Shown here: one piece after another, positions 1-64,000 of the stretch
Layout of the letters: every line of letters begins with the position of its first letter
Numbering within the stretch: the first letter of the stretch is position 1
The notes under the pieces: model-generated
The model's input: the letters and a program-made list of their open reading frames with translations, nothing else
Database searches by the model: none
Told to the model about the DNA's origin: nothing
Source of the DNA: a virus
Virus record (IMG/VR): IMGVR_UViG_3300045988_059906
Reading direction: 5' to 3' (one strand)
DNA: 64,000 bases
Program-made: the position numbers and the translations under genes

Positions 1-3
1 GTG

Positions 4-77
4 TGGGCCCAGCCAGACTTGAACTGACAACCTCAACACTATGAGTGTTTTGCTCTAACCAATTGAGCTATGAGCCC
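4..77 (-). tRNA. tRNA-Met/Ile2 (anticodon CAT)
   Basis: Reverse complement folds as a cloverleaf: acceptor GGGCTCA/TGGGCCC, D arm GCTC..GAGC, anticodon loop CTCATAG, T arm GTCAG-TTCAAGT-CTGGC. Confidence 0.75.
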
Positions 78-159
78 TTAATTCTTTAAGACTAACACAA
101 TTAATAGTAAGGTCTTATTAATAACAAACTCATTAACATATTAAAATCATAATTAGTAG

Positions 160-230
160 TTGGACCACCAGGATTCGAACCTGGACAAACAGAACCAAAA
201 CCTGTTGTGCTGCCGTTACACCATAGTCCA
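160..230 (-). tRNA. tRNA-Gln (TTG), copy 1
   Basis: Cloverleaf with U1:A72, acceptor TGGACTA/TGGTCCA, anticodon loop TTTTGGT, T arm CCAGG-TTCGAAT-CCTGG. Confidence 0.75.
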
Positions 231-245
231 ATTACTAAGGGAATA

Positions 246-1292
246 CTATGACTCCCTTACATACTCTTCATAAATATACAGTTCAAAGTTAGGTCTTATA
301 AACATATCTTTGTCTGTAGCTTCGTCCCAATGAGTAACTATAACCTTCTTGCGAACGTTATGGCTAAACATAGAATCAATATTGAGACTATGCCTAAACA
401 AAACTGGATCAAACTCTATAGCCCGGAAAGATTTCTGAAAGTCGTTAAATTGGTTGTTGGGGTCTACAACAGGTCTAACTGGCTTATCAGAAGGAAACGG
501 ACCGTTACCATGACGCGTTATGTATGGTCTAGTAACGTAATTAACCGTAACGGTGTCATTACATCCAATTTGTTTTAGTATTCGATGAGCATTCTGTGAT
601 GTTGTATTAGATGGAGTGCAATGGGGCATTATTCCGAATCTTTGGTCTAATAATATACCTTGAGAACCTTCAAAGATAAGATTGTCGTAATCTTCCCATA
701 TAGCTTCTAAGGTACTTACTTGGACAGTGTTGAAATATGCATTCACAGTTCTGCACCAATTATCCAAGTCAATTGATGGATATACACTATTCATGTGATA
801 ATAGTTGTCTGCTATTGCATTAACTTTCTCTCTAAGAATGTGTATATTCAAGCAATCTATAACCATAAGATTATACCCCGACTTCACTCGGTCTAAACAC
901 GTTTTAAAACCAGTCCCTACAGTACCATGACGTAGATTTACTACGTCACTTACTTGGGAATAGACGTCGAATGGTACTATGACTTGACATAATGGATTAT
1001 AAATAATTTTAGGAGTAATACCTAATTTCTTTAAATCCATTGCTTCAAGTGTAGAGGTTACTGGGTCTACAGTACAGTATTCAGACCAATATGTAGGCAC
1101 TCCTAGCAAGGTTCCACTTCCAAAGTTACTAAATGTGTGCATAAGGTCTCCGTATTTAACAGTATGGCCAACTTGATGTCCACCACTAAACCTTATTACA
1201 AGTGAGTTCTCTGGATTCTTAGCACATATATTATGTACCGTCTGTCCCTTACCTTCATCGCCCATAAATGAGCCTAACACTATACTAATCAT
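246..1292 (-). CDS. adenylosuccinate synthetase-like protein (PurA-like)
   Basis: ORF track 246..1400, trimmed to Met37. Motifs MGDEGKGQ (P-loop), FSGGHQVGHTV and FEGSQGILLD match the conserved PurA signatures. Confidence 0.55.
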   Translation of the reverse strand: MISIVLGSFMGDEGKGQTVHNICAKNPENSLVIRFSGGHQVGHTVKYGDLMHTFSNFGSGTLLGVPTYWSEYCTVDPVTSTLEAMDLKKLGITPKIIYNPLCQVIVPFDVYSQVSDVVNLRHGTVGTGFKTCLDRVKSGYNLMVIDCLNIHILREKVNAIADNYYHMNSVYPSIDLDNWCRTVNAYFNTVQVSTLEAIWEDYDNLIFEGSQGILLDQRFGIMPHCTPSNTTSQNAHRILKQIGCNDTVTVNYVTRPYITRHGNGPFPSDKPVRPVVDPNNQFNDFQKSFRAIEFDPVLFRHSLNIDSMFSHNVRKKVIVTHWDEATDKDMFIRPNFELYIYEEYVRES

Positions 1293-1296
1293 GATT

Positions 1297-2217
1297 TTAA
1301 TAGAAATTTTGTTTGTCTTCGGTAGTTGTACTACTAGAAGCATCACTAGGAGTTTCTGCATACACAGGCTCCTCGTAATTGTCTTTAATTGCTTTAGCAA
1401 TTACTTTATCCACTTCATCAGATTTGCACATTAGTACATTCTGTCCAAGTAGATTCTTCCAAGATTCAGCCACCCTTGTGCCATAACTGGCATTAGTAAT
1501 GTGAATGTGGAATACATGGTACTGCTCTTGTGCTTTCCGAATTGCTTCATTAGCACTAATAGAACCAGCACCTTTTTGATACCCTAGAATTTCAGTTAAA
1601 CTATCACCTGGGATTCCCTGTAGATTAGGTTCATCACCAATAGTGAACAAGAATCCTTTAGTGTGTCTTTTGAACCAAGAATCGGTTTCAGTGTGATATC
1701 CTGCAACTATGTGAGCTAATAAATAGCTCTCACCTGCATTACCACCACCTCCACCTTCTATTACTAAGGACTCTAATGAATTTAGAATCTTCTCAGTATC
1801 AGATTCAAACTGTCCAACCTGAATAGGATATCTATCATATTCGTGGTCTCCAACTGCCATAAACAACAATTGAGGATCACGTACTCCCATTTGCATGACA
1901 GAATCCATAATCTTAGGTAAATGGTTCTTAATCATTTCATAAGGAGTATTCATCATTGAACCAGTAACATCTAGTGCAATGATTATCGGAGTAGAGTATG
2001 GATGTTCTTGTGAGTCACGACACTCACGAACTCCAACATTGACCATTTCAGCTTTAATTTGAGTATTAAAGCTACGTGCATTTACATTAAATGACGCTGC
2101 TGTATTACTAGCATTTACTGAAATGTTCTTAAAGAGCTGGTCACGCGATGCTTTAGCATATCCTCTATCATCGGATAAAGTACTATAAGCAATACTACTG
2201 TAAACACCACTTCCCAT
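1297..2217 (-). CDS. von Willebrand factor A (vWA) domain protein
   Basis: IIALDVTGSM is a MIDAS-like DxTGS motif, followed by a glycine-rich segment. Confidence 0.5.
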   Translation of the reverse strand: MGSGVYSSIAYSTLSDDRGYAKASRDQLFKNISVNASNTAASFNVNARSFNTQIKAEMVNVGVRECRDSQEHPYSTPIIIALDVTGSMMNTPYEMIKNHLPKIMDSVMQMGVRDPQLLFMAVGDHEYDRYPIQVGQFESDTEKILNSLESLVIEGGGGGNAGESYLLAHIVAGYHTETDSWFKRHTKGFLFTIGDEPNLQGIPGDSLTEILGYQKGAGSISANEAIRKAQEQYHVFHIHITNASYGTRVAESWKNLLGQNVLMCKSDEVDKVIAKAIKDNYEEPVYAETPSDASSSTTTEDKQNFY

Positions 2218-2219
2218 GA

Positions 2220-2600
2220 TTAATTATCTAATGGGTTAGTAATGTCTCCTTTTACATCATCCAAATTAATGGATTCTGTTGCATCAGCAGGAAATTCTTC
2301 TTCGTCTACCTGCATGGCCAAAGCAAGTTCAATCTTTGCAACACGTAACTTACGTGCTAATTCATGTCTTGTTCTCACCCATTCAGCCGGATTCAGATTC
2401 TCTCCCGGATTCAAAGAGTCTCTTGATTTAACGGCAAGATCATTATGCTTATTGATTTCTCCCTGAATACGGAGTACTTTCAACTTGCAGTCCTGAACGA
2501 ATCTGTCTTCTTCAATTTTAGTCAATTCATACAGATTCTGTGCTCTTGCATCAAGTACACTCTGACCACTCTTACTCAATTTCTCTTTAAAACTGCTCAT
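2220..2600 (-). CDS. hypothetical protein
   Basis: Uninterrupted 126-aa ORF, co-oriented and tightly packed with its neighbours. Confidence 0.4.
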   Translation of the reverse strand: MSSFKEKLSKSGQSVLDARAQNLYELTKIEEDRFVQDCKLKVLRIQGEINKHNDLAVKSRDSLNPGENLNPAEWVRTRHELARKLRVAKIELALAMQVDEEEFPADATESINLDDVKGDITNPLDN

Positions 2601-2682
2601 TTACATTTCACATTAACATGTTAACTTCATAAGCATCTCTGTGTGTTAAAAATAATCTAACAATAGCCTAAGACTATCATCG

Positions 2683-2755
2683 AGCCTCCTACCGGAATCG
2701 AACCGATAACCTATCGCTTACAAGACGATTGCTCTGCCAGTTGAGCTAAGGAGGC
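2683..2755 (-). tRNA. tRNA-Thr (TGT)
   Basis: Acceptor GCCTCCT/AGGAGGC, anticodon stem ATCGT/GCGAT, loop CTTGTAA, T arm ATCGG-TTCGATT-CCGGT. Confidence 0.75.
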
Positions 2756-2818
2756 AATTTCAGAAGACTTTGATATAAAACTATACTGCTGTAGTCTTCT
2801 TATGCAAATCAAAGATTG

Positions 2819-2890
2819 CGGTGCATACGGGAATTGAACCCGTACCCCAAGATAGACAGTCTAGTATCCTAACCTTTAGACCAATGCACC
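2819..2890 (-). tRNA. tRNA-Asp (GTC)
   Basis: Acceptor GGTGCAT/ATGCACC, anticodon loop CTGTCTA, T arm ACGGG-TTCAATT-CCCGT. Confidence 0.75.
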
Positions 2891-3205
2891 ATAGAGCTAG
2901 CTTACCTACACTTAACTTCCGTTCCCGGACACAGGATTCAACTTCCGTTCCTAAGTGTATTGTCTCTTCCCGCCAGCTGAGGTATTCCCAATGTTATTGA
3001 TAGGTGTCCATCTCTTCAAATAACTTGGTATGCCAATGAGACCTGGGCATATAACTATAAGAGTGGGTGCTAGCCGTTTCTATCCCACCATTGTGTACTA
3101 CAGCGCTAGCCACCGCTTGAAACTTCTATGCCCTCACGTCGTCTCAAGATGTGTATGATTATTATTACATAGCCGTTATGTGGCTAGGGAGGATTATGCA
3201 CGAGG

Positions 3206-3278
3206 TATTCCCAACGGGGCTCGAACCCGTATCTTCACCGTGAAAGGGTGATTACCTAACCAGTTAGTAGATGGGAAT
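3206..3278 (-). tRNA. tRNA-Glu (TTC)
   Basis: Acceptor ATTCCCA/TGGGAAT, anticodon stem TCACC/GGTGA, loop CTTTCAC, T arm ACGGG-TTCGAGC-CCCGT. Confidence 0.7.
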
Positions 3279-3515
3279 ATAAGAGTCATGAATAGGAGGT
3301 ATAAGCGTAGTCTAAAACTAACTCAAAGGCTAAGACCAGCTGCATGAGCAAAGACAAAGATAACGACCTTTAAAGGATTCGTTTTATGCAGCTGTCAGTA
3401 CATTTTATAAGTTAATATGCCAAGATCTGTGGAACAGATCTTAAAATTGCTATAAACTTTTATACCTTTCCTATTCATGTAAAGAGAGATTAGAATCTAA
3501 AGCGATTCAGGTTCT

Positions 3516-4403
3516 CTACACCTCAGTAGTGAGAGCTTTCAGCTTCTCATATGTTTTAGCAAGAGCTTCTGGAATAACAATCTTAAGAGCGGCAATCTTA
3601 CTACGCTCTTCAATTTGCCAAGTTCTGAACTCAGTTCCTTTGGCTTGCATTGTCATACTATAGACTTCACTTGCATCCTTATACTTACGTTCAAGTTCTA
3701 GATTGTGTTCCTCAACAAGCTTCTTGATTCTGTATTTGTACTTATTTAATGCTCCTTCAACATTTCTATGTTTCTGTTGTAGTTGCATATAACAATCCTC
3801 TACTAAATCAGAGCTAATTGATGGGACGAAATGATACATCATTGCATTGACACCTTCTCCTACTAGCTTATTAGGCTGTACCATACGTTTCATCATATCA
3901 GTACGCGCCATAGAGAATGGTTTGTCTGGATGGATAAACTTACCTAGAGTAGCTGCTTCAGCTTCTAAGTTATAATATTCCATTCTTTCTGCAATAGAGA
4001 ATGTAGCAATGGCATCCTTCTCATTCCACATAATACCTCTTTCAGGAACTTCGGGCATTTCGGAAAGATTCTCAAGGTAATCACATAAGTCAGCATTATC
4101 AATGAGGCTTAGTTCCTCATCCTTAGCCTTAATAGCTTCACGCATCCAAGCGCAGAAAGTATTCATTTCAGCGATTTCTTCAAGAAGTTCTGGTATAGAA
4201 GATAGGTATTGTTCGTTTCTACCTTCAGTTAAAATGGAAGCTTGGCCTCCACTTAACAATCTTACAGTACTCGTAATAAATCCCACACCCTCTAAGGCTC
4301 TGCGATTAGATTCCATACATTCTTTAGCCAAATTAGCTAAATGATTAGCGGAAGTAGAAGTAATTCCCTTCTCGCCAAAGAATACACGATTAATTTCCTT
4401 CAT
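3516..4403 (-). CDS. hypothetical protein
   Basis: 295-aa uninterrupted ORF. Confidence 0.4.
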   Translation of the reverse strand: MKEINRVFFGEKGITSTSANHLANLAKECMESNRRALEGVGFITSTVRLLSGGQASILTEGRNEQYLSSIPELLEEIAEMNTFCAWMREAIKAKDEELSLIDNADLCDYLENLSEMPEVPERGIMWNEKDAIATFSIAERMEYYNLEAEAATLGKFIHPDKPFSMARTDMMKRMVQPNKLVGEGVNAMMYHFVPSISSDLVEDCYMQLQQKHRNVEGALNKYKYRIKKLVEEHNLELERKYKDASEVYSMTMQAKGTEFRTWQIEERSKIAALKIVIPEALAKTYEKLKALTTEV

Positions 4404-4427
4404 ATAAATCCTTATTAATTAAGTTAG

Positions 4428-4500
4428 TACCGGGTACGGGATTTGAACCCGTGTTACATGTGTGAGAGACATGCGTCCTATCCAATTAGACGAACCCGAC
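4428..4500 (-). tRNA. tRNA-Glu (CTC), putative
   Basis: T arm ACGGG-TTCAAAT-CCCGT, anticodon stem CATGT/ACATG, loop CTCTCAC. The acceptor has two wobble pairs, so this call is less secure. Confidence 0.5.
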
Positions 4501-4505
4501 ATCCG

Positions 4506-4793
4506 TTATGCCTTCCAGAAAGTGAATTCTGCATCACTTCCTCTTCCTACGTACTTTACTCCGAATCCATTGGCTCTATAAATAGGTTCTACGTCCAACC
4601 AATGATTCTTAATAGCTTCTTCCTCTGTTATATTATCAGATGCTATATAGGCAATCACATCTGATTGTTTAAACGCGGAAGCCAGACCATTCCAATTCTT
4701 AACTATTAAAGTATTAAAAGCTAAGATAACCGCATCGGGTATAGACTTAAAGTCTCTACTCATCAATTCCCTTGAATTTAACACTTTCACCAT
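4506..4793 (-). CDS. hypothetical protein
   Basis: 95-aa ORF. Confidence 0.35.
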   Translation of the reverse strand: MVKVLNSRELMSRDFKSIPDAVILAFNTLIVKNWNGLASAFKQSDVIAYIASDNITEEEAIKNHWLDVEPIYRANGFGVKYVGRGSDAEFTFWKA

Positions 4794-4843
4794 AATTTTA
4801 GTAATTAGGTTAATAATAATTTCACAACTCTTATTAATCAGCG

Positions 4844-4931
4844 CGGAGGCAGCTGGATTCGAACCAGCGGAACCCTTTCAGAGCTCAGCACGTTAGCAAT
4901 GTGCTGGTATAGACCACTCACCCATACCTCC
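4844..4931 (-). tRNA. tRNA-Ser (GCT), type II, copy 1
   Basis: Acceptor GGAGGTA/TGCCTCC, anticodon loop TTGCTAA, long variable arm, T arm GCTGG-TTCGAAT-CCAGC, 88 nt. Confidence 0.7.
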
Positions 4932-4995
4932 AATTACAGAAGACCTTGCTGTATCATTATTAATGCTGTTCGTCTTCTTAAGCTGTAAAAGATTG

Positions 4996-5658
4996 TTACT
5001 TCACAGCTTCAAAGTTGTCTTCGGTTGGATTATCCTTTTTATCCTCGACAAACATTTCTTTAAATGTCTTCTTAAAAGGAATACTCTTAAGAAGTTCAAA
5101 TGCTGGATTAAGATTCTCAGCTGTTTTAGCCATGAAACTACCAGCAGTATTTTCATTACCATAAACAGTAACTTGTCCAAGATGGATATGTTCATACATC
5201 TCTGCGGATGCTTCAGCAATACCTTTAAGCTGATCCACTGTCTTGTATTGAACAATCATTTGTGGAGTCATACCACATCCAATCATCTTCTCTACTGCCT
5301 TTGCAGGAGCCATTTCAACAGCAGTAATCTTGTCTGCCTCTGCCATCAAAGATGCTCTCTTACCTTCAGCCTCTGCAAGCAACTTTCTCTTAGTACCTTC
5401 AGCTTCAGCTTCAAGTTGCATCTGAGTTGCATTTGCCTTAGCTTCTGCCTCCTTAAGAATTTCAGCAGCTTTAGCTTCTGCCTTAAGAATAGCTTCTTGC
5501 TTTACAGCTTCAGCATCAATAATGGCTTTCTCCTTAGCCTTATTAGCAGGCACAATTACTGTTGCATTCAATTCAGCTTCTTTAGCTTTGGCTTCAGCTT
5601 CTTTAATTTCTGCAATCTTCTCTTGCTCGGTTCTAGCAATAGTAGTTTCTGCATCCAC
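4996..5658 (-). CDS. flotillin-like C-terminal coiled-coil protein (truncated paralog of the 27144..29117 gene)
   Basis: The Ala/Glu/Lys-rich repeats and the C-terminal segment LLAEAEGKRASLMAEADK...HLGQVTVYGNENTAG are near-identical to the C-terminus of the 657-aa flotillin-like protein. The SPFH domain is absent. Confidence 0.5.
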   Translation of the reverse strand: MDAETTIARTEQEKIAEIKEAEAKAKEAELNATVIVPANKAKEKAIIDAEAVKQEAILKAEAKAAEILKEAEAKANATQMQLEAEAEGTKRKLLAEAEGKRASLMAEADKITAVEMAPAKAVEKMIGCGMTPQMIVQYKTVDQLKGIAEASAEMYEHIHLGQVTVYGNENTAGSFMAKTAENLNPAFELLKSIPFKKTFKEMFVEDKKDNPTEDNFEAVK

Positions 5659-6016
5659 TTATATTTATAAAAGCTAAATAGCGTTTATCGTCTAAGCGAA
5701 CATATATTCTAGCTGGTCTTCCTGCTAAGTATACAAGAGGTTCGTCGGTTGGAAAGTTCTGTAATTTCATACAGAATTTATATAAATGATACAGCATAAA
5801 CACAAATACAAGACCTATAAAGAATCCTATTAACCAATCAACCCAGGTTATCTCGTAACCTAGTAGTTGTTTAATAGAAGTCCATCCTCCAAATCCCATC
5901 AGGAAATGAATAAGACCTTTAAATGAAACAACATCACCAATGTCGAAATCGGCATCTCCATCGAAGTCCACATCAACATCAAGTTCACCTGCAACCCATG
6001 ATATTATGAATTGCAA
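5633..6016 (-). CDS. NfeD-like membrane protein (short paralog)
   Basis: VSFKGLIHF, a hydrophobic helix, and a layout matching ORF 29136..29654. It sits immediately upstream of the flotillin-like fragment. Confidence 0.45.
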   Translation of the reverse strand: MQFIISWVAGELDVDVDFDGDADFDIGDVVSFKGLIHFLMGFGGWTSIKQLLGYEITWVDWLIGFFIGLVFVFMLYHLYKFCMKLQNFPTDEPLVYLAGRPARIYVRLDDKRYLAFINISGCRNYYC

Positions 6017-6091
6017 GATAAAGATACCATAGGCAACACCACCTACGACACATCACTCATCTTGTTAATAATTTAATCTGTTAATAAATAG

Positions 6092-6166
6092 TGGGACAGG
6101 ATGGAGTCGAACCATCATCTCTGAATTTTCAGTCCAGCGCGAACTGACCACCTGCGCTACTGCCCC
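6092..6166 (-). tRNA. tRNA-Phe (GAA), copy 1
   Basis: Acceptor GGGGCAG/CTGTCCC, anticodon stem CTGGA/TTCAG, loop CTGAAAA, T arm GATGG-TTCGACT-CCATC. Confidence 0.7.
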
Positions 6167-6441
6167 ATATTGCCTACACATACGTCTTCACTGGATTTTA
6201 TGCTTTATTACGCCAGTTGCTTTGGACAACCTAAATCCTTCAATGCTGTACAATCCTAAAGGCGCCATACAGACTGCCATCGCACCTACTCCCATTACCG
6301 TGTCACGCAACGTATCCTCACCTACTCATGGGAATTGCACCCAACCACTACCTCGGCATTATAGTATCTTAATGAATAATAAACAATGAAACAAACTGGA
6401 AATTAATTTTAAAGTTAATATTATGTCTATAAGATACTAAG

Positions 6442-6516
6442 GGTGTTATGTCAGAATCGAACTGACGACCTCTTGAACCACAATCAAGTGCTCTAACCAA
6501 CTGAGCTAATAACACC
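6442..6516 (-). tRNA. tRNA-His (GTG) with encoded G-1, copy 1
   Basis: Acceptor GTGTTAT/ATAACAC with an extra 5' G opposite C73. Anticodon stem CTTGA/TCAAG, loop TTGTGGT. Confidence 0.75.
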
Positions 6517-6524
6517 ATATATAG

Positions 6525-7031
6525 TTACTCATTCTCGTAACCTTCGCGCACTGCATTTGCAAATACTTGTTTACACATCTCGTATTCTAGAATGGCTAGT
6601 GCTAAGTCTTCTCCTACGTCTTCTACAAACTTGTCTCGGTTATCAGTCTCGTCAAGTTCGTTTAATACCGCTATCAAGTATTCTAGTAGTTCAAGACATC
6701 TATTGTAGCTTTCCCCAACTTTATTAATAATGGCTATCCTATCATTGCTTCTCTTATAGTACTTATGGGTTGAATAATTACAGTATAACACTACTAATGC
6801 ACATATAAGTGTAGTAGTAGTGAATGCTTCATTTATATAACATAAGATACTGTGAGTTACAGTAGCAATTAATACAACTGTATTAGCATAAAACATCCAA
6901 TTTAAAGACTTGAGAGCTTTACGGTGTGATAATAAATTATCAACCTCTTCTTTTACCTCGTTAAGCGATTCTAATTCTTTTTCATACTGTTCACATGATA
7001 CTTCAAGTAGTTCTTCACTCATATTATTCAA
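6525..7031 (-). CDS. hypothetical membrane protein
   Basis: 168 aa with a central hydrophobic segment. Confidence 0.4.
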   Translation of the reverse strand: MNNMSEELLEVSCEQYEKELESLNEVKEEVDNLLSHRKALKSLNWMFYANTVVLIATVTHSILCYINEAFTTTTLICALVVLYCNYSTHKYYKRSNDRIAIINKVGESYNRCLELLEYLIAVLNELDETDNRDKFVEDVGEDLALAILEYEMCKQVFANAVREGYENE

Positions 7032-7045
7032 TTTAGTTTAATAGT

Positions 7046-7116
7046 GGACCGTGTGAGATTTGAACTCCTCCTTCATCTTGCAAGGATGATGTGCTCCCGG
7101 ATTACACTACACAGCC
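7046..7116 (-). pseudogene. degenerate tRNA-like sequence (anticodon-arm TGC, Ala-like)
   Basis: D arm GTGT..GCAC and anticodon arm TCATC-CTTGCAA-GATGA are intact. The T stem is only 3 bp and the acceptor has two wobble pairs, so it is probably a pseudogene or non-canonical. Confidence 0.35.
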
Positions 7117-7127
7117 CGTATGTAGCC

Positions 7128-7205
7128 ACACTATCGTAGGGCTATCAACTCTCAACGTCCGATTGCTTACGGAAGGTTATTTACCGGTCTAATAACCTAT
7201 TATTC
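7128..7205. repeat. conserved 78-nt element adjacent to tRNA genes, copy A
   Basis: About 90% identical to 25668-25745. It contains the hairpin ggttatttaccggtctaataacc. Confidence 0.6.
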
Positions 7206-7220
7206 ATTTTATATGCTTTG

Positions 7221-7448
7221 TTACTTCTTAGTTAAGTACCTGTACACATCTTCGCTACTACTAGATACTACGATCATTACACCTATCCAGGAGCTAATTA
7301 CAAACAGTGTCAGAACTAGTAACATTCCATAGTCGAACTCGTAACGTTCTTTATTTCTTTGCCTTACTTTGTACTCAATAATTAATCCGATTATGGTACG
7401 TAATAAAGCAGCAATGCATCCAGCCGAATAAATCCATAAGAACAACAT
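7221..7448 (-). CDS. small membrane protein
   Basis: 75 aa with two hydrophobic helices. Confidence 0.35.
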   Translation of the reverse strand: MLFLWIYSAGCIAALLRTIIGLIIEYKVRQRNKERYEFDYGMLLVLTLFVISSWIGVMIVVSSSSEDVYRYLTKK

Positions 7449-7449
7449 A

Positions 7450-7659
7450 CTACTTCTTTCTAAACATCACTATACCTGGAGATACAAATACTATAACTGC
7501 AACAACACCAATCCATGAAGTTATTACAAGAGTTAATTCCATTAATAAGTCACACAAGTTGTAAGTGTAATTAGAATTTCTCTTATAGTCACGATATTCA
7601 TAGAAACACACAGCCATCAAAGCAACTACACATCCGATAATATAAATAATCAGTATCAT
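7450..7659 (-). CDS. small membrane protein
   Basis: 69 aa with two hydrophobic helices. Similar to its neighbour. Confidence 0.35.
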   Translation of the reverse strand: MILIIYIIGCVVALMAVCFYEYRDYKRNSNYTYNLCDLLMELTLVITSWIGVVAVIVFVSPGIVMFRKK

Positions 7660-7684
7660 ACATTTTTAATTATTAGTTAATAAG

Positions 7685-7756
7685 TACCCCGACTGCGATT
7701 CGAACGCAGATTATGGGGTTAGAAATCCCAGGTTCTATCCCTTGAACTATCGAGGC
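7685..7756 (-). tRNA. tRNA-Arg (TCT), copy 1
   Basis: D arm GTTC..GAAC, anticodon stem TGGGA/CCCCA with an A31.C39 mismatch, loop TTTCTAA, T arm CTGCG-TTCGAAT-CGCAG. Confidence 0.7.
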
Positions 7757-7824
7757 ATTAACAGAAGACATTGTAATCATATGTAACATGACACCTGCTG
7801 TATGTCTTCTTAGGCGATACTATT

Positions 7825-8172
7825 TTATGAACATAAAGCTATCAGTTCTTTAGTAGTCCTTTTATATTGCAATCTGTTATATCTTTCTCCCTTACATATT
7901 GCACAACTACAGGGAGTACTCATGGTTTTAAACCTAAAGGTATTCTTAGCATTATAAAGTTCAGTCCAGCTTATTGCTTTACGCCACTTATTACTGCTAC
8001 AGATATACCAATGCGGAAATGACCGTTTAATCCTAGTAATATACTTCTGGTCTTTCTTTAGGTTCCTCCACAATTTGTTTCTGTGAATTCTTGATTCTTT
8101 CATGTTTAGTTCTTCCATCGTCTCGTCCACTGATATTAACAATATCCTGACTTGGATTGTAACCAGTACCAA
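7825..8172 (-). CDS. hypothetical protein
   Basis: 115-aa ORF. Confidence 0.3.
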   Translation of the reverse strand: MVLVTIQVRILLISVDETMEELNMKESRIHRNKLWRNLKKDQKYITRIKRSFPHWYICSSNKWRKAISWTELYNAKNTFRFKTMSTPCSCAICKGERYNRLQYKRTTKELIALCS

Positions 8173-8229
8173 TGAATTTCTTCATATCTAGTCCCGATAA
8201 ATTGATTGTCTTCATACGATAATTAAATT

Positions 8230-8517
8230 TTAATAGTTAAATACACTGTGATACTTTAGCCAATCTCTATAAGCTTTAGCATCCATGTTATAGGAATAAT
8301 TCCAGTGAAACCTTCTCAGCTCCTTAATAAGTTCTGTTCGTATTTCATACGTGAGACGCACACCAGGTGCTGTATTAGATATGTAGAATTGTTCTTTAAC
8401 AAATGAGAAATACCCGTATAATATAGGTGTGCGCTTTCCCTTAAACTTATTAAGTAGAATAGCATGCAAACGGCTGTTATCCTTGCTGTACTTCGTTGGA
8501 TATAGTGTCACGTTCAT
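8230..8517 (-). CDS. hypothetical protein
   Basis: 95-aa ORF. Confidence 0.3.
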   Translation of the reverse strand: MNVTLYPTKYSKDNSRLHAILLNKFKGKRTPILYGYFSFVKEQFYISNTAPGVRLTYEIRTELIKELRRFHWNYSYNMDAKAYRDWLKYHSVFNY

Positions 8518-8803
8518 TGTCTAATATAGCAACAGCTAGACTATAACCATTATATAATGTCCCAATAAGACGTTTAAGTCTCTTCTTCATCTTCCTAGGA
8601 AGTTTTGGAAGATTAACATTCATAAGCTCTTCAGCTTCTTTATGTCTGGCTCTAACAGCAAGTTCTAAGTTCTCAGGGACATCTTCGGAATCAAAGAATG
8701 CGTTCAATACAGGTTCCTCTGGTAACAATCTTATGACTCTGTAAGCTACTCTTGCTTTCTTATTGTTACTGAGCTGATCAACATGTTTAAATTTCAATTT
8801 CAT
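8477..8803 (-). CDS. hypothetical protein
   Basis: 108-aa ORF. Confidence 0.3.
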   Translation of the reverse strand: MKLKFKHVDQLSNNKKARVAYRVIRLLPEEPVLNAFFDSEDVPENLELAVRARHKEAEELMNVNLPKLPRKMKKRLKRLIGTLYNGYSLAVAILDNERDTISNEVQQG

Positions 8804-8827
8804 AATCTTTCATTAATAAATTAATAA

Positions 8828-8917
8828 GAGGAAGGACAGGGATTCGAACCCTGGGATCGCTGTTACACGACCAACAGTTTTCAAGACTGCCGCATTAAGC
8901 CAACTCTGCCACCCTTC
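8828..8917 (-). tRNA. tRNA-Ser (TGA), type II, copy 1
   Basis: Acceptor GGAAGGG/TCCTTCC, anticodon loop CTTGAAA, long variable arm, 90 nt. Confidence 0.7.
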
Positions 8918-8926
8918 CATTAATAA

Positions 8927-8999
8927 GCACATCCTGCACGACTCAAACATGCAACACCCAGTTTTGGAGACAGGGGCTCTACCAATTGAGCTAAGGATG
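8927..8999 (-). tRNA. tRNA-Trp (CCA), copy 1
   Basis: Acceptor GCATCCT/AGGATGT, anticodon loop CTCCAAA. The T loop TTTGAGT is unusual and the anticodon stem has a U.U mismatch. Confidence 0.55.
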
Positions 9000-9252
9000 C
9001 ATTTTAGTTACCAATCCTGAATGATTGTAAGGAACATTACTATAAAACCCGCTGTACCTACAGCAACTCTGCCATCTTCATTTAGTGGAGAATACACTGC
9101 TATTAGAATTAATGCAAATCCTAATAATAGTTGTAATATAAACTTAACATTTCTCATAATCACGCATCTCCAGAATTAGCAATCCACATGATGTATATAA
9201 TCATAATCACACCTACGACAAATTCTGTTAACATAATCAAATACATTTAAAA

Positions 9253-9678
9253 TTAAACATTCACTATCTTGTCAAATAGATAATCTTCATAGTTTAATGA
9301 TTTGTGTTGATTATGTGTTTCTACATAAGGAATTCTAAAAGAAACAGCATTTCTTCCCTCAAATTCCTTTATTGGCAACATGAGAAGAGTATCAGAAGCT
9401 AAGTTATAGACTACGAAGTAATCTATTTCTGACGCATCATACCTGTGAACATAGTTTACTTGATTTCTGATAGTACTGCTTTTTAAACTAACAGTAAATT
9501 TGTTATCTTCAAACTTCTCTGAAGTTTTAACCTGTAGTTTATTGAGCTTACCATTGAAATCAGCAACTAAGTCTGCTTTCTCATTATCACCGAAACTGAC
9601 ATAAACTGGCACATTCATTGAAACTAACTTAGCTAATGTTTTAGCTTCTCCGATATTACCTAATTGTTTGGTTGTCAT
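9253..9678 (-). CDS. hypothetical protein
   Basis: ORF track 9253..9756, trimmed to the internal Met (MTTKQLGNIGEAK) because the annotated N-terminus overlaps tRNA-Asn. Confidence 0.4.
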   Translation of the reverse strand: MTTKQLGNIGEAKTLAKLVSMNVPVYVSFGDNEKADLVADFNGKLNKLQVKTSEKFEDNKFTVSLKSSTIRNQVNYVHRYDASEIDYFVVYNLASDTLLMLPIKEFEGRNAVSFRIPYVETHNQHKSLNYEDYLFDKIVNV

Positions 9679-9680
9679 AG

Positions 9681-9754
9681 CGGGAAGGGCGAGATTCGAA
9701 CTCGCTGTCTTCTGCTTAACAGGCAGTAGCTTATACCACTTAAGCTTCCTTCCC
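9681..9754 (-). tRNA. tRNA-Asn (GTT), copy 1
   Basis: Acceptor GGGAAGG/CCTTCCC, anticodon loop CTGTTAA, T arm GCGAG-TTCGAAT-CTCGC. Confidence 0.75.
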
Positions 9755-10176
9755 ATTTAAACACCATCTAGCATTATTAAGAAACCTATAATGGCTATCA
9801 TAGAACCAATTATGATTGGAACTCCTATAATATCTCCTAAGTTTACTAGTATTGGCAACAATAGAATCATGCATCCAATTAGAAACATGATAAGTCCTTT
9901 AATAAATCTGTGTGTCATAAAATCTATATATTTCCTACTGACAGGCGGCAGCATGATTATCCATGCGGAATTATCATGCCTGTGGGAGTCATTACATAAG
10001 TCTTAGAGACTTGAATGAAATACCACTTAACTGCTTTCTTAATTAACTTAAATAGTTTCATAATAACTCAGTTTTAGTCAGTAAATTAATAATCTAAAAG
10101 GAAACCACTCTATCTTCACAGACCGAGTGGTCGAATACAATTTGCACTTCAAGTTGCTTAATTAAAGCATTCCTAG

Positions 10177-10248
10177 TGACTCCGCAGGGACTTGAACCCT
10201 GTTCTATAGATTAAAAGTCTATAGCATATCCATACATGCTCCGGAGTC
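10177..10248 (-). tRNA. tRNA-Lys (TTT), copy 1
   Basis: Acceptor GACTCCG/CGGAGTC, anticodon stem ATAGA/TCTAT, loop CTTTTAA. Confidence 0.75.
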
Positions 10249-10341
10249 ATCCTACAGAAGACAGAATTAAATCACACGAATAAATTGGCGGTTGCCAAGT
10301 CATGAAGTGCTGACGTCTTCTTATATTTCACTAAATCGAAG

Positions 10342-10415
10342 AGTGGGCGCTCGGATTCGAACCGAGGAATACAGATTTTGCAGACCTGCCTATTAAGCCA
10401 CTCTAGCACGCCCAC
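10342..10415 (-). tRNA. tRNA-Cys (GCA), type I
   Basis: Acceptor GTGGGCG/CGCCCAC, anticodon stem CAGGT/ATCTG, loop CTGCAAA. Confidence 0.65.
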
Positions 10416-10513
10416 ATGTCAATGGACTAATGTGAGGCGAAAGTGAAACGGTTTAATCATTAAGGTTTTAATGATTGGATCTAGTGAAACTAAACAAACA
10501 TACAAATAAATCG

Positions 10514-10587
10514 TCTGGGTAGCCGGGTACGATCCGACACTCTCTAGCTCCCAAAGCTAGCGGATTAACCTATTCTCCTATACCCAG
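10514..10587 (-). tRNA. tRNA-Pro (TGG), copy 1
   Basis: Acceptor CTGGGTA/TACCCAG, anticodon stem CTAGC/GCTAG, loop TTTGGGA. The T loop ATCGTAC is unusual. Confidence 0.6.
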
Positions 10588-10660
10588 AGTGCGGAAGTCT
10601 AAATATGCTTGACATGGGTTATGCTGTAAGACTTCTTATTATTCATCCAAAATCAAGATG

Positions 10661-10734
10661 TGGGCAAGATAGGACTTGAACCTATGACCCCTACCTTATC
10701 AGAGTAGTGCTCTGACCTACTGAGCTACTTGCCC
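10661..10734 (-). tRNA. tRNA-Ile (GAT)
   Basis: Acceptor GGGCAAG/CTTGCCC, anticodon loop CTGATAA, T arm ATAGG-TTCAAGT-CCTAT. Confidence 0.75.
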
Positions 10735-10874
10735 ATCCACAGAAGACGATACTAATACTAATCACGATAGGAGGTGTGTGCTGACGTCTTCTTAACTAAA
10801 AAAGAAAAACAATACTTTAGTCGAATTAGCGTTACCCGAATCTCACCACGTGGAGGTTTCGACTATGAGATTCT

Positions 10875-10951
10875 TGCGGAGATGGGAGTCGAACCCAATA
10901 TAACTAGCTTATGAGACTAGTATGATTTATATATCCGTTTCATTCCTCCGC
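10875..10951 (-). tRNA. tRNA with CAT anticodon, atypical structure
   Basis: Acceptor GCGGAGG/TCTCCGC and anticodon arm CTAGT-CTCATAA-GCTAG are present. The D region is oversized and the T stem is only 4 bp, so this may be non-functional. Confidence 0.4.
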
Positions 10952-10955
10952 AAAG

Positions 10956-11027
10956 TGCTCCATACAGGATTCAAACCTGTGACACGTAGGTTTAGGGTCT
11001 ACTGTTCTATCGCTGAACTAATGGAGC
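10956..11027 (-). tRNA. tRNA with CTA anticodon (second putative amber suppressor; C33, Arg-like scaffold)
   Basis: Acceptor GCTCCAT/ATGGAGC, anticodon stem GTAGA/CCTAC with A31.C39, loop CCCTAAA (CTA at positions 34-36, which reads UAG), T arm ACAGG-TTTGAAT-CCTGT. The D arm resembles tRNA-Arg(TCT). Confidence 0.5.
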
Positions 11028-11064
11028 GTGTGGCAATGCTTTTAAGGTGCACCGCCAATTCATC

Positions 11065-11385
11065 CTATTCAATAATTTGATTCCACTGTTCAAGTGTAAG
11101 TTCCTTGACTACTACACCATTTAACTCACATGGTTTATACTGATTGCCGCTCTCTTTTACAAGGATTAGCCATTCATAACCATGTTGTAAACTGTAGTCC
11201 TTTATAATCTCCTTAATGGTTTCGATACCAAATGGAGTTAGAATCCTATCTCCTACTTTATAAGTGTAACGGATAGAGGCATTATTAATGTCTTCAGCTA
11301 CAACTTCAAATGGAGTGTTTGCATTCTTAGTAATGACTACATGTTCGTCATTTACACTGATATAGTAATCTCTCTTATAACTCAT
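11065..11385 (-). CDS. hypothetical protein
   Basis: 106-aa ORF. Confidence 0.35.
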   Translation of the reverse strand: MSYKRDYYISVNDEHVVITKNANTPFEVVAEDINNASIRYTYKVGDRILTPFGIETIKEIIKDYSLQHGYEWLILVKESGNQYKPCELNGVVVKELTLEQWNQIIE

Positions 11386-11684
11386 TCTCTTACTAATTTA
11401 AGTTTCTTGAACATACGACCATCATCTTGTAATGCGATTGCTGTTAATTGGTTATTAAGGTCTGGTTCACGGAATGTAGAGTAATCCTTATTAGTAAGGT
11501 CTAATCTAACTCTCCATTTATCCAAGTCAGCATATAAGTAGATTAAGTAGTTATTGTTCCAATTCTGATTAGGATGTTCCAATAACCACTGTGCTACTGC
11601 ATGACCACCTTGTACACAACCATAAACTACATCAAGCTTCTGGTCTATCAGCACATACAGTCTCTTCATCAGAATATGCATCAA
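11382..11684 (-). CDS. hypothetical protein (weak peptidyl-tRNA hydrolase PTH2-like pattern)
   Basis: The GCVQGGHAVAQ motif loosely recalls GKxAAQCSHA of PTH2. This is a weak match. Confidence 0.25.
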   Translation of the reverse strand: MMHILMKRLYVLIDQKLDVVYGCVQGGHAVAQWLLEHPNQNWNNNYLIYLYADLDKWRVRLDLTNKDYSTFREPDLNNQLTAIALQDDGRMFKKLKLVRE

Positions 11685-11979
11685 TTAGTGAATCAACTCT
11701 ACTCACAAAGTATTTCCATGTTTCCTTTGAGTAATCTCCACCGGAGCAACCATACCAGCCGTTGAATTTTAATTTCTTCCAAGAATCTAATACTTGCTTG
11801 TAGTAAGCTTCTTGTGCATCCCCAACCAGTTTATGTTTTAGAATGTAATAAGCTACATACATTGCATGTAATAAACCTCTGTTACGATATACTTCTGATT
11901 GATGATTAATTCTTTTAGCGACCTTCTGTGCTTTTACTAATTCGCTAATTTCTCTTTTAAAATCGTTAATTGTTGCCAT
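11632..11979 (-). CDS. hypothetical protein
   Basis: 115-aa ORF. Confidence 0.3.
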   Translation of the reverse strand: MATINDFKREISELVKAQKVAKRINHQSEVYRNRGLLHAMYVAYYILKHKLVGDAQEAYYKQVLDSWKKLKFNGWYGCSGGDYSKETWKYFVSRVDSLIDAYSDEETVCADRPEA

Positions 11980-12068
11980 AATAATTAGTTGTTAATAAGT
12001 TAATAAAATTGTAATTTCTAAATAACAGACTAACTGTTATGGTGGTTTGTAAGAAATCTACCGCATAA

Positions 12069-12353
12069 TCATTTCCTTTTAAATTGTTTGCACATGTTAA
12101 TAAACTCATCTTCCGATTCGCATATAATCGGATTTATTTCCTTAATAAAATCCTCCTGATAAGCTTCTTTGGACAAATCATCTATCCCATCAGGGTAAAC
12201 ACCATGCACGTCATAAGCCATATTGGATTCCCAACAACAGAGCCAATCAGCTTCTTTAAACGATGAACATATACATACACTTATTCCAGATTGCTCTAAC
12301 CTTTGTCTAAGTTCTGGAGTATTACTTTTAATAATACAGCATTTACTCATCAC
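12069..12353 (-). CDS. hypothetical protein
   Basis: 94-aa ORF. Confidence 0.3.
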   Translation of the reverse strand: MMSKCCIIKSNTPELRQRLEQSGISVCICSSFKEADWLCCWESNMAYDVHGVYPDGIDDLSKEAYQEDFIKEINPIICESEDEFINMCKQFKRK

Positions 12354-12727
12354 TCACTTTCACTGACGAATGGAGTCCAACTAAGACTAAGTGACTCTAC
12401 TGTGTTATTGTCACTAATGGCAGTGGCTCTAGCAGTAAAACCTCCATGACCGACATTATATGCAAATACATCAGAAGTGTCGTCTAAGCGTTTATAAAAT
12501 TCCGGATCAAGTAATATGTCAATAACACTCTCTGCTGTCTCTCTCAACAATTTAGCAGTCAGGAATTTACCATTCCATGATACTGAAGCTGCTATAGGCG
12601 AGGAGGCCAACTTATGGAAATCACAAGGCTGATTGACATCTATGTATAGATTATATATTTCCAATATCCTCTCGAAATCCATACCGTCTAAACATTCATT
12701 TTTAATCTTTTCACTTACACTGTTCAT
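12350..12727 (-). CDS. hypothetical protein
   Basis: 125-aa ORF. Confidence 0.3.
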   Translation of the reverse strand: MNSVSEKIKNECLDGMDFERILEIYNLYIDVNQPCDFHKLASSPIAASVSWNGKFLTAKLLRETAESVIDILLDPEFYKRLDDTSDVFAYNVGHGGFTARATAISDNNTVESLSLSWTPFVSESE

Positions 12728-12749
12728 AATACTTCAAATTTAAAACGAG

Positions 12750-12821
12750 AGCGGGATAACAGAATCGAACTGTCATCTTCAGCTTGGAAGGCTGTTATAA
12801 TAACCATTATACGAATCCCGC
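12750..12821 (-). tRNA. tRNA-Gly (TCC), copy 1
   Basis: Acceptor GCGGGAT/ATCCCGC, anticodon loop CTTCCAA, T arm GACAG-TTCGATT-CTGTT. Confidence 0.7.
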
Positions 12822-12909
12822 AGTTTACTTCTACTATTCTCACGAACCATAGAAGGGTTTGCTGAGCGAATGCTCAACAGATGTTGTATTTAATTATCGC
12901 AGTGTGGGG

Positions 12910-12993
12910 TGGGCCCGGGAGGACTCGAACCTCCAGTCCAATTAAGGAGTAGATTTACAGTCTACGCGGCTACCAATTACCGGTTACGTGCCC
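12910..12993 (-). tRNA. tRNA-Tyr (GTA), type II, copy 1
   Basis: Anticodon stem GTAGA/TCTAC, loop CTGTAAA, long variable arm, T arm GGAGG-TTCGAGT-CCTCC, 84 nt. The acceptor has one A.G mismatch. Confidence 0.65.
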
Positions 12994-13144
12994 AAATCAC
13001 ACAATCCATATTAACTGATGAATTGTGAGTGCAAAGATAAGTAATCCTTCTCACATATAAAAGTTAATATGTATTAAATACAACATGGGGAAATTTAATT
13101 GGATATAGACTTACTATCTTCACAGACTGTAAGCCTTTATGACC

Positions 13145-13205
13145 ATTTCCAATAGTTGCTGTTTTAAGTAGTAATGGCAATGACACAGATGCAACTATCG
13201 GAAAT
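13145..13205. repeat. 15-bp inverted repeat hairpin in the intergenic region
   Basis: atttccaatagttgc and gcaactatcggaaat are complementary with one mismatch and are separated by a 31-nt loop. Confidence 0.5.
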
Positions 13206-13359
13206 TCTTTATGAGTAATTTAAAACTACAGTAATAATAGTCAGCTAGGTGGGATTCGAACCCACATCATTCAAATAAATCCCATCTAATAGATTAGATA
13301 TGTAATTAGACTGTCTTTGATTTGTAATGCACTTCTAATTACATAAGGAATTTAATCTT

Positions 13360-15078
13360 CTAGCCTTGTTGAGTGGACACAGTGCGCTTATTATAAATTG
13401 GCTTCTCAGCCTTTGCAGGCTTACTCTGCACGCTTGCATTCTTTCTCGGTGTGTCCTTCTCTAACACCATCATATTCAAGAGTTCTTGATTCATCATGTA
13501 ATCGAACAACTCTTTAGGCGTACTAGGATTCTGGAATCTCTTCTCTCCGGTTATAAATCCAGCAGTGGACTGACTTAATCCGTTAACAAAGAAACAGTTA
13601 GAAACATTGCGAATCAATTCAACTTTAGACTTAGTCTGTTTAGAGGCTAAATGCCAAATAATTAATTTAAACTGTTTAACAAACTCTTTGCTAAATCCAG
13701 CTTTTAAGAGTTTAGATTTAAATTCAATGAATTGTTCACTGGTGTTTCTTAAATGTCCCAATGCTCCGCTAATTACCAAACAGCCATTTGGAAATTCACC
13801 TTCCCGAATTCCTCCAGATTTAATAGATATAAGCATATCTGCAATCATAGACAGAGTTGGACTAGTTACTAAGGCTTCCTCAGTATCTGAAATCCACTTA
13901 TTAGTAGGAGTTGTACCTTCCCACTTACGTAAATCACATCTATTGTTGGCAAATACACCATACATGCCAGAGAACGCTACAGGCATTAATTCGGAATGAT
14001 ACATAGCATAAGCCTTACCAACACTATAAGCAGAAGTTTCAGTAGCTTCTATCTCAGAATAAGCAGAATTACTAATGTCTCTAATTACTAATAGTGGTGA
14101 TACTTTCTTTAGCTTAGCATTCTTCACGAATGTATTAAAACTAACATCTATAGAAGAACCCATGAATTCTGGTACGAACTCTGCAATTTTATCAAGTCCA
14201 AATGGCTTAAATAAATTATGCACAAATCCGTCATTACAGGGCTTTCTACGAGTCTTCAGCCATTTCTGATACTTCTCTGCAAGACCTTGTTGTTTGAGGA
14301 ATTTAGAGCCTACTAGCAGTGCTAGAGCCTTTCCTGGAACTGTATCAAAGTCAATGTCGAGTAATTTCTTATGGCTTATTAATTGCTGCCATTTCATAAC
14401 TGTACCGCTGTTCTTCATCTTTCTATACTTACGATAAGATGAATAGTCTCCTTCCTCTTTCGGTTTACCATAAAGGCCTTCAGCTAGATATTTAGCAACT
14501 ATGTTACGGGCTTTCGCCTCGTCTGTCTTACATATAGTATTAGCTCGAACTCTAGGAAGATACTTCTTTACTAAGTCACATGTTTGCCCTTCTACTAAAC
14601 CAGCATAAATAGTCTTTCTAAAGAAATCCCAATCTAGTCTATGCTTGTATCCATGTAATTGAGCATCCATTACTAACATATTAATAAAGTCCTTCCAGCA
14701 TCCTGCTGCCGCAAAGTAAGGCATATTGGCATGGAATGTAGATTTATGATATGTTGCCAACCACATCATTCTTAATAAACCTTCATTCTTTAGACCACCT
14801 CCTCGCTGTGTGTCTAAGTAAATAACTCCATTAGGAGTAACTACTCTACATTTACGTGTAATAAGTCTTACATAGGCAGTAAATTTGACACACAGCTTTG
14901 GATTGGCCTTCCACAGTTCATACATATCTTGACTAACGTCTTCATAAGAACGTGGTTCAAGATAGTGCGCAAGGTTTACGAATTGGTCCACAAATACTTT
15001 AGTAGGATTTGTATACCTTCGTCCCCCACCTTGAGAGGGCTTAGAGCAAGCCTTTTTAGGCCTTTCATTCATTTCCAT
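13360..15078 (-). CDS. large protein with a C-terminal vWA-like MIDAS motif; possibly TROVE/Ro60-like
   Basis: 572 aa. A helical N-terminal region of about 330 aa is followed by LLVIRDISNSAYS (a DxSxS MIDAS motif). The identity is uncertain. Confidence 0.3.
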   Translation of the reverse strand: MEMNERPKKACSKPSQGGGRRYTNPTKVFVDQFVNLAHYLEPRSYEDVSQDMYELWKANPKLCVKFTAYVRLITRKCRVVTPNGVIYLDTQRGGGLKNEGLLRMMWLATYHKSTFHANMPYFAAAGCWKDFINMLVMDAQLHGYKHRLDWDFFRKTIYAGLVEGQTCDLVKKYLPRVRANTICKTDEAKARNIVAKYLAEGLYGKPKEEGDYSSYRKYRKMKNSGTVMKWQQLISHKKLLDIDFDTVPGKALALLVGSKFLKQQGLAEKYQKWLKTRRKPCNDGFVHNLFKPFGLDKIAEFVPEFMGSSIDVSFNTFVKNAKLKKVSPLLVIRDISNSAYSEIEATETSAYSVGKAYAMYHSELMPVAFSGMYGVFANNRCDLRKWEGTTPTNKWISDTEEALVTSPTLSMIADMLISIKSGGIREGEFPNGCLVISGALGHLRNTSEQFIEFKSKLLKAGFSKEFVKQFKLIIWHLASKQTKSKVELIRNVSNCFFVNGLSQSTAGFITGEKRFQNPSTPKELFDYMMNQELLNMMVLEKDTPRKNASVQSKPAKAEKPIYNKRTVSTQQG

Positions 15079-15276
15079 CTTGTAAAATTAAATTAGCAGG
15101 TTAATCTGAGAGTTCTTTATTCTAATTGATAAAATGGGACACATAGACATTGAGCCAGCTTAATACAACTCGCTACTTACACACTACATGCCCCATATCA
15201 AATGAGGAAAGAGGTTCACTTGATGACCTATCTACGTGCTGATTATAACGTAGACCGTGCAGATTCTCTCTCACAC

Positions 15277-15339
15277 AATACTATGATGGACTCAAACCAT
15301 CTCCACCCCTAGGTGAACTTTCCGTTATTCGAATAGTAC
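15277..15339 (-). ncRNA. incomplete tRNA-like structure lacking an anticodon arm
   Basis: Acceptor-like GTACTAT/ATAGTAT, D arm GAAT-AACGGAAA-GTTC and T arm GATGG-TTTGAGT-CCATC are present. Only 13 nt occupy the position of the 17-nt anticodon arm. Confidence 0.3.
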
Positions 15340-15439
15340 AGGTTTCAACTCTTTATAACGCCTTTAAGTCAAAGTATACTCCGGAATATACTCTTAGTTC
15401 ATCAGACCAAGTTTGCGCTTAGAATTATCTAAGATTAAG

Positions 15440-16138
15440 TTACCCTATTAAATATGCAATTTGCAAATCTACGGACGTTCCGTTGTCTTCTAGAGTAACC
15501 GTTGTGGATATTGTTTCCAGTTGACCATTATTAACGATAGCACTTCTAATCTCATGTGGAGACTCAATGTGCAAATAGCCTTTACCGTCCCAAGCAGGTA
15601 TATAACCTCCTCTCAAGATATTCTTGGAGGGAATGCTCTTATAGTAGAAGTCAGCTGTTCTATAATGTGCGAATGATACAGTGATTGGAACATCAGAAAG
15701 GTTGCCTATAGTAAAACCTCCCAATACAGTTGCCAATTTAGTAACCTTCTCAACATAAGAAGTTCTGCCAACTACTTGCAAAGAAATCTTCAAGCCTGGA
15801 GCGTAAAACTGCTTAACTCTGGAATTAATATCCTTTAGTGTTTGAAGTGATTGCAGTTCTGAGATGTCAATATAATCCTTCTCAGATTCTTCATCGCCAA
15901 ATACACAAGCTACCGAGATTGGCAGGCTTTCATTTATAAAGTCTGTAATCCTAGCAATTGCTTTGGTTGTGATTGGCTCATTTCCCATTCTAATTCTATT
16001 CGTAGCATATAAGATATGCGCTACAATATCTTGTAAGGGAAGTGATTGATTCTCTTTAGCGAAATTGCTGTCCATATCATATAGATACTGACAGATGTGC
16101 ACCCCAAATTGGGATTGACTACTAATTGTTAATTTCAT
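15440..16138 (-). CDS. hypothetical protein
   Basis: 232-aa ORF. Confidence 0.4.
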   Translation of the reverse strand: MKLTISSQSQFGVHICQYLYDMDSNFAKENQSLPLQDIVAHILYATNRIRMGNEPITTKAIARITDFINESLPISVACVFGDEESEKDYIDISELQSLQTLKDINSRVKQFYAPGLKISLQVVGRTSYVEKVTKLATVLGGFTIGNLSDVPITVSFAHYRTADFYYKSIPSKNILRGGYIPAWDGKGYLHIESPHEIRSAIVNNGQLETISTTVTLEDNGTSVDLQIAYLIG

Positions 16139-16935
16139 AAACTTGCTATCTTCATATACATATTAAACCATGCTTCAGTAGTGTCCTTGGGCTCTTCCCA
16201 AGTTGCAGCTCTTCTTTTAAGTCTTACTATGAACTTAGTAAAAGGAATGCCAAGTCTTGTACGTGCTTTCATCCAACCAGTACTGTGGTCTCTAGCATAT
16301 ACAGATTGAGTTCCTAATACTTCTGAGATTAATGACAATTCATCCATCATAGCCTCTCCTAATTCTAACTGAGTTTCGTTAATTAATAACTTACCGTTGG
16401 AGAATGCAGTATTTAAAGATGCTCTTGTCCTACCTCCAGAAAGAAGACTTAAGCCAGCTTGTACCATATACTCACCATTACGAATAAATATAGATGGATA
16501 TTTATCCATAAACTGTTTTAGTATCATATACGGTTCTTTCTTCTCATATACATAAGACATAAGTTTGTCATGTGCCTTCCATCTATTCTGAGTATTATTA
16601 ATGAGACGGGCAGTTTCTAATGCAGATTCGTCGGCATAGAAGTATACTCTTAACGTAAATGGAATATTCCTTTTAAGACATTCCAAAGCAGCTGCAAGTC
16701 TGTGATTACCTTCAGTTACAAATCTGAAAGGAGTTGATACTAGAATAGGAGGAATATAATCCTTGTTTTGATAAGCTTTTACTAAGTCCTCAACCTTCTT
16801 AGGTTTGATTTCTCTGTTTCCGGGTAAGAACCTCAAAGCCTGGATAACCTTTCGGTTATCATTAGTAAGAACATAAACGTTCTCTGTGGTAACTCCATTT
16901 AGAAGTTTACCAAAATCAATGTTACCTCTTTCCAT
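16135..16935 (-). CDS. ParB-like nuclease domain protein
   Basis: The GNHRLAAA motif is preceded by PILVSTPFRFVTE, as in ParB/sulfiredoxin N-terminal domains. Confidence 0.45.
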   Translation of the reverse strand: MERGNIDFGKLLNGVTTENVYVLTNDNRKVIQALRFLPGNREIKPKKVEDLVKAYQNKDYIPPILVSTPFRFVTEGNHRLAAALECLKRNIPFTLRVYFYADESALETARLINNTQNRWKAHDKLMSYVYEKKEPYMILKQFMDKYPSIFIRNGEYMVQAGLSLLSGGRTRASLNTAFSNGKLLINETQLELGEAMMDELSLISEVLGTQSVYARDHSTGWMKARTRLGIPFTKFIVRLKRRAATWEEPKDTTEAWFNMYMKIASL

Positions 16936-17598
16936 GTCAAAGTGATTTAATTAGTTAATAAGTGGACCATCGCGGACTCGAACCGCGGTCTTCACAACTC
17001 TAAATAATAAGATTACGTGTGTCTCTATTTTATTACATCAGCTGTTGAGTTCAGCATGTAGACAGTTTTATTAGTCTTATCCTGGAACCAGGTGATTAGG
17101 CTGCAATAGCCAAACCAGTACGCCAAAAGCTAATTTACAAACTACCAAACTTAAAGGTTCAGAAGCTGACGCTTCCAAACCTGGGCTGACCGAAGTCGTC
17201 CTTCCACCACTCCATTTACGTTGGAGAACGTCTATTTGTAGCCCATAGATAGGCAGTGGAGATTTCAGCTCTACTAACCTTTGGCTTTCAAGTTAATGCA
17301 TCTAAGCTTCACTGTAACCTGTAGGTACTATGATTCTTCCCTGAAGGTCTCGTTATAACACTTAGATACAAACCTCTTCTGTTTCTAGGTCTCTCCAGTA
17401 ACCCGACTTGATTAATAGTGTCTATTAATAAGCCAGCAGCTTAGGCTGCCATTCTTACAGGTGCAATTTCTGCAGTTATTTGTTTTCTTCGTTTAAAGAG
17501 ATTGCGCTCTACACGTCCTTATAATTCGTAATCGCCTGTCAAATCCAAGTAGGCCCATGTTCCAGTTTATCTCTGATTAGAAAACTGGAGAAAAGAAA

Positions 17599-17856
17599 TT
17601 ATAGCATTATAGTTGAGCCAGGAGGCAAAATTGTGACCTTACAAGTAAGCAAACGACGCGTATCCTCAACAGTAAACAGCTTAGGATAGCATAGACCGCT
17701 ACGCCCACCAATGATAATTAAAGCATCTCCGTACCTCTGAACTATAGTTCCAGGCTCCATTTCCTCGTCACAGAACCAATTTACAATCTCAGCTACATCT
17801 CCATCTTTCATATTTGTAAGATGTGTTGTGATTGTCTTATTAATTACTTTTGCCAT
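17599..17856 (-). CDS. hypothetical protein
   Basis: 85-aa ORF. Confidence 0.3.
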   Translation of the reverse strand: MAKVINKTITTHLTNMKDGDVAEIVNWFCDEEMEPGTIVQRYGDALIIIGGRSGLCYPKLFTVEDTRRLLTCKVTILPPGSTIML

Positions 17857-18418
17857 GTAAACACTGTTTTAATATTTCCTTAGTAACTACTCTATCAGCT
17901 TCTCTAGATAGCTTATCCAACTTTTCTAAGTCAAACTCGCTAGACTGGAACTTAAATTGAATCCAAGTTGGTTCACTAGGTCTATAGTCTAAATAAGTCT
18001 CACACTTATCAGTTCCCAAAACCTCATGCACCATAGCTAATATACGTTCACCAGCAGCTTTAGTTTTTACGAATCCAGATAAATCATATCCAACACCTCT
18101 AGAACTCCAGTATTCTCCTTCCTCTGGACGAATGTCTTTTGGTTCCCAATGCCAGGCAGAAACACCGGACCTAGGATGAGCAATACGATGAGCATACTCC
18201 ATTACAGATTCCGAATTTGGATCAGAAGGATTCTCTGGATGAGAGCCATATTGCACTATGCCTTTTCCGTTATCACTTCTTATTTCGAATGTTAGTTTAC
18301 AATGTCTGCAAGTTCCAGAGGTAACTCCTCCGCAAGAGAAACAACCACTGGTCACAGAATCACATCCACAATTAGGACAACCCCATTCCTTAAATTCTGA
18401 GAATAATATAGATAACAT
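17840..18418 (-). CDS. zinc-ribbon protein
   Basis: CPNCGC...CFSCGG...CRHC cysteine clusters. Confidence 0.4.
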   Translation of the reverse strand: MLSILFSEFKEWGCPNCGCDSVTSGCFSCGGVTSGTCRHCKLTFEIRSDNGKGIVQYGSHPENPSDPNSESVMEYAHRIAHPRSGVSAWHWEPKDIRPEEGEYWSSRGVGYDLSGFVKTKAAGERILAMVHEVLGTDKCETYLDYRPSEPTWIQFKFQSSEFDLEKLDKLSREADRVVTKEILKQCLHGKSN

Positions 18419-18711
18419 TAGTAATTAGGTTTAAATTCTACTTCCTTTAATACAACATACATCTTACCATCCTTCTGTTCTATACAACCATTGGCCTGTA
18501 GAAAATTAATTATAAAGTCCATAGGAATGTGGTAATTGTCAGTTACAAGCATACTGCCATCAATATGATAGCGTTCTTTTCTCTCTAATCTAGTGGGATT
18601 ACCATTTATAGTAATCTCACCAGAACATTCATTATCCTTATCTGGTTTAATTCCCTTTATGTAAATAGAATAACCAGCTTCAGCTAAATAAACTTGTTGT
18701 ATTACACTCAT
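18418..18711 (-). CDS. hypothetical protein
   Basis: 97-aa ORF. Confidence 0.3.
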   Translation of the reverse strand: MSVIQQVYLAEAGYSIYIKGIKPDKDNECSGEITINGNPTRLERKERYHIDGSMLVTDNYHIPMDFIINFLQANGCIEQKDGKMYVVLKEVEFKPNY

Positions 18712-19133
18712 AGTTTTGGAACATCAGAACGGTTATCATGATAGCCCTCGTCCCCAACAAGTTGGGCTAAACAACCGTGCATATAAGGAACAAGTTCGGG
18801 TTTCTCCTTATAACACCTGTATAGCATCCAACTCATGCTCATAGAGTTTCCACTATGTCCTTTGTCGTAGTACGGAAGTTTGTCTTTGATAGCCTCAATC
18901 AGCTCAAATAAGCTAGGATATTTCTCATAGAAGGCTTTACATTCCTCCAGACTCATTTCTTTGAAAAACTCAGAAAATGATAGAGCTTGCTTTATACAAG
19001 CCATTTCATAATCGAATAGGTCATTTTCTTCAAATGTACCATTACCAGCTTCAATGAATAAACGATTGAAACGTTCAATTCTCTCCTGAAATTCTTTCGG
19101 AAGAGATTCCTTCGTAAGATTCTTGAAATCCAT
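18708..19133 (-). CDS. hypothetical protein
   Basis: 141-aa ORF. Confidence 0.35.
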   Translation of the reverse strand: MDFKNLTKESLPKEFQERIERFNRLFIEAGNGTFEENDLFDYEMACIKQALSFSEFFKEMSLEECKAFYEKYPSLFELIEAIKDKLPYYDKGHSGNSMSMSWMLYRCYKEKPELVPYMHGCLAQLVGDEGYHDNRSDVPKL

Positions 19134-19163
19134 AATCTAATTTTAATTGTTAAAAATAACTTA

Positions 19164-19236
19164 GTAGCGGGAGTCGGATTCGAACCGACGACCTTCAGGT
19201 TATGAGCCTGACTAGCTACCTCTGCTATCATCCCGC
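19164..19236 (-). tRNA. initiator tRNA-fMet (CAT)
   Basis: Unpaired C1.U72, acceptor CGCGGGA/TCCCGCT, and an anticodon/T-arm region (AGGCTCATAACCTGAAGGTCGTCGGTTCGAATCC) close to bacterial tRNA-fMet. Confidence 0.65.
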
Positions 19237-19240
19237 GATA

Positions 19241-19426
19241 TTACAAATGCTTTTTAATTAGTTTACAATGATTATACTCTCCTCCCCATCTAATAGGAAA
19301 CTCTTTTTCCTTAGCCTCTTTATACTTCTCTGCCTGTTTCTTGTCTAAAAAGATTTGGCAATCAGTTTCATAATTTTGAGGAGCATTAGCTGGGTGATAA
19401 TTTACTACAACTACATATACTTTCAT
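19241..19426 (-). CDS. hypothetical small protein
   Basis: 61-aa ORF. Confidence 0.25.
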   Translation of the reverse strand: MKVYVVVVNYHPANAPQNYETDCQIFLDKKQAEKYKEAKEKEFPIRWGGEYNHCKLIKKHL

Positions 19427-19446
19427 AATTTTTTAAATAAAGTTTG

Positions 19447-19519
19447 TGGACACGCAGGGACTCGAACCCTATCTTCCGGTGTGCAAAACCAGCGCTCTAG
19501 CCATTTGAGCTAACGGCCC
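19447..19519 (-). tRNA. tRNA-Ala (TGC)-like with imperfect acceptor stem
   Basis: Canonical D arm, anticodon stem CTGGT/ACCGG, loop TTTGCAC, and G3.U70. The lower half of the acceptor is mismatched. Confidence 0.45.
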
Positions 19520-20046
19520 ATTTTTGGGATTTTCTTTTTAATTGGTGACATACCCATAAATTTCCACTGTTAAGATTCCATAACTTAACAACACCAGATA
19601 AGTTTTTTTTTGTTTAAATCATGTTCTAGTAGCATAAGTCCGCAACCATACTACTCTCTCAGTTCATCGACTATCGTATCAGAAAAGGTCTTTATGATTC
19701 CGCAGGGACTGGCTTCAACTTAAACCCCGAATGGATTTTTACCTTGCCAGGTCAGGATATTATTACGTTTCTAGCACTCTGAATTGATTTAGCCTGTTTA
19801 ATCTTATAATCACGAACTACTTCTTTCATATAAGAGTTAAATTCCTTCATGTCTTTCCATGAAATCTCATTAGCTAGTTTTGGAGTTTGAAACATTTTGT
19901 ACTTTTCTAATAGGTCTTTCATTTCTCTCTTTAGTTTTCAAAGCATTTTCACACGCTTGTTTCTTCATTACATATGGACAATCACAATTTCCACTGTAGT
20001 ACCAACAATAATCACACTGATGCATAATCTAATATAAGGTCAATAG

Positions 20047-20117
20047 CTGGGGCACATGGACTCGAACCATGATTCTTTGATTAACAGTCAAAAGTTCTGA
20101 CCTTTGAACTATACCCC
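20047..20117 (-). tRNA. tRNA-Asn (GTT), copy 2
   Basis: Acceptor TGGGGTA/TGCCCCA, anticodon stem TTTGA/TCAAA, loop CTGTTAA, T arm CATGG-TTCGAGT-CCATG. Confidence 0.65.
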
Positions 20118-20362
20118 AATAGTTAATTTTCTCCACGGGTGTAGATAAGTACCCCTTTGGTACTTACCTTTTAGTAGTATCTTTACTCTAGACCTCTATA
20201 AGGAGGCGGAATAGTTCCAGAAACTAACCATGTATAGCTCTTAGAACTCTGTTCAAAATACCACTTAGCAGCTTTCTTCACAACATTAATTACTTTCTTC
20301 ATAACATCAAAGTTTAAAATTGTTAATAATTAATCTAATTCAGAGCCACAAAAGGAGTTTCG

Positions 20363-20441
20363 TTGCGGAGGTAGGATTCGAACCGTTTATGACGATTTCT
20401 AGGTTATGAGCCTAGCGAGATGACCACTTCTCTACTCCACG
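20363..20441 (-). pseudogene. initiator-like tRNA (CAT) with a disrupted T arm
   Basis: Acceptor CGTGGAG/CTCCGCA with C1.A72, D arm GAGA..TCTC and anticodon arm CTAGG-CTCATAA-CCTAG are present. The T stem cannot pair (AACGG versus CCTAC). Confidence 0.35.
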
Positions 20442-20866
20442 ATATTGGCAGCTACTTTACATCCGCTACCCAGGGATGCCTCTATCACCAGTGAGGCACG
20501 GACTATTCTAACCGTATAGCACGACTGGTTGGTAACGTCTCCAGACACGGCATTTAGACTGAAAATGTCGAAACAGTGATTTAAAGATTAAATAGGCTCT
20601 GGAAGATATTTCCAAATATAGCCATACTATGATTTGGTTTTATTCTTACAGCATCCTATAATATGACTCTATGCAGATTTATTGTCAGTAATTCCGTTAT
20701 TAATTAACCATTCCTAAGCTTCTCTGGAACCAAAGAATACCTGTATAAAATTACCTGCTAAGTCATACTAAGCAATTAACTTTGCGTTACTTTTTCTAAT
20801 TTTTATATTATTTGCCTTCAAAACTTTGTAAATAGTGTCTTTACAGCACCCTATTTTTTCTTGTAT

Positions 20867-21079
20867 CTAAGAACTAGTATATCCCAATCTAGCTAATTCT
20901 ACAATTTCACTATGATTGTATAGAATAGTGCCATCTCCTCCTTTAGAGGCATTGTACCCATTAGAACCATAAGTTCCTAGCTCTTTTATCCAATAGATTT
21001 CTCTTTCAGATAATTCAGAGTTACTATCTACATATTCCAATTCCTCTATCATAAAGTTCTCAACACCATACTTATTCAT
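20867..21079 (-). CDS. hypothetical protein
   Basis: 70-aa ORF. Confidence 0.3.
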   Translation of the reverse strand: MNKYGVENFMIEELEYVDSNSELSEREIYWIKELGTYGSNGYNASKGGDGTILYNHSEIVELARLGYTSS

Positions 21080-21243
21080 GGCATCATATAAAGGTCTTTT
21101 GTTGCATCTTTCTTTCTAAAAGTCATAACAATGTTCCTTCCAGCGCTCTTCTATAGAAGTAGTAGTTTTTCCTACGTATCGCTTGCTATTAATTAAATTT
21201 GTAATGCAATAAATATATGCCATATTTTTAAATTTAAAATTAG

Positions 21244-21328
21244 AATCCGTGGAGGGATTCGAACCCTCATTAAAGATTTCTCTTTTCAGTTTTGCAGACT
21301 GATGGCTAAACCATTCACCCACACGGAT
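21244..21328 (-). tRNA. type II tRNA with GCA anticodon (long variable arm, GNRA-capped)
   Basis: Acceptor ATCCGTG/CACGGAT, anticodon stem TCAGT/ACTGA, loop CTGCAAA, variable arm AAAGA-GAAA-TCTTT, T arm GAGGG-TTCGAAT-CCCTC. Confidence 0.5.
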
Positions 21329-21329
21329 A

Positions 21330-21632
21330 TTAAGATTTAAAGTACTTCTCTCTAAATGGGATATTAAATAATGAATCATTAATATCCTTATCAGTTATTT
21401 CCCTATCTAGAGCCTTCTCCGCACATTCGCTACAGATAAACACATGGTGGTCTGGATAATAATCTTTACCTCCCCCTTTGTAATAAGAGGAGAATTTCTT
21501 TGCAGCTTCTTTTTCAAAATTGGTTAGCTTAAAGTAATTTATTATCTTGTTCCAAACCTCATCAATAAACATTGGAGAGTTATGGTCTCCATAATAAAAT
21601 TCTTTATTACATACTGTACACTTTATTTTCAT
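21330..21632 (-). CDS. zinc-ribbon protein
   Basis: CTVCNKEF...CSEC cysteine pairs. Confidence 0.35.
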   Translation of the reverse strand: MKIKCTVCNKEFYYGDHNSPMFIDEVWNKIINYFKLTNFEKEAAKKFSSYYKGGGKDYYPDHHVFICSECAEKALDREITDKDINDSLFNIPFREKYFKS

Positions 21633-21647
21633 AAAACTTAAATTTTG

Positions 21648-21719
21648 AGTAGGTAATGAGAATCGAACTCACATCCTCGGCATGGCAAGCCGATGCACTA
21701 ACCGTTGTGCTATACCTAC
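21648..21719 (-). tRNA. tRNA-Gly (GCC)
   Basis: Acceptor GTAGGTA/TACCTAC, anticodon stem TCGGC/GCCGA, loop TTGCCAT. Confidence 0.7.
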
Positions 21720-21724
21720 AAATG

Positions 21725-21799
21725 TGCAGATAGAGAGACTCGAACTCTCCCCTTCAGATTGGAAGTCTGACGTGCTCAAACCATTAACACCACATCTGC
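21725..21799 (-). tRNA. tRNA-Gly (TCC), copy 2
   Basis: Acceptor GCAGATG/TATCTGC, anticodon stem TCAGA/TCTGA, loop CTTCCAA, T arm GAGAG-TTCGAGT-CTCTC. Confidence 0.65.
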
Positions 21800-21836
21800 A
21801 TAAGGAGAGTTATACGATACTCTCCTAAACGCTATC

Positions 21837-22178
21837 TTAAGATAGTAATTCCTGTGCCTCAATCTCGCCGATTATTTTAGTAACCGCAATCTTGAACGGA
21901 TTTCCCTTAGTCTTGTCAAACAGATGTACATCACGTACCTCGTCAACCTTGTCAGGAACATTCACCTTTCTTTTCCCTCTCTCTATGGTCTTCCAAGTGA
22001 TGACTTCGCACCGTTTCACGTCATAAACGCTATCGTTGCGGTCTACATAGACCCTGAAGAAGTTCTTCTTATGCTTCACAATCTCAACTCTTTTAAAGTT
22101 TTTGATGTTAGCATGAAATTTCAAATCGCATTTTCCGTTAGGTAAGAAAATCAATTCTGCCATAATGATACTCCGCAT
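21837..22178 (-). CDS. hypothetical protein
   Basis: 113-aa ORF. Confidence 0.35.
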   Translation of the reverse strand: MRSIIMAELIFLPNGKCDLKFHANIKNFKRVEIVKHKKNFFRVYVDRNDSVYDVKRCEVITWKTIERGKRKVNVPDKVDEVRDVHLFDKTKGNPFKIAVTKIIGEIEAQELLS

Positions 22179-22299
22179 AGTCGGAGATTCAAAGTTAAAC
22201 TATGTTAATTCCAGTCTTTCGTCTGGCACTCCACCTCGTTTTAACCAATAGCTACTGTTCTTCACTACTTGAGCTAAGCTCTAAACTGGGATAAAGGTA

Positions 22300-22683
22300 T
22301 TATTCTATATACATAAATGGTTTTCCAAATTCTTGCCTGAAAGACTCAAGCCAGCCTTCCATTTCCTCATCACTATCAAAATAGATAGACTCATCATGTC
22401 TCTCAGAGAACTCTAGAATAATATGCGGCTTCTGGTATACTATTCCATCCTTGTAGAAGGACGTTCTCTTACTAATTGATTCGAGCATCCCTTTCTCAGA
22501 GTAAGTCCCAAAGCATGGGTCTAGAAGATACCAATAATCAATATGCCTTTTCCAGAATAAAAATTTGGTATCCGCTATTCTATGCTTCCATTCTGGATGT
22601 TTTCTAGTTTTAAAAACTAGTATCCTCTTTATTAAATTTCCATTAATATATTTATCCATAATTAATCCCAATATTCTGGACAA
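22300..22683 (-). CDS. hypothetical protein
   Basis: 127-aa ORF. Confidence 0.35.
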   Translation of the reverse strand: MSRILGLIMDKYINGNLIKRILVFKTRKHPEWKHRIADTKFLFWKRHIDYWYLLDPCFGTYSEKGMLESISKRTSFYKDGIVYQKPHIILEFSERHDESIYFDSDEEMEGWLESFRQEFGKPFMYIE

Positions 22684-23078
22684 TCATCTGTCGTTAATAA
22701 TCCTTTCTCGCATAGACCTCCATCATAGAATATACATGATGAGCATGAAAGATTGTCCCTGGACTCATATTCCTGAATACCTTCCTGGATATCTTTCTTA
22801 GCCTTATATCTATCTTTTCTATTCTCTTTCTTATATTCGTACTGCATCATCTTACTTCTGTAGGGAGAAGTGCAATTCTTAAGCATTTTGGCATACTTGG
22901 AATCATTAAGAAAATCCGTAATTGATTCACAAACTCTAACCGAACCGAAAGTAAATCGTGTTCTATAATCCTTAATTCCTTTTATTGGAACATAAAATTC
23001 CTTATAAGAATTGTAGATTTTTTTAGCTCTAGAAATCCACTTTCTTTTAGAAAGCTCTCTTCTTAATTTTCTGTCCAT
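22662..23078 (-). CDS. hypothetical protein
   Basis: ORF track 22662..23309, trimmed to Met78 because the annotated N-terminus runs through a tRNA gene. Confidence 0.35.
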   Translation of the reverse strand: MDRKLRRELSKRKWISRAKKIYNSYKEFYVPIKGIKDYRTRFTFGSVRVCESITDFLNDSKYAKMLKNCTSPYRSKMMQYEYKKENRKDRYKAKKDIQEGIQEYESRDNLSCSSCIFYDGGLCEKGLLTTDDCPEYWD

Positions 23079-23098
23079 AGGCAAATAAATTGGTGTAG

Positions 23099-23172
23099 AA
23101 TCTGGAGTGGGATTCGAACCCACGAAACACGGTTTTGCGGACCGTTCCCTTAGACCACTCAGGCATCCAGAC
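23099..23172 (-). tRNA. tRNA with GCA anticodon, Ser-like body but short variable loop, C33
   Basis: The D arm and anticodon stem (ATGCCTGAGTGGTCTAAGGGAACGGTC...ACCGT) resemble tRNA-Ser, but the variable loop is only 5 nt. Loop CCGCAAA. Confidence 0.45.
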
Positions 23173-23199
23173 ATAAAGGGGAGACTAGCTCCCCAGTTT

Positions 23200-24384
23200 T
23201 TAAAGTACCAAAGAATCGTATCTTCCTGTACGATACAGAGATGGTTTACTGTTAGGATCTTTAATCCACCAGTAGTTAATTTCGCCACCGTCCTTAGTAA
23301 CAATAACATTCAACTTCTTGTCAATAGCGATAATCTCGTCATTGTAGAAGTCGTCTCCTACCTTAAGATTGCTGAACTTGGTAGAAGAATAGATAAAGTT
23401 ATACGACAGGCTGTGGAAGTTATGACGACGATACTCATAGTATTCGTTGAGGGCTTTTCTTTCCTCTATAGTACAGTTATCCTCGTCATCAACAATAGGC
23501 TTAGGTATAGGATTATTAAATCTCTCAACAGCCTTGGAGAAGTTTTCAATAGAGAACTTATTCTTGTCTTGTTCAATTTCTCCAGTGTAAGCGTAACCTC
23601 TGATACAAGAATACTCATACTCATTAGTTACTACGTTGAAGAAACTCTTAGCCTTTTTCAAACCTTCAATTCCATGAATGTTAACTTCATTAACTATAGT
23701 TTTGAGAATATCAATAGTTGATATAGTCAAAGAATCAATGAAGTCAAGTAAATCTTGACGTGCTTCTGGAACCTCCAGGGCATCGTCTAGATATTCGTTT
23801 ACAACCTTCAAATCAAGATTTTCAAACTTCTTGACGTAGCGGATTCTAGACGGACGTCCTACCATATTCTCGTTGATAGACATTGCATTAGTAGTCAACA
23901 AGAATACCTTACGATACTTAGAGCTATAAACTCCATCCATAATTTGGAGGATTGTAGAATCCGACTCGCTGAAGTTCTTTTCAAACTCATCTAGGAAGAG
24001 AACACAGTCTCCCTCAATACCAGAGAGAAACTCAATCATAGATTGATTATGGTCTCCCATATCCTTTACGATAATAACAGGAAGGTTCAACTTATTAGCT
24101 AATTCTTTAGCTGTGACAGTCTTTCCAGTACCTTTTGTACCAGTAAACATGATTCCCAAGTTTCCTTCTGTGTTATTATAAGTTTTGATTACATGGTCTA
24201 TGAAATCTTCCTGCAGTCCATACATCTTGTACGGAAATACGAACTTGTCTGCATACTTATCCAGGTGATAACCTGTCATTGTCAGACTAATACTGTAAAT
24301 ACCAACCGGAAGAGATTCCGAAACCTTGTAACCTGAGCCTACTTGGGTGTATGTAGACCCGGAACACATCCAAACTTTGTTCAT
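23200..24384 (-). CDS. AAA+ family ATPase
   Basis: Walker A GTKGTGKT and Walker B VLFLDEFEK. Confidence 0.6.
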   Translation of the reverse strand: MNKVWMCSGSTYTQVGSGYKVSESLPVGIYSISLTMTGYHLDKYADKFVFPYKMYGLQEDFIDHVIKTYNNTEGNLGIMFTGTKGTGKTVTAKELANKLNLPVIIVKDMGDHNQSMIEFLSGIEGDCVLFLDEFEKNFSESDSTILQIMDGVYSSKYRKVFLLTTNAMSINENMVGRPSRIRYVKKFENLDLKVVNEYLDDALEVPEARQDLLDFIDSLTISTIDILKTIVNEVNIHGIEGLKKAKSFFNVVTNEYEYSCIRGYAYTGEIEQDKNKFSIENFSKAVERFNNPIPKPIVDDEDNCTIEERKALNEYYEYRRHNFHSLSYNFIYSSTKFSNLKVGDDFYNDEIIAIDKKLNVIVTKDGGEINYWWIKDPNSKPSLYRTGRYDSLVL

Positions 24385-24615
24385 TTCTTTATTTTTAATT
24401 GTTATTTAATATGAATGTTTCAGAACATTCAGTTAATTAAAGTTCTCCACTGTCTTTGATAAGTTCTTTAGCCTTATCCATTCCAGCTTCGTAAGCCTCC
24501 ACAACATACTGTATAGCAGTTTTTGAATCAATTTGATTCATGGAATTGCTACTGTCTACCAATTCTTGGATAATTTCACTTAACTCTTTCATAATCTATA
24601 ATCGAATAAAAGTTG

Positions 24616-24697
24616 TAGGGTAGGAGGGACTCGAACCCTCACACATTTCTGTACTAGATCCTAAGTCTAGCGCGTCTACCAATTCCGCCACTACCCC
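24616..24697 (-). tRNA. tRNA-Leu (TAG), type II
   Basis: Acceptor GGGGTAG/CTACCCT, anticodon stem CTAGA/TCTAG, loop CTTAGGA, long variable arm, 82 nt. Confidence 0.7.
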
Positions 24698-24701
24698 AAG
24701 G

Positions 24702-25151
24702 TTACAATTCCCCGTCTCTTATTTTCTCAGCCATAGTACACATCTCTTGATAATACTTGACTACCTTATTGAACAATTCTTCAGGAACTATTGTACACTT
24801 TTCACTTTCCTGCCCAGGAAGCCATTGACGATTTATCATTCTCTTCTTTTCAAGACTTATTCTAGTTGTATTGCTATCTATGAAAACTTCATAGAAATCT
24901 TCTTTAACATCTTCTCTAAAGGCAGTAATATCTTTAGTTATCTTGAAATAACCAAATGATTGTCTATTGAAGTTTATTTGAAAGCATTTTCCCTCAAAAC
25001 TTTTTAGAAGTTGATTATTTTCTTCTTCTTTTAGTCTCCTTCTTTCTGCTTCCTCTCTAGCAATATTATCTAAGTATTCACAATACTCTTGAAGAGAACA
25101 GCCAGGATGTTTCCTGGCATATTCTTTCATTGGACTTTCTCTTGACCACAT
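24702..25151 (-). CDS. hypothetical protein
   Basis: 149-aa ORF. Confidence 0.35.
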   Translation of the reverse strand: MWSRESPMKEYARKHPGCSLQEYCEYLDNIAREEAERRRLKEEENNQLLKSFEGKCFQINFNRQSFGYFKITKDITAFREDVKEDFYEVFIDSNTTRISLEKKRMINRQWLPGQESEKCTIVPEELFNKVVKYYQEMCTMAEKIRDGEL

Positions 25152-25567
25152 TATTTCACTAATTTTATTTCACAACAAATATTGAGTTTGGGAATAGAAA
25201 TCCACTCGCATATTCCATTGCTATCAACTGGTTTTCCTCCATTGATTGTGCAAATAGTAATATGTGGTTTAGCATTTGCACAAGGCAAGTCTGGTATAGT
25301 AACTCTAAAAGCTATTGCTTTGTTAGAGAAACCTATTCCATTTACTTCTACCATCCATGATTCATCAATCTTCTTTACAAGAGAGTCATATATCTCTTTG
25401 TCGTTTTGATTTCTGTGGAGCAGAGTACAATGGTCTAGATATAAAGTACTTCCTCTTTGAAGGACCAGATTAGCTATAATAGGATTAGCAAAAATGATTT
25501 TCATAAGCTCATTCCTATTATGTTCATTTAAAAACAATCCGAAATACTGATAATTCATAAATTCCAA
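25151..25567 (-). CDS. hypothetical protein
   Basis: 138-aa ORF. Confidence 0.35.
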   Translation of the reverse strand: MEFMNYQYFGLFLNEHNRNELMKIIFANPIIANLVLQRGSTLYLDHCTLLHRNQNDKEIYDSLVKKIDESWMVEVNGIGFSNKAIAFRVTIPDLPCANAKPHITICTINGGKPVDSNGICEWISIPKLNICCEIKLVK

Positions 25568-25582
25568 TTTTTAATTCTCTAG

Positions 25583-25657
25583 TGGACCTAGAGGGCTTTG
25601 AACCCCCGACCTCCTGATTATGAGTCAGTTGCTCTGACCTGGCTGAGCTATAGGTCC
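25583..25657 (-). tRNA. tRNA-Met/Ile2 (CAT)
   Basis: Acceptor GGACCTA/TAGGTCC, anticodon loop CTCATAA, T arm GGGGG-TTCAAAG-CCCTC. Confidence 0.7.
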
Positions 25658-25667
25658 GATTTAGTCT

Positions 25668-25745
25668 CACTATCGTAGGACTATAAGCTCCCAACGTCCG
25701 ACTGGCTACGGAAGGTTATTTACCGGTCTAATAACCTATTCTACT
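25668..25745. repeat. conserved 78-nt element adjacent to tRNA genes, copy B
   Basis: About 90% identical to 7128-7205 and shares the ggttatttaccggtctaataacc hairpin. Confidence 0.6.
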
Positions 25746-26523
25746 GTTAGTTCCTGTTCGCAGACATATTCAACTAGCAATTCATCATTACCAAATACCA
25801 TAATCTGCAATACCACAATTTCCGGCCCATCCTTACTTAGTCTTGGTCTACTAGAGAATGCATATTCTGACATAGGAGACCTAGAATGAAATCTTACGAA
25901 TTTACTTCTAGGATGAGACCTCTGGATTATTCCGCTACTGGGAGTATTTAGAGATACTTTACTAGTTATCTCCCCAATATTGAAAGAAGTTACGTTAAGC
26001 ATAAGCACTTATTGATTGACATTTAAATATTATAGTTTTACCAATAATATCATCAGGCTTTATATTAAACTTAGAAAACTCCTCAACCAGCTCATTCATA
26101 TCTTCTACAGAATATGTCTCTCCAATAACTCTCATATTATCTAGAGAAGTTTGGAAGTTCTTCAGTAGCTCTGTAAGTAAACAGCTATTAATTATTACTT
26201 TCATTTTACTATGATTTGCTCTTCAGGTTTTAACTTAGCTGGAGCATCAGAATGTAATTTACCACATCTTACACACCAACAAACTCCAAATGAATTTTCT
26301 CTCACTTTACATCTGCCTTTCTCACAGATTTTAACTACTTTTCTATAATTCTTCTTATCCATAATTATATAATTTAGAAATACAGCCTTACTACCCTTAT
26401 GTTCCTAGTTATTCTTTAGCTAGCTTTAGATTATTACTAGGTAATACCTCAACGGATTTATTCAGCTGACTTTACCGCCTCTTGGTATGCAAGGCTAGGT
26501 CTCCCTAGCGAAGCTGTATTTAG

Positions 26524-26595
26524 TTGGGCTACCAGGACTCGAACCTGGACTCTCAGAACCAAAATCTGATGTGACTACCATTACACCATAGCCCA
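26524..26595 (-). tRNA. tRNA-Gln (TTG), copy 2
   Basis: U1:A72, acceptor TGGGCTA/TAGCCCA, D arm TGGTGTAATGGTA, loop TTTTGGT. This is the scaffold shared with the CTA suppressor. Confidence 0.75.
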
Positions 26596-26657
26596 GTTTA
26601 GCTTAACTATTCTCTCGAACCGTTAAGCCCATATTTACCATGAAAACACACAATGCG

Positions 26658-26734
26658 TGGGACGAGGCAGGATCGAACTGCCGCTATCGTCCTGGATTTT
26701 CAGTCCAGCGCTCTACCTACTGAGCTATCGTCCC
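26658..26734 (-). tRNA. tRNA-Phe (GAA), copy 2
   Basis: Acceptor GGGACGA/TCGTCCC, anticodon stem CTGGA/TCCAG, loop CTGAAAA, T arm GGCAG-TTCGATC-CTGCC. Confidence 0.6.
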
Positions 26735-26740
26735 ATGTAA

Positions 26741-26980
26741 TTAGATACTCAAATCTAATACTTTTTTGTTCCACCAGTTAGTTAAATCTTGTAAAGAAAA
26801 CTTAAATTCTTCCTCAAATTTTTCTACCGGAACAGTTTCATCTCCTAATTCTATTGCCCATCTCCAGCAAGCTTCTGTTTCAGCTACGTCAATAGGCTCT
26901 TCCATTAACCAAGTATCATCCATAAGTAAGTCAAGAAATGGCTTATGAAGGGACTTAAATATTTCAATTCTTTCTTCCAT
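26741..26980 (-). CDS. hypothetical protein
   Basis: 79-aa ORF. Confidence 0.3.
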   Translation of the reverse strand: MEERIEIFKSLHKPFLDLLMDDTWLMEEPIDVAETEACWRWAIELGDETVPVEKFEEEFKFSLQDLTNWWNKKVLDLSI

Positions 26981-26996
26981 AACAAATTTTATTAAG

Positions 26997-27081
26997 CGGA
27001 GGCAGCTGGATTCGAACCAGCGGGACCCGAAGGCCCTCCGTCTTAGCAGGACGGTGGTTTAAGCCACTCACCCATACCTCC
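26997..27081 (-). tRNA. tRNA-Ser (GCT), type II, copy 2
   Basis: Acceptor GGAGGTA/TGCCTCC, anticodon stem CCGTC/GACGG, loop CTGCTAA, variable arm GGGCC-TTCG-GGTCCC. Confidence 0.7.
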
Positions 27082-27143
27082 AAATTGCGAAGGGGCTTTT
27101 GTTATACTTTACTATTGAAATTGTAAAGCCCCTTCGCTGTGAA

Positions 27144-29117
27144 TTACTTCACTTCTTCAAACTCAGTTGTTTCAGCTTTCTTCTCCTCCAACTCTTTCTT
27201 GCCGAGAACACTTTTCAGTGTATCAGCGAAAGGTATAGAGCGAAGCAAGTCGAACGCAGGATTCAAGTTCTCAGCAGTTTTAGCCATGAAGTTACCAGCG
27301 GTATTCTCGTTACCATAAACAGTAACCTGTCCAAGGTGAACGTGTTCAAACATCTGAGCAGATGCTTCTGCAATACCTGTCAACTGGTCAACTGTCTTGT
27401 ACTGAACCACCATTTCAGGAGTCAAGCCGGATTCAATCATCTTCTGGACTGCCAGAGCAGGAGCCATTTCAATAGCCTGAACCTTGTCAGCCTCAGCCAT
27501 CAAAGACGCTCTCTTACCCTCAGCTTCAGCAAGCAGTTTCTTTCTTGTACCTTCAGCTTCGGCTTCTAGCTGCAACTTCGTAGCATTTGCTTTAGCTTCT
27601 GCTTCTTTCAGAATTTCAGCAGCCTTAGCTTCTGCTTCAAGTACAGCCTTCTGCTTAACAGCTTCTGCCTCAATCGTAATACGTTCCTTTTCTTTTTGGG
27701 CAGGAACAATTGTCTCAGCATGAAGCTTAGCTTCCATAGCCAATGCAGCTGCTTCGTTTACTTCCAGTTGCTTTTCTTGCTTAGTTTTCTCGATAGTCAT
27801 TTGAGCTTCTACCTTAGAAGTTCCTGCTACCTTTTCAGCTTCAGCCTTAGCTTTCTCGGCTTCTCCCTTAGCTTTAGAGACTTCAATCGTGGCATTTTGT
27901 TCTGCCACTCCTGCAATCTTATCAGCTTCGGCTGCCTTTACACGCTTGTCTGACTCATACTTAGCAACTGCAGCTTCCTGTTCGTTAATTGCTTTTTGCG
28001 TCTCAGCTTCCTGTTTTTGCTTAGCCTGAGCAATACGAGTTTGTTTCTCTGCTTCTGCTTCTGCTTTCTTAGAGTCAGCTTCTGCTTTAGCCTTAGCTAC
28101 ATTAGCCTCAGCTAGTGATTCAGATTCTGCTCTATTAGAATCGGCTTCTGCTTGAGCTTTAGCTATAGCTGAAATTTTCTCAGCTTCTGCTTTAGCTTTC
28201 TCCGATTCCGCTGCAGTATTAGCTTTAGCAATATTGGCAGCTTGCTCAGCTTTCTGATTAGCAATACCCGATTGCTTATTCTTCTCAGCTTCTGCAAGTT
28301 TGATTTCCTTCTCCTGGTTAATCTCTGCCACACGAACCTCTTGCTCTTGTCTAGTCTGAGCAACAGTAGTTTCACGCTCTTTCTCAGCGTCTGCTACAGC
28401 AATTTCACGTTGCTTGTTGGTTTCTGCAATCTGAATATCTCCTTTCTTTTTCTCTTCTGCAATGTCTGCTTGTGCCTGAGCAAGAGCTTTAGTTGCAGCT
28501 TTCTGACCTAGATTCTTGATATAGTTTGCATCATCCGAAATATCAGCATTGTTAATGTTGATAATACTGAAACCTACCTTATTTAACTCGGTCTCAATAT
28601 TCTCCTTAGCTTTGCCGATAAACTTGATTCTATCAGCGTTAATTTCCTCAATCGTCATTGTAGCCATCAAGCTTCTCACTTCACCAATGAGAATATCCTT
28701 GATTTGGTCTGAGATTTCAGAAGTTTTAGCTGTTAAGAATCTACTTGCAGCGTTTTGCATTAATGTTTGAGTAGTTCCAATACCAGTGGTCAATGTTACA
28801 GGAATAGTTACCTTAATCATTTGACTGGAAACACCAGTAACATTTACTTGAATTTGGATAGGTTTCAAGGACATTTTAGCCCAGTCTTGGATTACTGGCA
28901 TTACGAATGTACCTCCACCATGAATGATTTTGGACGGCAGAATAACTTCCTCCGACTTTCCAGTCTTCTCGTTAACTACCTTCTTCTTACCAGCCTTACC
29001 AAACACAACCAAGATTTCATCACTGGCACACTTACGATACCGTGACAAAAGTCCAATAAAGGTTAAGACTACTAGCAATACAATAACACCTGCTACAATA
29101 AGAGTTTCTGTTGTCAT
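27144..29117 (-). CDS. flotillin-like SPFH/band-7 domain protein
   Basis: 657 aa: N-terminal transmembrane helix, SPFH-type domain, long Ala/Glu/Lys coiled-coil repeats and a flotillin-type C-terminus. Confidence 0.6.
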   Translation of the reverse strand: MTTETLIVAGVIVLLVVLTFIGLLSRYRKCASDEILVVFGKAGKKKVVNEKTGKSEEVILPSKIIHGGGTFVMPVIQDWAKMSLKPIQIQVNVTGVSSQMIKVTIPVTLTTGIGTTQTLMQNAASRFLTAKTSEISDQIKDILIGEVRSLMATMTIEEINADRIKFIGKAKENIETELNKVGFSIININNADISDDANYIKNLGQKAATKALAQAQADIAEEKKKGDIQIAETNKQREIAVADAEKERETTVAQTRQEQEVRVAEINQEKEIKLAEAEKNKQSGIANQKAEQAANIAKANTAAESEKAKAEAEKISAIAKAQAEADSNRAESESLAEANVAKAKAEADSKKAEAEAEKQTRIAQAKQKQEAETQKAINEQEAAVAKYESDKRVKAAEADKIAGVAEQNATIEVSKAKGEAEKAKAEAEKVAGTSKVEAQMTIEKTKQEKQLEVNEAAALAMEAKLHAETIVPAQKEKERITIEAEAVKQKAVLEAEAKAAEILKEAEAKANATKLQLEAEAEGTRKKLLAEAEGKRASLMAEADKVQAIEMAPALAVQKMIESGLTPEMVVQYKTVDQLTGIAEASAQMFEHVHLGQVTVYGNENTAGNFMAKTAENLNPAFDLLRSIPFADTLKSVLGKKELEEKKAETTEFEEVK

Positions 29118-29135
29118 CTTTTAAAAAATTCTTTT

Positions 29136-29654
29136 TTAGTTAAAATAATACTTTCCATTCTCAAATTTAGAAATTACCACACGAGTACCAACCATATATC
29201 CCATTTTTGGGACTTCTGGATAGGCTACAATTTCCTCAGAACCTCCATTTACTTCAATAGTAATGAAGAAATGGTTTTCACAAGGAACTGTGATAATTCC
29301 AACCCTTCCAATCAAGGCTTCACCCTCTTCTGGAATGACTTGATGCTGGAGTTTTAAACAGAGTTTATATAAGTAGTAAAGTATAACCACGAAAAGAATA
29401 CCGCACACTAATGCGATTAGATAATCATACCATTCTACAGAATGAGATATGGACTGCTTAACACAAAGCCATCCACTAGCTCCCATTATAAAATGGATTA
29501 ATCCCTTAAATGAGACAATATCACTCACGTTCATATCTAGTTCTCCATCTAAGTCAACATCTAAGTCAGTGTCTCCACCAAACCAAGATAAAATGAATTG
29601 AACTAGAAAAATGCCATATGAAACGGCTGCCAAAAGATAATACACTTCACTCAT
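29136..29654 (-). CDS. NfeD-like membrane protein
   Basis: Hydrophobic N-terminal helices and a C-terminal beta-rich domain. It sits immediately upstream of the flotillin gene, the classic nfeD-flotillin pairing. Confidence 0.5.
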   Translation of the reverse strand: MSEVYYLLAAVSYGIFLVQFILSWFGGDTDLDVDLDGELDMNVSDIVSFKGLIHFIMGASGWLCVKQSISHSVEWYDYLIALVCGILFVVILYYLYKLCLKLQHQVIPEEGEALIGRVGIITVPCENHFFITIEVNGGSEEIVAYPEVPKMGYMVGTRVVISKFENGKYYFN

Positions 29655-29881
29655 CTCTTACAATATTTACAATCTGGGTCATGGACCACTCCTACAACCT
29701 TGTAGTTTCCATTTCCCTCGGTGAATTTAATGTACTGATGATTCTTGTATTTAAAGTGAACTGCAGCATCAAATGGAATAATCCCATCTCTGGTATTCCT
29801 AGTAGCTTCTAGTTCACTAGTTGGACCTGAACAACTGAACAGTAGTATAAGTCCTAACGAAATGATTGTTAACTTTTTCAT
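29651..29881 (-). CDS. putative lipoprotein
   Basis: Signal peptide with lipobox LILLFSCSG. Confidence 0.4.
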   Translation of the reverse strand: MKKLTIISLGLILLFSCSGPTSELEATRNTRDGIIPFDAAVHFKYKNHQYIKFTEGNGNYKVVGVVHDPDCKYCKR

Positions 29882-29905
29882 AATCTAATTTATTAATTAA
29901 AATAG

Positions 29906-29979
29906 CATAGGATAAAGGATTCGAACCCTTACTTTCGGTTTTGGAGACCGACGTGCTAACCGTTAAACACCAATCCTAT
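29906..29979 (-). tRNA. tRNA-Trp (CCA), copy 2
   Basis: Acceptor ATAGGAT/ATCCTAT, anticodon stem TCGGT/ACCGA, loop CTCCAAA. Confidence 0.65.
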
Positions 29980-29985
29980 ATATTG

Positions 29986-30074
29986 CGGAAGGACAGGGAT
30001 TCGAACCCTGGGGACGTGTTACCGCCCGACGGTTTTCAAGACCGTTGCAATAAACCTGACTCTGCCACCCTTCC
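29986..30074 (-). tRNA. tRNA-Ser (TGA), type II, copy 2
   Basis: Acceptor GGAAGGG/TCCTTCC, anticodon stem ACGGT/ACCGT, loop CTTGAAA, long variable arm. Confidence 0.7.
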
Positions 30075-30169
30075 AAAAGCTAGTCTTATGACTAGCTAAG
30101 AATCATACCAAGAAGCAATAATACACAGAATATAGCTAGAATACACCAGCCTATAGCCTGGATTGCTCC

Positions 30170-30649
30170 TCAGCCAAATATACAAATCATTGAAGATATA
30201 AAGAATACAGCTCCTCCTACTACACTTGTCCAACCTCCAGCATCTTCGTCATTCTTAGATAGCTTTCCTCTACCAGTTAGTAGCATAAACAAGGATATTC
30301 CTAATAATATGATACCTATTACAACACCTGCTATCTCTTTGTAAAGTAATTTCCATACTACGATAGTTATTGCTGTTTGTCCCAAATTAGAGTCTGCTAT
30401 TCTGATGGCGGAATCTTCAACTGCTTTAAGAGTTTCATTAACAGCCACGCCTATTTCCTTACCAAGGTTAGCATACTCAGAAACTTCCTTGATTTCACCC
30501 TTTATAGCTTTCTCTGTTGTTATCTTCTCAATTTGAGTTCTAGTATCACTAGGCAACTTATCATAGTCTTCTTGTGATATAGTTATCTGAGAAAAAGCTG
30601 CTACGCTCATCCAGAGCATAGCAAGCATAATTACAAGGAACTTTTTCAT
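30170..30649 (-). CDS. secreted/membrane protein
   Basis: N-terminal signal peptide and a C-terminal transmembrane helix. Confidence 0.4.
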   Translation of the reverse strand: MKKFLVIMLAMLWMSVAAFSQITISQEDYDKLPSDTRTQIEKITTEKAIKGEIKEVSEYANLGKEIGVAVNETLKAVEDSAIRIADSNLGQTAITIVVWKLLYKEIAGVVIGIILLGISLFMLLTGRGKLSKNDEDAGGWTSVVGGAVFFISSMICIFG

Positions 30650-31209
30650 TAGTCAAGCCATTCAAATTCTTCACCCTTGAAGTGTCTGGCAAAACAAGCT
30701 TCGAATACGAGTTTGCCAAACTGAGTTGATACATATTTGGCAATCTCCTCAGATTTGCACGCAAGCAACCCGACAGTGGAAGTGGCAAGGCTGACGCCAT
30801 AGTGAGAATAGAAAGAGCCGAGACCCGCACCGCCGCCATTATACGCGAGGCCGCCCACCAACGCGAATTTCTCGCCCTGATAACGGAAGTGTCCAATGAC
30901 CTCTGCATCTTTCGGTACTGATTTCATTCTAAAGAACCGAACCCAAGGATACCATACAGTTCCAGTTAATAGATTAAACTTATGTCCTTCGTTTAAGGCA
31001 TCGAGAATGACGTGCAATTTGCGCAAAGCATCAACAGAGAAATTTGCAGGAACATTACCATAGACATCTCTACTCATGATTTTACAAGCATCTTCGTAAG
31101 TCTGTACCCTTGCAGTAATGTCTTCAGACACAATTTCTACTTTTCCAGTCTCTGCATTGTAAACTGGTTTGTAACCATCAGGACATTCGATTTCAATTGT
31201 CTTTTTCAT
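30649..31209 (-). CDS. DGR target protein 2 (small C-type lectin-like variable protein)
   Basis: Contains VR2. The residues LVGGLAYNGGGAGLGSFYSHYGVSLATSTVG parallel the C-terminus of the tail-protein target, and the segment is a GC-rich patch in an AT-rich genome. Confidence 0.6.
   Translation of the reverse strand: MKKTIEIECPDGYKPVYNAETGKVEIVSEDITARVQTYEDACKIMSRDVYGNVPANFSVDALRKLHVILDALNEGHKFNLLTGTVWYPWVRFFRMKSVPKDAEVIGHFRYQGEKFALVGGLAYNGGGAGLGSFYSHYGVSLATSTVGLLACKSEEIAKYVSTQFGKLVFEACFARHFKGEEFEWLD
30766..30861 (-). repeat. DGR variable repeat VR2
   Basis: The 96-nt minus-strand sequence aligns with the template repeat (58787-58882) without gaps, and every interior mismatch falls where the template has adenine. 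Confidence 0.7.
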
Positions 31210-31421
31210 TCGTTGTAATTTTTAATAAAACACCAATAGGTAATTATGTAAATTATAGATATTACACAAAACCAAAATAATTTTCTATCTTTCATAATAT
31301 AATTAATAAGAGTTCCGATTCTTCACTTATTCAGACTTTCCTAAGACTCTACACTATGTCTTGTTATGAGATAACACTGTACATCTGCCAATTTGTTGAT
31401 CGTTCTGGGAATTATACTATG

Positions 31422-31495
31422 GGTGTTATAGCGGATTCGAACCGCTGACCTCTACAGCCACAATGTAGCGTTCTGCCAACTGAACTAATAACACC
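31422..31495 (-). tRNA. tRNA-His (GTG) with G-1, copy 2
   Basis: Acceptor GTGTTAT/ATAACAC plus a 5' G opposite C73, anticodon stem CTACA/TGTAG, loop TTGTGGC. Confidence 0.7.
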
Positions 31496-31501
31496 ATCAA
31501 A

Positions 31502-31966
31502 TTATTCGAATAGCGGCAGCAACTTCTTTCCTAGTATCTTCACCGCTTTCTGTACATCAGCTACAGTTCTAAAATAAACAACACCTGGATATTTTACGTT
31601 TTGATGCATGACGACGTACACTCCTTTTATATCAGTTTCCGTCTTTCCAGATAGAGAAGAACCTTTTCCAAGAAAATAGCCAGTATTACCTTCTGTTTTG
31701 ATCCATCCTTTATTTAGATAGTTAGCAACTATTTGTAAACTAGCTAGAGAACTGAGTTGTTCTGTCATGCTTGGAGGACATACTAATGTATTCCAAAAAC
31801 CATAATCTTCTTCAGACTCTACTATCTCTTTAAAGGAAGGAATTAGCATTTCCTCACTAAATGCAGTAAGAGCTAATTTCTTCAAGTCTTCATTACCGCT
31901 TTCATACCATTCGCGTGCCTGCTCTAAAGTTACCTCAAGATAGGCTTTTGTCTTAATTCTATTCAT
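31502..31966 (-). CDS. hypothetical protein
   Basis: 154-aa ORF. Confidence 0.35.
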   Translation of the reverse strand: MNRIKTKAYLEVTLEQAREWYESGNEDLKKLALTAFSEEMLIPSFKEIVESEEDYGFWNTLVCPPSMTEQLSSLASLQIVANYLNKGWIKTEGNTGYFLGKGSSLSGKTETDIKGVYVVMHQNVKYPGVVYFRTVADVQKAVKILGKKLLPLFE

Positions 31967-32214
31967 TTTTGTTTATTAGTTTTTAATGGACACCAATCCG
32001 GAATTAATACCCTTTCGTAAGGTCTTAACATTCCTTCAATTAGTTTATTCTCAGACTCCTTACAGAGCGCTTTCTCGTCGTCATCATTGAACCAGTCATT
32101 AGGATCTGGGTCAGGAACAATTAAGCAGTGCGGACATTCTCTACACTGCTTAATTTCTTTTTGAAATACTACACTAGTACCAGATTTCTGGTAAGTATCC
32201 TTCTCCGTACTCAT
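31963..32214 (-). CDS. hypothetical protein
   Basis: 83-aa ORF with cysteine pairs. Confidence 0.3.
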   Translation of the reverse strand: MSTEKDTYQKSGTSVVFQKEIKQCRECPHCLIVPDPDPNDWFNDDDEKALCKESENKLIEGMLRPYERVLIPDWCPLKTNKQK

Positions 32215-32454
32215 AATTTGTCATTTTGTAATTTCTTTAAATTCGTTTATAACTGTTTTTATAAATGGTTTAATATCAAATAATAGTATTACAATAACAA
32301 ATATAGTATTTATTACTGGTAATGCCATTATTACGAGTCTTCTAACTGTAACAGATCGTTCATTTACTGCCATATAAAGGCTAACTATGTACATGCTTAT
32401 TATGTATATAAATGCTGAATATACAAATATCATCATAATATATTGAAATTAGTG

Positions 32455-32538
32455 TGGGATTGGGAGGACTCGAACCTCCAGTCTCAAAAGAGAGCAGATT
32501 TACAGTCTGCGCGGCTACCAATTACCGGTTACAATCCC
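32455..32538 (-). tRNA. tRNA-Tyr (GTA), type II, copy 2
   Basis: Acceptor GGGATTG/CAATCCC, anticodon stem GCAGA/TCTGC, loop CTGTAAA. Confidence 0.7.
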
Positions 32539-32751
32539 GAATCGACCTAGTAGAGAACCCTGGTTTCCTCATTTAAATATGACTAACCTATATGCAGTGG
32601 GTATACATATTTCTAAAATTCATATCCTAGGTCTCGCTAATAGAGTTTTATTCATAGACAGATTTATAATAATCTATCCAATAGTCTGCTTCCATATCTT
32701 CGAAGATTTCTTTAAGTTCTTCATCAGATAATCCTTCGTATTTGTCTTCCA

Positions 32752-33123
32752 TTATATCTTTCTCCTATTAAATAGTCTAAAATATTCGTCAGAATATACG
32801 CTGCATAAGTCCTTATACTTTTTTGGCATAGGATAATCAAAGTCATCAAATGCAGATTCTTTAATAAATCCATCATGTAGAGCCATATTTGCTGTGGTAA
32901 CAGCAATATTACAATTACGCTCCTTTCCCCAGTCAACAATGTTACTCATAACACTATTAAAGTATTCTGTATCATTATCTACTTGGAGATAGATTTCCAC
33001 TCTGCAAATTGCAGGATTTTTGAATCCTTGTCTACCTTGTCTAAGAGTTATTTTAGATACGAAATTCAAGTCTAGCAAATCTGCTATTCTATCCTTAGCT
33101 ACAATTCTAGAAATTCTTATCAT
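32752..33123 (-). CDS. hypothetical protein
   Basis: 123-aa ORF. Confidence 0.35.
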   Translation of the reverse strand: MIRISRIVAKDRIADLLDLNFVSKITLRQGRQGFKNPAICRVEIYLQVDNDTEYFNSVMSNIVDWGKERNCNIAVTTANMALHDGFIKESAFDDFDYPMPKKYKDLCSVYSDEYFRLFNRRKI

Positions 33124-33150
33124 CTTTTGGTAAGTTATTTTACATAATTG

Positions 33151-33234
33151 TGGGATAGGTAGGATTCGAACCTACTAAGCCTAAAGGCAACGGATTTACA
33201 GTCCGTCCCAACTCTCCATCGTTGGCGCTATCCC
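33151..33234 (-). tRNA. tRNA-Tyr (GTA), type II, copy 3
   Basis: Acceptor GGGATAG/CTATCCC, anticodon stem ACGGA/TCCGT, loop CTGTAAA, long variable arm. Confidence 0.6.
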
Positions 33235-33443
33235 ATAAAGCAATTAACAGATTTGTTCTAATTAACATAGCTACTACAATTCTTCCTCTTGGCACCCCAA
33301 GTCCTCTAGTAGCTAATAGCCGCACTAGTGCGTGGTAACAATTTTAAGGGAACTCACCTCTGTTAATTGGAGTAATCAGGGATTCATCTACGTAGGCACC
33401 CAATAGACATTATCTATTCTACTAGTGAATGGTGATTACTTCG

Positions 33444-33516
33444 TCTGGATAGTGTGGCTCGAACACACGACCTCTGCATCCCAAATGCAGCGTTCTACCT
33501 ACTGAACTATATCCAG
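33444..33516 (-). tRNA. tRNA-Pro (TGG), copy 2
   Basis: Acceptor CTGGATA/TATCCAG, anticodon stem CTGCA/TGCAG, loop TTTGGGA, T arm GTGTG-TTCGAGC-CACAC. Confidence 0.7.
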
Positions 33517-33584
33517 GTGTAAGTATGTGTTTCACAACAAATACTCACTGCGTAAGAAAAAGAAAAATTCAAGAAAATTGCCTG

Positions 33585-33658
33585 TGACTCCGCTGGGATT
33601 CGAACCCAGGACCCCCAAATTAAAAGTTTGGTGCTCTAACCAACTGAGCTACGGAGTC
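33585..33658 (-). tRNA. tRNA-Lys (TTT), copy 2
   Basis: Acceptor GACTCCG/CGGAGTC, anticodon stem CCAAA/TTTGG, loop CTTTTAA. Confidence 0.7.
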
Positions 33659-33673
33659 ATTTTAATGATAAAG

Positions 33674-33747
33674 TATCCCGTGAAGGATTCGAACCTTCGA
33701 CCCACAGCTTAGAAGGCTGTTGCTCTATCCAACTGAGCTAACGGGAC
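33674..33747 (-). tRNA. tRNA-Arg (TCT), copy 2
   Basis: Acceptor GTCCCGT/ACGGGAT, anticodon stem ACAGC/GCTGT, loop CTTCTAA. Confidence 0.7.
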
Positions 33748-33799
33748 ATCGTGTTCGCTATTATATACAGCGAACTACGTTCTTCTTAGTTAATAATTG

Positions 33800-34759
33800 T
33801 TAAATCTTCTCTTCGGAAATAAGCGCATTACCGCACGTTATTCTGTCAGCATCTTCTTCTTTAGAAGGAACAAATACGATAACATCCCAACCTTCTTCAA
33901 GTAAAGGCTGTTCGAATTGACGATAAACATTATAATCAGAGTAGCCAGTTACTTCAAAACCATTCTCAACTGCGGATGCAGTTTCATGAATAGGGGTTAT
34001 TTTCACAATAAACTTCTCTTTATCGAAAAGTCTAGATAACTCCTTTGCATCCAGAATAGTCTGTGCAGTAACTGGGAAATTCAACGTATACTTTCTACCT
34101 TTCGGCATAGGTAAACGACTAGCCATTTCAGAAATAGTAGCTAATGAATGACTTTTGTTGTCAAATAGCTCTCTTCTCTGTTCGTCATTAGTAGAATTTA
34201 TTGAGAATTGAAGACCTGCCTCACCTCCATAGAAGTCATTCTTGATTCCACACCAAGTTTGTATGAAGTTCTCTAGTTTTCTATTAGCTCTAGGAAGCAT
34301 AGTAGAAACTACTGGATGGACAGTCTTAGCTATCAATCCACAACTCTTTACTACTTCTTTTAGAACAATCCCAAATGCTAGTACATTATCATTCCAAGTT
34401 GGCTCTCCCATTCTTGCGAAATGCACATTGAATCTGTCAGTATTCCTAACAGTCTCATTCTTGATAATGTTTCTTATTTGCCATTCCATCTCTTCAATAG
34501 AAACGTTTCCATAGAATCCAAATTTCGGAACATCACAGAACTTGCATTTCATTGGGCATCCTTTCTGGGTGGAAATGGTTGCAACCCACTTTTTACTAAG
34601 GTCAACTTCAGTATTGGCTACTCCATTAATCTCCTTAGTTAATCCTAGGAAATTAGCTTTGATATTGTTCTCCTTTCCATAGTCTCCTACGGTTAGAAAT
34701 TCAAGTTTATGTTCTGTATCAACATAAATCTTTCCTGTGTGAGTAAGTATTGTCTTCAT
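33800..34759 (-). CDS. radical SAM domain protein
   Basis: CPMKCKFC is a CxxxCxxC cluster motif, followed by a GEP-containing segment. Confidence 0.5.
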   Translation of the reverse strand: MKTILTHTGKIYVDTEHKLEFLTVGDYGKENNIKANFLGLTKEINGVANTEVDLSKKWVATISTQKGCPMKCKFCDVPKFGFYGNVSIEEMEWQIRNIIKNETVRNTDRFNVHFARMGEPTWNDNVLAFGIVLKEVVKSCGLIAKTVHPVVSTMLPRANRKLENFIQTWCGIKNDFYGGEAGLQFSINSTNDEQRRELFDNKSHSLATISEMASRLPMPKGRKYTLNFPVTAQTILDAKELSRLFDKEKFIVKITPIHETASAVENGFEVTGYSDYNVYRQFEQPLLEEGWDVIVFVPSKEEDADRITCGNALISEEKI

Positions 34760-35039
34760 TGTTCTTCAATTGCCTTCCAAATGATAATTAATATTATGAA
34801 TACTACTATATAGGTCATGGTACAATCCTCCAATCCAATCTATTCATCACTATTCTGAATTTGTTAGCTTCTGACCAGCTACGGAAAGACCTAATGATCT
34901 TCCCGTAGCTGTCCAACAGATAATATTTCATACTTAACTAGCTCTCCATTAATATGAATTGTACAAAGGATTATATTGCCTACAATAATCATAGTTTCCA
35001 CCATAATTATCTCACCGTTTATTTCGGTGATTCTTCTCA

Positions 35040-35291
35040 TTATTGCCATAAACTAAATACTTTTTTTGTTAATGGATAGTTTCCTCTCCACTTTGTTGCA
35101 TACTTAAATACACGAGAATCGCCTGTACGACGCCAAGTAGATCGAAATAGCGGGAATAAAATCGCCATAACGACAAGTCCAAATACTAGAACAATGAAAG
35201 TTAAACCTTTCAGTATATGTTCTAATAACCAAACGGGTAAAGTAATGCCCCATCTAACAATTGCTAATAAATCTTCCATATTAGTTCTCAA
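35040..35291 (-). CDS. small membrane protein
   Basis: 83-aa ORF with a hydrophobic helix. Confidence 0.3.
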   Translation of the reverse strand: MRTNMEDLLAIVRWGITLPVWLLEHILKGLTFIVLVFGLVVMAILFPLFRSTWRRTGDSRVFKYATKWRGNYPLTKKVFSLWQ

Positions 35292-35514
35292 CTATCAGAG
35301 TGTTATGGATTCTCAATTCCTCTTCCGAAATCGGAATTAATTCTCCAAATACTCTTATGTATTTTTGTTCTTTGATTACTAATGATGTGGTAATTTCAGT
35401 GATTACCTCGATGTTAGCATTGTGCCATCTCTTTAAATACTGAGAATGTATTCTTCTAGACAATTCATAGTTGTCTGAGGATGCAATTCTCGCAGCTTTG
35501 AATCTTTTTCTCAT
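35281..35514 (-). CDS. hypothetical protein
   Basis: 77-aa ORF. Confidence 0.3.
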   Translation of the reverse strand: MRKRFKAARIASSDNYELSRRIHSQYLKRWHNANIEVITEITTSLVIKEQKYIRVFGELIPISEEELRIHNTLIVEN

Positions 35515-35711
35515 GGTTTTCTTTTTAATTCGTTAAATCTTTTTCTTGCTAATTTTCCATTCACAAATGTTTCTGTAACTGTTCTGATGCCTTCTATGTG
35601 AATGGTATACTCGAAGGCGTGGGTTCCAGTGAGAGTTATCACTCTTCCCCATGAATCTGTAAATCTTGCGCGAACAGTTGAATCGCAATGTAATCTGTTG
35701 AATTTTCTCAT
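35511..35711 (-). CDS. hypothetical protein
   Basis: 66-aa ORF. Confidence 0.3.
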   Translation of the reverse strand: MRKFNRLHCDSTVRARFTDSWGRVITLTGTHAFEYTIHIEGIRTVTETFVNGKLARKRFNELKRKP

Positions 35712-35725
35712 TTTCTTTTTCTTTT

Positions 35726-35786
35726 AATCCTGACTACCTATTTCTAGGTAGTTTCGTCTTAATTTTCAAAGACTCGTCAGAGGATT
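35726..35786 (-). ncRNA. hammerhead ribozyme (type I), copy 1
   Basis: The minus-strand RNA reads AAUCCU-CUGACGA-GUCUU(UGAAAAUU)AAGAC-GAA-ACUACCUA(GAAA)UAGGUAGU-C|AGGAUU. Conserved cores CUGANGA and GAA, the G10.1:C11.1 pair, a GUC cleavage triplet and a 6-bp stem I are all present. Confidence 0.75.
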
Positions 35787-36272
35787 TTATCTCCAGCAAT
35801 GCTTTTCAAGCATCTTTTGAAAGATAGGAATATCAGAAACAGATGCGAAAAGTAACATACAAGACCTTACTTTAATTACATCGTTTCCAAATATCTCGTA
35901 AACTGATTTCTCATTATTATAGACCGCTTCTGTGATTTCAACTAACCTATCTCTCAATATAGGATGGTTGATATATTCAATAGCTTCATCACGTCCACTT
36001 ATTCCATAATAACGAGACTTTTCACTCGTGCCAAGCCTCCTCATTTGAGGAAAGATAAACCAAATCCAATGTGTTTTCTTCTTCCCTGCTTTGACTTCTT
36101 CCAAGGCAGTTTGATAAGTATTCCACTTATCTTGTGCTTCAATGAATCTGTCAAGTCCAAGATACATTTTGCGAGCAAGTTGTCTTGTTTCTTCTAGAGG
36201 AAGTCCACTCTGATCTAATTGAGAGTGAGGCATAGCCAGTTGGCACCACTCTTTGAATGTAAATTTATTCAT
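35787..36272 (-). CDS. hypothetical protein (HWIWFIFPQ motif)
   Basis: 161-aa ORF. Its stop codon abuts the hammerhead ribozyme. Confidence 0.4.
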   Translation of the reverse strand: MNKFTFKEWCQLAMPHSQLDQSGLPLEETRQLARKMYLGLDRFIEAQDKWNTYQTALEEVKAGKKKTHWIWFIFPQMRRLGTSEKSRYYGISGRDEAIEYINHPILRDRLVEITEAVYNNEKSVYEIFGNDVIKVRSCMLLFASVSDIPIFQKMLEKHCWR

Positions 36273-37455
36273 CTTTATTTAAATGTTTATAACCTAGCAT
36301 TCCCATCATGGTAAGAGATAAGAATGGATTATATAGCTTTTTGGGACTAACATCATACATTCCAGATCCTCCAAATACAGATTTTACAGGAATATCTGGG
36401 CCTACTATAGTAAATACTCCTTTTATAGGGTCAGAATTAAGAACCTATGTTGCATAATCGTCTGTAAGAACACCTTCAGACATATTTACAGAACGTGCTC
36501 TATCCTTGCTTAAATAAGCACCTATTGGACCTCCTGCCCAATTATTAGAAGATGGATTAGCTTTCTGCCTTTTTATAAGCCTAATCTAGTCATCCCAGTT
36601 GGGATTAATTATAGAAGGTTTAACTGGTAGTCCCCAGATTGCAAAGTCTCCGTAAGCTTTTGCTCCTCTTGGATTAGAACTGAACCATTTCTCATAATTC
36701 TGGTTATTTTTTCCGGTTTCAAAACTATGTTTATCCTTAATTCCAGACCTCATTGTGATACCATTATATAAAAGATTCTTACCTTGAGGAGAGTTTGCCT
36801 AGATATAATACATAGTTTCTATGTTGCTTAGATTCTTCCTTCCATTAGCAGTATATCTTCCATTAGGCTATCTTATCAGCTTACCAGACTTAATTAGCTC
36901 ATTATAAGTTTGAACAAACTAGGGAAAAGCTTTTTTAGTGAATAAGTCTATTTCCTCCTGTGACATCTTATGTCCTGAAGCTAGTGATTGCCAATTTTCT
37001 AAAGAATAATCAAGTCCCGTTCGAAGTCTAAACTTTTCTGCTTCTTCGTTATGCTCTTTGATTACTTTCTTTTGTTGATTAGATCTGGCTTTAGCCTTAG
37101 ACTTATTTTCCTCAATTCTTTTTTCTACGGCTTGAGTCTGTTTGTAAGATGATAAGCTTTGAAGTTTTCCTTCTTTATTCCTAATGTATTCAACTCCCTA
37201 TGGGTCAAATATTCTTCCCTTCGTTTCTCGCCAACCTTTCTTTATTAAAACGTTTGAAAGTTTCTTTATTTGCCCTCCTGTGATTCCTGGAATAATTAAG
37301 CCTGTAGCTGCTAAACCCATACTTATATAATCTTTATCTTTTGCGGCATGAATAAAATCATGTGCGTCCTATGCTTCTCCAACTCCAGGAATAAATCCTG
37401 CTAGGAAGTCTAGTATAGGATTTTTGTCTCTAAATTCTTTTACTTTGTCTTCCAT
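36265..37455 (-). CDS. hypothetical protein encoded with in-frame TAG codons (TAG-containing island in the standard-code module)
   Basis: Read by eye, the minus-strand frame stays open from ATG (37455) to TAA (36267) over about 397 codons with at least 8 TAG and no TAA or TGA. The six-frame track shows no long ORF here for that reason. Confidence 0.5.
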
Positions 37456-37522
37456 AAATATTTAATTTTTATTTATAGAATACTACACATTTGTTTGCTA
37501 AATAGCAAGTATTTTACACTAC

Positions 37523-37544
37523 GTAGGTAGACTATTCTACCTAC
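37523..37544. promoter_or_regulatory. perfect 8-bp inverted repeat (gtaggtag..ctacctac) upstream of the TAG-containing gene
   Basis: Palindrome with a 6-nt spacer, about 70 nt upstream of the start codon at 37455. Confidence 0.35.
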
Positions 37545-37559
37545 CGCTCTCCGCCTAAA

Positions 37560-37586
37560 GCCTATTTATACTCGCGAAGTCGAGTT
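37560..37586 (-). promoter_or_regulatory. conserved hairpin-plus-tataaa element, copy A
   Basis: gcctatttatactcgcgaagtcgagtt. The copy at 38541-38567 has the same stem actcg/cgagt with a different loop, and both lie upstream of minus-strand genes. Confidence 0.35.
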
Positions 37587-37920
37587 AGAATGTTTTGTAT
37601 CCGTACTTTTGCAAAACTGATCTTAAATCACTTAGCGATTTCCTTCCAACACCAGGCATTTTCATGAAATCACGCCAAGAATAGTTTTCCATGAAAATGT
37701 TGAGAGAGATATAAACTTGATCATCCAACATAGCTCTAATACGGCTAGCTGTCCTAGGTTGCATTTCTGGAAGAATACTCGCCAGTGTAATGTTTCTATT
37801 TTTCCTTTCAAGTGCTGTAATCTCTGGATAAATACCTAAAGACCATAATACGGAACAAAGTAAATCAGCCTCTCTATCAGAGAGAACTTTTGTTGTTTCT
37901 AGAATTTTTATCTCTTTCAT
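37585..37920 (-). CDS. hypothetical protein
   Basis: 111-aa ORF. Confidence 0.35.
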   Translation of the reverse strand: MKEIKILETTKVLSDREADLLCSVLWSLGIYPEITALERKNRNITLASILPEMQPRTASRIRAMLDDQVYISLNIFMENYSWRDFMKMPGVGRKSLSDLRSVLQKYGYKTF

Positions 37921-38244
37921 ATATAACTAGTATTGCATTTTACACCTAAAACTCTATGAGCAGCAACTCACATTCAAAGAATAGTTTGCTTGCGTTTTAT
38001 AATAAAGAAACTGGTGCCCTCAATGTCTTGGGAAGTTATTGAGTTTTTTAAAGAAAGCTATACTAAATCCCATTCACGTAAGGCTTCTTCTGGAGTACAT
38101 CCAGCCTTAATAGACTGAAGTACTTCATATTGAAGACCATATTGAGCAGCAATTTGCATAGCTTTTTCTTCTCTTACCATTTTGGCATAGAGAGTTTCTG
38201 TTTTCTTTTTTGTCAATTTGCTCATAATATTTATGTTTTAGTTA

Positions 38245-38472
38245 TTAAAACTCTAGCATGAGATATTCCCATACATCCCTTTCTTCGTTCGACTGTTTTA
38301 AAGGAATTAAATTCCCCTTTGGTTCGATATAGAGATCCGAAACCTCAAAGGAACACCCGATAGATAGAAAATATCCAGCAAACGCTAATACCTCGTCATA
38401 ATTATTACATTCAAATCCACAGCTAGCAGAAGCAAAATGCAGTTCCTCTGGGATAATAACTCTTTTTTTCAT
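38245..38472 (-). CDS. hypothetical protein
   Basis: 75-aa ORF. Confidence 0.3.
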   Translation of the reverse strand: MKKRVIIPEELHFASASCGFECNNYDEVLAFAGYFLSIGCSFEVSDLYIEPKGNLIPLKQSNEERDVWEYLMLEF

Positions 38473-38540
38473 TTTTTGTTTTGATTAGTTAATACAACCC
38501 AAGTAAGATGTAAAGTCCTACTTGACGCACTAGACCTAAT

Positions 38541-38567
38541 GCCTGTTTATACTCGTCTAGTCGAGTT
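38541..38567 (-). promoter_or_regulatory. conserved hairpin-plus-tataaa element, copy B
   Basis: gcctgtttatactcgtctagtcgagtt. See copy A. Confidence 0.35.
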
Positions 38568-38738
38568 TTGAAATAGATATGATGTTAGTTCTAGCAATTG
38601 TACATAAAGGTAAATTATTATCCTTTAAAGGCTGAACAAAATTATCGTCCACTTTATACTCGTTACAATATACGTAGTCAATGCCATATCTATATTTAAA
38701 AGTAATCTTATATTTCATAATTTTACTTACTTTGAGTT

Positions 38739-38791
38739 AATCCTGACACAAATGTGTTTCGTCGCAATTTTCAGCGACTCATCAGAGGATT
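38739..38791 (-). ncRNA. hammerhead ribozyme (type I), copy 2
   Basis: The minus-strand RNA reads AAUCCU-CUGAUGA-GUCGC(UGAAAAUU)GCGAC-GAA-ACAC(AUUU)GUGU-C|AGGAUU. The cores match copy 1, with compensatory changes in stems II and III. Confidence 0.75.
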
Positions 38792-38820
38792 TTTAAAAAT
38801 ATCCCCACAGCGGTGGGGAT
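38791..38820 (-). terminator. rho-independent terminator (minus strand)
   Basis: Hairpin atccccacagcggtggggat (7-bp GC-rich stem), followed on the minus strand by a U run (rc of aaaaat). Confidence 0.5.
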
Positions 38821-39861
38821 AAAAAATGAACACTATCAAAAGACCTTCCTGTGCCACTCTCCTTTGAATTGTTTCACAACAATTACATAGTCTCTGGGCG
38901 TACTCATTATAGTCTCCAATAATACACAACAATAGTTCCCTACTCTGGACTTGAACCAGAATCTTCTCCTTTAGAGAGAGATATACTGACTTGTACTAGT
39001 AGGGAAATACTCCACTGCCTAAGCTCCCTATGGGAGCTGTAGGCTATCTAGAATAAGATGGAGAGTTATTTAGATAGTTTCCTATGCTATCTACGTTACT
39101 AACGTTCACTAAGAATATAGGTAGCTAATCCATATTCTTGCGACTGAGTTCGAGGTAGGAAATATACCCTTATGAGGTATCCTCTTATCAGCTAACCTTA
39201 TTTTAATCTAGCGGCTTATACTAGGCAACTTCTAAATAAATAAAATGCATAACTATAAGTGATATGCTTTGGTCGACTGGCATATCAGCAGTACTTCATA
39301 ATATTGCTATAAGTGACCAACCCTATAGCTCAATCCTCTTGTAATAGTGTTTAAGTTTGCGAATATACACATTACAATCGTAGCAGTTATTTTCGGATAT
39401 TGGGCTATCTGCGTAACCCCGCTTTTTGTTGCCTTTTTATGGGCTAATGTTAGAGTAAATAATCATTGTAGTATGAGTTATAAAACTCGTCCTACTGGCG
39501 ATTTTTTGAAAACTGGAAAAAGTCGGAAAATTGGCTGCCGACGTTCTGGACAATTATTCTCCTTACTCTCCATATTTTCACGTGAAACATACACGATTTT
39601 ACTAGAAATGATAGTCTTTCCTATCAGCCAGACATAAAACTAAAACTACTACAAAAGTTAACTCGGTTTTTGATTTTTTTTTGTTTTGTTGTTGATTTCT
39701 CCGTTGACCAATGTTCCAATGATGGAGTTCATATGGGCATTTTATTTTAACTCATAATACCTTAGAGCTGCACGTTTGACTTATTTTAAATCTCGTTGTG
39801 CGCTGAGATTGACTCTAAGATTCGGTCACACTCTCACTTATTTATACACGAGAGAGTCGTG

Positions 39862-40056
39862 TTAATCTACAAAGACAATTCTTATTACTTTTGGGATGTC
39901 TTCTTCTGACTTTTGATAAGTCATAATCCATGCTTCAGAAGCTTTACAATAAACTCTGTCCGCTTTGAGATTTAACTTTTCTCCAGTCTTTGGGTCATAG
40001 ATTGCTCCCCAGCTATACAAACACTTTTTCGTTCTGAACTTTTTTCTCGTGTCCAT
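39862..40056 (-). CDS. hypothetical protein
   Basis: 64-aa ORF. Confidence 0.3.
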   Translation of the reverse strand: MDTRKKFRTKKCLYSWGAIYDPKTGEKLNLKADRVYCKASEAWIMTYQKSEEDIPKVIRIVFVD

Positions 40057-40107
40057 AACTACAAAGACTATTTGTATGTAAAAGAAAGGGGATTTCTCCC
40101 CTTTCTT

Positions 40108-40554
40108 TTACTCGTAATCCTCAACCTCAAGCTTGTAAGTTCTCTTGGTATAAGCTGGAACTTCTCCGTGTGCCTCGATGTCTTCAGAGGTGATGCTCTT
40201 AACCACAAATGTTACTTTGTGGTCTATGCACCAAACAAGGAAATTTGCATTTTCCAAAGGAGTAGAACCAATAGCAGGAGCTTCGTCGTCGATAGTTACG
40301 CCAGCGAAGTGTTTAGCTCCGATTGATGCACCACTGTCAGTTGTGAAAGTGATAGGCACAAACCTTGCTTGTCCTTCTCTTTGTGTGTTGTTTGTCAATT
40401 CCATTTTGTTCATAGCAACAATCTGGAACTTATCGCCCTTCTTCAAGCCGACAACAACTGAACGTTCATTACCTTCCAAACCTAATGAGTTTACCACTGA
40501 TTTAGCACGTTCTTCTACGCTGAGATTACTGTTTTTTAATTCTTCGAGTGTCAT
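40108..40554 (-). CDS. hypothetical protein
   Basis: 148-aa ORF. This is the last minus-strand gene before the strand switch. Confidence 0.4.
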   Translation of the reverse strand: MTLEELKNSNLSVEERAKSVVNSLGLEGNERSVVVGLKKGDKFQIVAMNKMELTNNTQREGQARFVPITFTTDSGASIGAKHFAGVTIDDEAPAIGSTPLENANFLVWCIDHKVTFVVKSITSEDIEAHGEVPAYTKRTYKLEVEDYE

Positions 40555-40872
40555 AATACTAAAAATTTTTAATTTGTTAATACTGTGAGTTACTTTTGTT
40601 TTTGTTTTAGTTTTATATCAATATACAGGGGGGGACTAAAGGGGTTGTGGACCGCCATAACAGTCTCTCATATAATTTTCGGAATCTAGGTAATTTTCAC
40701 CTGTATATAAATTCCGAATTTATTAAACCCCCAGGGGGCTATTTATATAAAGTACCTGTACCCATTTGCGGATAACTAAATGAAATATGTATAATATTAG
40801 AATTAGAATTTTTTAACTTTGTATTTAACTTTTCAGAAGGTATTGTTGTATATAACTAAAAAAGAAACAATT

Positions 40873-41274
40873 ATGATTACAGACTTAGAAACATTACTAA
40901 ATTAGGACGAGTTTAAGAATCTCGTTGATGCAATTAATAAGAACTAGGAGTATTATCTATCAAGTAATGGTCTAACCATTAAAGCGGAATCTACAGATGA
41001 TTCTTTATTCTTATTAATATCTTATGAGAGATAGAAAGAGGAAAGCTGTCTAGCTAATGAAGAAGTAGGCAAATTCCAGAAATACTTAGAATCTTTAGAT
41101 GATGATTTATTTATAGATGTCTGCGAATATCTAGGAGAGTCCGAATTGAATAAAATTCAAGAATGTTTGGAAAGTGGAAAATTGGAATCAGTAAGAGCTG
41201 GAATTACTAAATTCAGAATGGCATTATCTAATGTGGTAACTATGAAAATAGAACAACTGAAAGCATATGTATGA
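40873..41274 (+). CDS. hypothetical protein, 3 in-frame TAG
   Basis: The frame from ATG (40873) to TGA (41272) is open except for three TAG codons. Confidence 0.45.
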
Positions 41275-41407
41275 ACAAATAGCTCAAATAAGAATACTCC
41301 TTGCTAATGTAAATGCAACCATGTAGGCTTTATTTCACGAAAACGAACAGCTAAGGAAAGAACTAGAGAAATTGGCAGCGGAGAATAAATCTCTAAAAGA
41401 GAAATAA
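41267..41407 (+). CDS. small protein, 1 in-frame TAG
   Basis: ATGTATGA overlaps the upstream stop. One TAG, ends with TAA. Confidence 0.3.
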
Positions 41408-41411
41408 ATAC

Positions 41412-41483
41412 TGCCCTATGGTGTAATGGTCAGCACAGATGACTCTAAATCATTTAGTCTGGGTTCGAATCCTAGTAGGGCAA
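41412..41483 (+). tRNA. amber suppressor tRNA (anticodon CTA), tRNA-Gln-derived
   Basis: TGCCCTA-TG-GTGT-AATGGTCA-GCAC-A-GATGA-CTCTAAA-TCATT-TAGT-CTGGG-TTCGAAT-CCTAG-TAGGGCA-A. U1:A72, and the D arm is near-identical to both tRNA-Gln(UUG) genes. The anticodon CTA sits at 41445-41447. Confidence 0.8.
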
Positions 41484-41500
41484 CGCCAAAATTAATAGTT

Positions 41501-41728
41501 ATGATAAATTTAAATGAGAATTATGCTGTAACTCCAACAGGAGCTAAGACCCTTATTATTGAAGAGGGAGATGATTGGAATAAAGTTTGCGATAAGGTAG
41601 TTGGATGTAGATTTGATTACATATTTGTACCTCAAGAATTTGAGAATCAAGCCTGCTACTTTCTTCCACAAATAAGTATTCAAGGAAAGCAGATAGGTAA
41701 GATATGTACTTATAAAGTAGTGAAATGA
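41501..41728 (+). CDS. hypothetical protein
   Basis: ORF track 41426..41728, trimmed to the Met after the tRNA. Confidence 0.35.
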   Translation: MINLNENYAVTPTGAKTLIIEEGDDWNKVCDKVVGCRFDYIFVPQEFENQACYFLPQISIQGKQIGKICTYKVVK

Positions 41729-42039
41729 AACAGTGTGCAGTCGTATTGAATGGTAATGATGTTGTCAAAGTTTCTAATTTAAAAAGAAAGTATGACAAAA
41801 TAATGAGTAATCCCAATATGAAAATATTGGAGGAGTGTGATAAGGAAATGCTAGATGAGAAATACAACTACTGGAATAGAACATTAAATAGAAATATAGA
41901 AGAGGAGAAAAATGAGGAAGCAAAACTCCATCATTTTAGGAATCCAAAAACAGGTTGCACTATAGCAAGTATCTATCCAGATTTAGAGGAATGTAAATCA
42001 TATATAAAAGACTGGATGGATTATGTTAAACTTGACTGA
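41725..42039 (+). CDS. hypothetical protein
   Basis: 104-aa ORF. Confidence 0.35.
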   Translation: MKQCAVVLNGNDVVKVSNLKRKYDKIMSNPNMKILEECDKEMLDEKYNYWNRTLNRNIEEEKNEEAKLHHFRNPKTGCTIASIYPDLEECKSYIKDWMDYVKLD

Positions 42040-42207
42040 TAAATACAATGAACTAACTAAGCCAAATTTAAAAGAGTTATCTGAAACTATACTCCTAGCA
42101 GCAGAATCTTTAATTGAGATTGTTGCAGAAGAAGGAAAACAAAATGAACAATGGTTTCTAGATTACCTAGATGAATTAAATAGACTAAGTGTAATATACT
42201 AAAATAT

Positions 42208-42444
42208 ATGGATAAAGAATTTAAATTTGAAGTCTTTATTAACGGCCAACTAATAAATATGATAAAAGCTGGATATTTAGAAAGTACACTTAGAAGTGTT
42301 CCGGAGAATAAATCATTACTGATTGATATATGGAATGTAGTTGACAATTCAGTTAGAAATCTAATTAAAAATGGACTATATAAAGACACTACACTAGAAA
42401 AAGCAATAATTGATAATACATTTGAGGGATATGATAGACTTTAA
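42208..42444 (+). CDS. hypothetical protein
   Basis: 78-aa ORF. Confidence 0.35.
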   Translation: MDKEFKFEVFINGQLINMIKAGYLESTLRSVPENKSLLIDIWNVVDNSVRNLIKNGLYKDTTLEKAIIDNTFEGYDRL

Positions 42445-42646
42445 AAAGACATTGACAAACTTACATAATGAATTTCCAGAATTTGACTTGGATACATTAT
42501 TTAAAATAGTAGATGCTATAGTAGAAACTTCTACTCCTACAATAACCATCCCAAGTGGTATTAGATAGCCATCAGATAAACCTTGGTGGGAGGATGGTAT
42601 AAATAGAATCACTTGTACTTATGATACAAAGTATAATGTTAAATAA
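42431..42646 (+). CDS. small protein, 1 in-frame TAG
   Basis: ATG at 42431 through TAA at 42644, with one TAG. Confidence 0.3.
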
Positions 42647-42950
42647 AAATAGGCGAACCTAATCTCTAGGCTCACCTATTTTGTTATATAATATAGTACC
42701 AATCAGTTCTCTCCATGACTCCCTTTTCTCTAAGCTATTTATTATCTAAATGATAATCTCCGTTTCTGAAATTCAATTCCTTTTTAGAATAATCCCAATA
42801 AAAATATCCTCTCCATCCAGGAAGTAAGAGAGTACGACCTGTTGCCGCGTGTAAAGTTGCTTTGTTATAGTCCATGTTACTTTTTAAATATAAATAGTAA
42901 ATATAGATATATTCTTAATACAATCTCTTTAATGCACTTAATAATGTTTT

Positions 42951-43292
42951 TCATCGTTTCTTAGTTTTAATAAATCCATAAGTTCCCTTCTTTAATCTAG
43001 TAGTAGGAATCCATCCATTATCTAGAATAGACCTATGTCCACTCGGTTTATGTATCTTAGCCCCATCTTCGTGTTTCCATTTAGAAGCATTTCTAGCAAA
43101 ATTAGCTCGCTTCTTCTAAAGAGGGGTAGCGTTAGGATTGTTTAGTACATGCTTAGCGTGTTCTTGTACAGATTCTCCTGCTGCCTTGGCAGATGCTGTA
43201 AATTTGCCTCTGTTCTTCTCTTTAATGTGAATGCCCGACCCATTTTTGAAAATTGGACACCCAAATGTTGTAATTTTCTTACTGTTAGACAT
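42951..43292 (-). CDS. hypothetical protein, 1 in-frame TAG (minus strand)
   Basis: From ATG (43292) to TGA (42951), with one TAG between NATPL and KKRANF. Confidence 0.4.
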
Positions 43293-43406
43293 TTTTAATA
43301 TAATGTATTATTTATTGATTTGTATCTTACAAAGAATATTAATATACTTGAAAAGTATCAAATAAATATAGATAAATGTGATAAATGATTAAATGAATTA
43401 TGACTA

Positions 43407-44321
43407 ATGGACAAAAGTAAAATTACAAAACAAAATGGGAACATAGCTTTTGAGGAAGAAGCTCATATTTATTATGATGTTACAAAGCCAGAACAGAAGT
43501 TTATATCTGTAACGACTTTAATTCATTCTTTCACCCAACCATTTGATAAGGAGTTCTGGTCAGCATATAAAGCACTAGAGAAACTCTTACCTAAAGAAGA
43601 TTGGGCTATAGAAAAAAAGTCTTTGTTGAACACTAAGAAATTTGATAAAGTTCTACTTGAACTTCATAACATTACAGAAGACGAGTTTAATAAAGAGCAA
43701 CAAGCTATCTTAGATGCTTGGGATTTAGAGAATAGAAACTCATGCGAGAGGGGAACTAAAATCCATGCAGATTTGGAAAACTCTTTCTATAAAAAGAAAC
43801 AGAACATAGACCTTAGTAAATATCAAATAGGTGGCAAGTTCGAGTGTATAAAAGACCACAATGAATTAGACTTAGAGAATGGTGTATATCCTGAGTATTT
43901 AATATCTAGAGTATCGGATGATGGAAAGCTAAGAATAGCAGGACAGATTGACTTATTAGTTAAAAGAGGAAATAAGATAATTATAGGAGACTGGAAGACC
44001 AATAAGAAAATAGAAACTAAGAGTTTCTTCAATTCTAAAACCAAAACTTCTGTTAAGATGAAATATCCTCTAAATAATTTAGATGATGTTAATTACTGGC
44101 ACTATACTTTACAATTAAGTACTTATGCTTGGATGATTCAAAAGAAAAATCCAGAGTTTGAAATAGAGGATTTGGTTTTGGTACATTTCGACCATAATGA
44201 CAATATGACAGTATATCATTTGCCATATCTAAAAGATGAGGTTATAAAAATGCTAGCCTTCTATAAGAAGGAATCTATATTGGCAGAAAATAAAAGAAAA
44301 CGTCAACGTATTGAATATTAA
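43407..44321 (+). CDS. PD-(D/E)XK (RecB/Cas4-like) nuclease
   Basis: GQIDLL...IIGDWKT forms a D..D/ExK pattern, and the C-terminal QLSTY is a QxxxY motif. Confidence 0.45.
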   Translation: MDKSKITKQNGNIAFEEEAHIYYDVTKPEQKFISVTTLIHSFTQPFDKEFWSAYKALEKLLPKEDWAIEKKSLLNTKKFDKVLLELHNITEDEFNKEQQAILDAWDLENRNSCERGTKIHADLENSFYKKKQNIDLSKYQIGGKFECIKDHNELDLENGVYPEYLISRVSDDGKLRIAGQIDLLVKRGNKIIIGDWKTNKKIETKSFFNSKTKTSVKMKYPLNNLDDVNYWHYTLQLSTYAWMIQKKNPEFEIEDLVLVHFDHNDNMTVYHLPYLKDEVIKMLAFYKKESILAENKRKRQRIEY

Positions 44322-44323
44322 TT

Positions 44324-44539
44324 ATGACACTAGAGGAAATAGAAGAAAGATTTGAGATATGTAGACGCTGTCCAATATGTGACCAAGATAATGGATTATG
44401 TAATGGGCATTTGTATCTAAATCCAAAGAATAATGATATAAGTATAAGCCCTAAAGAAGGGTATATAAAGGGATGTGGATGTTTACTAGAGAAGAAGATT
44501 CCAAACGAAAAGAAACATTGTCCAGCAGGGAAATGGTAA
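44324..44539 (+). CDS. zinc-ribbon protein
   Basis: CRRCPIC and CGC cysteines. Confidence 0.35.
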   Translation: MTLEEIEERFEICRRCPICDQDNGLCNGHLYLNPKNNDISISPKEGYIKGCGCLLEKKIPNEKKHCPAGKW

Positions 44540-44859
44540 TCTATGGAACTCCTATATTATATAAACCAGATAAGCATTATATACTTACTGTCCAAAATAT
44601 AAATAGGGAAACAAAGGAGGAAGATATGATATGGAAATGGATTAAAGCAATATTTACTAAACCTTTAACAATATTGAAAAGTATATATTTCAATATATTC
44701 GGAATAAATCAAGATTTGACAACCAAAAGATTAAAAATTTGTGACGCTTGTTCCCATAAATTACAAACATCTGTTGGGGAAGTGTGCGATGAATGTGGTT
44801 GTATATTAGAGAATAAAACAAGAATTGAAGATGAACATTGTGATTTATGTAAATGGTAA
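44533..44859 (+). CDS. zinc-binding protein
   Basis: Trimmed to the internal Met. CDAC...CDEC...CDLC motifs. Confidence 0.35.
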   Translation: MVIYGTPILYKPDKHYILTVQNINRETKEEDMIWKWIKAIFTKPLTILKSIYFNIFGINQDLTTKRLKICDACSHKLQTSVGEVCDECGCILENKTRIEDEHCDLCKW

Positions 44860-44867
44860 AATGAATT

Positions 44868-45470
44868 ATGGAAACTTTAAGAACAGAATTAAACAGTAAC
44901 GAAAAACTAGCACTATCATTAACTGGAATGGAAGGTACGGGAGAACATTTTATTTTAAATGGAGAAGCTGCAGACCAAACATTATTAAGAGAAAAACAAG
45001 AGAAGTTTAATACCTCAGTAGATGAGTTAGAAGATAAATTCTCTAAACATAATCAGGCACTAGAGGATTACGCTAAATCATTATCTAACGATATGAATGG
45101 AGTTGAAATTATGCCGATGTATGGGTATGCATTAATTAAACCCTTTGAACAAAACCCATTCCAAAAAATAAAAACTACTAAAAGCGGTCTTATTACTGAT
45201 TTAGGTGGATTTACTCCTACTTATAAATCTAATGAGACTGGAGAAATTGAAGAAGAGCAACAATTTATTAAGGTAGGAACTGTGATAGAAGTAGGACATA
45301 AGTGTGAGTTCTTGAAGCCTGGAGATATTGTATTTTATACAATAGCTAGTGAATGTATGGTTCCATTCTATAAACTAGGATTTGTAGTAGTTAATGAGAA
45401 TAGAATCATGGCTGTAGTTAATGAGAAACTAACTGAAAGAAGAGACGAATTGAAGCATGGAAACAATTGA
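44868..45470 (+). CDS. hypothetical protein
   Basis: 200-aa ORF with no TAG. Confidence 0.4.
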   Translation: METLRTELNSNEKLALSLTGMEGTGEHFILNGEAADQTLLREKQEKFNTSVDELEDKFSKHNQALEDYAKSLSNDMNGVEIMPMYGYALIKPFEQNPFQKIKTTKSGLITDLGGFTPTYKSNETGEIEEEQQFIKVGTVIEVGHKCEFLKPGDIVFYTIASECMVPFYKLGFVVVNENRIMAVVNEKLTERRDELKHGNN

Positions 45471-45681
45471 TGAAAAAGTTTATTTTAAGCCTGGGGATTG
45501 TGTTACTTTACGGTAGTGTAAAGTAATGCACTCTCCAGTTATGCTTGTTCTAAGAAGAGAAGCAGCTTTATTTAAAGATAACCAAGGATTACGAGGACTA
45601 AGATGTAGATGGTTTACTGATTCTGGATTAATGCAGGAAGCAGTATTTAATACAAAGGATTTAATTAAAGTAGAAGAGTAA
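45457..45681 (+). CDS. small protein, 1 in-frame TAG
   Basis: ATG at 45457 through TAA at 45679, with one TAG. Confidence 0.3.
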
Positions 45682-46253
45682 TGGCTAATTAGGAAGAATT
45701 ACAGAAGGCATTCATGGCATACTTGATACAAGATGCCCAAGCACAAGGAATACAATTACAATCAGAGCAAGATTTATAGGCTTACGCTGAATAGCTTGGA
45801 GAAGATGGAATTAAAGCCAAGTATCAAGAATTTATGTAGAAGATGCAAGGCGGAGTTATGGCTAGACTTGGAGCTAAACTAGAATACTATAAAAAATTAA
45901 AAGGAGTATGCCCAGAAGGAGAGGAACTTGTTTATTTTAAACAGGGAGGAAGAATCTGCAAAGCTTGCCAAAAAGCATAGAAAGGAACTAAGGTTACTAA
46001 GAAAGCTAATGAAGTTGACAAGTTCAAAGCTGGAAGAGCTTAGTATAAAAAGGATATGAAATCTGCAAAGGATGAAGCATCTAGGGATTCTGTGTCCATT
46101 AATAAATATAATGACTAGGAGGTCATGGCAAATAGAGGACACAGGGGAAACTTTAAAAATGGAAAATGGGTTCCAGATAGAACAAAGTATGCTAAGAAGG
46201 ATGCTTGTGGTTCTAAAATGAAAGTAAGTAAATGCGGTTCTAAAATGAAATAA
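45681..46253 (+). CDS. Gln-rich protein, 8 in-frame TAG
   Basis: Reading TAG as Q gives MANQEELQKAF...IQLQSEQDLQAYAEQLGEDG, where TAG sits among CAA/CAG-encoded glutamines. Ends with TAA. Confidence 0.5.
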
Positions 46254-46289
46254 AAAGATTAAAGATGTTAATGTTAATGATTGATGAGT

Positions 46290-46850
46290 ATGAATGTATT
46301 TAATTATAACACTTTAACTAAATAGTTAGAAATAAATGAACCAGAGCTTCTTCTAGTTAAAGAGTTTAAGGCTTTGATACAGAGAGATAAATCTGTTGAC
46401 AAGGAACGAGTAACTAGAGAATTATCTTACATTTATCTAGCTATTGATTGGAAGAGTCCCTATAGCCAATATTCAGAACATGAAAGACATGATGAAGCTA
46501 TTAGTGACTCTGGACTATCTGAATCCGAATTTAATGACCCGTTATTCAGGGAAGCCTGTAGAAAATACCGAGCATTGTAGGATTCTAACAAATCAATAAA
46601 ACTTCTAGAAGCAGCTAAAAGAGCAGCTGACTAGTTTATTGATTATTTTGATACTATAGTAGATTTAAATGAACGTGATAATAATGGCAAACCCGTCTTT
46701 CAAGCTGAAAAGGTAATGAAAGAAATGGCTACTCTTCATAAAGTTCATGAAGAATTAGTAACACTAGAAGAGCAGGTTAAGAAAGAGCTTACAGAACAAT
46801 CTACTGTAAGAGGTGGAGCTACAGACGGCTTTGACCCAGGAGACTTTTAA
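46290..46850 (+). CDS. putative terminase small subunit or DNA-binding protein, 3 in-frame TAG
   Basis: Continuous frame from ATG (46290) to TAA (46848), immediately upstream of TerL. Confidence 0.35.
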
Positions 46851-46852
46851 TT

Positions 46853-49213
46853 ATGCCTAGAAAGAAAAAAATATTACCTGAAGAAATCTAGAATATAGTA
46901 GATTAGGTAAGAGAGAAAGAACAAAAAGAGGATGCCAAAGAAGCTAGAGAACTAGTATAGAAGATAAGAGAGGAAAGGGGCAAAAATGCTGATTATTGGG
47001 ATGTAAAGAGAGGAGATAAGATAGAGGTATTTGACCCTACTTTATCTTATGAAATAACTGGATATAGACCAATAGATGAAACACACGGTCTTGACTTCGA
47101 CCCAGATTGGTTTACTGAGACCAGAGAAGTGTATAGAAAAACTGGAAAGTATTGTCCATATCTAAAAGATAGTAAGAGATATAATGAGTTTTGGAAGGAA
47201 TAGTATAGAAGATGTAAATACGGAATGACTGTTAATGGTTATACAATTACTGGAGATAACTATTTCTTCCTAAACTTCTACTAGCTTCCTATTATTGATG
47301 ATAACAAGGCATCTGGAGAAGGAACAAGTAGTGACTTTCCTATATTTTTCGCATCTCATTATATGTTCTTTCATTATCTATAGATGGCTAGAGTTCTGCA
47401 TAAACACGCAGCTCTTATGAAAGCTCGTTCTATTGGATTCTCTGAAATAAATGCATCCTTATCTGCAAGAATGTATTCAGTAATCAGAAGAAGCAGAGTA
47501 ATGATTACTTGTTTTAATGATACCTTCCTTAAAGGTACTTTTAGTAAGTTTGATAATGCTTTAACATTCTTGAATACTTGTACAGGAGGAGGATTCTTCA
47601 AACTACGTTTGATTGACCAAGACTTAAGAAAGAAGTCTGGTAAACAGATTAAGGTAAACGGACAGTTTGAGGATGTTGGATTTAAATCAGAAGTAGTTGG
47701 AATAAATGGAGCTAAGGCATCTAATATTCGTGGAGACCGTGTTGACCTATTAATATATGATGAAGCGGGGTCTTGGCCCGGACTAGATACTGCTGTAGTG
47801 CAGGGACAAGAGCTTTGTGAAGTTCAGGGTAAACCTCGTGGAACAATGTTATTTGGAGGTACTGGTGGTGATATGGGTGCTCCATTAGCAGGTCTTAAGA
47901 AGATATATTACAATCCAAAAGCTTACAAAGTTCTTCCATTTAGACATAATTATACACAGGATGGGACTACTATTGAAAGTGGGTTCTTCATTCCATATTT
48001 TGTCTAGTCTCTAAATTCAGAATACATGGACCATAGAGGTGTATGTAATACAGTAGAATATAAAAAGTATCTATAGGAAGAGCGTGACAATTTATTAGCA
48101 GTTCCAGACGACTATCTAAAGAAGTGTGCCGAACGATGTTGGAATGCAGAAGAAGCATTTAATCTTGAAGGTGTTAACAAGTTCAACAAGATTCTTATTG
48201 CGGACCAGTTAGCTAATATAAGACTTAAGAAAATAGGACCAAGACCAGAATCTGGATACATAGACTATTTCTATAAAAATAATAAACACACCTAGGATAA
48301 TATAGATGGTTTTAAATGGATTCCTAATATTAACGGAAAAGTAAAAATACTTGAACATCCTGTATGGTCTGATTTGTATAAAGAGTAGATGGATAAACTT
48401 AGATAGGAAGCCGAGGAAAGGGGAGAAGAATTTGAATCTCCAGCGTACAAAGAAATGCATGATTTATATGTTGCAGGAATAGACGGTATTGATATAGGAG
48501 CTAGTCAAACTTCAAAAGAAACAAGAGATCCTTCTGATTTCTGTATAACTATAAAAAGAAGAGCATTTGGTCTAAACGAACCGTAGTATGTTGCTATGTA
48601 TAAAGACAGACCTAATGACATTAGAGAAGCCTATAAAATAGCTATGTGTTTAGCTAGATACTATAATTGTAGAATAAACATAGAAGCTACCCGTGTAGGT
48701 ATGATTACCTGGGCTAGAGAAAAGGGTTGTTTAAACTACTTTATGAAAAGACCTAGAGCTACTCTAACAGACGTCAAGAATGGAACTACTAAATAGTACG
48801 GAACACCCGCTACCAAAACTATTATAGAACAACATACTGATTTGACAGCAGCCTTTATTGAGGATTTCTGTCATACTATATGGTTTGAAGAAATGTTAGA
48901 CCAATTTACTGGATATAATGATGAGAATAAAGGTAAATTCGATATTGTAGCAGCTGTGGGAATGACAGAATTGGCAGACTAGGAATTGTCAGGAAGATAG
49001 CCAGTGCTTGTTGAAAAAGAAGTTGAACAATTCCAAGATTATGGTTATTATTACGACGAGAGAGGAATCAAAAGATTTGGGGTTATACCAACTTCTAAGA
49101 CTTTTGAAACTAACATACAAAAAAATGAATACGATGACCCATACAGAATTGAAACAAGTGATCCTAGGTTATATGAGAGACTTGTACAAAATGGAATACG
49201 TAGGTGGGCTTGA
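46853..49213 (+). CDS. terminase large subunit (TerL), with in-frame TAG
   Basis: About 787 codons in frame 2, with multiple in-frame TAG and a TGA stop. Contains the Walker B-like LLIYDEAGS and the nuclease-domain YVAGIDGIDIG. Confidence 0.65.
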
Positions 49214-49371
49214 AATTCAGAACCTAGATCCAGTTGGTTATAAGGTATCGTTTAACTTTGATAGGTCAGAGATGCCTTTAGTCATTATAGCTGATTTACC
49301 TGATGAAGAATTTCTCCCATTTATAAAGGAAGAATTAAGAAGTAGGAAGTTACAAAGAGTTAAATACTATA

Positions 49372-51582
49372 ATGCAACTAAACTTCCTCCAGAACAGCAT
49401 AATTTATGTTATGAAAGAAAAAGAACTGATAGACAAGACGAACGAGGCTATTGCGGAGCTTGTATATGATAAGTACGAATTATAGAAAGCCTATAATTAC
49501 TATAACGGAAAGAGAGACCCAGAATAGTTTCGTTACCTGGAAGAAAACTTTGGAATAGGTAGTCCTACTTCTGTAGAATTTACACCATTACTAAAAAAGC
49601 ACGTAGATGCTCTAGTAGGGGAATATCTAGGAACCCCTATCCTTCCGAAGATTTCTTGTAAGGATTCAGATACCATTAGTAATATCACCAGAGAAAAATA
49701 GTTAGAAATAACTAAAGGAATAGTTAAATTTCTTAGAGACCATTTAAGTAATTCTATTCTGAAATTTATCGACGGAAAAGATATTACAGATAAAGCCGTG
49801 AAGACTTAGTTAGATAAAATTATTCAAGACATTGATTAGTCTTTTATTTCTCAATATGAGATAGCTGCATAGAATATTATTCATTATATCATGCAGTCTA
49901 GAGAAACCGATTTAATAACTAAACTCCGATAGTTACTTACAGATTTATTAATTACTGGCTATACATTTTTCAGAGTAAAATCATCATCTTCTGGAACTAA
50001 CATAGAAATAGAAGTTCTGAATCCTTTAAATACTTTCGTAGATAGGAATCCAGAATCTCCATATGTTAGAAATTCGTATAGAGTTGTGGTTAGAAAATGG
50101 ATGAGTAAAAGCTAGATATTAGCTAAATACGGAAAAGAAATCTCTAGAGAAGATTTGAAAAGACTAAAAGATGAATGGAGAGCTGATGATTCAGCTGCAG
50201 TTTATAGAAGAGTTTATGGTGACACTTGTACTATAGTAAATGAAGACTAGAATCATGAAACTATTCCTGGATACCCAGATAATGAATATAGTGCTCATAG
50301 ATTTTAGTTAATTCCTGTTTATGATGTAGAGTGGATAGAAACTGATGACGATTTTGTAATGTAGAGATACAATACCATTAGAATTGGAGAAGAAATATAT
50401 ATTCTGAGAGGTCTAGACAAGACTGTTATGAGGTCGAAAGATAATCCTAATTTCTGCTCTTTGTCTGTAAATGGAGTATATTTCTTAAATCGCTCTCAAC
50501 AACCGTACTCTCTGATATTAAAGTGTGCACATCTACAGGATAGATATGACTTGTTAAATTATTATAGGGATAACCTGATAGCTAACAGCGGTACTGCTGG
50601 AGTAATCATGGATATGTCATTGCTTCCTACTAACCTAGGCGTAAAATGGCCAGAAAGAGTGTAGAAATGGTTAGCATACAAGAAGGGTGGTATCATGTGG
50701 ATTGATTCTACTTAGGAAGGGAGAAATGACGGAGCGCAAGCACCTAACTAGATATACAATGGATTTGATGATACCTTAAAAGCTTAGGCTGTATAGGCTA
50801 TTGAATTAGCAATTCAATCAGTAGAACAAACTACATCATCTATAACTGGAGTATTTAGAGAAAGATTAAATGGAATAGAAACTCACGATGCTGTAACTAA
50901 TATTAAGCAAGGTGTTACTAACTCTTACATAGTAACCAAGCATTATTTCTAGTAGATGGACCTAATCACTTGTGAGATATTATTGGATAGTCTAAACTAG
51001 GCTAAAATAACATATAAGAAAGGATTAACTGGAACTATTATACTTGGGGATAAATATCAACAGATATTCACCGCACTTCCTGAGTATTTTACTGTTACTG
51101 ACTACGATATTCATATTACTGCTAGTTCAGAAGTGATGGAAGATCTATAGACTATAAAAGCAATCATTCCAGAGTTCGTAAAAAGTCAACAGATGGACCC
51201 AGATATTATTTTTGAGGCTCTTACATCTAAGAGTCTGACAGACCTTAAATATAAGGTTAAGAAAGCTGTTCAAGTTCGCAAAGAGGAAAATAATCAGCTT
51301 CAGCAACTACAAGAAAAATTAGAAGAAACTTCTCAATAGGCTCAGTAGTTATAGCAAGAATTATAGAAAGCTCAGCAAAAGATTGAAAGCTTAGATGAAT
51401 AGAGACTAGGATTAGAATAGTAGAAGATGCAGTTAGAATATAAAGTTAACTGGCTTAAAGCTCAGTCTGATTTTACATATAAAGATAGACAAATGGATAT
51501 AGAAGAAAAGAGAACTGAAATAGAGTTAGCTTAGCTTCATGATGGAAATCCATATAATGACAAAATAAGACAAATACATTAA
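49372..51582 (+). CDS. putative portal protein, with in-frame TAG
   Basis: Frame 1 is open from ATG (49372 or 49411) to TAA (51580), with many TAG. It lies directly downstream of TerL. Boundaries are approximate. Confidence 0.4.
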
Positions 51583-51583
51583 T

Positions 51584-52318
51584 ATGGCAACTGGAACAAT
51601 TGTATATAATAAGGATTAGCAATAGATTTATCCTATTTCAGATGGTTCAGTAATTATTAGTAATGCTTCTGGTTCCAAATCAAATGTGGAAGAAGATTTA
51701 AAGAAACTATTTAAATAGGTGTCAGATCTTTCTGGTTCTAGTGAAGCGGTAAATAATATTATTATTAAGATTCATTACTTACCTGCTGATACTGCTGAAG
51801 AATCTGAGATAAAATTATCTACTAAATAGTGGACTGATACTTTTGAACTTCCAACTGAAGAGAATCCATACATCTGGAAAAGAACTAAATTTACTTTCTA
51901 GGGAGCTGACGAATCTCAGGGAACTACTATTTATGAGATTGTGGCAAGCGATGTTTCTACTATTATCTAGAATATATACACTAGAACTGAGGGAATAACT
52001 CCAGTTATTGAGTATAAGCAGAAAACAGATGAGGATGGAAATCCTCTATATGTAGATTCAGAAGGACATGAAACAACGACTGTTACTCCAACTAAGGCAT
52101 ATGACTATAATTATTATTGGAATGGGAAACCAGCTGGTAAATTAAATAGTCTACCACCGACTCCTGAAGGTTAGTCATATACATGGACAGACTATCCTCA
52201 AGATATTAGTTTATCATTTAGTTCAGTTTTTATGTCTAGACGTATACGACAAGAAGGTAAGTGGAAACCATTTTCTACTCCTGCTCAATATGGTCAATGG
52301 CCTACTACTGAGTCTTAA
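51584..52318 (+). CDS. structural protein, with in-frame TAG
   Basis: Frame 2 from ATG (51584) to TAA (52316), with several TAG. Confidence 0.35.
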
Positions 52319-52511
52319 TTATTATAATATGGAATTTAGTATTGATATACATACCCAGATTAACGGGGAAATAACTATTGAAGACTTTTCAAAGGAATAT
52401 GGATAGTATATTGATGAAGATTTAGAGGTAGTAACTTCCTATGATTCTTATAAGTATAGTGAAAGTGCTACCCTAAATACTATCATAAAAGTTAGTATAG
52501 GAGATGCTACT

Positions 52512-53057
52512 TTGATAGACGTACTTCTCAATGACCATACAGAGGATTTAGACTCTTGTACATTTAAGGTGAAAGAAGATGGATATTATGTAGTAGACCA
52601 CATAATTCTTCCTAATATGAAATGGTATGAAAATTCATCTGATGAATACAAGGAGTATTATGAAACTATCTATATAACTGATGGAGAGAAACTATATAAA
52701 GAAGTAGATGGAGAGCTAGAGGAATGTACTGTAAAAGAAATCCTTGAGAGAAATATAGAAGGAACTACTATCAAAAAATGTAAGGTAGATGTATTCTTTA
52801 CAGGAAATCTGCAATAGTGTTATATTAACTACTGTAAGAAACTCTTTGACTCTTTATTAAATAAGTGTCTAACTAGAGAACATGATGCAGATATATTTGC
52901 AAGAGATTTTATCTGGATGACACTTAATATTATAGATTATTTAATAGGCTTTAAACAATTCATGGAAGCTGAAAGATTGTTAGCAATGTTCCGCACTTGC
53001 GGTGGATTCTGTGACAATCACCATGAACATAAACGTATAGGTTGTGGATGCTCTTAA
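52512..53057 (+). CDS. zinc-binding protein, 1 in-frame TAG
   Basis: ORF 52512..52817 continues through a TAG to TAA at 53055. C-terminal CGGFCDNHHEHKRIGCGC. Confidence 0.35.
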
Positions 53058-53212
53058 AAGAAAGGCTATTAAAAGGTATGAGGATTTCCTTAAAAGGGTT
53101 AGAAAGGGATATAGACCAGATTATTAGGATATTTTGAATCTAATTTGTTTTATTAACCTACCCATAAAATTAGATAATCACGAATTTATTAAATAGCAAT
53201 TATTGAATCATA

Positions 53213-54802
53213 ATGATACAGCCTATTTACACTTCGGTAAGCAATGCTGATATAAAGCCTTGTGGAAAGAAAGGACATTTAATAAAAAGTGAACCTATAC
53301 CTCTCCTAAGAAACAACTATCTTGGAGAATATAGAACTGAATTAGAAAGAGCTAAGGTTAGAAAGAATCTAGGTATTGCTGATGAGTAGAGTCTTCTTTG
53401 GGGAAATATAGAAGGAACTATAGAAGCCTAGAAAGATTTAGTATAGTACATAGAATAGAAATGGACTTATACTAGTGATGTTGCAGAGAATATCAATACT
53501 GTAAAAGATGCCTTAGATTATGCTTTATTCTTTATAAGTTAGTACGAAGCTAATACAGAAGAAATAGAGGAAATAAAAGTTGATATAAGTAATATCAGAA
53601 CTTCTATTACTGTACTTAAGGAAGAACTTGAAGAAGAAATTGAATCTAACAGAACTGGCATAAACAATCTTTCTGAGAAAATAACCTAGATTAATGAGGC
53701 AATAGAGGATATTAATGAGTCTATCAAAAATATAGATGTTGACAAAAACATCTAGAATTGGATAACTAATAGTCTAAGAAACTCCAAAACCATAGAAATA
53801 AAGGATGATAATACTCTAGAAGTAATTCTATCTTAGTAGGAGGATAATGCAATACATCTGATTCAGTAGGAAATTCCTCCAGTAGAGGAGGAAGGAGAAC
53901 CTTCCACAGTAGTTCTACCTGGAATATATGTAAAAGACCTGGAACCATCTCTAACAGAGGTAAAGGAAGAAGTTAAGGGAGTATAGGAAGCTTAGAAGAA
54001 CACTGATTCTAAAGTAGATTCTAATACTGAGAATATCACAAATATATAGACAAGTTTAGAAACTATAGCTACTTATCAAACTGAACTTCCAGATGATACT
54101 ACTTCTACTGTTATTCAAGGAACTACAGTTGAAAAATTGAAAGGAAAGCCGTTTAATGAGATTATAGACACTCTATTATTTCCTACTGTTGTTAGAGATT
54201 TGGTTTATCCTTAGTTGTATTATAGCTTCACCTCTTAGATTGTGGAGGTAGGATCCGCTTTACTTACCCCTACTTTAACATTTATAAAAAATGATGCTGG
54301 AGAGGAAACTGGTAGAGAAGAAACTATTACCTATAATGATTCTCCTGTAGAATCTGAAACATATGATTCTATCGGTGTTTATGTGCATTCTGGTACCGTA
54401 AATTATGCTGCTGGAGAATATCTTATTAACAACAAGGGAGAGGTTACAGACAAGAGGGTGGAGGCTGGTTCAATATCAACTACAGCATAGGTGACTGCTA
54501 CCTACCCTTGGTATTCTGGTAATACAGATAGTTTAATCAAATAGAGTCTTGTTCCATTTGGACAATCTTCTGGAATTATTACATTTTCATTAAGTGGAAA
54601 GGCTATTATAAAATTACCTGGAAGTAATACTTAGCTAAATTCATTTACAGTAGATGGAGGACTAGGATACCTAAATGTTGATTTAAGTGGCTGGGAAACT
54701 TCTACTGAATAGATAAATGGATTTCCTTATAAAGTATGGACTAAGAAGGATACTTATTCTTCAGCATTGCCTCATCAAATTAACTTTACTTTATCACAAT
54801 AA
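53213..54802 (+). CDS. tail/structural protein, with in-frame TAG
   Basis: Frame 2 from ATG (53213) to TAA (54800, overlapping the next ATG as TAATG), with many TAG. Contains coiled-coil EEIEEIKVD... Confidence 0.4.
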
Positions 54803-57800
54803 TGGCATTTAAATATACAGGTGATGCTACATTAGGCGTTGCTTTAACCGTAGAAACTCCTAAACCTCTTGATAATAGAACAGTAGTCGATAATTTAGAC
54901 GAATTATATTCTATTCCGGAGAAATATGCTTATCAAGGCATGACCGTTTCAAATATAGATAACGGAAATATTTATATGCTAGTAGATAAGTCTAAGATTA
55001 AATACAAAGAAGGTTGGAAAGCTTCTTATGAATCTATTTAGATAATCACCTGTACAGAGGCTGAATATAAGGAATGGTCTGAAAATACCACAGAAGATTT
55101 TAAACCTATAGACGAAAATAAAACATATCTTCATGCAGAAACATATTATTATATATATGAAGACAGCCTAGATGATGATTAGTTTTATTTATCAGCAGAA
55201 TGGGGTAAAAAGATAGAGGAATAGTTGAAATAGAAAGCTCTAAATACTACTGTCGTACAGATTAGAACGGATTTAGACTAGACAATCTCTAACCTTTCCA
55301 AGTATGCTACTCTTGAAGAGTTAACTGAGAATTATGCCCCTAAAACTGATCTAGATTTAGAGGACCCAGAATCCTTGTTATCTAAAGCCTTATCTAACCA
55401 TTATACTAAGGAAGAAACTGATGACATATTTGTTACCAAAGAAAGTCTTAGAGGAGAAGGAATGGAAGGAGATGATTTTGTCTTTGTTACAAAGAAATAG
55501 TATGACGAAGACCAATAGGCTATTCAAGATGAGCTAGATAAGACTTTAAAGGTAGATGGAGATGGTTCCCTAGAAAGTATTACTGTAGGATAGATAAAGT
55601 CTCCAGTAGTAGAAGGGAAGGATTAGCTAGTAGTAGATGTTAAATCTGATGGATTGTTTGTTGGAGAAGACCAATTCGCCATGATGTCAGATGTTCCTAA
55701 TCTGGTTACATTAACTGAAGAGGAATATTTAAAACTGGTAGAAGATGAGGCTATAGAACCTGACACATATTACTATGTGTATGATGTAACAAATGATGCT
55801 AAAGTCTATATTACTAAGGAGTACTTAGATCAAAATTACCATACTACACATCAGTATTAGTCCTGGGTTGCTACTAATTATTACTCAAAGACATAGATTG
55901 ATGAAATTGTTTCTGGTTTATAGAAACTAGGAAGCTACGTTACTACAGAAGATATTAAAGCATACTACACTAGCTCGTAGGTAGATGAAAAGTTTCTTAC
56001 AAAAGAAAATGCTCAATCTACATACGCCACTCAATAGTCATTAACCGACCTTTCCGATTAGATAGCAGAGGAGTATGTGACAAAAGAAAGTTTAAGAGGA
56101 GATTCTCCCGAAACTGGTGATGACGATTTTATATTTGTTACCTAGAAGAAATATTAGGAAGATTAGGATGCCGCTTCTAAGGAATTTAGCACAGAGCTTC
56201 TAAAATCAACCTCTATAGAAACTTCTGATATTACTATTTAGAAAATTGTCGAAAAAGAAGTACAATAGGGAACAACTGGAGAAAGTTCAGAAGATGAAAC
56301 AACTGAACAGACTATTGAAAGTTCTGTTAAACTTACTACAGAAGACAATAGATTATTAGCATCTGGAAAGCAAGTTGCTCTTACAGAAGAGGTTCCTAAA
56401 TTGGTATGTCTTCCACAAACAGATTATGATGACTTAGTTGAAAATAATAAGACAGAGAACGATACGTACTATTGTACTTATGGAGAAAAAGATATATAGG
56501 ATACAGGATATGTCAGAAGTGAATATCTGACAGAACGCTACTATACAAAAGCTGAGGTGGAAGAATTAATAAAGGCTGCTGTAGACGAATTGTAGAAGAA
56601 AATAGATGCAATATAGCCTGGTTCTGGTAACGTACAGGTAGATGGAGAAAATGAACAATTAATATTTTAAATAGTATGGGAACAATTTGGGTTGAAGGGT
56701 AGTTTAAGAACTCAGCAAAACCAGTAAAAGTTGTTGGAGGAAATATAGGAGGATCTGGAATAGACCCAGATACATTAAAGAACTACGCTACCAAGGCTGA
56801 ACTGTAGAAAGCTGTTGAAGACTTAACTGCCTCCATAGAAGGAATAGATCATAATGTAGAAGAAGAAACTTTAATAATACAATAATATGGCAGCTATCAA
56901 ATCTATAAAGGTTGGAGAAACCGTATATGACTTAAAGGCTACCTATGATGGCTCTGGAAATGTTATAGATTAGACATATGCAAAATCTAGTGCCATTCCA
57001 ACTAAAGTGTCTTAGTTATAGAATGATGAAAATTATTTAAAGGAACACTAGGATATAAGTGGTTTAGCTACTAAAACGGAGTTGGAAAGTAAGGTAGATA
57101 AAGAATTAGGAAAAGGACTTTCTGAAGCTAATTACACAGAAACTGAAAAACAGAAACTTAGTGGTATTGCAGATAATGCAAATAATTATGTACACCCAAC
57201 TACTTCTGGAAATAAACACATACCTGCTGGAGGAGCACTTGGATAGATTTTAACCTTTTCTGAAGATGGGACTGCATAGTGGGCAGATACTAGTACTAAG
57301 TTAGAGGAACAATTTAATGCTCTTAATACTGCTTGGGAAGAATTACAAAAAGAACAATAGAGTCTAAGCAAACAAGTCACAGAGTTAAGCAGTAACGTAG
57401 ACTTATACTCTTATGGAGTAGAATGGGATATTACCGTATCTTCTCCTATCCTTACTAGAATAGGAAACCCACTATTACATAAATCCCTCCCTATTTAGTC
57501 CGCTTACAGAGGATGTGTAGCAAATAACGGTGTGGTAAATTACTATTTATATCCGGACGATTGGGCTTACAAAGAAGATGGAAGTACTCCTTCTGTGCTC
57601 GATGGAACTGATGGAACTGTAAGAGTCCACACTCCTAAATTTTATGGTAAATCAGGCTCTAATGGAAATAAAAGATGGGTTAGAATTTCTCTAGTAAAGC
57701 TTGATGATTCATGGGTAGAAATACCAGAACTATTAATTGACGCATATAGAAATACCGTTGATAATACTGTGTCAGCAACCCCTAAAGCTGTGTCTGTGGT

Positions 57801-58707
57801 CAATACTACAGAAGCATTTAGAGGTGGTGGAAATAGAGCACAATTCGATGAGTATCTAACTACTGAACTTGATACCAAAGATGCTTTTAGAAGCGATTTA
57901 GGAAAACCTAGAACTAATGTTTCTAGAGCTAATATGAGAACTTATGCTACAAATGCAGGTTCTGAATTATTATGCTATGAATATTATAAATGGATATTCT
58001 ACTGGAACTATGTAATAGAATATGCTAACTTTAACTCCCAGGCTGCCTATAATGCCGAACTTACTTCTGATGGTTATCGTCAAGGAGGACTTGGTCCTGG
58101 AGTTACAGACTGGAGTAACTCTGCTACAAGTTGGTCTGGATATAATGGAACTTATCCTATTACTCCATGTGGTTATTGTAATGATATTGGTAACTTCACT
58201 GGAATCAAAGATTTAGTTATTCCAGAGTGTACTGCAACAAACGAAACAGATACAGTAGCGACTAAGACATTTAAAGTTCCAAGATGGAGAGGTTTTGATA
58301 ATCCATTTGGAGATATTTGGACAAACCTAGATGGAGTAGTTATTCAAAGAACTGCGGCAAATGAAATCAGTAGTGTGTATACTACCACAAACAAGGAAGA
58401 GTTTACTGACGTAATTGGCAGCAAGACCATAGCAGGATACGAGGTAGCGCAAGATGGATACATTAAAGAGTTTGACTTAGGAGAGACAGCAGAGATTATA
58501 CCATCTTCTTGTACTGGAGCCTCAGCTACAACTTATATATGTGACTACCACTCTTGCAATGCTACCTCTACAGAGCTTCGCACGCTGCTGGTGGGCGGCA
58601 GCGCGGGTTATGGCGGCCATGCGGGTCTCGGCTCTTTCCTTTCTGGCAATGGCGTCGGCAGTGCCACTTCCCATGTCGGGTTTAGGACTCTAAATAGAGT
58701 ATCTTAA
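54802..58707 (+). CDS. DGR target 1: large tail fiber/receptor-binding protein with C-terminal variable region, with in-frame TAG
   Basis: Frame 1 from ATG (54802) through ORF 57532..58707 to a stop after VR1. Many in-frame TAG. The C-terminus ...LLVGGSAGYGGHAGLGSFLSGNGVGSATSHVGFR is encoded by a GC-rich patch. Confidence 0.45.
58585..58683 (+). repeat. DGR variable repeat VR1
   Basis: 99 nt at the 3' end of the target gene. It aligns gap-free with the template repeat, and all of roughly 24 mismatches fall on template adenines. Confidence 0.8.
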
Positions 58708-58724
58708 GATAAAATATAGAAAAT

Positions 58725-58742
58725 CGATTTAGATATAAATCG
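58725..58742 (+). other. hairpin downstream of VR1 (candidate DGR homing-enhancing stem-loop)
   Basis: cgattta-gata-taaatcg is a perfect 7-bp stem about 40 nt after VR1. Confidence 0.35.
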
Positions 58743-58783
58743 TAGGATATTACTTCTAAAAACCGTTGATTGGCAAAAAAGAA

Positions 58784-58882
58784 CTGCTAGTAGGCAGCAA
58801 CGCGAATAATGGCAGCAATGCAGGTCTCAGCTATTTCAATTCTAACAATGACGTCAGCAATGCCAATTCCAATGTCGAGTTA
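58784..58882 (+). repeat. DGR template repeat (TR)
   Basis: AT-rich cognate of VR1 and VR2: ctgctagtaggcagcaacgcgaataatggcagc... It lies between the target gene and the reverse transcriptase. Confidence 0.8.
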
Positions 58883-59020
58883 TTATATATTTAGAACAAT
58901 TTATTTTATTTTTTTAGTTTGCTAAGTAATATCCTTGCCTCTAGGCAAAAGACAACGTAGTGTTAAATGAAGGGTGTTAGTAGGTTAAATCTCGAAAGCT
59001 TCCGATGAAATATATAAAAA

Positions 59021-60295
59021 TTGAAACGTGTAGGATATTTGCACGAACGAGTGTATGATTTGAAAAACATCGAATTAGCTGATGATAAGGCTAGAAGAAA
59101 TAAATCAATTCGATGTGGTATTAAGTAGCATGATAAGAATAGATTAGAAGAAAATAAGGAATTATCAGACAAATTAAAATAGCTAATCTATTAGACTTCT
59201 GAATATAGTACATTTATAATATATGAGCCTAAAGAAAGATTAATCTTTAGACTTCCATATTACCCTGATAGAATCACTCATCATGCTATAATGAATATTA
59301 TGGAACCTATCTGGACCAGTATTTTTATAGATTAGACATATTCCTCTATAAGAAACAGAGGGATTCATAAGGTAGAGTATGATTTATTCAAGGTATTGTA
59401 GAAATACTCAGATGAAACTAAATACTGCCTAAAAATGGATATAAGAAAATTTTATCCATCTATAACACATGACATCCTGTATGAGATGTTGTAGAAGAAA
59501 ATAAAGGATAAGAAACTGTTAAGTCTATTGAAGGAAATAATATATTCAGCCAAAGGAGTTCCTATTGGAAACTATCTATCATAGTTCTTTGCAAATTTAT
59601 ATCTGACATATTTTGACCACTGGATAAAAGAGGAGTTAAAATGTAAGTACTACTTTCGATATGCTGACGATATTGTGATTCTTGGTAATGACAAGAATTA
59701 TTTGAGAAATGTATTAGTATCTATAAAACTGTATTTGAAACAAGTTCTTAATTTAGAATTAAAACCTAACTACTAGATATTTCCAGTAGAAAGTAGAGGA
59801 GTAGATTTTGTAGGTTACAAATTTTATCACACTCACGTTCTATTAAGAAAATCTATAAAAATGAGAATGTTTAGGCTTATAAATCTATATAAGCAAAATA
59901 AGATTGATAAAGAAGAATTGGAAAGAAGAATGAGATCTTATTTCGGCTGGATGAAATTCTGTGATTCTAAGAATTTGTTGAAAAAGATAGAAACTTTGAC
60001 TGGTTTGAAGTTCTCAAATTGGAATGGAAAGGAAGTCAATATATCTAAGTTTTATAATAAGTATATTCATATCATAGAGGTGGTTGATTATCATAGCCAT
60101 TTCAGAGTGCACTTTATGTATAACAACAAACCCTATTATTTTAAAAGCAAGAATAAGAAATTACATTATTCTTTGCTTAGATACAAATTTCCTATAAATT
60201 TTAAAGTAACACCTTATGTTAGAACCGAATAGAATACAAATGAACGTTTGTCCTTAGGTAATTCAAAAACTTGGGAACGGTACTTATTATTATAA
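59021..60295 (+). CDS. DGR reverse transcriptase, with in-frame TAG
   Basis: Frame 2 opens after TAA at 59015 and probably starts at TTG (59021) or GTG (59051). Motifs KMDIRKFYPSI, GVPIGNYLS[TAG]FFANLYL (SQ/QxxANxYL) and YFRYADDIVIL (YADD) are present. The true stop is probably TAA at 60293. Confidence 0.7.
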
Positions 60296-60605
60296 TTACG
60301 ATATAAGAGAAGTTGAGGCTGAAGTTGAAATACTAGATGAGAAAGACAGTACTAAATTTGAAACTTAGTACAATTTCATCTAGGTTTTACTTAATGGGCA
60401 ACCTAATTATAAGGATTGCGTAAGAGCTATTATTAGAAGTTTTATAACCATAGATGAAGAATTTGATTTAATCAACTCGTATAATAGTTATACAAAAAAC
60501 CTTAGCACAGATTCTTCTATCATAACAGATTATCAAGAATATCTTACTAAATTAATGGATATTAAAAACAAAGTCAAAAAAGATTTTGGACTTGTGAATA
60601 AATAA
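60240..60605 (+). CDS. hypothetical protein, 3 in-frame TAG
   Basis: Frame 0 from ATG (60240) to TAA (60603). It overlaps the 3' end of the RT gene. Confidence 0.3.
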
Positions 60606-60652
60606 TTTAAAATTGTTAAGTATTGTACTTTACAATATTAAAAATCTAATAA

Positions 60653-62407
60653 ATGGAAAATTACAAAAATTTAAATTTCTCCGCTGAACAAATAAACCAA
60701 AAGCTAGCTTGGGTTGGAGATAAGTCTAAGTTAGCAACTACATTATAGGAGACCCCTGTAAACTAGTTTATGTTTACTAAAGACTAGAAAACTTTAAAAA
60801 CTATCATAGACGCAAATAACTAGATAATTACCGTAGAGACTAATGATATGATAACAGAACCTGGGTCTAAATTAGAGTCGTGGAATGTATATGTGGACCA
60901 TTTACTCTGCATAAACTCTATAGCTTGCGAAGGAACAATGTGTTCTCATAATTATGTTGAGTTAGGTAATGGCTCTAAAAAGGATATCAATTTAAATGGT
61001 TTATACTTATTATACACAGATTGTTCTAAGGGATTAGAATCTGACATTGGGTATGTTTGGCAATATCTCCCATTGACTGGAGTTATCAAGGCAGGGTCTA
61101 CTTTTGTTATTAGAGGGAGACAAACTAATACAATTAAAGGTAGTATGATAAAAGTAGACTCTTATGATATGGAGTGGGATATAGAATTTAAATAGAATAA
61201 AGCTGCCTTCTATTTATGTGCTGGAGATTCTTTTAAACCCTTATTAGAATCTAATAGCCTTGGAAATCCTTGGGAAGCTAATTTAATTGGGTATATTGAT
61301 TCTTGCGGATTTGGAGCAGAAGCACCAGCAGAGGGGAATTCTCCTTTGTTGGTTAATGATAATTGGAATGATATTATCTTTGTTAGATGGTTTATGTTTG
61401 AAACGGCTAAACAAGGTACTAAAGCTTTTGCTAAAAGAAAAACTAAAGATTTATGGACTTATATAGATTTAACTAAGAATACTACTAAAGCAGGAAATAG
61501 TATATAGTATTATTATAGTGACAATATAAAGTTAAAATATACTCCTAAAGCTTCGTATCTAGGTAAAGATTTCTTTACTATATCTACATTATTTAGATAG
61601 GATATTCCTAATTATGTAAATTTAACTTTTGGAAGATAGGCAACCGACTCTGGAAGTGGTGCAACTAGATGCTTCAACTGGATTTCTGTTGGATATTATG
61701 ATGAATATGTGGAGATAAGAAAATAGGGAGAAGAGTGGTCAAAACATTATTCTATAATTGAAAAAGATAGTAGTAATACTGCTAACATTAATAAGTTTAT
61801 AAATTATTATAAAAGATATAAATGGATTGCTCCAGATGGGACTTTTGTTACTACTCATAAATGTATTATAGATAAATTAACAGCTGGAACTTATGAATAT
61901 CGAATTAGAAGAGATAATTTGTCAGGAGAAATTACTACAGATATGTCTAGAAAACCTGTTATTTAGGTGCTACGACAAGATTAGGTATAGGTAAATAATT
62001 TTGCTAGATACGAAGTTGTAGAAAATATTACAGCCCCAACCTATGTAACTTGCTAGGCAACTGGATATAAATTAATCTCTAATAAAGAATAGCCATCTGG
62101 GGATGCTTATAGAATACCTTGGTTGCTGGCTTACTTTCCCGCAGCTACTAGTTCTTCAAATCCTAAAGAAAATACTGCATAGCATAAGCCTATGTACATT
62201 AAATATGATGTGTCCGATACTAACATAAAAATAACCGCAGTCTAGATAAACGGAATTTGGGAAGTAGACTCAAGCTCAACAAAATATGATTTTAATAATT
62301 AGATAGAAAACCTTACTATTGATAAAATGACTTTGAGCACTTCCACAGAGGAAGATTTAGCTATATATAGTCCAGACAATCAAAATTTTTATACCCTTAA
62401 ATTATAG
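60653..62407 (+). CDS. structural protein, with in-frame TAG
   Basis: Frame 2 from ATG (60653) to TAA (about 62405), with many TAG. Includes ORF 60848..61195. Confidence 0.35.
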
Positions 62408-62413
62408 TAAAAA

Positions 62414-62692
62414 TGATTTTTCGTAATGGGAAGTTAGTTACTCAAGTCTTTAAGACTATATTAAAAGGTAGAGATCTTAGGATATATGATTCAAATGGAT
62501 TTATTTTAAGAGATATAAATCAAACAGTTCTTAATTTTAAAAAAGAAACTGACAAAAAAATAGGAGCCATATATAAAGGGTCGTAGTTAGTCTGGCTTAC
62601 CGTATATGACGCTGTTAGAAGCTGTTTTGGTAGCGGAACTTGGCTACAAGATAGACCTTGGTTAAAAGATGATTCATGGAAAAATAATTGAT
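62414..62692 (+). CDS. small protein, 1 in-frame TAG
   Basis: From ATG to TGA with one TAG. Confidence 0.25.
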
Positions 62693-62700
62693 TTGTAAAA

Positions 62701-64000
62701 ATGGCAAAATTTGAAAATTTACCTAATCAGATTACAGATTTACTGACAGAGTGGGATGGTCACTCTGGAATGGAGGTCGAGGATTTTATTTGCCGAAAAA
62801 TAGAAAAAGTAGAAGGATAGGACATAACTGATATGTCTTATGACTCAGCTACTAGTATGCTTACTCTTCTAAAGAGTAATGGAGAGAAGGTAGAAACTGA
62901 AGTATCAGTTATTCCTCCTACCTATTCTTATGGTATAATGGTATATGGGGTGATGTTGGACAATAAGTCTGATAAGATATATACCGAGGCAAATGGCTCT
63001 TTGTTAATGCAGTACAATTCAGACAGAAATGTTAAGGTAGGTATTGCTATGTATGCTGTTGCTACAACTTCTGTAACAACAGATAGAATTGGACCTTTTA
63101 ATGTCAAGATTAGTTATGGAACTTAGTCAGGGACATTTAGAGTAAATAATATTAAGTATAGCTAGTGTATTATAGATCCATCTACAGGTGCTATAACAGG
63201 AGTTAACATACCATCAGAGAATTTAATAAATACCTTAGCTTGGATTGATATAACTAGCTTGTTTACTAAAACTTAGTCTGCTAAGAAGATTACAGCCCAA
63301 GTTGTAGATGACCTAGATGTGGAAGATACACTAGACTTACCAATCACTACAGAGGTAATTACGTTAAATTATAATGGTGAAATTGTATTAGGTAACAACC
63401 TAGTTAATTTCTCACTTACTGGTGGAACTACTAGCAATTATCACCTAGAAGGTTTCAACAATGGAACGTCTTTCTCTACTAGTGGTGGAGTTTTGAATTA
63501 TTCTAGTCTAACATCTGGACTTAATCAATTAGCTGTTAGAGCAGTTCATAATACTGAAAGTTCAATCTACACTGATTACTTATACGTAGATATTATTTAT
63601 ACATATAACTGCTAGGATACTATAGTAGCTATCAATGGTGTAAGTAATGGTATAGCTAATAATGGTGTTGCTACTCTATATGAATTAACAGTATTTAGTC
63701 CAGATAATAGTTCGATGGCTATTACTACATATCTGGAAAATGAAATGCCAGATTCTGGAAGTATGAACCCCACTGAAATTATGAAGTATGAAATCATAGG
63801 AGCTTCTTCATATGACGAGTAGGGAGTATATGATACTTCATATAAGAAATATATAGAAATAAACAGTAGTGATTCTGAGAAATATCTAGTTATTAAGGTA
63901 GATGATACATATTACAAATTCTATACTGTGTTCACTAACAGTTTAGGACAGACTACTGCATATACTAGTAATTTCAAAACTATGAAAGTGGAAGCAGTAA
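62701..64000 (+). CDS. structural protein, with in-frame TAG (continues beyond the window)
   Basis: Frame 1 is open with TAG codons through ORFs 62833..63126 and 63319..63615 to the end of the window. Confidence 0.35.

Follow-up and report, generated by a model that had tools for sequence, protein, structure and literature searches.

Can a single DNA template diversify two dissimilar phage genes that lie 28 kb apart, through a reverse transcriptase (RT) whose reading frame is interrupted by TAG codons? The question was raised by a 64,000-nt stretch of viral DNA (IMG/VR record IMGVR_UViG_3300045988_059906; hereafter, the window), in which the initial annotation had recognized a diversity-generating retroelement (DGR) with one template repeat (TR) and two variable repeats (VRs) on opposite strands. 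The repeats were located as follows.

58784..58881, plus strand: TR, 98 nt (30 of them adenines), in non-coding sequence that separates the tail gene from the RT gene
58585..58682, plus strand: VR1, at the 3′ end of the tail-protein gene, 22 nt ahead of its TAA stop
30767..30860, minus strand: VR2, 94 nt equivalent to TR positions 5-98, inside a small gene that runs on for 38 further codons on the 3′ side
58687..58700, plus strand: short inverted repeat ACTCT-AAAT-AGAGT, 5 bp with a 4-nt loop, beginning 4 nt past VR1

The opposite strands, the gap-free alignments and the placement of mismatches at template adenines were all borne out. When substitutions were tabulated by template base, the 98-nt core of VR1 differed from the TR at 22 positions, every one a TR adenine (15 A>G, 5 A>C, 2 A>T), and all 68 non-A positions matched (hypergeometric P = 1.3e-15). 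VR2 showed 21 mismatches, 21/21 at adenines (P = 3e-14); its non-A mismatches, three in number, all fall within the first four columns of the TR and mark the 5′ edge of VR2, nothing more. These totals replace the earlier estimates of about 24 and 26 substitutions. As had been noted, both VRs are GC-rich islands (GC content 0.65 for VR1 and 0.61 for VR2, against 0.35 for the window; the TR has 0.45), and the peptide motif that they were said to share is present. A search across the window found no repeat copy beyond these three. The sole fixed difference at the 3′ end is GTCGAG in the TR versus GTCGGG in the VRs; no clear IMH/IMH* pair was seen there, the homology simply stopping at GTCGGG(T/A)T. 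The hairpin reported after VR1 does exist as an inverted repeat, the sequence of which is kept in relatives, but it has only 5 bp and is no more stable than shuffled sequence (z = -1.0). No conserved counterpart 3′ of VR2 was found among the relatives.

Very probably, this locus is an active DGR of a ~186-kb, TAG-recoded, probably crAss-like gut phage in which one TR serves both VRs. Its activity is read from differences between genomes, using ~30 related ~186-kb IMG/VR phages (contigs of 183-193 kb), all with the same layout. The TR was nearly invariant, with 7 distinct sequences among 25 related phages. VR1 was distinct in 24 of 24 relatives, with an entropy of 1.28 bits at A columns versus 0.075 at non-A columns, and VR2 was distinct in 26 of 26 (1.26 versus 0.054 bits). 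Rare non-adenine variants of the TR recurred in the VR1 and VR2 of their own genome: one contig had T>C at position 8 in the TR and in both VRs, and C>T variants at positions 18, 30, 45 and 93 were found in three contigs, in two of which VR2 could be checked. That both VRs carry non-adenine TR variants indicates that template information reaches both targets. By between-genome comparison, information flow is one-way, from an invariant TR to hypervariable VR1 and VR2. The adenine specificity and this ~30-phage comparison uphold the original interpretation of mutagenic retrohoming.

VR2 might instead be a relic or a passive copy, either a former target or a product of gene conversion with VR1, to which the RT no longer retrohomes. 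Its distance of 28 kb and opposite strand, the lack of a VR1-type inverted repeat downstream, a 5′ end that is 4 nt shorter and a position internal to its gene all lean in that direction, yet we consider this reading very unlikely. A relic would gather non-adenine changes, whereas each VR2 copy carries ~1 such change versus ~21 adenine changes; all 26 copies differ, almost solely at TR-adenine columns, while hardly any change is seen at the other columns or elsewhere in the gene. Nor is VR2 a copy of VR1. In the window, the two differ at 17 of the 30 adenine positions and at no non-adenine position, which argues for independent homing events. VR2 also follows the non-adenine TR variants, although these could in principle have arrived by gene conversion from VR1 and not by direct homing.

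The RT gene had been described as containing TAG codons, and nine were found in frame. Of 43 tRNA genes in the window, three have a CTA anticodon.

59021..60295, plus strand: DGR RT, 424 aa, TTG start, 9 in-frame TAG codons
41412..41484, plus strand: CTA-anticodon suppressor tRNA, its body resembling tRNA-Gln, where the late-gene block begins
10955-11027, minus strand: second CTA-anticodon tRNA
38935-39005, minus strand: third CTA-anticodon tRNA

Under the standard code the RT ORF is fragmented, so that it could be viewed as a pseudogene broken by nine stops, with the TR/VR pattern recording past activity only. We regard this as less probable still than a relic VR2. Two of the TAGs, at residues 185 and 249, align with Gln residues that are invariant in 15/15 non-recoded relatives, the SQ motif of the catalytic region among them, and more than 25 related genomes preserve the frame (418-421 aa), with 87-98% identity. 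The late genes contain 120 in-frame TAGs per 4,320 codons, or 1 per 36 codons, which exceeds CAA and CAG together, and the three suppressor tRNAs also speak against a broken gene. In addition, amber codons are reported in RT genes of Zeta crAss-like phages (7/18; PMC12386605). Judged from the alignment with invariant Gln and the CTA tRNAs, TAG is a sense codon, read as Gln in the late genes. With nine such codons, the RT is producible only once amber suppression is available.

The TTG start at 59021 aligns with the ATG of relatives. The RT matched Pfam RVT_1 (2e-18) and phrog_1423 (3.5e-112), and its best solved relative was the 328-aa RT 8ub7 (E 1e-45), which we take to be the RT of the Bordetella phage DGR on the strength of its length and an IGSLTSQLFAN motif (the database label reads only 'Reverse transcriptase'); retron-type and group II RTs gave 2e-15 or weaker. 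The YADD, QxxANxYL (here qFFANLYL) and DIRKFYPSI motifs named in the initial annotation were found, and the GxxxSQ motif is present as IGNYLSQ, its Q being a TAG codon. Past the RT fold, a C-terminal extension of ~85 aa is conserved within the clade. From these matches, the RT is of the DGR type, not retron or group II, as had been proposed. That it derives from a retron, group II intron or defence-type system and that the repeats are an ordinary duplicated protein motif is barely conceivable, since its sub-threshold NCBIfam matches to group II, retron and Drt models lie far under their cut-offs (e.g., 112 bits versus 300), retron and group II RTs score 30 orders of magnitude worse than the DGR-type solved RT, the TR, which is rich in adenine and non-coding, differs from the VRs exclusively at adenines, and intron RNA domains are absent, Rfam giving only RT-17 and RT-18 at the locus.

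The two target genes, and a paralogue of the second, are as follows.

56887..58707, plus strand: target gene 1, tail protein, 606 aa with TAG read as Gln, 8 in-frame TAG codons
30649..31209, minus strand: target gene 2, 186 aa, 0 in-frame TAG codons, in a standard-code block of tRNA and auxiliary genes
31502..31966, minus strand: upstream paralogue of target gene 2, with a common N-terminal domain and no VR

The product of target gene 1 matches phrog_5302 'tail protein' (E 1e-82), and its VR1 peptide is LLVGGSAGYGGHAGLGSFLSGNGVGSATSHVGF. The figure of about 1300 aa given previously arose because the gene had been fused with an upstream ORF (54784-56670) across in-frame TAA stops. Residues 174-554 are conserved beside the RT in distant DGR loci; sequence searches with the C-terminal 265 aa gave no match in Pfam or the PDB.

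Target 2 matches phrog_11581, a family of unknown function. A total of 836 homologues were found, and the family, which comprises 265 clusters at 50% identity, consists of widespread phage proteins of 180-210 aa. Across 72 homologues with 90-94% identity to the protein, every column had a majority residue except the VR codons. VR2 stops short of the protein's C-terminal end. A confident AF2 model (pLDDT 88.7) matched no solved fold when compared with the PDB, and by the same comparison the predicted fold is neither of the C-type lectin nor of the Ig variable-protein type. The paralogue aligned with target 2 over 80 columns (hhalign probability 83%, E 8.5e-6). Neighboring genes encode membrane-protein, lipoprotein, NfeD-like and SPFH products. 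In other phages the family occurs as a tandem target adjoining the cassette, and entries labelled 'CrAss-like virus sp.' contain homologues. Remote VRs also sit in this small-protein family in a sister clade whose RT is 71% identical; they are on the strand opposite to the TR/VR1 pair in three of four readable contigs, and one contig bears two remote targets of the family. These uncharacterised proteins are a recurrent DGR target and a testable lead.

Its location in a standard-code, tRNA-rich block beside membrane-protein genes suggests that target 2 is probably non-structural, and without TAG codons it is translatable in the absence of amber suppression. It is possible, though on balance doubtful, that target 2 is a non-virion protein and the founding example of a new non-lectin DGR scaffold, represented by this family of 180-210-aa phage proteins. 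Were this reading true, the phage would use one template to vary its adsorption device together with a factor inside the cell or associated with a membrane, and that factor might serve superinfection exclusion or counter-defence.

Two further conserved elements accompany the RT gene.

58931..59019, plus strand: conserved structured RNA in the TR-RT spacer, with a UUGCC/GGCAA hairpin, an A-rich linker and a second helix
60216..60605, plus strand: 129-aa ORF, overlapping the 3′ end of the RT gene and directly downstream of it across the whole RT clade

The spacer RNA, which may help to prime cDNA synthesis, matched Rfam RT-17 below threshold (29.7 bits, E 4e-4; gathering score 40.4), and RT-18 was hit as well. 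Compensatory changes were observed in six of the seven pairs of its predicted P2 helix across 16 loci, and compensatory variants were also visible in P1. In phage BPP-1, this place between TR and RT is taken by the related RT-10 motif (PMC5737381). No ORF lies between VR1 and the RT gene, and neither an Avd nor an HRDC accessory gene was found in the cassette; avd is not universal, being absent from most of the DGR cassettes that Zeta crAss-like phages carry (PMC12386605). The 129-aa ORF was placed downstream of the RT by tblastn in 43 loci (L028-L080 range), whereas the remaining genes flanking the RT were not conserved. It shows no likeness to Avd, Pfam or PDB entries. The ORF may encode an accessory factor or a tail-fibre partner, and it could act as a stand-in for the missing Avd.

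Taken together, these observations suggest a mechanism in which the TR would be transcribed along with the structured spacer RNA on its 3′ side, and the RT would make cDNA from this RNA, misincorporating opposite adenines, as the pattern of mismatches and the analogous Bordetella phage DGR suggest. The cDNA would then substitute the homologous VR at the 3′ end of the adjoining tail-protein gene and, independently, the VR in the 186-aa gene, 28 kb off on the opposite strand. The predicted outcome is two independently randomised binding surfaces, one on a late, recoded virion tail protein and the other on a protein of the standard-code block that is probably non-structural. Near 40 kb the coding strand switches and GC skew reaches a minimum, and both VR genes point away from this place. 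Should replication begin there, which is speculation from GC skew, a signal that in phages also follows transcription direction, both targets would be co-directional with replication, and retrohoming in a reconstituted DGR reportedly works better in such an orientation (PMC12875486).

The nearest precedent for the two-target layout is Quimbyvirus ('Quimbyviridae'), the DGR of which was described in gut Bacteroidetes phages (Benler et al., 2021; PMC8008677). There, too, a single RT and TR serve two VRs, one in a gene adjoining the tail-fibre module and the second distal, on the opposite strand and judged non-structural, and activity was inferred from adenine-specific differences between near-identical genomes. 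Both Quimbyvirus targets, however, are C-type lectin proteins, whereas the distal 186-aa target here has no recognisable fold; its distal target lies in a defence/counter-defence island and not beside membrane-protein and SPFH/NfeD-like genes; and its RT is split by frameshifts, whereas the present RT is interrupted by sense TAG codons in a ~186-kb, probably crAss-like phage. Non-adjacent targets are described for prophage DGRs, and many phage-associated DGRs have one less than 50 kb from the RT (Wu et al., 2018; PMC5758913). In two-target phage DGRs with tentaclins, a pair of unlike proteins is likewise diversified from one TR, and the two VRs of a genome differ from each other, but those targets are C-lectin and Ig proteins inside the cassette (PMC10743442), whereas our second target is 28 kb off and has no structural match.

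Zeta crAss-like phages (PMC12386605) resemble the present phage in their large genomes, tRNA blocks, CTA suppressor tRNAs and amber-containing RT genes, in the GxxxSQ motif, in variable RT C-termini of up to 414 aa, and in tail-fibre targets, for which C-lectin domains are reported. Section 2.4.3 of that report gives tail-fibre TR-VR pairs only, with no distant small-protein target, and the likeness is limited by the TerL of the window, which is just 26-29% identical to annotated Crassvirales and 42-45% identical to unannotated gut phages. Bordetella phage BPP-1 shares adenine-specific mutagenic retrohoming from an RT-adjacent TR to a VR at the 3′ end of a tail-protein gene, a homologous RT and a structured RNA between TR and RT. 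It differs in having Avd and a single target, and a defined GC-rich IMH with a strong downstream stem-loop in place of our 5-bp inverted repeat; the RT extension and the unrelated downstream ORF set the present locus further apart.

Given the distal target of Quimbyvirus (2021) and the amber RT genes of Zeta crAss-like phages (2025), this type of system is already known, and the accepted picture of DGR function is unchanged. What the ~30 related genomes provide is a clean natural case of one template acting on two unlike genes, 28 kb apart and on opposite strands. They also tie a DGR to stop-codon recoding, the mutator enzyme needing TAG = Gln while one target needs no suppression.

Each VR contains ~11 freely variable codons. 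A further testable lead from the substitutions is a strong sequence-context rule, by which adenines in a 5′-AG-3′ context turn to G; it would restrict the diversity such templates can produce.

The positions first proposed for the template repeat (TR) and the two variable repeats (VR1 and VR2) of the diversity-generating retroelement (DGR) were confirmed by a gap-free alignment of all three. Tabulation also bore out the claim of the initial annotation that interior mismatches fall at template adenines only (22/22 in VR1 and 21/21 in VR2). Over a 98-nt core (30 adenines and 68 non-adenines in the TR, 58784-58881), each of the 22 differences in VR1 (58585-58682) was located at a TR adenine, with A replaced by G at 15 positions, by C at 5, and by T at 2. 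VR2 (30860-30767, minus strand) corresponds to TR positions 5-98 and differed at adenines only; three non-adenine mismatches within the first four columns do no more than delimit VR2 on its 5′ side. The chance of obtaining adenine-only mismatches was calculated as 1.3e-15 for VR1 and 3e-14 for VR2, and the two VRs differed from one another at 17 of the 30 adenine positions and nowhere else. The TR has a GC content of 0.45, VR1 of 0.65, and VR2 of 0.61, against 0.35 in the window as a whole, in which no additional copy of the repeat was found. The hairpin that had been suggested after VR1 is a 5-bp inverted repeat with a stability not above that of shuffled sequence and with no conserved equivalent at VR2. 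The genes concerned are as follows:

56887-58707, plus strand: VR1 gene (target 1), 606 aa, matching phrog_5302 "tail protein" (E 1e-82)
59021-60295, plus strand: reverse transcriptase (RT) gene, starting with a TTG to which an ATG is aligned in relatives
60216-60605, plus strand: acidic 129-aa ORF overlapping the 3′ end of the RT gene
30649-31209, minus strand: VR2 gene (target 2), 186 aa

The tail gene of about 1300 aa described initially was an artefact of joining the VR1 gene to the ORF at 54784-56670; in-frame TAA stops separate the two.

With the RT as query, 80 loci were recovered from IMG/VR. About 29 were 87-98% identical and lay on contigs 96-270 kb in length, many of which measured 183-193 kb. 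The VR2 protein as query recovered 36 loci, mostly on the same contigs, and in the contigs checked the VR2 gene was about 27-28 kb from the RT on the opposite strand. Among GenBank phages, nucleotide searches gave tRNA matches only, and the VR2 protein had no tblastn match. The TR was almost invariant in the related genomes (7 distinct sequences among 25), while all 24 VR1 and all 26 VR2 sequences were mutually distinct. Entropy at TR-adenine columns was 1.28 bits in VR1 and 1.26 bits in VR2, versus 0.075 and 0.054 bits, respectively, at other columns. Rare TR variants at non-adenine positions are the most direct evidence of transfer. In one contig, a T>C change at TR position 8 recurred in both VRs of that genome, and C>T changes at positions 18, 30, 45, and 93 (three contigs) were likewise shared by the same-genome VRs, with VR2 readable in two of the three. 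The presence of non-adenine TR variants in both VRs indicates that template information is delivered to both targets.

In a sister clade with an RT 71% identical, remote VRs were again found in members of the VR2 small-protein family; in three of four comparable contigs, these VRs and the TR/VR1 pair occupy opposite strands. One of these contigs, IMGVR_UViG_3300045988_106556 (loci L130, L133, and L134), has a single TR, a VR in the tail gene, and two remote VRs in paralogous small proteins; as judged from its sequence, one template serves three targets. In more distant phages of the RT clade, the targets are two small proteins in tandem adjacent to the cassette, e.g., with an IKTFEDAC motif. 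These proteins (137-153 aa) are encoded directly upstream of the TR on smaller phage contigs (L075, 7190-8069; also L057, L068, L069, L071, L076, and L080) and, by eye, look like members of the VR2 family.

Profile searches matched the RT to Pfam RVT_1 (2e-18) and phrog_1423 (3.5e-112). Its best match among solved structures was 8ub7 (E 1e-45), a 328-aa RT whose motif IGSLTSQLFAN aligns with IGNYLSQFFAN of the window RT. The database label of 8ub7 is "Reverse transcriptase" only; from its length and motifs we presume that it is the DGR RT of the Bordetella phage. Retron-type and group II RT structures matched at 2e-15 or weaker, and scores with the NCBIfam models for group II, retron, and Drt were all far under the cut-offs. 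By these comparisons the RT does not side with group II or retron enzymes and is of the DGR type, as initially annotated. A C-terminal extension of about 85 aa is conserved within the clade.

Genes of the window change strand at about 40 kb, from minus before this point to plus beyond it, and the minimum of cumulative GC skew coincides with the switch. The plus-strand late genes are broken under the standard code and open with TAG readthrough. When the regions 45669-64000 (plus strand) and 27144-34759 (minus strand) were compared, seven late genes had 120 TAG in 4,320 codons, more than CAA (62) and CAG (25) combined, whereas TAG was absent from the 1,730 codons of seven minus-strand genes around VR2. 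Within about 41 kb (1-41500) there are 43 tRNA genes, three of them with a CTA (amber suppressor) anticodon. These three tRNAs and the auxiliary genes of the minus-strand block are as follows:

10955-11027, minus strand: CTA-anticodon tRNA
38935-39005, minus strand: CTA-anticodon tRNA
41412-41484, plus strand: CTA-anticodon tRNA with a tRNA-Gln-like body, resembling the tRNA-Gln genes of the window
216-1400, 23200-24405, and 33800-34759, minus strand: auxiliary genes, including an adenylosuccinate synthetase, an AAA ATPase, and a weak radical-SAM match

In the RT, the positions of the TAG codons at residues 185 (IGNYLSq) and 249 are occupied by Gln in 15/15 relatives lacking an in-frame TAG. 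The late-gene readthrough and codon counts, the Gln-like CTA tRNA, and the position of these two RT TAGs at Gln columns together show that TAG is read as Gln in the late genes. Some minus-strand ORFs also have several in-frame TAGs (20588-21394, GIY-YIG; 21837-22628; and 36265-37461).

TR adenines that precede G were G in about 95% of VR copies and almost never T or C. Counts were made from the TR against VR1 and VR2 of the window together with loci L001-L080 and L081-L115 from related phage contigs. Among AG-context adenines, the close family had G at 96% of its 354 sites; the figure was 95% of 276 sites in 50 TR/VR pairs with 31 other TR sequences, although these counts overstate the number of independent events, since many of the sites are related by descent. 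Adenines in AAY and TAT were represented by all four bases in the VRs. Selection on amino acids cannot explain the effect, as it persists at four-fold synonymous third positions, where G was found at 98/103 sites in the close family and 43/45 in distant DGRs; the rest were all A, with no T or C. These results suggest either that RTs of this clade respond to context in a near-deterministic way or that selection acts on the nucleotides themselves. For the BPP-1 RT, misincorporation is context-dependent, with dC misincorporation dominant and dG misincorporation almost nil in NAG contexts, but its average rate is only about 30% per event (PMC12875486). If AG is indeed read by the RT as GG, drift from G to A in the TR would be invisible in the VRs, and the reading could in part account for the VRs being GC-rich islands, given that 15/22 VR1 differences are A>G.

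The spacer that separates the TR from the start of the RT is 139 nt long and holds a conserved element (58931-59019). This element matched Rfam RT-17 over its full length below threshold (29.7 bits vs. 40.4; E 4e-4), with a sub-threshold match to RT-18 as well. No Rfam matches were obtained at the gathering threshold on 16 related loci, so the resemblance to RT-17 remains below threshold. Across 16 diverse loci, compensatory changes were observed in six of seven predicted pairs of the second helix, and the first hairpin occurred as TTGCC/GGCAA, TTACC/GGTAA, TTTCC/GGAAA, and TTGGC/GCCAA. In phage BPP-1, the interval from TR to RT holds the related RT-10 motif, and other RT motifs have been suggested to serve other DGRs (Weinberg et al.; PMC5737381).

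No gene for Avd, an accessory protein of DGR cassettes, was found. Nearly every locus of the RT clade has the 129-aa ORF immediately downstream of its RT, whereas the remaining flanking genes are not conserved. The ORF had no relative in Pfam or PDB profile searches and no similarity to Avd; it could be an accessory factor, or else a partner of the tail protein. In L030, L043, and L051 its homolog is fused to an additional C-terminal domain of about 145 aa. Some distant DGR loci have a conserved 110-113-aa ORF between VR and TR, at the usual position of Avd (L064, 3777-4112; L070, 8630-8971; L074, 545-877), which is without a match in Pfam and bears no resemblance to a helical bundle. A likeness by eye between a 110-aa ORF at this location and the RT extension was dropped when BLASTP gave no alignment.

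Several parts of a DGR cycle can be read directly from the sequences, namely adenine-specific differences from the TR in both VRs, a TR that is invariant while the VRs are hypervariable, non-adenine markers transferred together to both VRs, and a DGR-type RT whose reading frame needs TAG to be Gln. By analogy with BPP-1, the TR and spacer would be transcribed as one RNA, cDNA synthesis would be primed inside the spacer RNA, and the VR would be replaced under the guidance of homology. From the strand switch near 40 kb, both VR genes point outward. Editing by a reconstituted DGR was best when the target was co-directional with replication (PMC12875486); a hypothetical origin near 40 kb would place both targets in the favoured orientation.

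Many phage-associated DGRs have a non-adjacent target within 50 kb (Wu et al.; PMC5758913), and of the two targets of the Quimbyvirus DGR, one belongs to the structural module while the other, apparently non-structural, is distal and lies on the opposite strand (Benler et al.; PMC8008677). A 2025 study of Zeta crAss-like phages reports DGRs in 18 of 43 genomes, with amber codons in seven RT genes, a GxxxSQ motif, and RT C-termini that vary; avd was generally lacking (PMC12386605). Every headline feature therefore has a precedent. We did not find a description of the small-protein target family, i.e., the VR2 protein family, in the literature compared. TerL was 26-29% identical to annotated Crassvirales, consistent with a divergent crAss-like phage but short of a taxonomic assignment.

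Pfam and PDB sequence searches for a lectin fold in the C-terminal domain of the VR1 protein found nothing, and the VR2 protein had no match in Pfam or NCBIfam. The latter is a member of phrog_11581 (function unknown), with 836 homologs found and 265 family clusters at 50% identity. Together with its 71 closest homologs, which are 90-94% identical, it forms an alignment in which the only columns without a majority residue are 11 VR codons and two near the C-terminus. A first structure model, built from a shallow alignment of near-identical homologs, was unusable (pLDDT 48) and was superseded by one from a diverse alignment. No signal peptide was seen by eye, and we infer that the VR2 protein is non-structural. 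Its gene has the following neighbors:

31502-31966, minus strand: paralog of the N-terminal domain of the VR2 protein without a VR (hhalign 83%), upstream
30170-30649, minus strand: signal-peptide/TM protein, downstream
29651-29881, minus strand: lipoprotein-like ORF (label by eye)
29136-29654, minus strand: NfeD-like membrane protein (label by eye)
27144-29117, minus strand: SPFH/Band 7 flotillin-like protein, 657 aa, downstream

The paralog lacks a VR, and thus the VR2 family has non-diversified members. The stop of the VR2 gene overlaps the start of the gene for the signal-peptide/TM protein, and the membrane-scaffold gene set at 27144-30649 (minus strand) is unusual for a phage.

Follow-up and report, generated by a model that had tools for sequence, protein, structure and literature searches.

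Hammerhead, twister and pistol ribozymes are known to occur in association with one another and with phage genes (PMC4604425, PMC6765202); what ribozymes do in bacteria and phages is treated as open in reviews (PMC6765202). The viral record IMGVR_UViG_3300045988_059906, analysed here as one stretch of 64,000 nucleotides (the window), poses this question at a single locus: are the two hammerhead-like sequences between its genes genuine ribozymes, and what would they do there?

Both sequences lie on the minus strand and are present as the first-pass annotation described them. HH1 (positions 35786 to 35726) reads AAUCCU-CUGACGA-GUCUU(UGAAAAUU)AAGAC-GAA-ACUACCUA(GAAA)UAGGUAGU-C-AGGAUU, with C17 at 35732 and a cut predicted between 35732 and 35731. 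HH2 (38791 to 38739) reads AAUCCU-CUGAUGA-GUCGC(UGAAAAUU)GCGAC-GAA-ACAC(AUUU)GUGU-C-AGGAUU, with C17 at 38745 and a cut predicted between 38745 and 38744. Stem I (AAUCCU/AGGAUU) is identical in the two copies, and stems II and III differ: stem II has 5 bp under the UGAAAAUU loop in HH1 and is GUCGC/GCGAC under the same loop in HH2, while stem III has 8 bp with a GAAA loop in HH1 and only 4 bp with an AUUU loop in HH2. The core C3-U4-G5-A6-N7-G8-A9 stands between stems I and II in each (CUGACGA in HH1, CUGAUGA in HH2). Both also have G12-A13-A14, the A15.1-U16.1 pair closing stem III, a C at position 17 (a non-G H17) and G10.1-C11.1 closing stem II (GUC.../...GAC), and both have type I topology, with stem I open and stems II and III capped by loops. 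Minimum-free-energy folds recover the three-way junction in HH1 and HH2, and the covariance model R1 scores them at 77.9 and 72.9 bits, respectively. A loose hammerhead descriptor finds two sites in the 64-kb window, which are HH1 and HH2, against a chance rate of 0.017 per 64 kb (300 simulated sequences of the same dinucleotide content). No further hammerheads were found in the window by the descriptor scan or by our own covariance model with filters off.

Rfam, searched at gathering and at E ≤ 10, placed all hammerhead models below gathering on the window. Hammerhead_1 (RF00163) scored HH1 at 20.6 bits (gathering 34) over the full model, positions 1-45, with loop insertions of 12 and 14 nt, and scored HH2 below that copy's own RF00008 score. 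Hammerhead_3 (RF00008) gave HH2 28.2 bits (gathering 48.5) as a partial match to positions 6-49 of 54, the topology of the copy being type I. The RAGATH-1 hammerhead model (RF03152) gave the window copies 28.9 and 20.0 bits (gathering 56.3), with the positions of its extra hairpin unpaired. The first-pass annotation had named scores below gathering as grounds for rejecting the ribozymes, and formally this is the outcome obtained. Rfam at gathering also recovered 0 of 11 hammerheads of the same subclass in related loci, so that a score below gathering is uninformative for HH1 and HH2; we judge the low scores to be a limit of the models and no evidence against the motif.

By their sequences, HH1 and HH2 belong to a subclass defined by a GUCNN/NNGAC stem II, an 8-nt UGAAAAUU loop, a stem I of 5-6 bp and flanking A residues. 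A collection-wide pattern search, in which stem II and its loop were fixed and stems I and III left free, found the variant GUCNN-UGAAAAUU-NNGAC in at least 119 IMG/VR loci and in the genomes of at least 120 bacterial species. The two free stems pair in 110 of 130 viral and 104 of 122 bacterial-genome instances (~85%) with many different sequences, among them 57 distinct stem I sequences in the genome set, where H17 is C in 97 of 104 copies and, by the parse criterion, never G. In an alignment of 56 sequences, 97.1% of cells are paired (67.9% when shuffled, 29-44% when slid), the covariation score is 0.692 versus 0.136, and double changes occur at 12 of 17 pairs, including all 6 pairs of stem I and 4 of the 6 in stem III. 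The covariation initially claimed from two copies alone is weak evidence at that sample size; it becomes strong with the more than 200 homologues. The assignment to canonical type I hammerheads stands, as every invariant core base is present and stems I and III pair in homologues. As far as sequence comparison can establish it, HH1 and HH2 are confirmed as genuine, complete type I hammerheads, a known and ordinary kind of element; the locus holds no new ribozyme class, only a new member of the hammerheads already known.

The residues flanking the subclass are also conserved. The two residues 5' of stem I are AA in 85 of 96 distinct copies and in 85 of 104 genome copies, the 3' flank is AA in 47 of 96, and AA precedes stem I outside stop codons as well (AAA 33, GAA 8, CAA 6). 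These residues are compatible with a contact to loop II, the loop being fixed by the search pattern itself; no pairing partner was found for the stem I-loop II tertiary contact on which natural hammerheads depend for fast cleavage at physiological Mg2+. A literature search for the stem II sequence of the subclass returned nothing relevant.

Placement relative to open reading frames (ORFs) was surveyed in the 96 distinct subclass copies. The stop codon of the upstream same-strand ORF lies at most 5 nt from stem I in 42 of 73 copies and abuts it exactly in 21; in a further 8 copies, the core UGA ends the ORF. Downstream, a same-strand start codon follows within 60 nt of the hammerhead end in 63 of 87, mostly at 14-60 nt. 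ORFs on the opposite strand are not close in this way, their median distances being 180 and 185 nt. By crude ORF calling, 12 of 96 copies fall within ORFs of 100 aa or more on one or the other strand, and a same-strand tRNA occurs at most 300 nt upstream in only 5 of 96. The same arrangement of stop codon, hammerhead and start codon is found in a tandem array in locus L038.

The window follows this layout. HH1 begins, as first annotated, at the stop codon of the minus-strand gene at 35787-36272 (DUF1810; PF08837, E 1e-41), whose TAA at 35789-35787 sits immediately next to stem I. HH1 is followed first by ORF66 (35511-35711, minus strand), which has its start codon 20 nt past the cut site, and HH2 is followed first by ORF53 (38557-38718, minus strand), with its start codon 26 nt past. 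HH2 had also been placed near a TAG-containing gene at 36265-37455 (minus strand, 396 codons, seven in-frame TAG codons and a TAA end); the two are in fact more than 1.2 kb apart, and the gene adjoins the second of two pistol ribozymes and the DUF1810 gene. For the neighbouring proteins, Pfam gives only DUF1810, and PHROGs gave nothing for the 10 proteins tested. Elsewhere in the window, a tentative Ro60/TROVE assignment for the ORF at 13360-15078, beside RAGATH-34, was unsupported by Pfam and was dropped.

HH1 and HH2 are part of a ribozyme-rich stretch that the first-pass annotation missed, with pistols, a RAGATH-14 RNA and a tRNA with a CUA anticodon, all on the minus strand. Both pistols share the stop-ribozyme-start placement of the hammerheads. 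The 5' end of pistol 1 (38493-38566; 64.2 bits, gathering 34.5) contains the TAG stop of ORF53 (38559-38557), and the start codon that follows lies at 38472. Pistol 2 (37517-37585; 63.3 bits) is abutted by the stop codon of ORF111 (37587-37585), with the TAG-containing gene starting next at 37455, and is conserved in L234-L237. Between ORF55 and ORF111 lies a conserved structured RNA of an undescribed class (37935-38049, minus strand), in which a variable hairpin separates a 5' module from a 3' module and which is spaced more loosely from ORFs than the hammerheads are. It has no Rfam match, its folding z-score is not significant, and a literature search for its sequence returned nothing relevant; an attempt by eye to match it to an HDV-like fold gave no convincing result.

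On the 5' side of HH2 the order is RAGATH-14 (39060-39233; 167.2 bits, gathering 149.1), the CUA tRNA (38935-39005; of the UAG suppressor type and 143 nt upstream of HH2), a terminator-like hairpin and the hammerhead. The hairpin (38795-38821, minus strand) had been noted before; it has the form UAUCCCCAC-loop-GUGGGGAUA, with 9 bp and a U-tract, and directly abuts the 5' side of HH2. This order, with RAGATH-14 first, is also present in relatives: the hairpin is kept with a varying loop in L055, L081, L108 and L077, and the spacing between tRNA and hammerhead is the same in L081, L055 and L108, the tRNA of L108 being tRNA-Gln(CUG). The crAss-like phage cr53_1 carries two hatchets and a hammerhead by RAGATH-14, the hammerhead ~30 nt after it.

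Searches of deposited phages by megablast and tblastn gave human-faecal fragments and short crAss-like matches but nothing from a closely related cultured phage. Among the related loci, L055, L081 and L108 have one hammerhead and lack a gene block of ~3 kb (35789-38755, minus strand), which in the window lies between the two hammerheads, with the 5' halves that HH2 and HH1 have in common at its two ends. Their single hammerhead joins the upstream flank of HH2 to the stems and downstream flank of HH1. Homology to at least 12 relatives begins at the first base of HH1, and further breakpoints coincide with the edges of HH2 (38788), pistol 1 (38491) and the conserved RNA (38049-52) and with the end of the tRNA (38934). 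The slot of HH2 is occupied by HH2-type copies in L077 and L047 and by a RAGATH-1 hammerhead in L235 and L237; L234 and L236 keep RAGATH-14 and the tRNA with no hammerhead after them. Ahead of the ORF75 leader the window has a pistol, whereas L235 has a RAGATH-1 hammerhead (68.8 bits, above gathering) ahead of the orthologous leader. HH1 and HH2 sit at the very points where related phages have exchanged gene blocks.

Several known systems resemble this arrangement. In prophage clusters, hammerheads likewise flank single genes or short blocks of varying identity, and the role proposed for them, processing of long phage transcripts, is the one considered here (Perreault et al., 2011; PMC3088659). 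Unlike those clusters, which are of types I, II and III, the present subclass has a fixed stem II and loop, a stem I of 5-6 bp, flanking A residues and no obvious pseudoknot; its copies here fall below Rfam gathering, and the host is a TAG-recoding gut phage (related contigs ~180-190 kb). RAGATH-1 (RF03152) shares with HH1 and HH2 the type I topology, a short stem I after an A-rich stretch (UAUAAAAU) and a phage or ribozyme-rich context, but in HH1 and HH2 stem II is longer and the additional 5' hairpin is missing. The Hammerhead_3 consensus (RF00008), GUCcc-UGAaAu-ggGAC, is nearly the same in stem II and loop; it is type III, with stem III open, whereas the copies here are type I. Pistol, hatchet and twister ribozymes from phage regions rich in ribozymes (Weinberg et al., 2015, as cited in PMC4604425) occupy the same neighbourhood and the same slot between ORFs, with folds and catalytic cores unrelated to those of hammerheads; the window places its two pistols between its hammerheads. 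Theta ribozymes (PMC10879173) are also self-cleaving and occur close to suppressor tRNAs in TAG-recoding gut phages. They are, however, HDV-like and at most 5 nt from the tRNA that they process (PMC10879173), whereas HH2 is a hammerhead 143 nt downstream of its tRNA, past a hairpin. Unlike theta ribozymes, most members of the hammerhead subclass are not near tRNAs. In T4-type phages, the PeSL "mobile regulatory cassettes" are DNA elements with a promoter and stem-loop that flank accessory ORFs in hyperplastic regions and at module boundaries, and RiboJ-type synthetic insulators cut off variable upstream RNA to give the downstream gene a constant leader. PeSLs are not ribozymes and RiboJ is engineered; their likeness to the hammerheads here is functional only.

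The best explanation, which we regard as likely on the comparative evidence, is that HH1 and HH2 are functional self-cleaving type I hammerheads of a phage and prophage subclass that cut polycistronic RNA. Their most likely function would be co-transcriptional cutting at gene junctions. Cleavage of polycistronic transcripts had been suggested in the first-pass annotation, and it matches the conserved placement between same-strand ORFs and the proposal of Perreault et al. (2011; PMC3088659), whose clustered prophage hammerheads cleave in vitro in polycistronic constructs of ~2 kb. Both copies would be transcribed within a long minus-strand RNA. HH2 would be reached by read-through of the hairpin after the tRNA and, because it directly follows this terminator-like element, would be made only upon such read-through. 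Each hammerhead would then fold and cut 3' of C17. Because of the type I topology, the upstream fragment would keep nearly the whole ribozyme, retaining its stop codon and a compact structured end with a 2',3'-cyclic phosphate; the downstream fragment would carry a 5'-OH, the 6-nt AGGAUU strand and an A-rich leader of ~15-20 further nt before the start codon. The polycistronic RNA would in this way be cut into gene-sized mRNAs, the downstream leader becoming independent of upstream sequence, and both pistols would do the same job at neighbouring junctions. Against this reading stand the Rfam scores below gathering, the terminator-like hairpin ahead of HH2, the 4-bp stem III of HH2, the 12 of 96 copies that fall within ORFs and the search for a stem I-loop II contact that found no pairing partner. 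The comparison shows the motif with its covarying stems, its conserved place between ORFs and, at an orthologous junction, the exchange of one ribozyme class for another; that the RNAs are actually cleaved, and that this alters RNA stability or translation, is inferred.

Other readings give the ribozymes a different part. They might act mainly as DNA, as conserved sites of homologous recombination that swap accessory blocks, with RNA cleavage secondary or a passenger. The single hammerhead of L055, L081 and L108 against the two bracketing the 3-kb block, the homology to at least 12 relatives starting at the first base of HH1 and the breakpoints at the edges of HH2, pistol 1 and the conserved RNA and at the tRNA end all point this way. 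We nonetheless think it unlikely, though not negligible: covarying stems around an invariant core indicate that selection acts on how the RNA folds and not on identity of the DNA, any element in the intergenic space would coincide with breakpoints that fall at gene boundaries, and homologous recombination between copies cannot explain the exchange of pistol for RAGATH-1 hammerhead at one junction, because these ribozymes are non-homologous. Stop codons within 5 nt of stem I in 42 of 73 copies, abutting in 21 and in HH1, with the core UGA used in 8 more, would fit a dependence on translation, in which stem I and the core would be covered by the ribosome as it terminates, so that what becomes of the downstream mRNA would depend on translation upstream; cutting would occur only when the upstream ORF is untranslated, or only ahead of the first ribosome. 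Such coupling is improbable in our view. AA precedes stem I in 85 of 96 copies and is kept even outside stop codons, so its conservation may be structural; no ORF ends at HH2, which a hairpin precedes; and hammerheads usually fold and cut fast, while transcription is still under way.

HH2 could alternatively belong to a RAGATH-14/CUA-tRNA unit, where it would set the 3' end of the unit's transcript and control the supply of suppressor tRNA. The order RAGATH-14, tRNA, hairpin, hammerhead with a tRNA gap of 140-143 nt in the window, L081, L055 and L108, the cr53_1 hammerhead ~30 nt after RAGATH-14 and the theta ribozymes that flank suppressor tRNAs in recoded gut phages (PMC10879173) are consistent with this. 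Yet L234 and L236 keep RAGATH-14 and the tRNA without a hammerhead after them, and the spacing differs from that of theta ribozymes, which are no more than 5 nt from the tRNA, HH2 being 143 nt away with a terminator-like hairpin intervening; we give this role little credence for HH2. As a general role of the subclass, tRNA processing was rejected, since an upstream tRNA is near only 5 of 96 copies. Together, HH1 and HH2 might also free the 3,013 nt between their cuts, with the ends pairing and being ligated into a retrozyme- or viroid-like circle. Stem I is identical in the two copies while stems II and III differ, and with type I topology the excised RNA would retain the catalytic part at its 3' end. 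The two pistols within the segment would cut it, however; relatives with the same stem I have one hammerhead in the locus DNA compared, tandem arrays of other lineages have mutually incompatible stem I sequences, and spliced or circular products of clustered hammerheads were sought and none found by Perreault et al. (PMC3088659). Circularisation is therefore very hard to credit, and we think just as little of the view that HH1 and HH2 are decayed or chance look-alikes without activity: the Rfam scores below gathering would suit it, but no core position deviates, chance predicts 0.017 sites per window, and extensive covariation in two independent collections already contradicts it.

Cutting of polycistronic RNA thus stands as the preferred reading, and it concerns a subclass that escapes standard Rfam annotation despite its presence in hundreds of gut phage and Clostridia genomes and that obeys a strict positional rule: stop codon, ribozyme, short leader, start codon. 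That orthologous junctions can carry ribozymes of different classes, one in place of the other, suggests that the cut itself is selected, and the indel bounded by two hammerheads ties ribozymes to modular genome exchange. Because its ribozymes have a tRNA with a CUA anticodon and a TAG-recoded gene as neighbours, the locus also bears on the expression layout of recoded phages. More tentatively, and as something possible rather than probable, several ribozyme classes (this hammerhead subclass, the RAGATH-1 hammerhead, pistol and perhaps the conserved RNA at 38049-37935) may serve as portable junction modules in TAG-recoding gut phages, acting in both RNA insulation and DNA block exchange. If so, each accessory gene would be insulated at the RNA level, and gene blocks would be inserted, deleted and exchanged at ribozyme edges; the modules would be a ribozyme counterpart of the T4-type PeSL cassettes, with HH1 and HH2 the direct repeats from one such event. 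For the question of what genomic self-cleaving ribozymes do in bacteria and phages (PMC6765202), the locus provides unusually clean comparative material.

Both hammerhead sequences that the first-pass annotation placed on the minus strand are present in the window, with every invariant position intact (C3-A9, G12-A14, the A15.1-U16.1 pair, C17, and G10.1-C11.1). HH1 (35786..35726) reads AAUCCU CUGACGA GUCUU-UGAAAAUU-AAGAC GAA ACUACCUA-GAAA-UAGGUAGU C AGGAUU, and HH2 (38791..38739) reads AAUCCU CUGAUGA GUCGC-UGAAAAUU-GCGAC GAA ACAC-AUUU-GUGU C AGGAUU. With stem I open and loops capping stems II and III, each copy has type I topology, and cleavage is predicted between 35732 and 35731 in HH1 and between 38745 and 38744 in HH2. 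Minimum-free-energy folds reproduce the three-way junction for both. The TAA stop (35789-35787) of ORF 35787..36272 touches stem I of HH1, as had been noticed, and the hairpin described just 5' of HH2 is a 9-bp hairpin with a U-tract (38821-38800) that touches the ribozyme. We regard the observation as confirmed and its interpretation, self-cleavage of polycistronic transcripts, as supported.

At gathering thresholds, Rfam reports no hammerhead in the window. At permissive thresholds, HH1 reaches 20.6 bits with RF00163 (gathering 34) and 28.9 bits with RF03152 (gathering 56.3), and HH2 is a partial match to RF00008 at 28.2 bits (gathering 48.5). Formally, both copies fall below gathering, the outcome that the first-pass annotation had named as grounds for rejection. 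We do not think that these scores refute hammerhead identity, because the RF00163 match to HH1 spans the whole model, with score lost on loop insertions of 12 and 14 nt, and because Rfam at gathering also missed each of 11 clear hammerheads that share the subclass of HH1 and HH2 (stem II GUCNN/NNGAC with the fixed loop) in related loci. By structural definition HH1 and HH2 are hammerheads, lying outside RF00163, RF00008, and RF03152 as thresholded.

Along with the open stem I and capped stems II and III, comparative pairing evidence supports the canonical type I identity. An IMG/VR pattern specifying only the core and stem II (CTGANGAGTCNNTGAAAATTNNGACGAAAC), with stems I and III and the NN pairing left free, matched at least 119 loci. 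Among the matches listed, 110 of 130 instances were complete hammerheads (stem III closed by A-U, a non-G at position 17, and an in-register stem I of 4 bp or more); stem I length is nearly always 5-6 bp, and many different stem I sequences occur. The same pattern applied to one genome per bacterial species matched at least 120 loci, those listed being mainly from gut Clostridia and some Bacteroidales, and 104 of 122 instances among the matches listed were complete, with 57 different stem I sequences. In an alignment of 56 sequences, 97.1% of cells hold standard pairs, versus 67.9% when shuffled and 29-44% when the partner column is displaced by 1-3 positions; these sequences were picked from parsed hits, so the paired percentage is partly by construction, and the unbiased figure is the 85% completeness among unselected pattern hits. 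Stem I shows double changes at all six of its pairs, stem II at two, and stem III at four. A covariance model trained on the aligned sequences, HH1 and HH2 among them, picked out only these two in the window, at 77.9 and 72.9 bits against 12.7 for the runner-up.

Placement relative to ORFs was surveyed for the subclass in 96 distinct copies. On the upstream side, 42 of 73 cases have the end of the nearest same-strand ORF no more than 5 nt from stem I, with 21 ending exactly there, and a further 8 copies have an upstream ORF whose end is the UGA within the core CUGA. On the downstream side, 63 of 87 cases have the next same-strand ORF start no more than 60 nt past the ribozyme, mostly at 14-60 nt. 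Opposite-strand ORFs show no such closeness (median distances of 180 and 185 nt). The pattern holds gene by gene in a three-hammerhead array at another locus (L038), and is followed by both pistol ribozymes of the window: the ORF111 stop abuts pistol 2, with the next start codon 62 nt on, and the ORF53 stop lies within the first ten bases of pistol 1, with the next start codon 21 nt on. Immediately 5' of stem I, 85 of 96 copies have the dinucleotide AA (TAA 38, AAA 33, GAA 8, CAA 6). Since AA is kept whether or not it is part of a stop codon, these residues probably have a structural role, and the stop codon often overlies them.

Where the first-pass annotation reported two ribozymes only, HH1 and HH2 belong to a series of closely packed RNA elements, every one of them on the minus strand. 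In transcription order these are a RAGATH-14 RNA (39233-39060), a tRNA with a CUA anticodon (39005-38935), the 38821-38800 hairpin, HH2, ORF53, pistol 1 (38566-38493; 64.2 bits, gathering 34.5), ORF75, ORF55, a conserved RNA (38049-37935), ORF111, pistol 2 (37585-37517; 63.3 bits, gathering 34.5), a 396-codon gene with seven in-frame TAG codons (36265-37455), a DUF1810 gene, HH1, and ORF66. The conserved RNA consists of a 5' module AAAAAACUCAAUAACUUCCCAAGACAUUGAGGGCACCAGUUU, a variable hairpin, and a 3' module UUUUAGGUGUAAAAUGC. Many Crassvirales (Suoliviridae) phages carry its 5' module at 100% identity, and the hairpin, of about 20-135 nt, is closed by CUUAnnn/nnnUAAG and rich in covariation. 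We found this structured RNA in at least 118 IMG/VR loci, within ribozyme-rich regions, and found no match in Rfam 15 or in a literature search. Candidate roles include a new ribozyme, a terminator/antiterminator device, or a small RNA. In the crAss-like phage cr53_1 (L121, 1374-2730), 1.4 kb of unannotated intergenic DNA contains the conserved RNA together with RAGATH-14, a hammerhead, and two hatchet ribozymes.

The window has three tRNAs with CUA anticodons (at 10955, 38935, and 41412), and plus-strand ORF length triples when TAG is read as sense; the source is therefore a TAG-recoding phage. RAGATH-14 followed by the CUA-anticodon tRNA is a module conserved in relatives, and in one of these (L108) a tRNA-Gln(CUG) holds the tRNA position, which suggests a tRNA-Gln origin for the suppressor tRNA and decoding of TAG as Gln. 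Within the same co-directional minus-strand block as the 396-codon gene, TAG terminates ORF53 (38557-38559) and ORF55 (38058-38060); read through, ORF53 would span all of pistol 1 to a TAA just beyond. This mixed use of TAG hints at code-dependent (temporal) expression inside one transcript.

In total there are 43 tRNA genes in the 64 kb, within 1-34000 mostly on the minus strand, and most amino acids are represented among them. Between a CUA-anticodon tRNA (10955-11027) and a tRNA-Ile (10660-10734) lies an HDV-like ribozyme candidate (10810-10873, minus; RF02682, 38.1 bits, gathering 44, E 0.0018), which is not tRNA-adjacent, unlike theta ribozymes. A RAGATH-34 RNA (15335-15432, minus; 86.9 bits, gathering 60.7) lies upstream of a 572-aa ORF (13360-15078) without a Pfam match. 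A tmRNA-like match is present at 16960-17556 (minus; 33.8 bits versus gathering 47, E 6e-10), and locus L047, which has an HH2-type hammerhead, scores above gathering for tmRNA at 6348-6800. The closest relatives are IMG/VR contigs from the human gut, about 180-190 kb long; no close cultured relative was found in the phage collection. A contig of similar size (L290; DXLM01000001.1, 186,052 bp) in a Bacteroides sp. MAG bin is syntenic with the window at 80-85% identity. This points weakly to Bacteroides as the host; alternatively, the contig may have been binned wrongly. Just downstream of ORF 39862-40056, a 92-nt stretch (39771-39862) is 92% identical to an unannotated region of the crAss-like phage cr272_1.

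Hammerhead cleavage leaves a 2',3'-cyclic phosphate on the upstream product and a 5'-OH on the downstream product. Type I topology would place the cut six nucleotides ahead of the 3' end of the motif. Judging from this anatomy and chemistry, the upstream mRNA would retain its stop codon and terminate in a folded ribozyme with a cyclic phosphate, and the downstream mRNA would open with a 5'-OH followed by the six nucleotides left over from stem I and a short leader rich in A. Pistol ribozymes likewise cut close to their own 3' end, and a pistol cut would have the same outcome. In the window, pistol 1 precedes the leader and start of ORF75; in L235, the orthologous ORF75 leader (aacuaau..., then MKKRYIIPEELHFAS) is preceded by a RAGATH-1 hammerhead above the Rfam threshold. 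This swap is the strongest comparative argument that the cut itself may be what matters. What follows the tRNA hairpin varies as well: the window, L077, and L047 have an HH2-type copy in that slot, L055, L081, and L108 an HH1-type copy, and L235 and L237 a RAGATH-1 hammerhead; in L234 and L236 the slot is empty.

In three relatives (L055, L081, and L108), alignment to the window covers 41996 to 38756, breaks off, and picks up again from 35788 downward; the two aligned blocks overlap by the 38-nt 5' half of one hammerhead. Their single hammerhead combines the HH2 upstream flank (hairpin) with HH1 stem III and downstream flank (ORF66 leader). Therefore a block of about 3 kb in the window (38755-35789) is bracketed by hammerhead direct repeats, and could have been inserted in the window or deleted in these relatives. 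Homology restarts at the first base of HH1 in at least 12 relatives with at least four different upstream blocks, and further breakpoints fall at 38788 (HH2 edge), 38491 (first base past pistol 1), 38049-52 (start of the conserved RNA), and 38934 (tRNA end). Thus the ribozymes mark, and may mediate, modular exchange. The coincidence is partly expected because these RNAs occupy most of the local intergenic space, and we therefore do not count the causal version as shown; that the ribozymes drive the exchange of gene blocks strikes us as possible and somewhat doubtful.

A purely DNA-level role for the hammerheads does not displace co-transcriptional cutting of polycistronic RNA at gene junctions as their most likely function. 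Nor does chance occurrence of the motifs: a loose hammerhead descriptor run over both strands of the 64 kb found HH1 and HH2 only, where 0.017 sites per window are expected by chance (5 sites in 300 simulated windows). Excision and circularisation of the RNA between cut sites likewise does not displace it. Translation-coupled conditional cleavage, and 3'-end formation for the RAGATH-14/tRNA unit, do not displace it either and could hold in addition. In prophages, hammerheads cluster around varying genes, and polycistronic transcripts of about 2 kb were cleaved in vitro (Perreault et al., 2011; PMC3088659), with which cutting at the junctions agrees.

The nearest known form is the RAGATH-1 hammerhead, which shares the A-rich 5' flank and short stem I and has an extra hairpin that HH1 and HH2 lack; in stem II and its loop, HH1 and HH2 are similar to the type III hammerhead consensus. 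Hammerheads between phage genes, clustered with pistol and other ribozymes, are established (PMC3088659, PMC4604425, PMC6765202). Modestly new are the size of the subclass missed at Rfam thresholds, the rule of a stop codon abutting the ribozyme, the swap of ribozyme class at an orthologous junction, and an indel bounded by hammerheads.

Follow-up and report, generated by a model that had tools for sequence, protein, structure and literature searches.

In the 64,000-nucleotide stretch of viral DNA analysed here (IMG/VR record IMGVR_UViG_3300045988_059906; hereafter the window), a minus-strand gene that is readable only after the phage makes TAG a glutamine codon overlaps a small gene free of TAG. 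We consider it moderately probable that the two constitute a polymorphic effector/partner cassette in which the effector is locked until the phage switches its code. Late crAss genes were already known to be TAG-recoded; the cassette form is new. The window belongs to a large gut phage of the crAss-like kind, with TAG as a glutamine codon.

TAG as glutamine in genes of both strands

The effector gene (36265..37455, minus strand) runs from ATG to TAA over 396 sense codons, the exact value of what a preliminary description of this DNA gave as about 397. TAG occurs in frame at codons 29, 86, 179, 196, 219, 290 and 336. The description was right that these codons are many, yet their number is seven and not at least eight, since the eighth it counted is the terminal TAA. 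It had also allowed for a TAA or TGA missed by eye, and the frame contains none; in same-base shuffles (n=2000) the longest run free of both was 76 codons on average and 206 at most. The translation and homologue search that it called for retrieved 48 homologues, half of which (24) could be aligned over their full length at 28-99% identity, every one of them open when TAG is counted as sense. The in-frame TAGs of this gene and of a second one at 42951..43292 pair with CAA/CAG glutamine codons in aligned homologues, and TAG/CAR exchanges were seen at further sites between the window effector and that of L001. These alignments show that TAG is glutamine in the recoded genes of this phage and that the effector gene is real and functional, with no decay. 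The lack of any Pfam, PHROG or GenBank-phage match for its product might suggest a decayed pseudogene or a chance ORF. However, this reading is refuted by open full-length homologues down to 28% identity, and the length of the frame against the shuffles, a confident AlphaFold2 (AF2) model and the conserved synteny with the downstream gene also speak against it, so that its probability is negligible.

The second gene (minus strand, 113 codons, stop TGA) carries a single TAG, as described, at codon 59. This codon faces CAA/CAG glutamine in the closest GenBank relative, MT835470, and falls in a conserved crAss-like motif (IHIK.KNRGKFTA...KKRANFARNA.KW). Over the whole window, the share of glutamine sites written as TAG is distributed bimodally among genes. 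It is 0 in most minus-strand genes and 0.38-0.75 in most genes of the heavily recoded plus-strand structural module (45681..62691), which includes a terminase with 15 TAG, a portal with 28, tail proteins and a reverse transcriptase. It reaches 0.37 in the effector gene and 0.75 (6/8 sites) in a GIY-YIG homing endonuclease gene within the tRNA array (20588..21223, minus strand). One small ORF at the end of the structural module has a lower share. Together with a small minus-strand ORF with one TAG (42684-42875), these genes bear out the earlier claim that TAG-containing genes are found on the minus strand too. It also holds that genome position does not set TAG use: the individual gene does, as seen in the bimodal shares and in the effector and its overlapping partner. 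Several minus-strand (early) genes terminate in TAG and have a second, backup stop 2-9 codons further on, which is compatible with a temporal code switch.

Three tRNA(CUA) genes were found in the window. The one at 41412..41484 (plus strand) has a tRNA-Gln-like body, 70-71% identical to the two tRNA-Gln(UUG) of the window, and its sequence makes it the likely glutamine-inserting amber suppressor. Another, on the effector strand 1.5 kb upstream of the effector (38935..39005, minus), directly follows a RAGATH-14 RNA (39060-39233), and the third (10955..11027, minus) is not Gln-like.

The gene-by-gene pattern matches the published hypothesis that TAG recoding delays the translation of late genes in gut phages. 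Recoding of TAG to glutamine (code 15) in late genes has been described for gut phages, both crAss-like and others (Yutin et al. 2021, PMC7886860; Borges et al. 2021, 10.1101/2021.08.26.457843; Peters et al. 2022, PMC9523058). As in those phages, TAG pairs with glutamine, tRNA(CUA) is phage-encoded and structural genes are recoded whereas replication and early genes are not; a recoded homing endonuclease in the early region is also present in Agate phages. The window differs in that its recoded effector overlaps a TAG-free partner and its early genes keep TAG as a stop, with backup stops. In addition, crAss-like phages were reported to have one contiguous recoded structural-plus-lysis unit (Borges et al. 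2021, 10.1101/2021.08.26.457843), whereas the window has isolated recoded genes on the opposite strand, inside a standard-code, tRNA-rich region.

A modular, putative effector whose C-terminal domain is exchanged together with the partner gene

Comparison of relatives shows the effector protein to be modular, with one conserved N-terminal module joined, in different proteins, to six or more C-terminal domains that are unrelated. The module (codons 1-63; 37267..37455, minus) has the pattern KVKEFRDKNPILDFLAGFIPGVGEAQDAHDF...GL.IPG.TGGQ and two hydrophobic helices. Its near-invariant Gln29 (GEAQD) is encoded by TAG in the window and in L001, L005, L007, L009, L010, L011-L014, L018, L019, L026, L032 and L034, and by CAA/CAG in L015-L017, L020-L023 and L027. 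A search of 1.84 billion representatives with a profile of the module found 182 proteins at E<=1e-3. Giant phage proteins found in this way carry Phage_lysozyme2, ART-PolyVal, Kinase-PolyVal and LPD23 domains, ART-PolyVal being the commonest partner domain (10/103 scanned proteins). By these matches the module is common to phage "polyvalent" virion proteins. It also resembles the PT-TG pre-toxin domain of bacterial polymorphic toxins: bacterial RHS/toxin proteins that share the motif match Pfam PT-TG across it (E=2.4e-10 and 3.4e-7), and profile-profile comparison of the module with bacterial PT-TG examples gave 98.8% probability, a comparison that is biased because the examples came from the motif search. 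With the retrieval motif removed, the probability was still 91% (E=1e-6). The phage effector proteins themselves had no Pfam PT-TG match.

The rest of the effector (codons 64-396; 36265..37266, minus) comprises a helical linker, an alpha/beta domain and a hydrophobic C-terminal tail. In the AF2 model, pLDDT exceeds 85 for residues 65-380 and the alpha/beta domain spans about residues 190-380; hydrophobic segments at residues 14-26, 45-60 and 378-390 form low-confidence helices. The model hints at an ADP-ribosyltransferase (ART)-like fold for the alpha/beta domain, and the type C domain found in relatives, modelled separately, was also ART-like (AcrF11 6.2, DT 6.1, SAIP 6.1, ExoA 6.0, ParT 5.5). 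The effector may accordingly be imagined as a candidate ART. Pfam, PHROGs and PDB profile searches found no ART family for the C-terminal domain, hhalign against ART-PolyVal sequences gave a probability of only 0.3%, and a Foldseek search of the PDB with the effector model was non-significant (best E=1.6). The family alignment has no invariant catalytic His/Arg or Glu; the candidate motifs picked out in it by eye are [HRY]-x-G, W-[FYH]-x-S-N and S-E.

Ordinary minus-strand genes flank the effector, as had been described: a 111-117-aa gene upstream and the partner downstream. The latter (35787..36272, minus) encodes 161 aa of the DUF1810 (Rv1873/2JEK) family (Pfam E=1.2e-41), contains no TAG and shares eight nucleotides of its start with the effector stop (ATGAATAA). 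The effector-DUF1810 synteny is kept in relatives. The C-terminal domain and the partner gene form a swappable cassette (35790..37265, minus): against L034 and L019, homology ends at 37265 (codon ~63) and restarts at 35790, at the DUF1810 stop, and these two relatives have at this site an unrelated domain and a 131-aa partner between flanks 90-98% identical to the window. In L014 it is the cassette that is 98-99% identical, with flanks of 74-93%. The effector is followed by DUF1810 in type A cassettes, by DUF6939 in type C and by a 131-aa ORF in type D; in a divergent type A, a 129-aa ORF accompanies DUF1810. Over four cassette types and nine loci, TAG occupies 65/141 glutamine sites in effectors and 0/34 in partners (Fisher p=1.6e-8, although the loci are not independent). 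These comparisons show that the cassette is exchanged as one block and that the partner genes are free of TAG; the exchange among related phages is best read as recombination at the module boundary.

The locked-cassette proposal and its alternatives

Under the cassette proposal, the pistol ribozymes described below would cut the minus-strand transcript and give an effector/partner mRNA with a 66-nt leader. With the host code alone, a release factor would halt at codon 29, within the module, and no effector would be made, while the TAG-free partner could be translated at any time. Once phage tRNA(CUA) is abundant, the seven TAGs would be read as glutamine and full effector would appear late, alongside the structural proteins. 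More speculatively, it would probably be packed in virions, as T4 Alt and the polyvalent proteins are, and be carried to the next host; the partner might neutralise or reverse it in the producing cell.

Several known systems share parts of this anatomy. Bacterial polymorphic toxin systems with the PT-TG domain (Pfam PF14449) were reportedly described by Zhang, Aravind and colleagues in 2012. Like them, the phage proteins combine a pre-toxin module bearing a GFIPGVGEAxD...IP..TGG signature with C-terminal domains that are unrelated to one another; a cognate downstream gene varies with the domain, and blocks are replaced exactly at the module/domain junction. Unlike them, the effector belongs to a lytic-type phage, is not scored by Pfam PT-TG, has its module at the extreme N-terminus without RHS, LXG, secretion or trafficking domains, and is recoded while its partner is not; toxicity and immunity are putative. 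In ART toxin/ADP-ribose-removing antitoxin pairs (DarT-DarG, DarT1-NADAR, Tre1-Tri1) an ART-like domain is likewise coupled to a small cognate gene, and DUF6939, the partner in type C, has a weak match to the DarT1 NADAR antitoxin (E=1e-3). The window DUF1810, however, shows no NADAR, Macro or ARH similarity by Pfam search, the toxin gene comes first, and toxin-antitoxin behaviour is putative; known descriptions of the DUF1810 family offered no function or toxin link. Phage polyvalent proteins and the ART-PolyVal domain (Iyer et al. 2017, PMC5512222) have the module in giant proteins with tail-lysozyme, ART-PolyVal, Kinase-PolyVal and LPD domains, module-then-ART being the commonest architecture. 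The phage effector is not polyvalent because it has one effector domain per protein; its C-terminal domain differs in having no detectable sequence similarity to ART-PolyVal, and packaging is putative. The passages of PMC5512222 consulted mention no dedicated partner gene of polyvalent proteins. T4 Alt is a virion-injected ART, and late synthesis would suit packaging of the effector as well.

Lysis functions had been suggested as a possible late role of TAG-containing genes, and the effector could be a membrane-active or cell-wall-acting protein silenced by TAG until infection ends. Both of its ends bear hydrophobic segments, TAG bias in recoded crAss-like phages is strongest in lysis genes according to published work, and proteins that have phage tail lysozyme domains share its N-terminal module; moreover, the L007 homologue adjoins a TAG-rich protein with faint peptidoglycan-binding matches, and a TAG-rich SLT transglycosylase lies 6 kb from the effector gene in L001 and L005. 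Yet no lysin, holin or spanin family matches the effector, no endolysin adjoins it in the window, and the modelled globular domain appears ART-like and not like muramidases or amidases. A C-terminus that is polymorphic and co-varies with a cytoplasmic-type partner (DUF1810 or DUF6939) is atypical of a lysis cassette and is the anatomy of a polymorphic effector, so we judge the suggestion unlikely. A conserved N-terminus, an exchangeable C-terminus and a downstream gene that co-varies also typify fibre/chaperone pairs, in which the N-terminus would dock on the virion, the C-terminus bind receptors and the downstream gene serve as chaperone; the effector has the TAG density of structural genes and its module occurs in large virion-type proteins. 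A tail fibre or spike is nonetheless improbable, as the modelled alpha/beta domain is compact, has ART-like neighbours and is no fibre, beta-helix or knob, the partners are TAG-free whereas late structural genes are not, DUF1810 is widespread in bacteria, with Rv1873 of M. tuberculosis among its members, and the structural module is 8 kb away from the gene, which sits amid tRNA and early-type genes. The TAGs might instead have no regulatory meaning and be a legacy of the TAG-rich part of another recoded phage, given that the cassette is mobile (nearly identical in L014, fully replaced in L034 and L019) and that TAG positions drift freely between homologues. We give this little credence too: partners that travel with the effectors lack TAG at all nine loci, and in most lineages the module, which is not swapped, also has TAG, as the codon of the invariant Gln29.

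Pistol ribozymes upstream of the effector

The perfect 8-bp palindrome (CTACGTAG, 37519-37526) and the hairpin with TATAAA noted earlier upstream of the effector are both real, but their promoter-like reading was rejected; comparison with the family model shows them to be one Pistol self-cleaving ribozyme (37517..37585, minus; 63.3 bits against a gathering score of 34.5). Its predicted cleavage, at G37522/U37521 within the palindrome, would leave the effector mRNA with a 66-nt 5' UTR. A second Pistol (38493..38566, minus; 64.2 bits) lies upstream of two small genes. We know of no earlier Pistol in the setting of the effector one, which lies between cistrons of a recoded crAss-like phage, after a stop codon and ahead of a recoded gene. 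Both matches are full-length (63-64 bits), with the AUAAA linker, stems and G-U cleavage dinucleotide conserved as in the known Pistol (Rfam RF02679; Harris et al. 2015, PMC4604425). The ribozymes linked so far to phage recoding are HDV-like theta ribozymes, not pistols. In relatives, pistols stand before TAG-free genes as well and are therefore not peculiar to the recoded gene. They also swap with RAGATH-1 hammerheads, one of which replaces the second Pistol at the same site in L011. Of the two small minus-strand genes between the pistols, the one next to the effector (37585-37920/37938) has no TAG, and the other (37974-38225) has TAG at codon 56 of 83, probably its stop.

Decoding of TAG in the effector gene and across the window

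The gene under study, referred to here as the effector gene (36265-37455, minus strand), runs from an ATG to a TAA through 396 sense codons, and a check for any TAA or TGA overlooked in this frame found none. In 2000 same-base shuffles the longest frame free of TAA and TGA had a mean of 76 codons and a maximum of 206. The preliminary description had counted at least eight in-frame TAG codons; the gene does hold multiple TAGs, but their number is seven (codons 29, 86, 179, 196, 219, 290 and 336), the terminal TAA having been included in the earlier count. A search of protein databases with the product returned 48 relatives among metagenome proteins, 24 of them alignable over the entire length, and homologue comparison showed that TAG taken as a sense codon gives a full-length conserved protein. 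Near-identical copies are carried by IMG/VR and metagenome contigs of 130-192 kb. The gene is real, and its interpretation as a pseudogene is excluded. Its closest relatives are 99.4% identical to it, hence a comparison of synonymous and non-synonymous changes is uninformative. On one related contig (L018, 2725-3917) the effector copy is split into an 83-aa N-terminal ORF followed by a 233-aa ORF with the C-terminal part, which reflects either disruption of this allele or an artefact of assembly.

TAG is read as glutamine in this gene. Hardly any member of the protein family departs from the glutamine of a GEAQD motif (codon 29). Across about 25 loci this residue is written as TAG in the window and many relatives and as CAA or CAG in others. 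More TAG/CAR exchanges were found between the window and a 64%-identical homologue. The second minus-strand gene that had been reported to carry one TAG (42951-43292) does so at codon 59 of 113 and ends in TGA; this TAG corresponds to a CAR glutamine codon in the closest GenBank relative, MT835470, within a motif conserved across crAss-like phages. The domain of this 113-aa protein (IHIK.KNRGKFTA...KKRANFARNA.KW) makes up, in many crAss-like phages, a small gene of its own that carries the annotation 'transcriptional regulator', and is also found in tandem copies within an 833-aa protein of Bacteroides phage DAC15 (L035, DAC15_59) and in a protein annotated as 'tail lysozyme'.

The window encodes 43 tRNA genes, all within 41 kb and most of them in the minus-strand half. 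Three have a CUA anticodon, so that a phage-encoded amber suppressor tRNA is present. Only the one at 41412-41484 (+) has a tRNA-Gln-like body; those at 10955-11027 (-) and 38935-39005 (-) do not and might be charged otherwise or serve another role.

The GC content of the window is 35%, and its GC skew changes sign near 40 kb. Up to about 40.5 kb the genes lie on the minus strand; past that point the plus strand carries most of them, the main exception being the second gene and an adjoining small ORF at 42.7-43.3 kb. From 45.7 kb a TAG-dense plus-strand block encodes the terminase (15 TAG), portal (28 TAG) and tail proteins. The terminase shares 26-28% identity with those of named crAss-like phages and 42-45% with two unannotated human-gut phage records. 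The contig sizes of 130-192 kb noted above agree with those of the large crAss-like family of Yutin et al. (PMC7886860), to which we infer that the phage belongs. A reverse transcriptase gene inside the structural module (59291-60295, plus strand; RVT_1, E=1e-16; six TAG) may be part of a diversity-generating retroelement.

The share of glutamine sites written as TAG has a bimodal distribution among genes: it is 0 in most minus-strand genes, 0.37 in the effector gene and 0.38-0.75 in most of the structural module. That the effector gene equals the structural genes in this respect would be no more than an indirect sign of late expression. A GIY-YIG homing endonuclease gene (20588-21223, minus strand) reaches 0.75 (6/8). 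This gene directly follows a tRNA-Cys gene within the tRNA array and has a parallel in the recoded intron endonuclease of Agate phages (10.1101/2021.08.26.457843). Several early genes with TAG-free bodies (216-1361, 3507-4403, 13339-15078 and 10927-11385, all on the minus strand) end in TAG, with TAA or TGA as a backup stop two to nine codons further on. Because their TAG ends are followed by these nearby backup stops, we conclude that TAG still terminates these genes; the standard-code module described earlier is thus real, and the arrangement fits the published temporal code switch. An example is an adenylosuccinate-synthetase-like gene with TAG at codon 372 of 381; each gene of this kind would gain a short C-terminal extension upon the onset of suppression. 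Genes of the early region that lack TAG (27144-29117, 33800-34759 and 23200-24384, minus strand) include those for an SPFH/Band-7 protein of 657 aa whose tail is long and rich in Ala, Glu and Lys, a radical-SAM-like protein and an AAA ATPase. Earlier publications have described the recoding of late genes in crAss-like phages and of homing endonucleases located in early regions, and have put forward the timing hypothesis (10.1101/2021.08.26.457843; PMC7886860). Three TAG-containing 'ORFs' (10653-10943, 38771-39133 and 39106-39372) were rejected as genes and the 5' parts of two others (20588-21379 and 21837-22448) as coding sequence, as they overlap tRNA or RAGATH-14 genes.

Modular architecture of the effector and its partner gene

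The other relatives of the effector share only its first ~65 residues and then diverge into at least five different, mutually unrelated C-terminal domains. The downstream gene varies together with the C-terminal type, and every such partner is free of TAG. The C-terminal domain found in the window (type A) is followed by a DUF1810 gene, here at 35787-36272 (-), with an overlap of 4-17 nt; type C is followed by a DUF6939 gene after a gap of about 100 nt, type D by a 131-aa ORF after a gap of 113 nt, and a divergent type A by a 129-aa ORF overlapping by 11 nt and then DUF1810. The partner in the window matches DUF1810 (PF08837) above the Pfam gathering threshold (E=1.2e-41, 142 bits) and the structure 2JEK of Rv1873 in the PDB (E=8.6e-22). 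No function was found in the literature on DUF1810 and Rv1873.

When the DNA was compared with that of L034 (from a contig of 153.6 kb) and L019, both close relatives, the flanks proved 90-98% identical to those of the window, and homology was lost exactly from 37265 (codon ~63, just past ...PGITGGQ) to 35790, at the DUF1810 stop. For L014, a third relative, identity is 98-99% in the cassette but 74-93% in its flanks. Since the block is replaced as a whole in the first two and cassette and flanks contrast in the third, the C-terminal domain and its partner move as one unit and the cassette is swappable.

A profile of the N-terminal module (codons 1-63) matched 182 of 1.84 billion representative proteins at E<=1e-3; a word-indexed search with the module found TAG-truncated fragments only. 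The profile matches include giant phage proteins with tail-lysozyme domains (Phage_lysozyme2), a protein of 1058 aa with the module immediately ahead of an ART-PolyVal domain, and one protein with Kinase-PolyVal; LPD23 also co-occurs. ART-PolyVal is the commonest annotated partner domain (10 of 103 proteins scanned). Such domains are hallmarks of polyvalent proteins, thought to be packaged and injected by phages (PMC5512222). The family resembles polyvalent proteins in that the module is common to proteins with ART-PolyVal, Kinase-PolyVal, LPD23 and Phage_lysozyme2, but the effector of the window carries a single globular domain after the module rather than at least two effector domains.

A DNA-pattern scan for GFIPGVGEAxD also recovered bacterial RHS-type and nuclease toxins in which the Pfam domain PT-TG covers the motif. 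Profile-profile comparison of the phage module with the bacterial PT-TG segments gave a probability of 98.8%, and of 91% with the selecting motif deleted. However, hmmscan with Pfam PT-TG (PF14449) gave no match on the phage proteins, and we therefore call the module PT-TG-like and not a member of that family. As in PT-TG polymorphic toxins, a conserved pre-toxin-type region is joined to unrelated C-terminal domains, the downstream gene tracks the C-terminal domain and the pair is replaced as a block at the junction. The phage proteins differ from these toxins in lacking, at the N-terminus, a domain for secretion or trafficking such as RHS or LXG: most of them, that of the window included, open with the module itself or have only a few residues before it.

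The effector has no family match in Pfam, PHROGs, PADLOC, GenBank phages (tblastn) or PDB sequence profiles, and Foldseek against the PDB found nothing significant. About 20 of the top 60 matches of its C-terminal domain are proteins of the ADP-ribosyltransferase (ART) fold, among them SAIP, PARPs, diphtheria toxin, the RhsP2 toxin, Tpt1, AcrF11, RES and ParT. No sequence-profile match to an ART family (e.g. PF18760 ART-PolyVal) was obtained; as hhalign against ART-PolyVal-type sequences was not significant, we do not claim ART membership at the sequence level. Candidate ART motifs were seen by eye in the alignment as M-[HRY]-x-G (about residue 236), W257-[FYH]-x-S-N and S-E327, none of the candidate H/R and E positions of an H-Y-E / R-S-E motif being invariant. 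We consider it somewhat probable that the domain adopts the predicted ART-like fold, and hold its putative enzymatic activity to be less probable than the fold. The DUF6939 partner of type C shows a weak match to the NADAR antitoxin of DarT1.

Pistol ribozymes upstream of the effector gene

The palindrome and the hairpin with TATAAA noted upstream of the effector gene are both present but prove to be parts of a self-cleaving ribozyme. Rfam assigned the element at 37517-37585 and a similar one at 38493-38566 (both on the minus strand) to the Pistol family (RF02679) with scores of 63.3 and 64.2 bits (gathering score, 34.5), and in the alignments both keep the conserved core and the G-U cleavage site. 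The 'TATAAA' is the conserved AUAAA linker, and the 8-bp palindrome CTACGTAG (37519-37526) comprises the end of stem P3 and the G-U dinucleotide at which Pistol ribozymes cleave. A cut between G37522 and U37521, as predicted from the sequence, would give the effector mRNA a leader of 66 nt.

The first Pistol begins at the final base of the stop codon of the upstream gene and is kept at the same place in four relatives (L011, L014, L019 and L034). A RAGATH-1 hammerhead replaces the second in L011 (11261-11330), and hammerheads or Pistols lie nearby in more distant relatives. Pistol and RAGATH-1 hammerhead also interchange at equivalent intergenic sites in L001 (9357-9431) and L005 (8010-8080 and 9067-9141). 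As Pistols and hammerheads precede TAG-free genes in relatives too, we rejected a regulator specific to recoded genes and read the Pistols as general intercistronic processing sites. The comparison of upstream regions called for earlier revealed, by eye, no promoter motif common to TAG-bearing genes and absent from TAG-free ones.

A RAGATH-14 RNA (39060-39233, 167 bits) lies directly upstream of the tRNA(CUA) gene at 38935-39005, both being upstream of the effector gene on the same strand. Their adjacency recurs in L011 (10797-10990). A RAGATH-34 RNA occurs at 15335-15432 (-) and a sub-threshold type III hammerhead at 38756-38808 (-). Ribozymes tied to phage recoding to date are HDV-like theta ribozymes adjoining tRNAs; in the literature on recoded phages we found no description of Pistol and hammerhead ribozymes at the effector locus. 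'Promoter-like' repeats in such genomes can be self-cleaving ribozymes, which matters for annotation.

Possible roles of the effector and its partner

The recoding of stop codons in gut phages is believed to set the timing of late genes, and clean natural examples are few. Here TAG occupies 65 of 141 glutamine sites in effector genes versus 0 of 34 in their partners (Fisher p=1.6e-8, a value that overstates independence as the loci are related). The overlapping genes of one mobile cassette obey opposite coding rules in every relative examined; neither position nor ancestry readily explains this, and it points to selection on the timing of each protein. The notion that TAG is the legacy codon usage of a mobile cassette is contradicted by the TAG-free partners. 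As long as the host code applies, translation would stop at codon 29 and thus no effector would be made, and the partner would be translatable throughout infection. Judging from the code, the effector would appear only once the suppressor tRNA is abundant, alongside equally TAG-rich virion proteins. Like T4 Alt and polyvalent proteins, it might then be packaged and injected, and DUF1810 might protect the producing cell or reverse the modification. The 8-nt overlap of the two genes would permit translational coupling, with a partner made after each finished effector chain. We raise as a tentative possibility, on balance doubtful, that the code change is the safety catch of such a polymorphic toxin/antidote system, its cassettes shuffled among ~190-kb crAss-like phages in an arms race.

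Other readings of the pair were considered. A lysis function, suggested in the preliminary description for the TAG-containing genes, might draw on the hydrophobic ends of the effector and on TAG-rich wall-acting genes nearby in relatives; yet the effector has no match to a lysin, holin or spanin family nor a peptidoglycan-hydrolase fold, and the logic of the cassette does not suit it, so we regard this role as quite unlikely. A fibre and its chaperone would explain the modularity but leave unaccounted for the fold, the TAG-free partner and the wide distribution of DUF1810 in bacteria.

In the literature on recoded phages we found no description of this effector family, of the cassette exchange or of the strict TAG contrast between effector and partner. 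These swappable effectors form a family so far without annotation, carried by human-gut phages that are very abundant, and its genes would be mis-annotated by a genome-wide or strand-wide code assignment. For this family an ART-like enzyme with a DUF1810 or DUF6939 partner is a tractable hypothesis, giving two orphan Pfam families a testable role.

Two related loci showed further features. On L007 the effector gene is flanked, amid TAG-free genes, by two other TAG-rich genes (8097-9377 and 12565-13848), one (9 TAG) for a protein of 426 aa with peptidoglycan-binding-like repeats, the other (10 TAG) for a protein of 427 aa with an HExxH motif; the pair may represent additional islands of recoded genes. 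On L005, a phage contig of 96 kb, a full-length tmRNA was located at 16253-16722 (95 bits).

Follow-up and report, generated by a model that had tools for sequence, protein, structure and literature searches.

The DNA analyzed here, a 64,000-nucleotide stretch of IMG/VR virus record IMGVR_UViG_3300045988_059906 (hereafter the window), belongs to a large crAss-like phage of the gut. We consider it very probable that this phage reads TAG in two ways, with its structural genes using the codon as glutamine by means of the phage's own suppressor tRNAs, an arrangement that would delay or gate virion production. A preliminary description of the window had proposed that TAG is reassigned in the plus-strand late module. 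On the plus strand between positions 40001 and 64000, ORFs 100 codons or longer occupy a fraction of 0.32 when translated with the standard code (table 11) and 0.89 when TAG is translated as sense, which bears out that proposal. Control translations with TGA or TAA as the sense codon gave coverages of 0.34 and 0.45, respectively; the restoration of ORFs on this strand is specific to TAG. Across 13 late genes, which include those for the terminase large subunit (TerL), the portal, a tail protein and a reverse transcriptase of the type found in diversity-generating retroelements (DGRs), 146 of the 5690 codons are in-frame TAG, TAA and TGA never occur in frame, and every one of these genes ends with TAA or TGA. 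TAG makes up 2.6% of late-gene codons and 55% of their glutamine codons. The pattern by which code 15 is recognized, in which ORFs are interrupted by TAG only and restored when TAG is sense, is present in the window.

The genes for TerL (46853–49213) and the portal (49372–51582), which had been described as open through their TAG codons, contain 15 and 28 of them before stopping at TGA and TAA, respectively, and both products match known families (phrog_6681, E 8e-60; phrog_6547, E 2e-42). The true start of the portal gene may be an ATG located 13 codons further in, at approximately 49411. The gene at 45681–46253 was likewise correctly described as mixing TAG with ordinary glutamine codons, with 7 TAG beside 11 CAA/CAG. 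The remaining recoded late genes on this strand are located at 46284–46850 (3 TAG), 51584–52318 (7 TAG), 52290–53057 (2 TAG), 53213–54802 (19 TAG), 54802–56670 (23 TAG), 60653–62410 (18 TAG) and 62413–62691 (1 TAG), together with the tail protein gene at 56887–58707 (8 TAG; phrog_5302, E 2e-81), the reverse transcriptase gene described below, and a gene that begins at 62701 and runs past the end of the window (6 TAG in a block that reaches 63999).

The claim that every large plus-strand gene from about 40.9 kb onward is recoded holds from 45681, where dense recoding begins, and for one gene upstream, the first of the strand (40873–41274; 133 aa, 3 in-frame TAG), which is conserved in 44 related loci with TAGs in those copies as well, but it fails at 41.5–45.5 kb. 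This interval features TAG-free genes at 41501–41728, 41725–42039 and 44473–44859, a small ORF with a single TAG (42431–42646), a TAG-free gene of 200 aa (44868–45470), and, within the structural block, a TAG-free gene for a PD-(D/E)XK nuclease (43407–44321; Pfam PF12705, E 7.6e-6). The three genes at 43.4–45.5 kb are essentially free of TAG across approximately 50 relatives. For the nuclease, 50 relatives show 0 TAG in ~14,900 aligned codons, which contain 509 CAA/CAG, and for the 200-aa gene relatives show 2 TAG in ~9,900 aligned codons. In the relative L051, the nuclease gene stops on a TAG that falls exactly at the C-terminus of the window's protein.

The minus strand was described as ordinary and uninterrupted, which is correct for most of it. 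A block compatible with the standard code (246–40554) comprises 41 tRNA genes and auxiliary genes that encode adenylosuccinate-synthetase-like, AAA ATPase, SPFH, ParB-like and DUF1810 proteins, and its 22 larger genes contain 0 in-frame TAG in 5541 codons. Among the 56 minus-strand ORFs of at least 70 aa, 36 stop at TAA, 11 at TGA and 9 at TAG, and in the TAG-ended ORFs the next stop lies only 3–25 codons on. Two minus-strand genes, however, are read through TAG. One encodes a GIY-YIG homing endonuclease within the tRNA array (20588–21223; 6 in-frame TAG; PF01541, E 9e-13), whose match to phrog_314 (E 2e-30) spans residues 1–206, across the TAGs. The other is a conserved gene of 396 aa (36265–37455; 7 in-frame TAG), for which the full-length homologs P0121–P0138, except the shorter P0124 and P0137, cover 95–100%, and in which glutamine is invariant among homologs at TAG site 29. 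The proposed switch of code between early and late genes therefore stands as a layout, in which minus-strand genes in the standard code are set against recoded structural genes, but its boundary is drawn gene by gene rather than by strand, and the labels "early" and "late" are assigned for this phage from gene content only. Promoter scans were uninformative.

ARAGORN detected 43 tRNA genes in the window, three of which have the anticodon CUA and score above the Rfam tRNA threshold. The first (41412–41484, plus strand; 66 bits) lies at the head of the plus-strand block, right after two small ORFs that are recoded. Of the other 42 tRNAs, those closest to it are the two tRNA-Gln(UUG) genes of the minus strand (159–230, the reference scaffold, and a second copy at 26523–26595), to both of which it is 70–71% identical and with which it has U1-A72, G2-C71, A73 and the D arm in common, in agreement with the earlier statement that the CUA tRNA is built on a tRNA-Gln scaffold. 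Identical copies are present in 28 related loci, and the gene is found in almost all TAG-recoded relatives. The second (38935–39005, minus strand) also has U1-A72, and its orthologs carry the anticodon CUA, UUA (9 loci) or CUG; the ortholog in L040 combines the same body with the CUG (Gln) anticodon. Judged by their sequences, these two of the three tRNA-CUA genes are of tRNA-Gln descent. The third (10955–11027, minus strand; 57 bits) is atypical in structure, with C33, an A31-C39 mismatch, a D loop without GG and the T loop TTTGAAT; tRNA-Gln is not its closest match among the window's tRNAs, and 7 close relatives carry identical copies. One suppressor gene is thus placed in the plus-strand block, downstream of a recoded gene, and two are on the strand of standard-code genes. 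Neither a phage release factor nor a Gln-tRNA synthetase was found among the large ORFs of the window.

The relationship of the first two tRNAs to tRNA-Gln resembles that of the E. coli supE-type amber suppressors, in which a tRNA-Gln has acquired a CUA anticodon; the CUG ortholog of the second tRNA is one base away from such a change. Unlike supE, the window's suppressor is encoded by a phage and would do most of the decoding at the commonest glutamine codon of the late genes rather than act as a weak informational suppressor.

The two readings of TAG probably operate as follows. Most minus-strand genes and the few plus-strand genes at 41.5–45.5 kb, being TAG-free or TAG-ended, would be translatable by the host's standard-code machinery. 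TAG serves as the main glutamine codon in the genes for structure and packaging that begin at 45.7 kb, in the first plus-strand gene, in the homing endonuclease and in one further minus-strand gene. The tRNA-Gln-derived suppressors of the phage would read TAG after being loaded, presumably by the host's Gln-charging system, and would contend with release factor 1 for UAG. Full-length recoded proteins would then appear only after enough suppressor tRNA has built up, and therefore the production of virions and endonuclease would be delayed or gated.

The second suppressor tRNA is accompanied by other predicted RNAs. Fused to the upstream side of the tRNA at 38935–39005 is a RAGATH-14 RNA, which always precedes it, and predicted pistol ribozymes flank this tRNA in the window, one of which immediately precedes a recoded gene. 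HDV-like ribozyme families yielded no hit at the Rfam threshold in the window. On the model of the theta ribozyme proposal (Kienbeck et al. 2024, PMC10879173), the RAGATH-14/pistol unit could time the release of the mature suppressor, and it is conceivable, but doubtful, that the code switch is in fact triggered by RNA processing. The window resembles the theta system in having structured or self-cleaving RNA beside a suppressor tRNA, likewise in a gut phage with recoding, but theta ribozymes are HDV-like and lie at the tRNA 3' end, whereas the window has RAGATH-14 on the 5' side together with pistol. If RNA processing did set the timing, changes among CUG (Gln-sense), CUA (amber) and UUA (ochre) would make this tRNA a fast-evolving dial for read-through.

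Alternatively, TAG could be sense throughout infection, either because the host already suppresses amber codons or because the suppressors are active from the first minutes on, in which case TAG-free genes would be explained by codon bias or recent acquisition and not by regulation. The location of two of the three suppressor genes among standard-code genes, the occurrence of recoded genes on both strands and the low cost of reading through the TAG-ended genes (the 3–25 extra codons given above) would fit such constant decoding. However, the complete lack of TAG in the larger minus-strand genes contrasts with its frequency in late genes, TAG is the first stop of minus-strand ORFs far too often for a rare sense codon, and the nuclease gene has avoided TAG in 50 relatives despite its many glutamine codons. 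A native TAG = Gln code is not known from any bacterium. We regard constant decoding as improbable and favor two readings of TAG within one phage.

The identity of the amino acid at TAG was examined with the relatives L044, L049 and L051, whose TerL and portal genes are intact and carry no in-frame TAG, and because of this the test is not circular. Opposite the TAG sites of the window, 65 of the 122 residue-aligned positions in these relatives are glutamine (53%; CAG 39, CAA 26), and the other residues include Glu at 18 (15%), Thr at 10, Leu at 3 (2%), and Tyr and Trp at 0. By comparison, the window's own CAA/CAG codons are matched by glutamine at 40% in the same three relatives, with each other residue class at no more than 15%; the approximately 47% of TAG sites that lie opposite other residues in these distant relatives are thus no worse than genuine glutamine codons. 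The log-likelihood for the identity of TAG was −245 for Gln and −324 for the runner-up, Glu, a gap of ~79 units. In relatives that use TAG, the codon swaps mostly with CAA/CAG. At 90 of 115 aligned TAG sites at least one relative has CAA/CAG, and at 70 glutamine is the majority residue other than TAG. Among 2486 TerL homologs, glutamine is the majority residue in 11 of the 15 TAG columns. The reverse transcriptase carries a TAG at the glutamine of its SQ motif, as had been noted, with GVPIGNYLS[TAG]FFANLY aligning with GIPIGSLTSQLFANVY of the Bordetella DGR reverse transcriptase 8ub7. Taken together, these comparisons support well the assignment of glutamine to TAG in the late genes. The Gln-like body of the tRNA at 41412 and the CUG-anticodon ortholog of the one at 38935 hint indirectly that the suppressors may be charged with glutamine.

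Decoding of TAG as another residue (pyrrolysine, Tyr, Leu, Ser, Trp, Glu or Lys), or ambiguously by differing suppressors, appears very improbable. It could draw on the ARAGORN label 'Pyl', which follows from the anticodon alone, on the tRNA at 10955, which is not Gln-like, and on the second rank of Glu at TAG sites. Against it stand the lead of glutamine by at least 79 log-likelihood units, the near or complete lack of Leu, Tyr and Trp, the fact that TAG sites match glutamine more often than true glutamine codons do, the CUG-anticodon ortholog of the tRNA at 38935, and the glutamine found by proteomics in a 191-kb crAss-like phage (PMC9523058). Pyrrolysine was rejected specifically, as the tRNA cloverleaves are ordinary or Gln-like and TAG aligns with glutamine; the genes for its synthesis and charging (pylS, pylBCD) were absent from the ORFs scanned. 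A module of pseudogenes, in which the TAGs arose by nonsense mutation or misassembly, would explain why the late genes are fragmented under table 11, but this reading has practically no chance of being right and is refuted by the restriction of in-frame stops to TAG and by the recurrence of TAGs in the same genes, often at identical sites, in approximately 50 independent assemblies, and family matches run full length across the TAGs.

Near-identical genomes are present in IMG/VR, and relatives at 85–99% identity lie on contigs of 183–192 kb. Matches found by tblastn are almost all to crAss-like or Bacteroidota phages, at 23–30% identity, and TerL and portal are homologous to those of crAss-like phages through the families given above. 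Late-gene recoding of TAG to glutamine is already known in such phages: it was described together with suppressor tRNAs in crAss-like phages that include a group of 145–192 kb (Yutin 2021, PMC7886860), incorporated into a code-switch model that extends to recoded homing endonucleases (Borges 2021/2022, 10.1101/2021.08.26.457843), and proven by LC-MS/MS peptides with glutamine at TAG in a 191-kb phage (Peters 2022, PMC9523058), to which the genomes of the window's relatives are comparable in size. As those reports describe code 15 crAss-like phages, nothing essential differs here: recoding falls mostly in the structural or late block, the other block can be read with the standard code, tRNA-CUA is encoded by the phage, in-frame TAG abounds in TerL and portal, and a homing endonuclease is recoded. 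Beside these descriptions, the window adds details that may be reported elsewhere, namely three tRNA-CUA genes within 64 kb, an island of TAG-free genes (the nuclease and its neighbours) within the structural block that is shared by ~50 relatives, a suppressor whose anticodon varies among CUA, UUA and CUG in close relatives, and the fusion of RAGATH-14 RNA upstream of that suppressor.

The Zeta group is described as having genomes of 145–192 kb with many introns, inteins and tRNAs, and branches that use TAG, TGA or the standard code (Yutin et al. 2021). A tentative assignment of the window to this group, based on genome size and gene content, is consistent with the size of its relatives, its large tRNA array, its close relatives with the standard code, a divergent TerL (only 23–30% identical to classical crAss-like TerLs) and inteins in some relatives, for example in the TerL of P0003; the nuclease of L051 has an insertion.

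The reverse transcriptase gene (59021–60295, plus strand; 9 TAG; RVT_1, E 1.7e-16; phrog_1423, E 7e-86) probably starts at the TTG at 59021 or near it, and the first ATG in the ORF is at 59291. Its best PDB match is the Bordetella enzyme 8ub7 (E 7e-33). Both features that define a DGR are present in the window, as the reverse transcriptase with its SQ motif is accompanied by a template repeat (TR, ~58775–58890) and a variable repeat (VR, ~58580–58695) that differ at template adenines. Mismatches in the core of the pair fall at TR adenines, and across the whole local alignment of TR with VR the changes are A>G at 21 positions, A>C at 12 and A>T at 3.

We compared how much of the plus strand between 40 and 64 kb is covered by ORFs of at least 100 codons under different genetic codes. 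Coverage rose from 32% with the standard code to 89% when TAG was read as sense, and controls that read TGA or TAA as sense gave 34% and 45%, respectively, which supports the preliminary description in treating TAG as a sense codon in this module. Thirteen late genes contain 146 in-frame TAGs in 5690 codons. TAA and TGA never interrupt their frames, and every gene closes with one or the other. The coordinates previously assigned to the terminase large subunit (TerL; 46853-49213) and the portal (49372-51582) were correct. Because TAG outnumbers CAA and CAG combined in the late genes (146 versus 121), TAG is the best candidate for the principal Gln codon in this module, and counting it lifts the apparent share of Gln from 2.1% to 4.7%, compared with 3.3% in minus-strand genes. 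Evaluated against TAG density, the leading TAG of each late gene lies close to the position expected from random placement, and we therefore saw no sign of N-terminal clustering in these genes. The plus-strand gene at 60653-62410 terminates with TAG TAA (62405-62410); translation might stop at this TAG before a code switch and read it as the final Gln afterwards.

To assign an amino acid to TAG, we initially aligned the late proteins with database homologs, which placed Q opposite most TAGs. As a test of identity this alignment was rejected as partly circular, because the database proteins stem from TAG-using genomes in which gene callers translate TAG as Q. Therefore, we compared codons directly across 53 related loci and turned to relatives without in-frame TAG. 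Among TAG-using relatives, TAG swaps chiefly with CAA and CAG: at 90 of the 115 sites aligned, at least one relative has one of these codons, and Gln is the majority residue, TAG excluded, at 70 of the 115. Three more distant loci (L044, L049 and L051; 46-58% identity) encode complete TerL and portal proteins with no in-frame TAG, and the nuclease gene of L051 ends on TAG exactly at the end of the window protein, which indicates that L051 uses TAG as a stop. Across the 122 window TAG sites that align with these three loci, which constitute the non-circular test set, the opposing residue is Gln at 65 (53%), Glu at 18, Thr at 10, Lys at 5, Leu at 3, and Tyr or Trp at none. Ordinary CAA/CAG codons of the window face Gln in 40% of cases in the same loci, with every other residue class at 15% or less. 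Under substitution profiles from the same alignments, Gln scored about 79 natural-log units above the runner-up, which supports the proposed reading of TAG as Gln. The motif evidence offered for this reading also held, in that the TAG of GNYLS[TAG]FFANLY in the reverse transcriptase (RT) lies opposite the Q of GSLTSQLFANVY in the Bordetella RT structure 8ub7, which belongs to a diversity-generating retroelement (DGR).

ARAGORN reported 43 tRNA genes in the window, of which 42 lie on the minus strand. Three of the 43 have a CUA anticodon. The first, at 41412-41484 on the plus strand, lies directly 3' of two small recoded ORFs. Its nearest neighbors among all window tRNAs are both tRNA-Gln(UUG) genes, at 70-71% identity, with which it has in common U1-A72, G2-C71, A73 and the D arm, consistent with the tRNA-Gln scaffold proposed for it. 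Its sequence is unchanged in 28 relatives, and nearly all TAG-recoded relatives have this tRNA. The second, at 38935-39005 on the minus strand, also has U1-A72, and its ortholog in locus L040 has the same body with the anticodon CUG, which is that of Gln and one base from CUA. In nine relatives (L002, L010, L011, L015, L016, L038, L041, L042 and L046) the ortholog carries the ochre anticodon UUA, which is unexpected because the late genes of these relatives still end mostly in TAA. The L024 ortholog received an odd four-base anticodon call (gcag). The third, at 10955-11027 on the minus strand, is not Gln-like: position 33 is C33 where U33 is usual, A31 and C39 form a mismatch adjoining the anticodon loop, the D loop lacks G18G19, and the T loop (TTTGAAT) is unusual. 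Its sequence is identical in 7 close relatives. This tRNA may be inactive or of a different identity.

The preliminary description had placed the boundary between the two codes at the strand switch, with recoded genes on the plus strand from 40873 and ordinary genes on the minus strand from 1 to 40 kb. Genes do run in the minus direction up to about 40.6 kb and in the plus direction from 40.87 kb, and the sign of the GC skew changes with them, but recoded and standard-code genes are partitioned gene by gene. Recoding of the plus strand held for the late genes but not for those at 41.5-45.5 kb, which are almost free of TAG. Within the window, the sole TAG-bearing ORF in that interval is small and contains one TAG (42431-42646). 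The PD-(D/E)XK nuclease at 43407-44321 is free of TAG throughout 50 relatives, over about 14,900 codons that include 509 ordinary Gln codons, and relatives of the gene at 44868-45470 on the plus strand contain 2 TAGs in about 9,900 codons. Similarly, the ordinary code of the minus strand holds for 22 larger genes but not for two others. The 22 genes contain no TAG in 5541 codons and 9 of 56 minus-strand ORFs end in TAG, which together indicate that TAG acts as a terminator there. In those nine ORFs the next stop follows 3-25 codons on, and in one of them read-through would enter a tRNA gene. The relatives L054-L062, compared over the minus-strand region, are 98-100% identical and too alike to reveal an exchange between TAG and TAA/TGA stops. 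The first of the two recoded genes encodes a GIY-YIG homing endonuclease (20588-21223) with 6 TAGs, which are spanned by the family match. Paralogs have Gln at just 1 of these 6 sites, and it is the absence of TAA and TGA over 211 codons that argues for read-through. The second, a 396-aa gene at 36265-37455, contains 7 TAGs and has full-length homologs.

These observations can be placed in a scheme in which tRNA-Gln-derived amber suppressors most likely come from the phage. Genes required before the suppressor is abundant would avoid TAG or take it as a stop, and the TAG-rich virion, packaging and endonuclease genes would yield full-length protein only after suppression becomes efficient. The same scheme appears in the published code-switch model (10.1101/2021.08.26.457843), which also has recoded homing endonucleases held back until late. 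For the phage studied here, we infer that the suppressors are charged with Gln, that they compete with release factor 1 and that the switch is timed in this way. Neither sigma-70 promoters (40 found, 37.5 expected) nor a Bacteroidetes-type promoter pattern (2 found, 3 expected) were enriched, and so neither informs timing. The larger ORFs of the window include no release factor or aminoacyl-tRNA synthetase.

The late module also contains a complete DGR (58580-60295, plus strand) with RT, template repeat and variable repeat. The RT gene begins at TTG 59021 or ATG 59291, ends at 60295 and contains 9 TAGs, including that at the Q of the SQ motif. The template repeat lies at about 58775-58890, and the variable repeat, at about 58580-58695, lies among the last codons of the gene for the tail protein (56887-58707; phrog_5302), at its 3' end. 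Core mismatches between the repeats fall at template adenines, with A>G 21, A>C 12 and A>T 3 over the whole local alignment. These adenine mismatches explain why a general repeat search of the window missed the pair, which local alignment detected. Because the RT requires TAG read-through, the code switch would be a prerequisite for diversification.

TerL (phrog_6681, E 8e-60) and the portal (phrog_6547, E 2e-42) have recognizable families. Homologs of TerL number in the thousands, and the close ones sit on 170-195 kb contigs. Searched with the TerL gene, GenBank phages (INPHARED) gave no match by megablast, and tblastn found only distant terminases of crAss-like or Bacteroidota phages (23-30% identity). 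Near-identical genomes are publicly available in IMG/VR, where those of 183-192 kb reach 99% identity across 13 tested window genes. These matches would fit a placement in the large-genome (145-192 kb) crAss-like group described by Yutin et al. 2021 (PMC7886860). The same authors report that crAss-like phages recode TAG to Gln in late genes and encode suppressor tRNAs, with the standard code, TAG or TGA in use in different large-genome branches. Peters et al. 2022 (PMC9523058) report Gln peptides at TAG positions of a 191-kb crAss-like phage, and this proteomics-validated phage shares the size class of ours. TAG-to-Gln recoding in the phage is thus correct and already known, and the separation of two gene sets by genetic code is a confirmed further instance rather than a new principle. 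For annotation, table 11 breaks up the whole structural module and either misses or cuts short TerL, portal, tail protein and DGR RT. TAG must be translated as Gln, but the choice has to be made for each gene separately, since other genes terminate in TAG.

Insertions interrupt some related genes. The homologous protein P0003 contains a TerL intein or insertion with Hom_end/LAGLIDADG domains; the TerL match spans about 3.5 kb in L040 and L048 and is split over two ORFs in L050 and L051, indicating an intein or other insertion. The L051 nuclease gene (2559-4196) also contains an insertion (545 aa versus 304 aa). The window copies of TerL and nuclease are uninterrupted.

The minimum of the cumulative GC skew lies at about 40000-40870, where both gene blocks diverge, which would fit a replication origin. 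The minus strand from 1 to 40000 features a very large tRNA array of 41 genes that covers nearly all amino acids, several in duplicate, and an extra tRNA at 19447-19519 (minus strand) was called by Rfam (39.5 bits) and not by ARAGORN. Auxiliary minus-strand genes are interleaved with the array: adenylosuccinate-synthetase-like (246-1400), AAA ATPase (23200-24384), SPFH/Band 7 (27144-29117), a weak radical SAM match (33800-34759) and DUF1810 (35787-36272).

Structured RNAs also occur on the minus strand. A RAGATH-14 RNA (39060-39233; Rfam RF03145, 167 bits), of which we found no mention in the literature searched, lies 54 nt upstream of the suppressor tRNA at 38935-39005. The pair is kept in about 30 relatives, including L003, L010 and L040, down to 70% identity and regardless of whether the anticodon is CUA, UUA or CUG. 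Two pistol ribozymes (RF02679; 63 and 64 bits) were detected, one at 37517-37585, between the ORF at 37585-37938 and the recoded 396-aa gene, and one at 38493-38566, about 370 nt downstream of the same suppressor tRNA. A RAGATH-34 RNA (15335-15432; RF03103, 87 bits) lies upstream of a 572-aa gene at 13360-15078.
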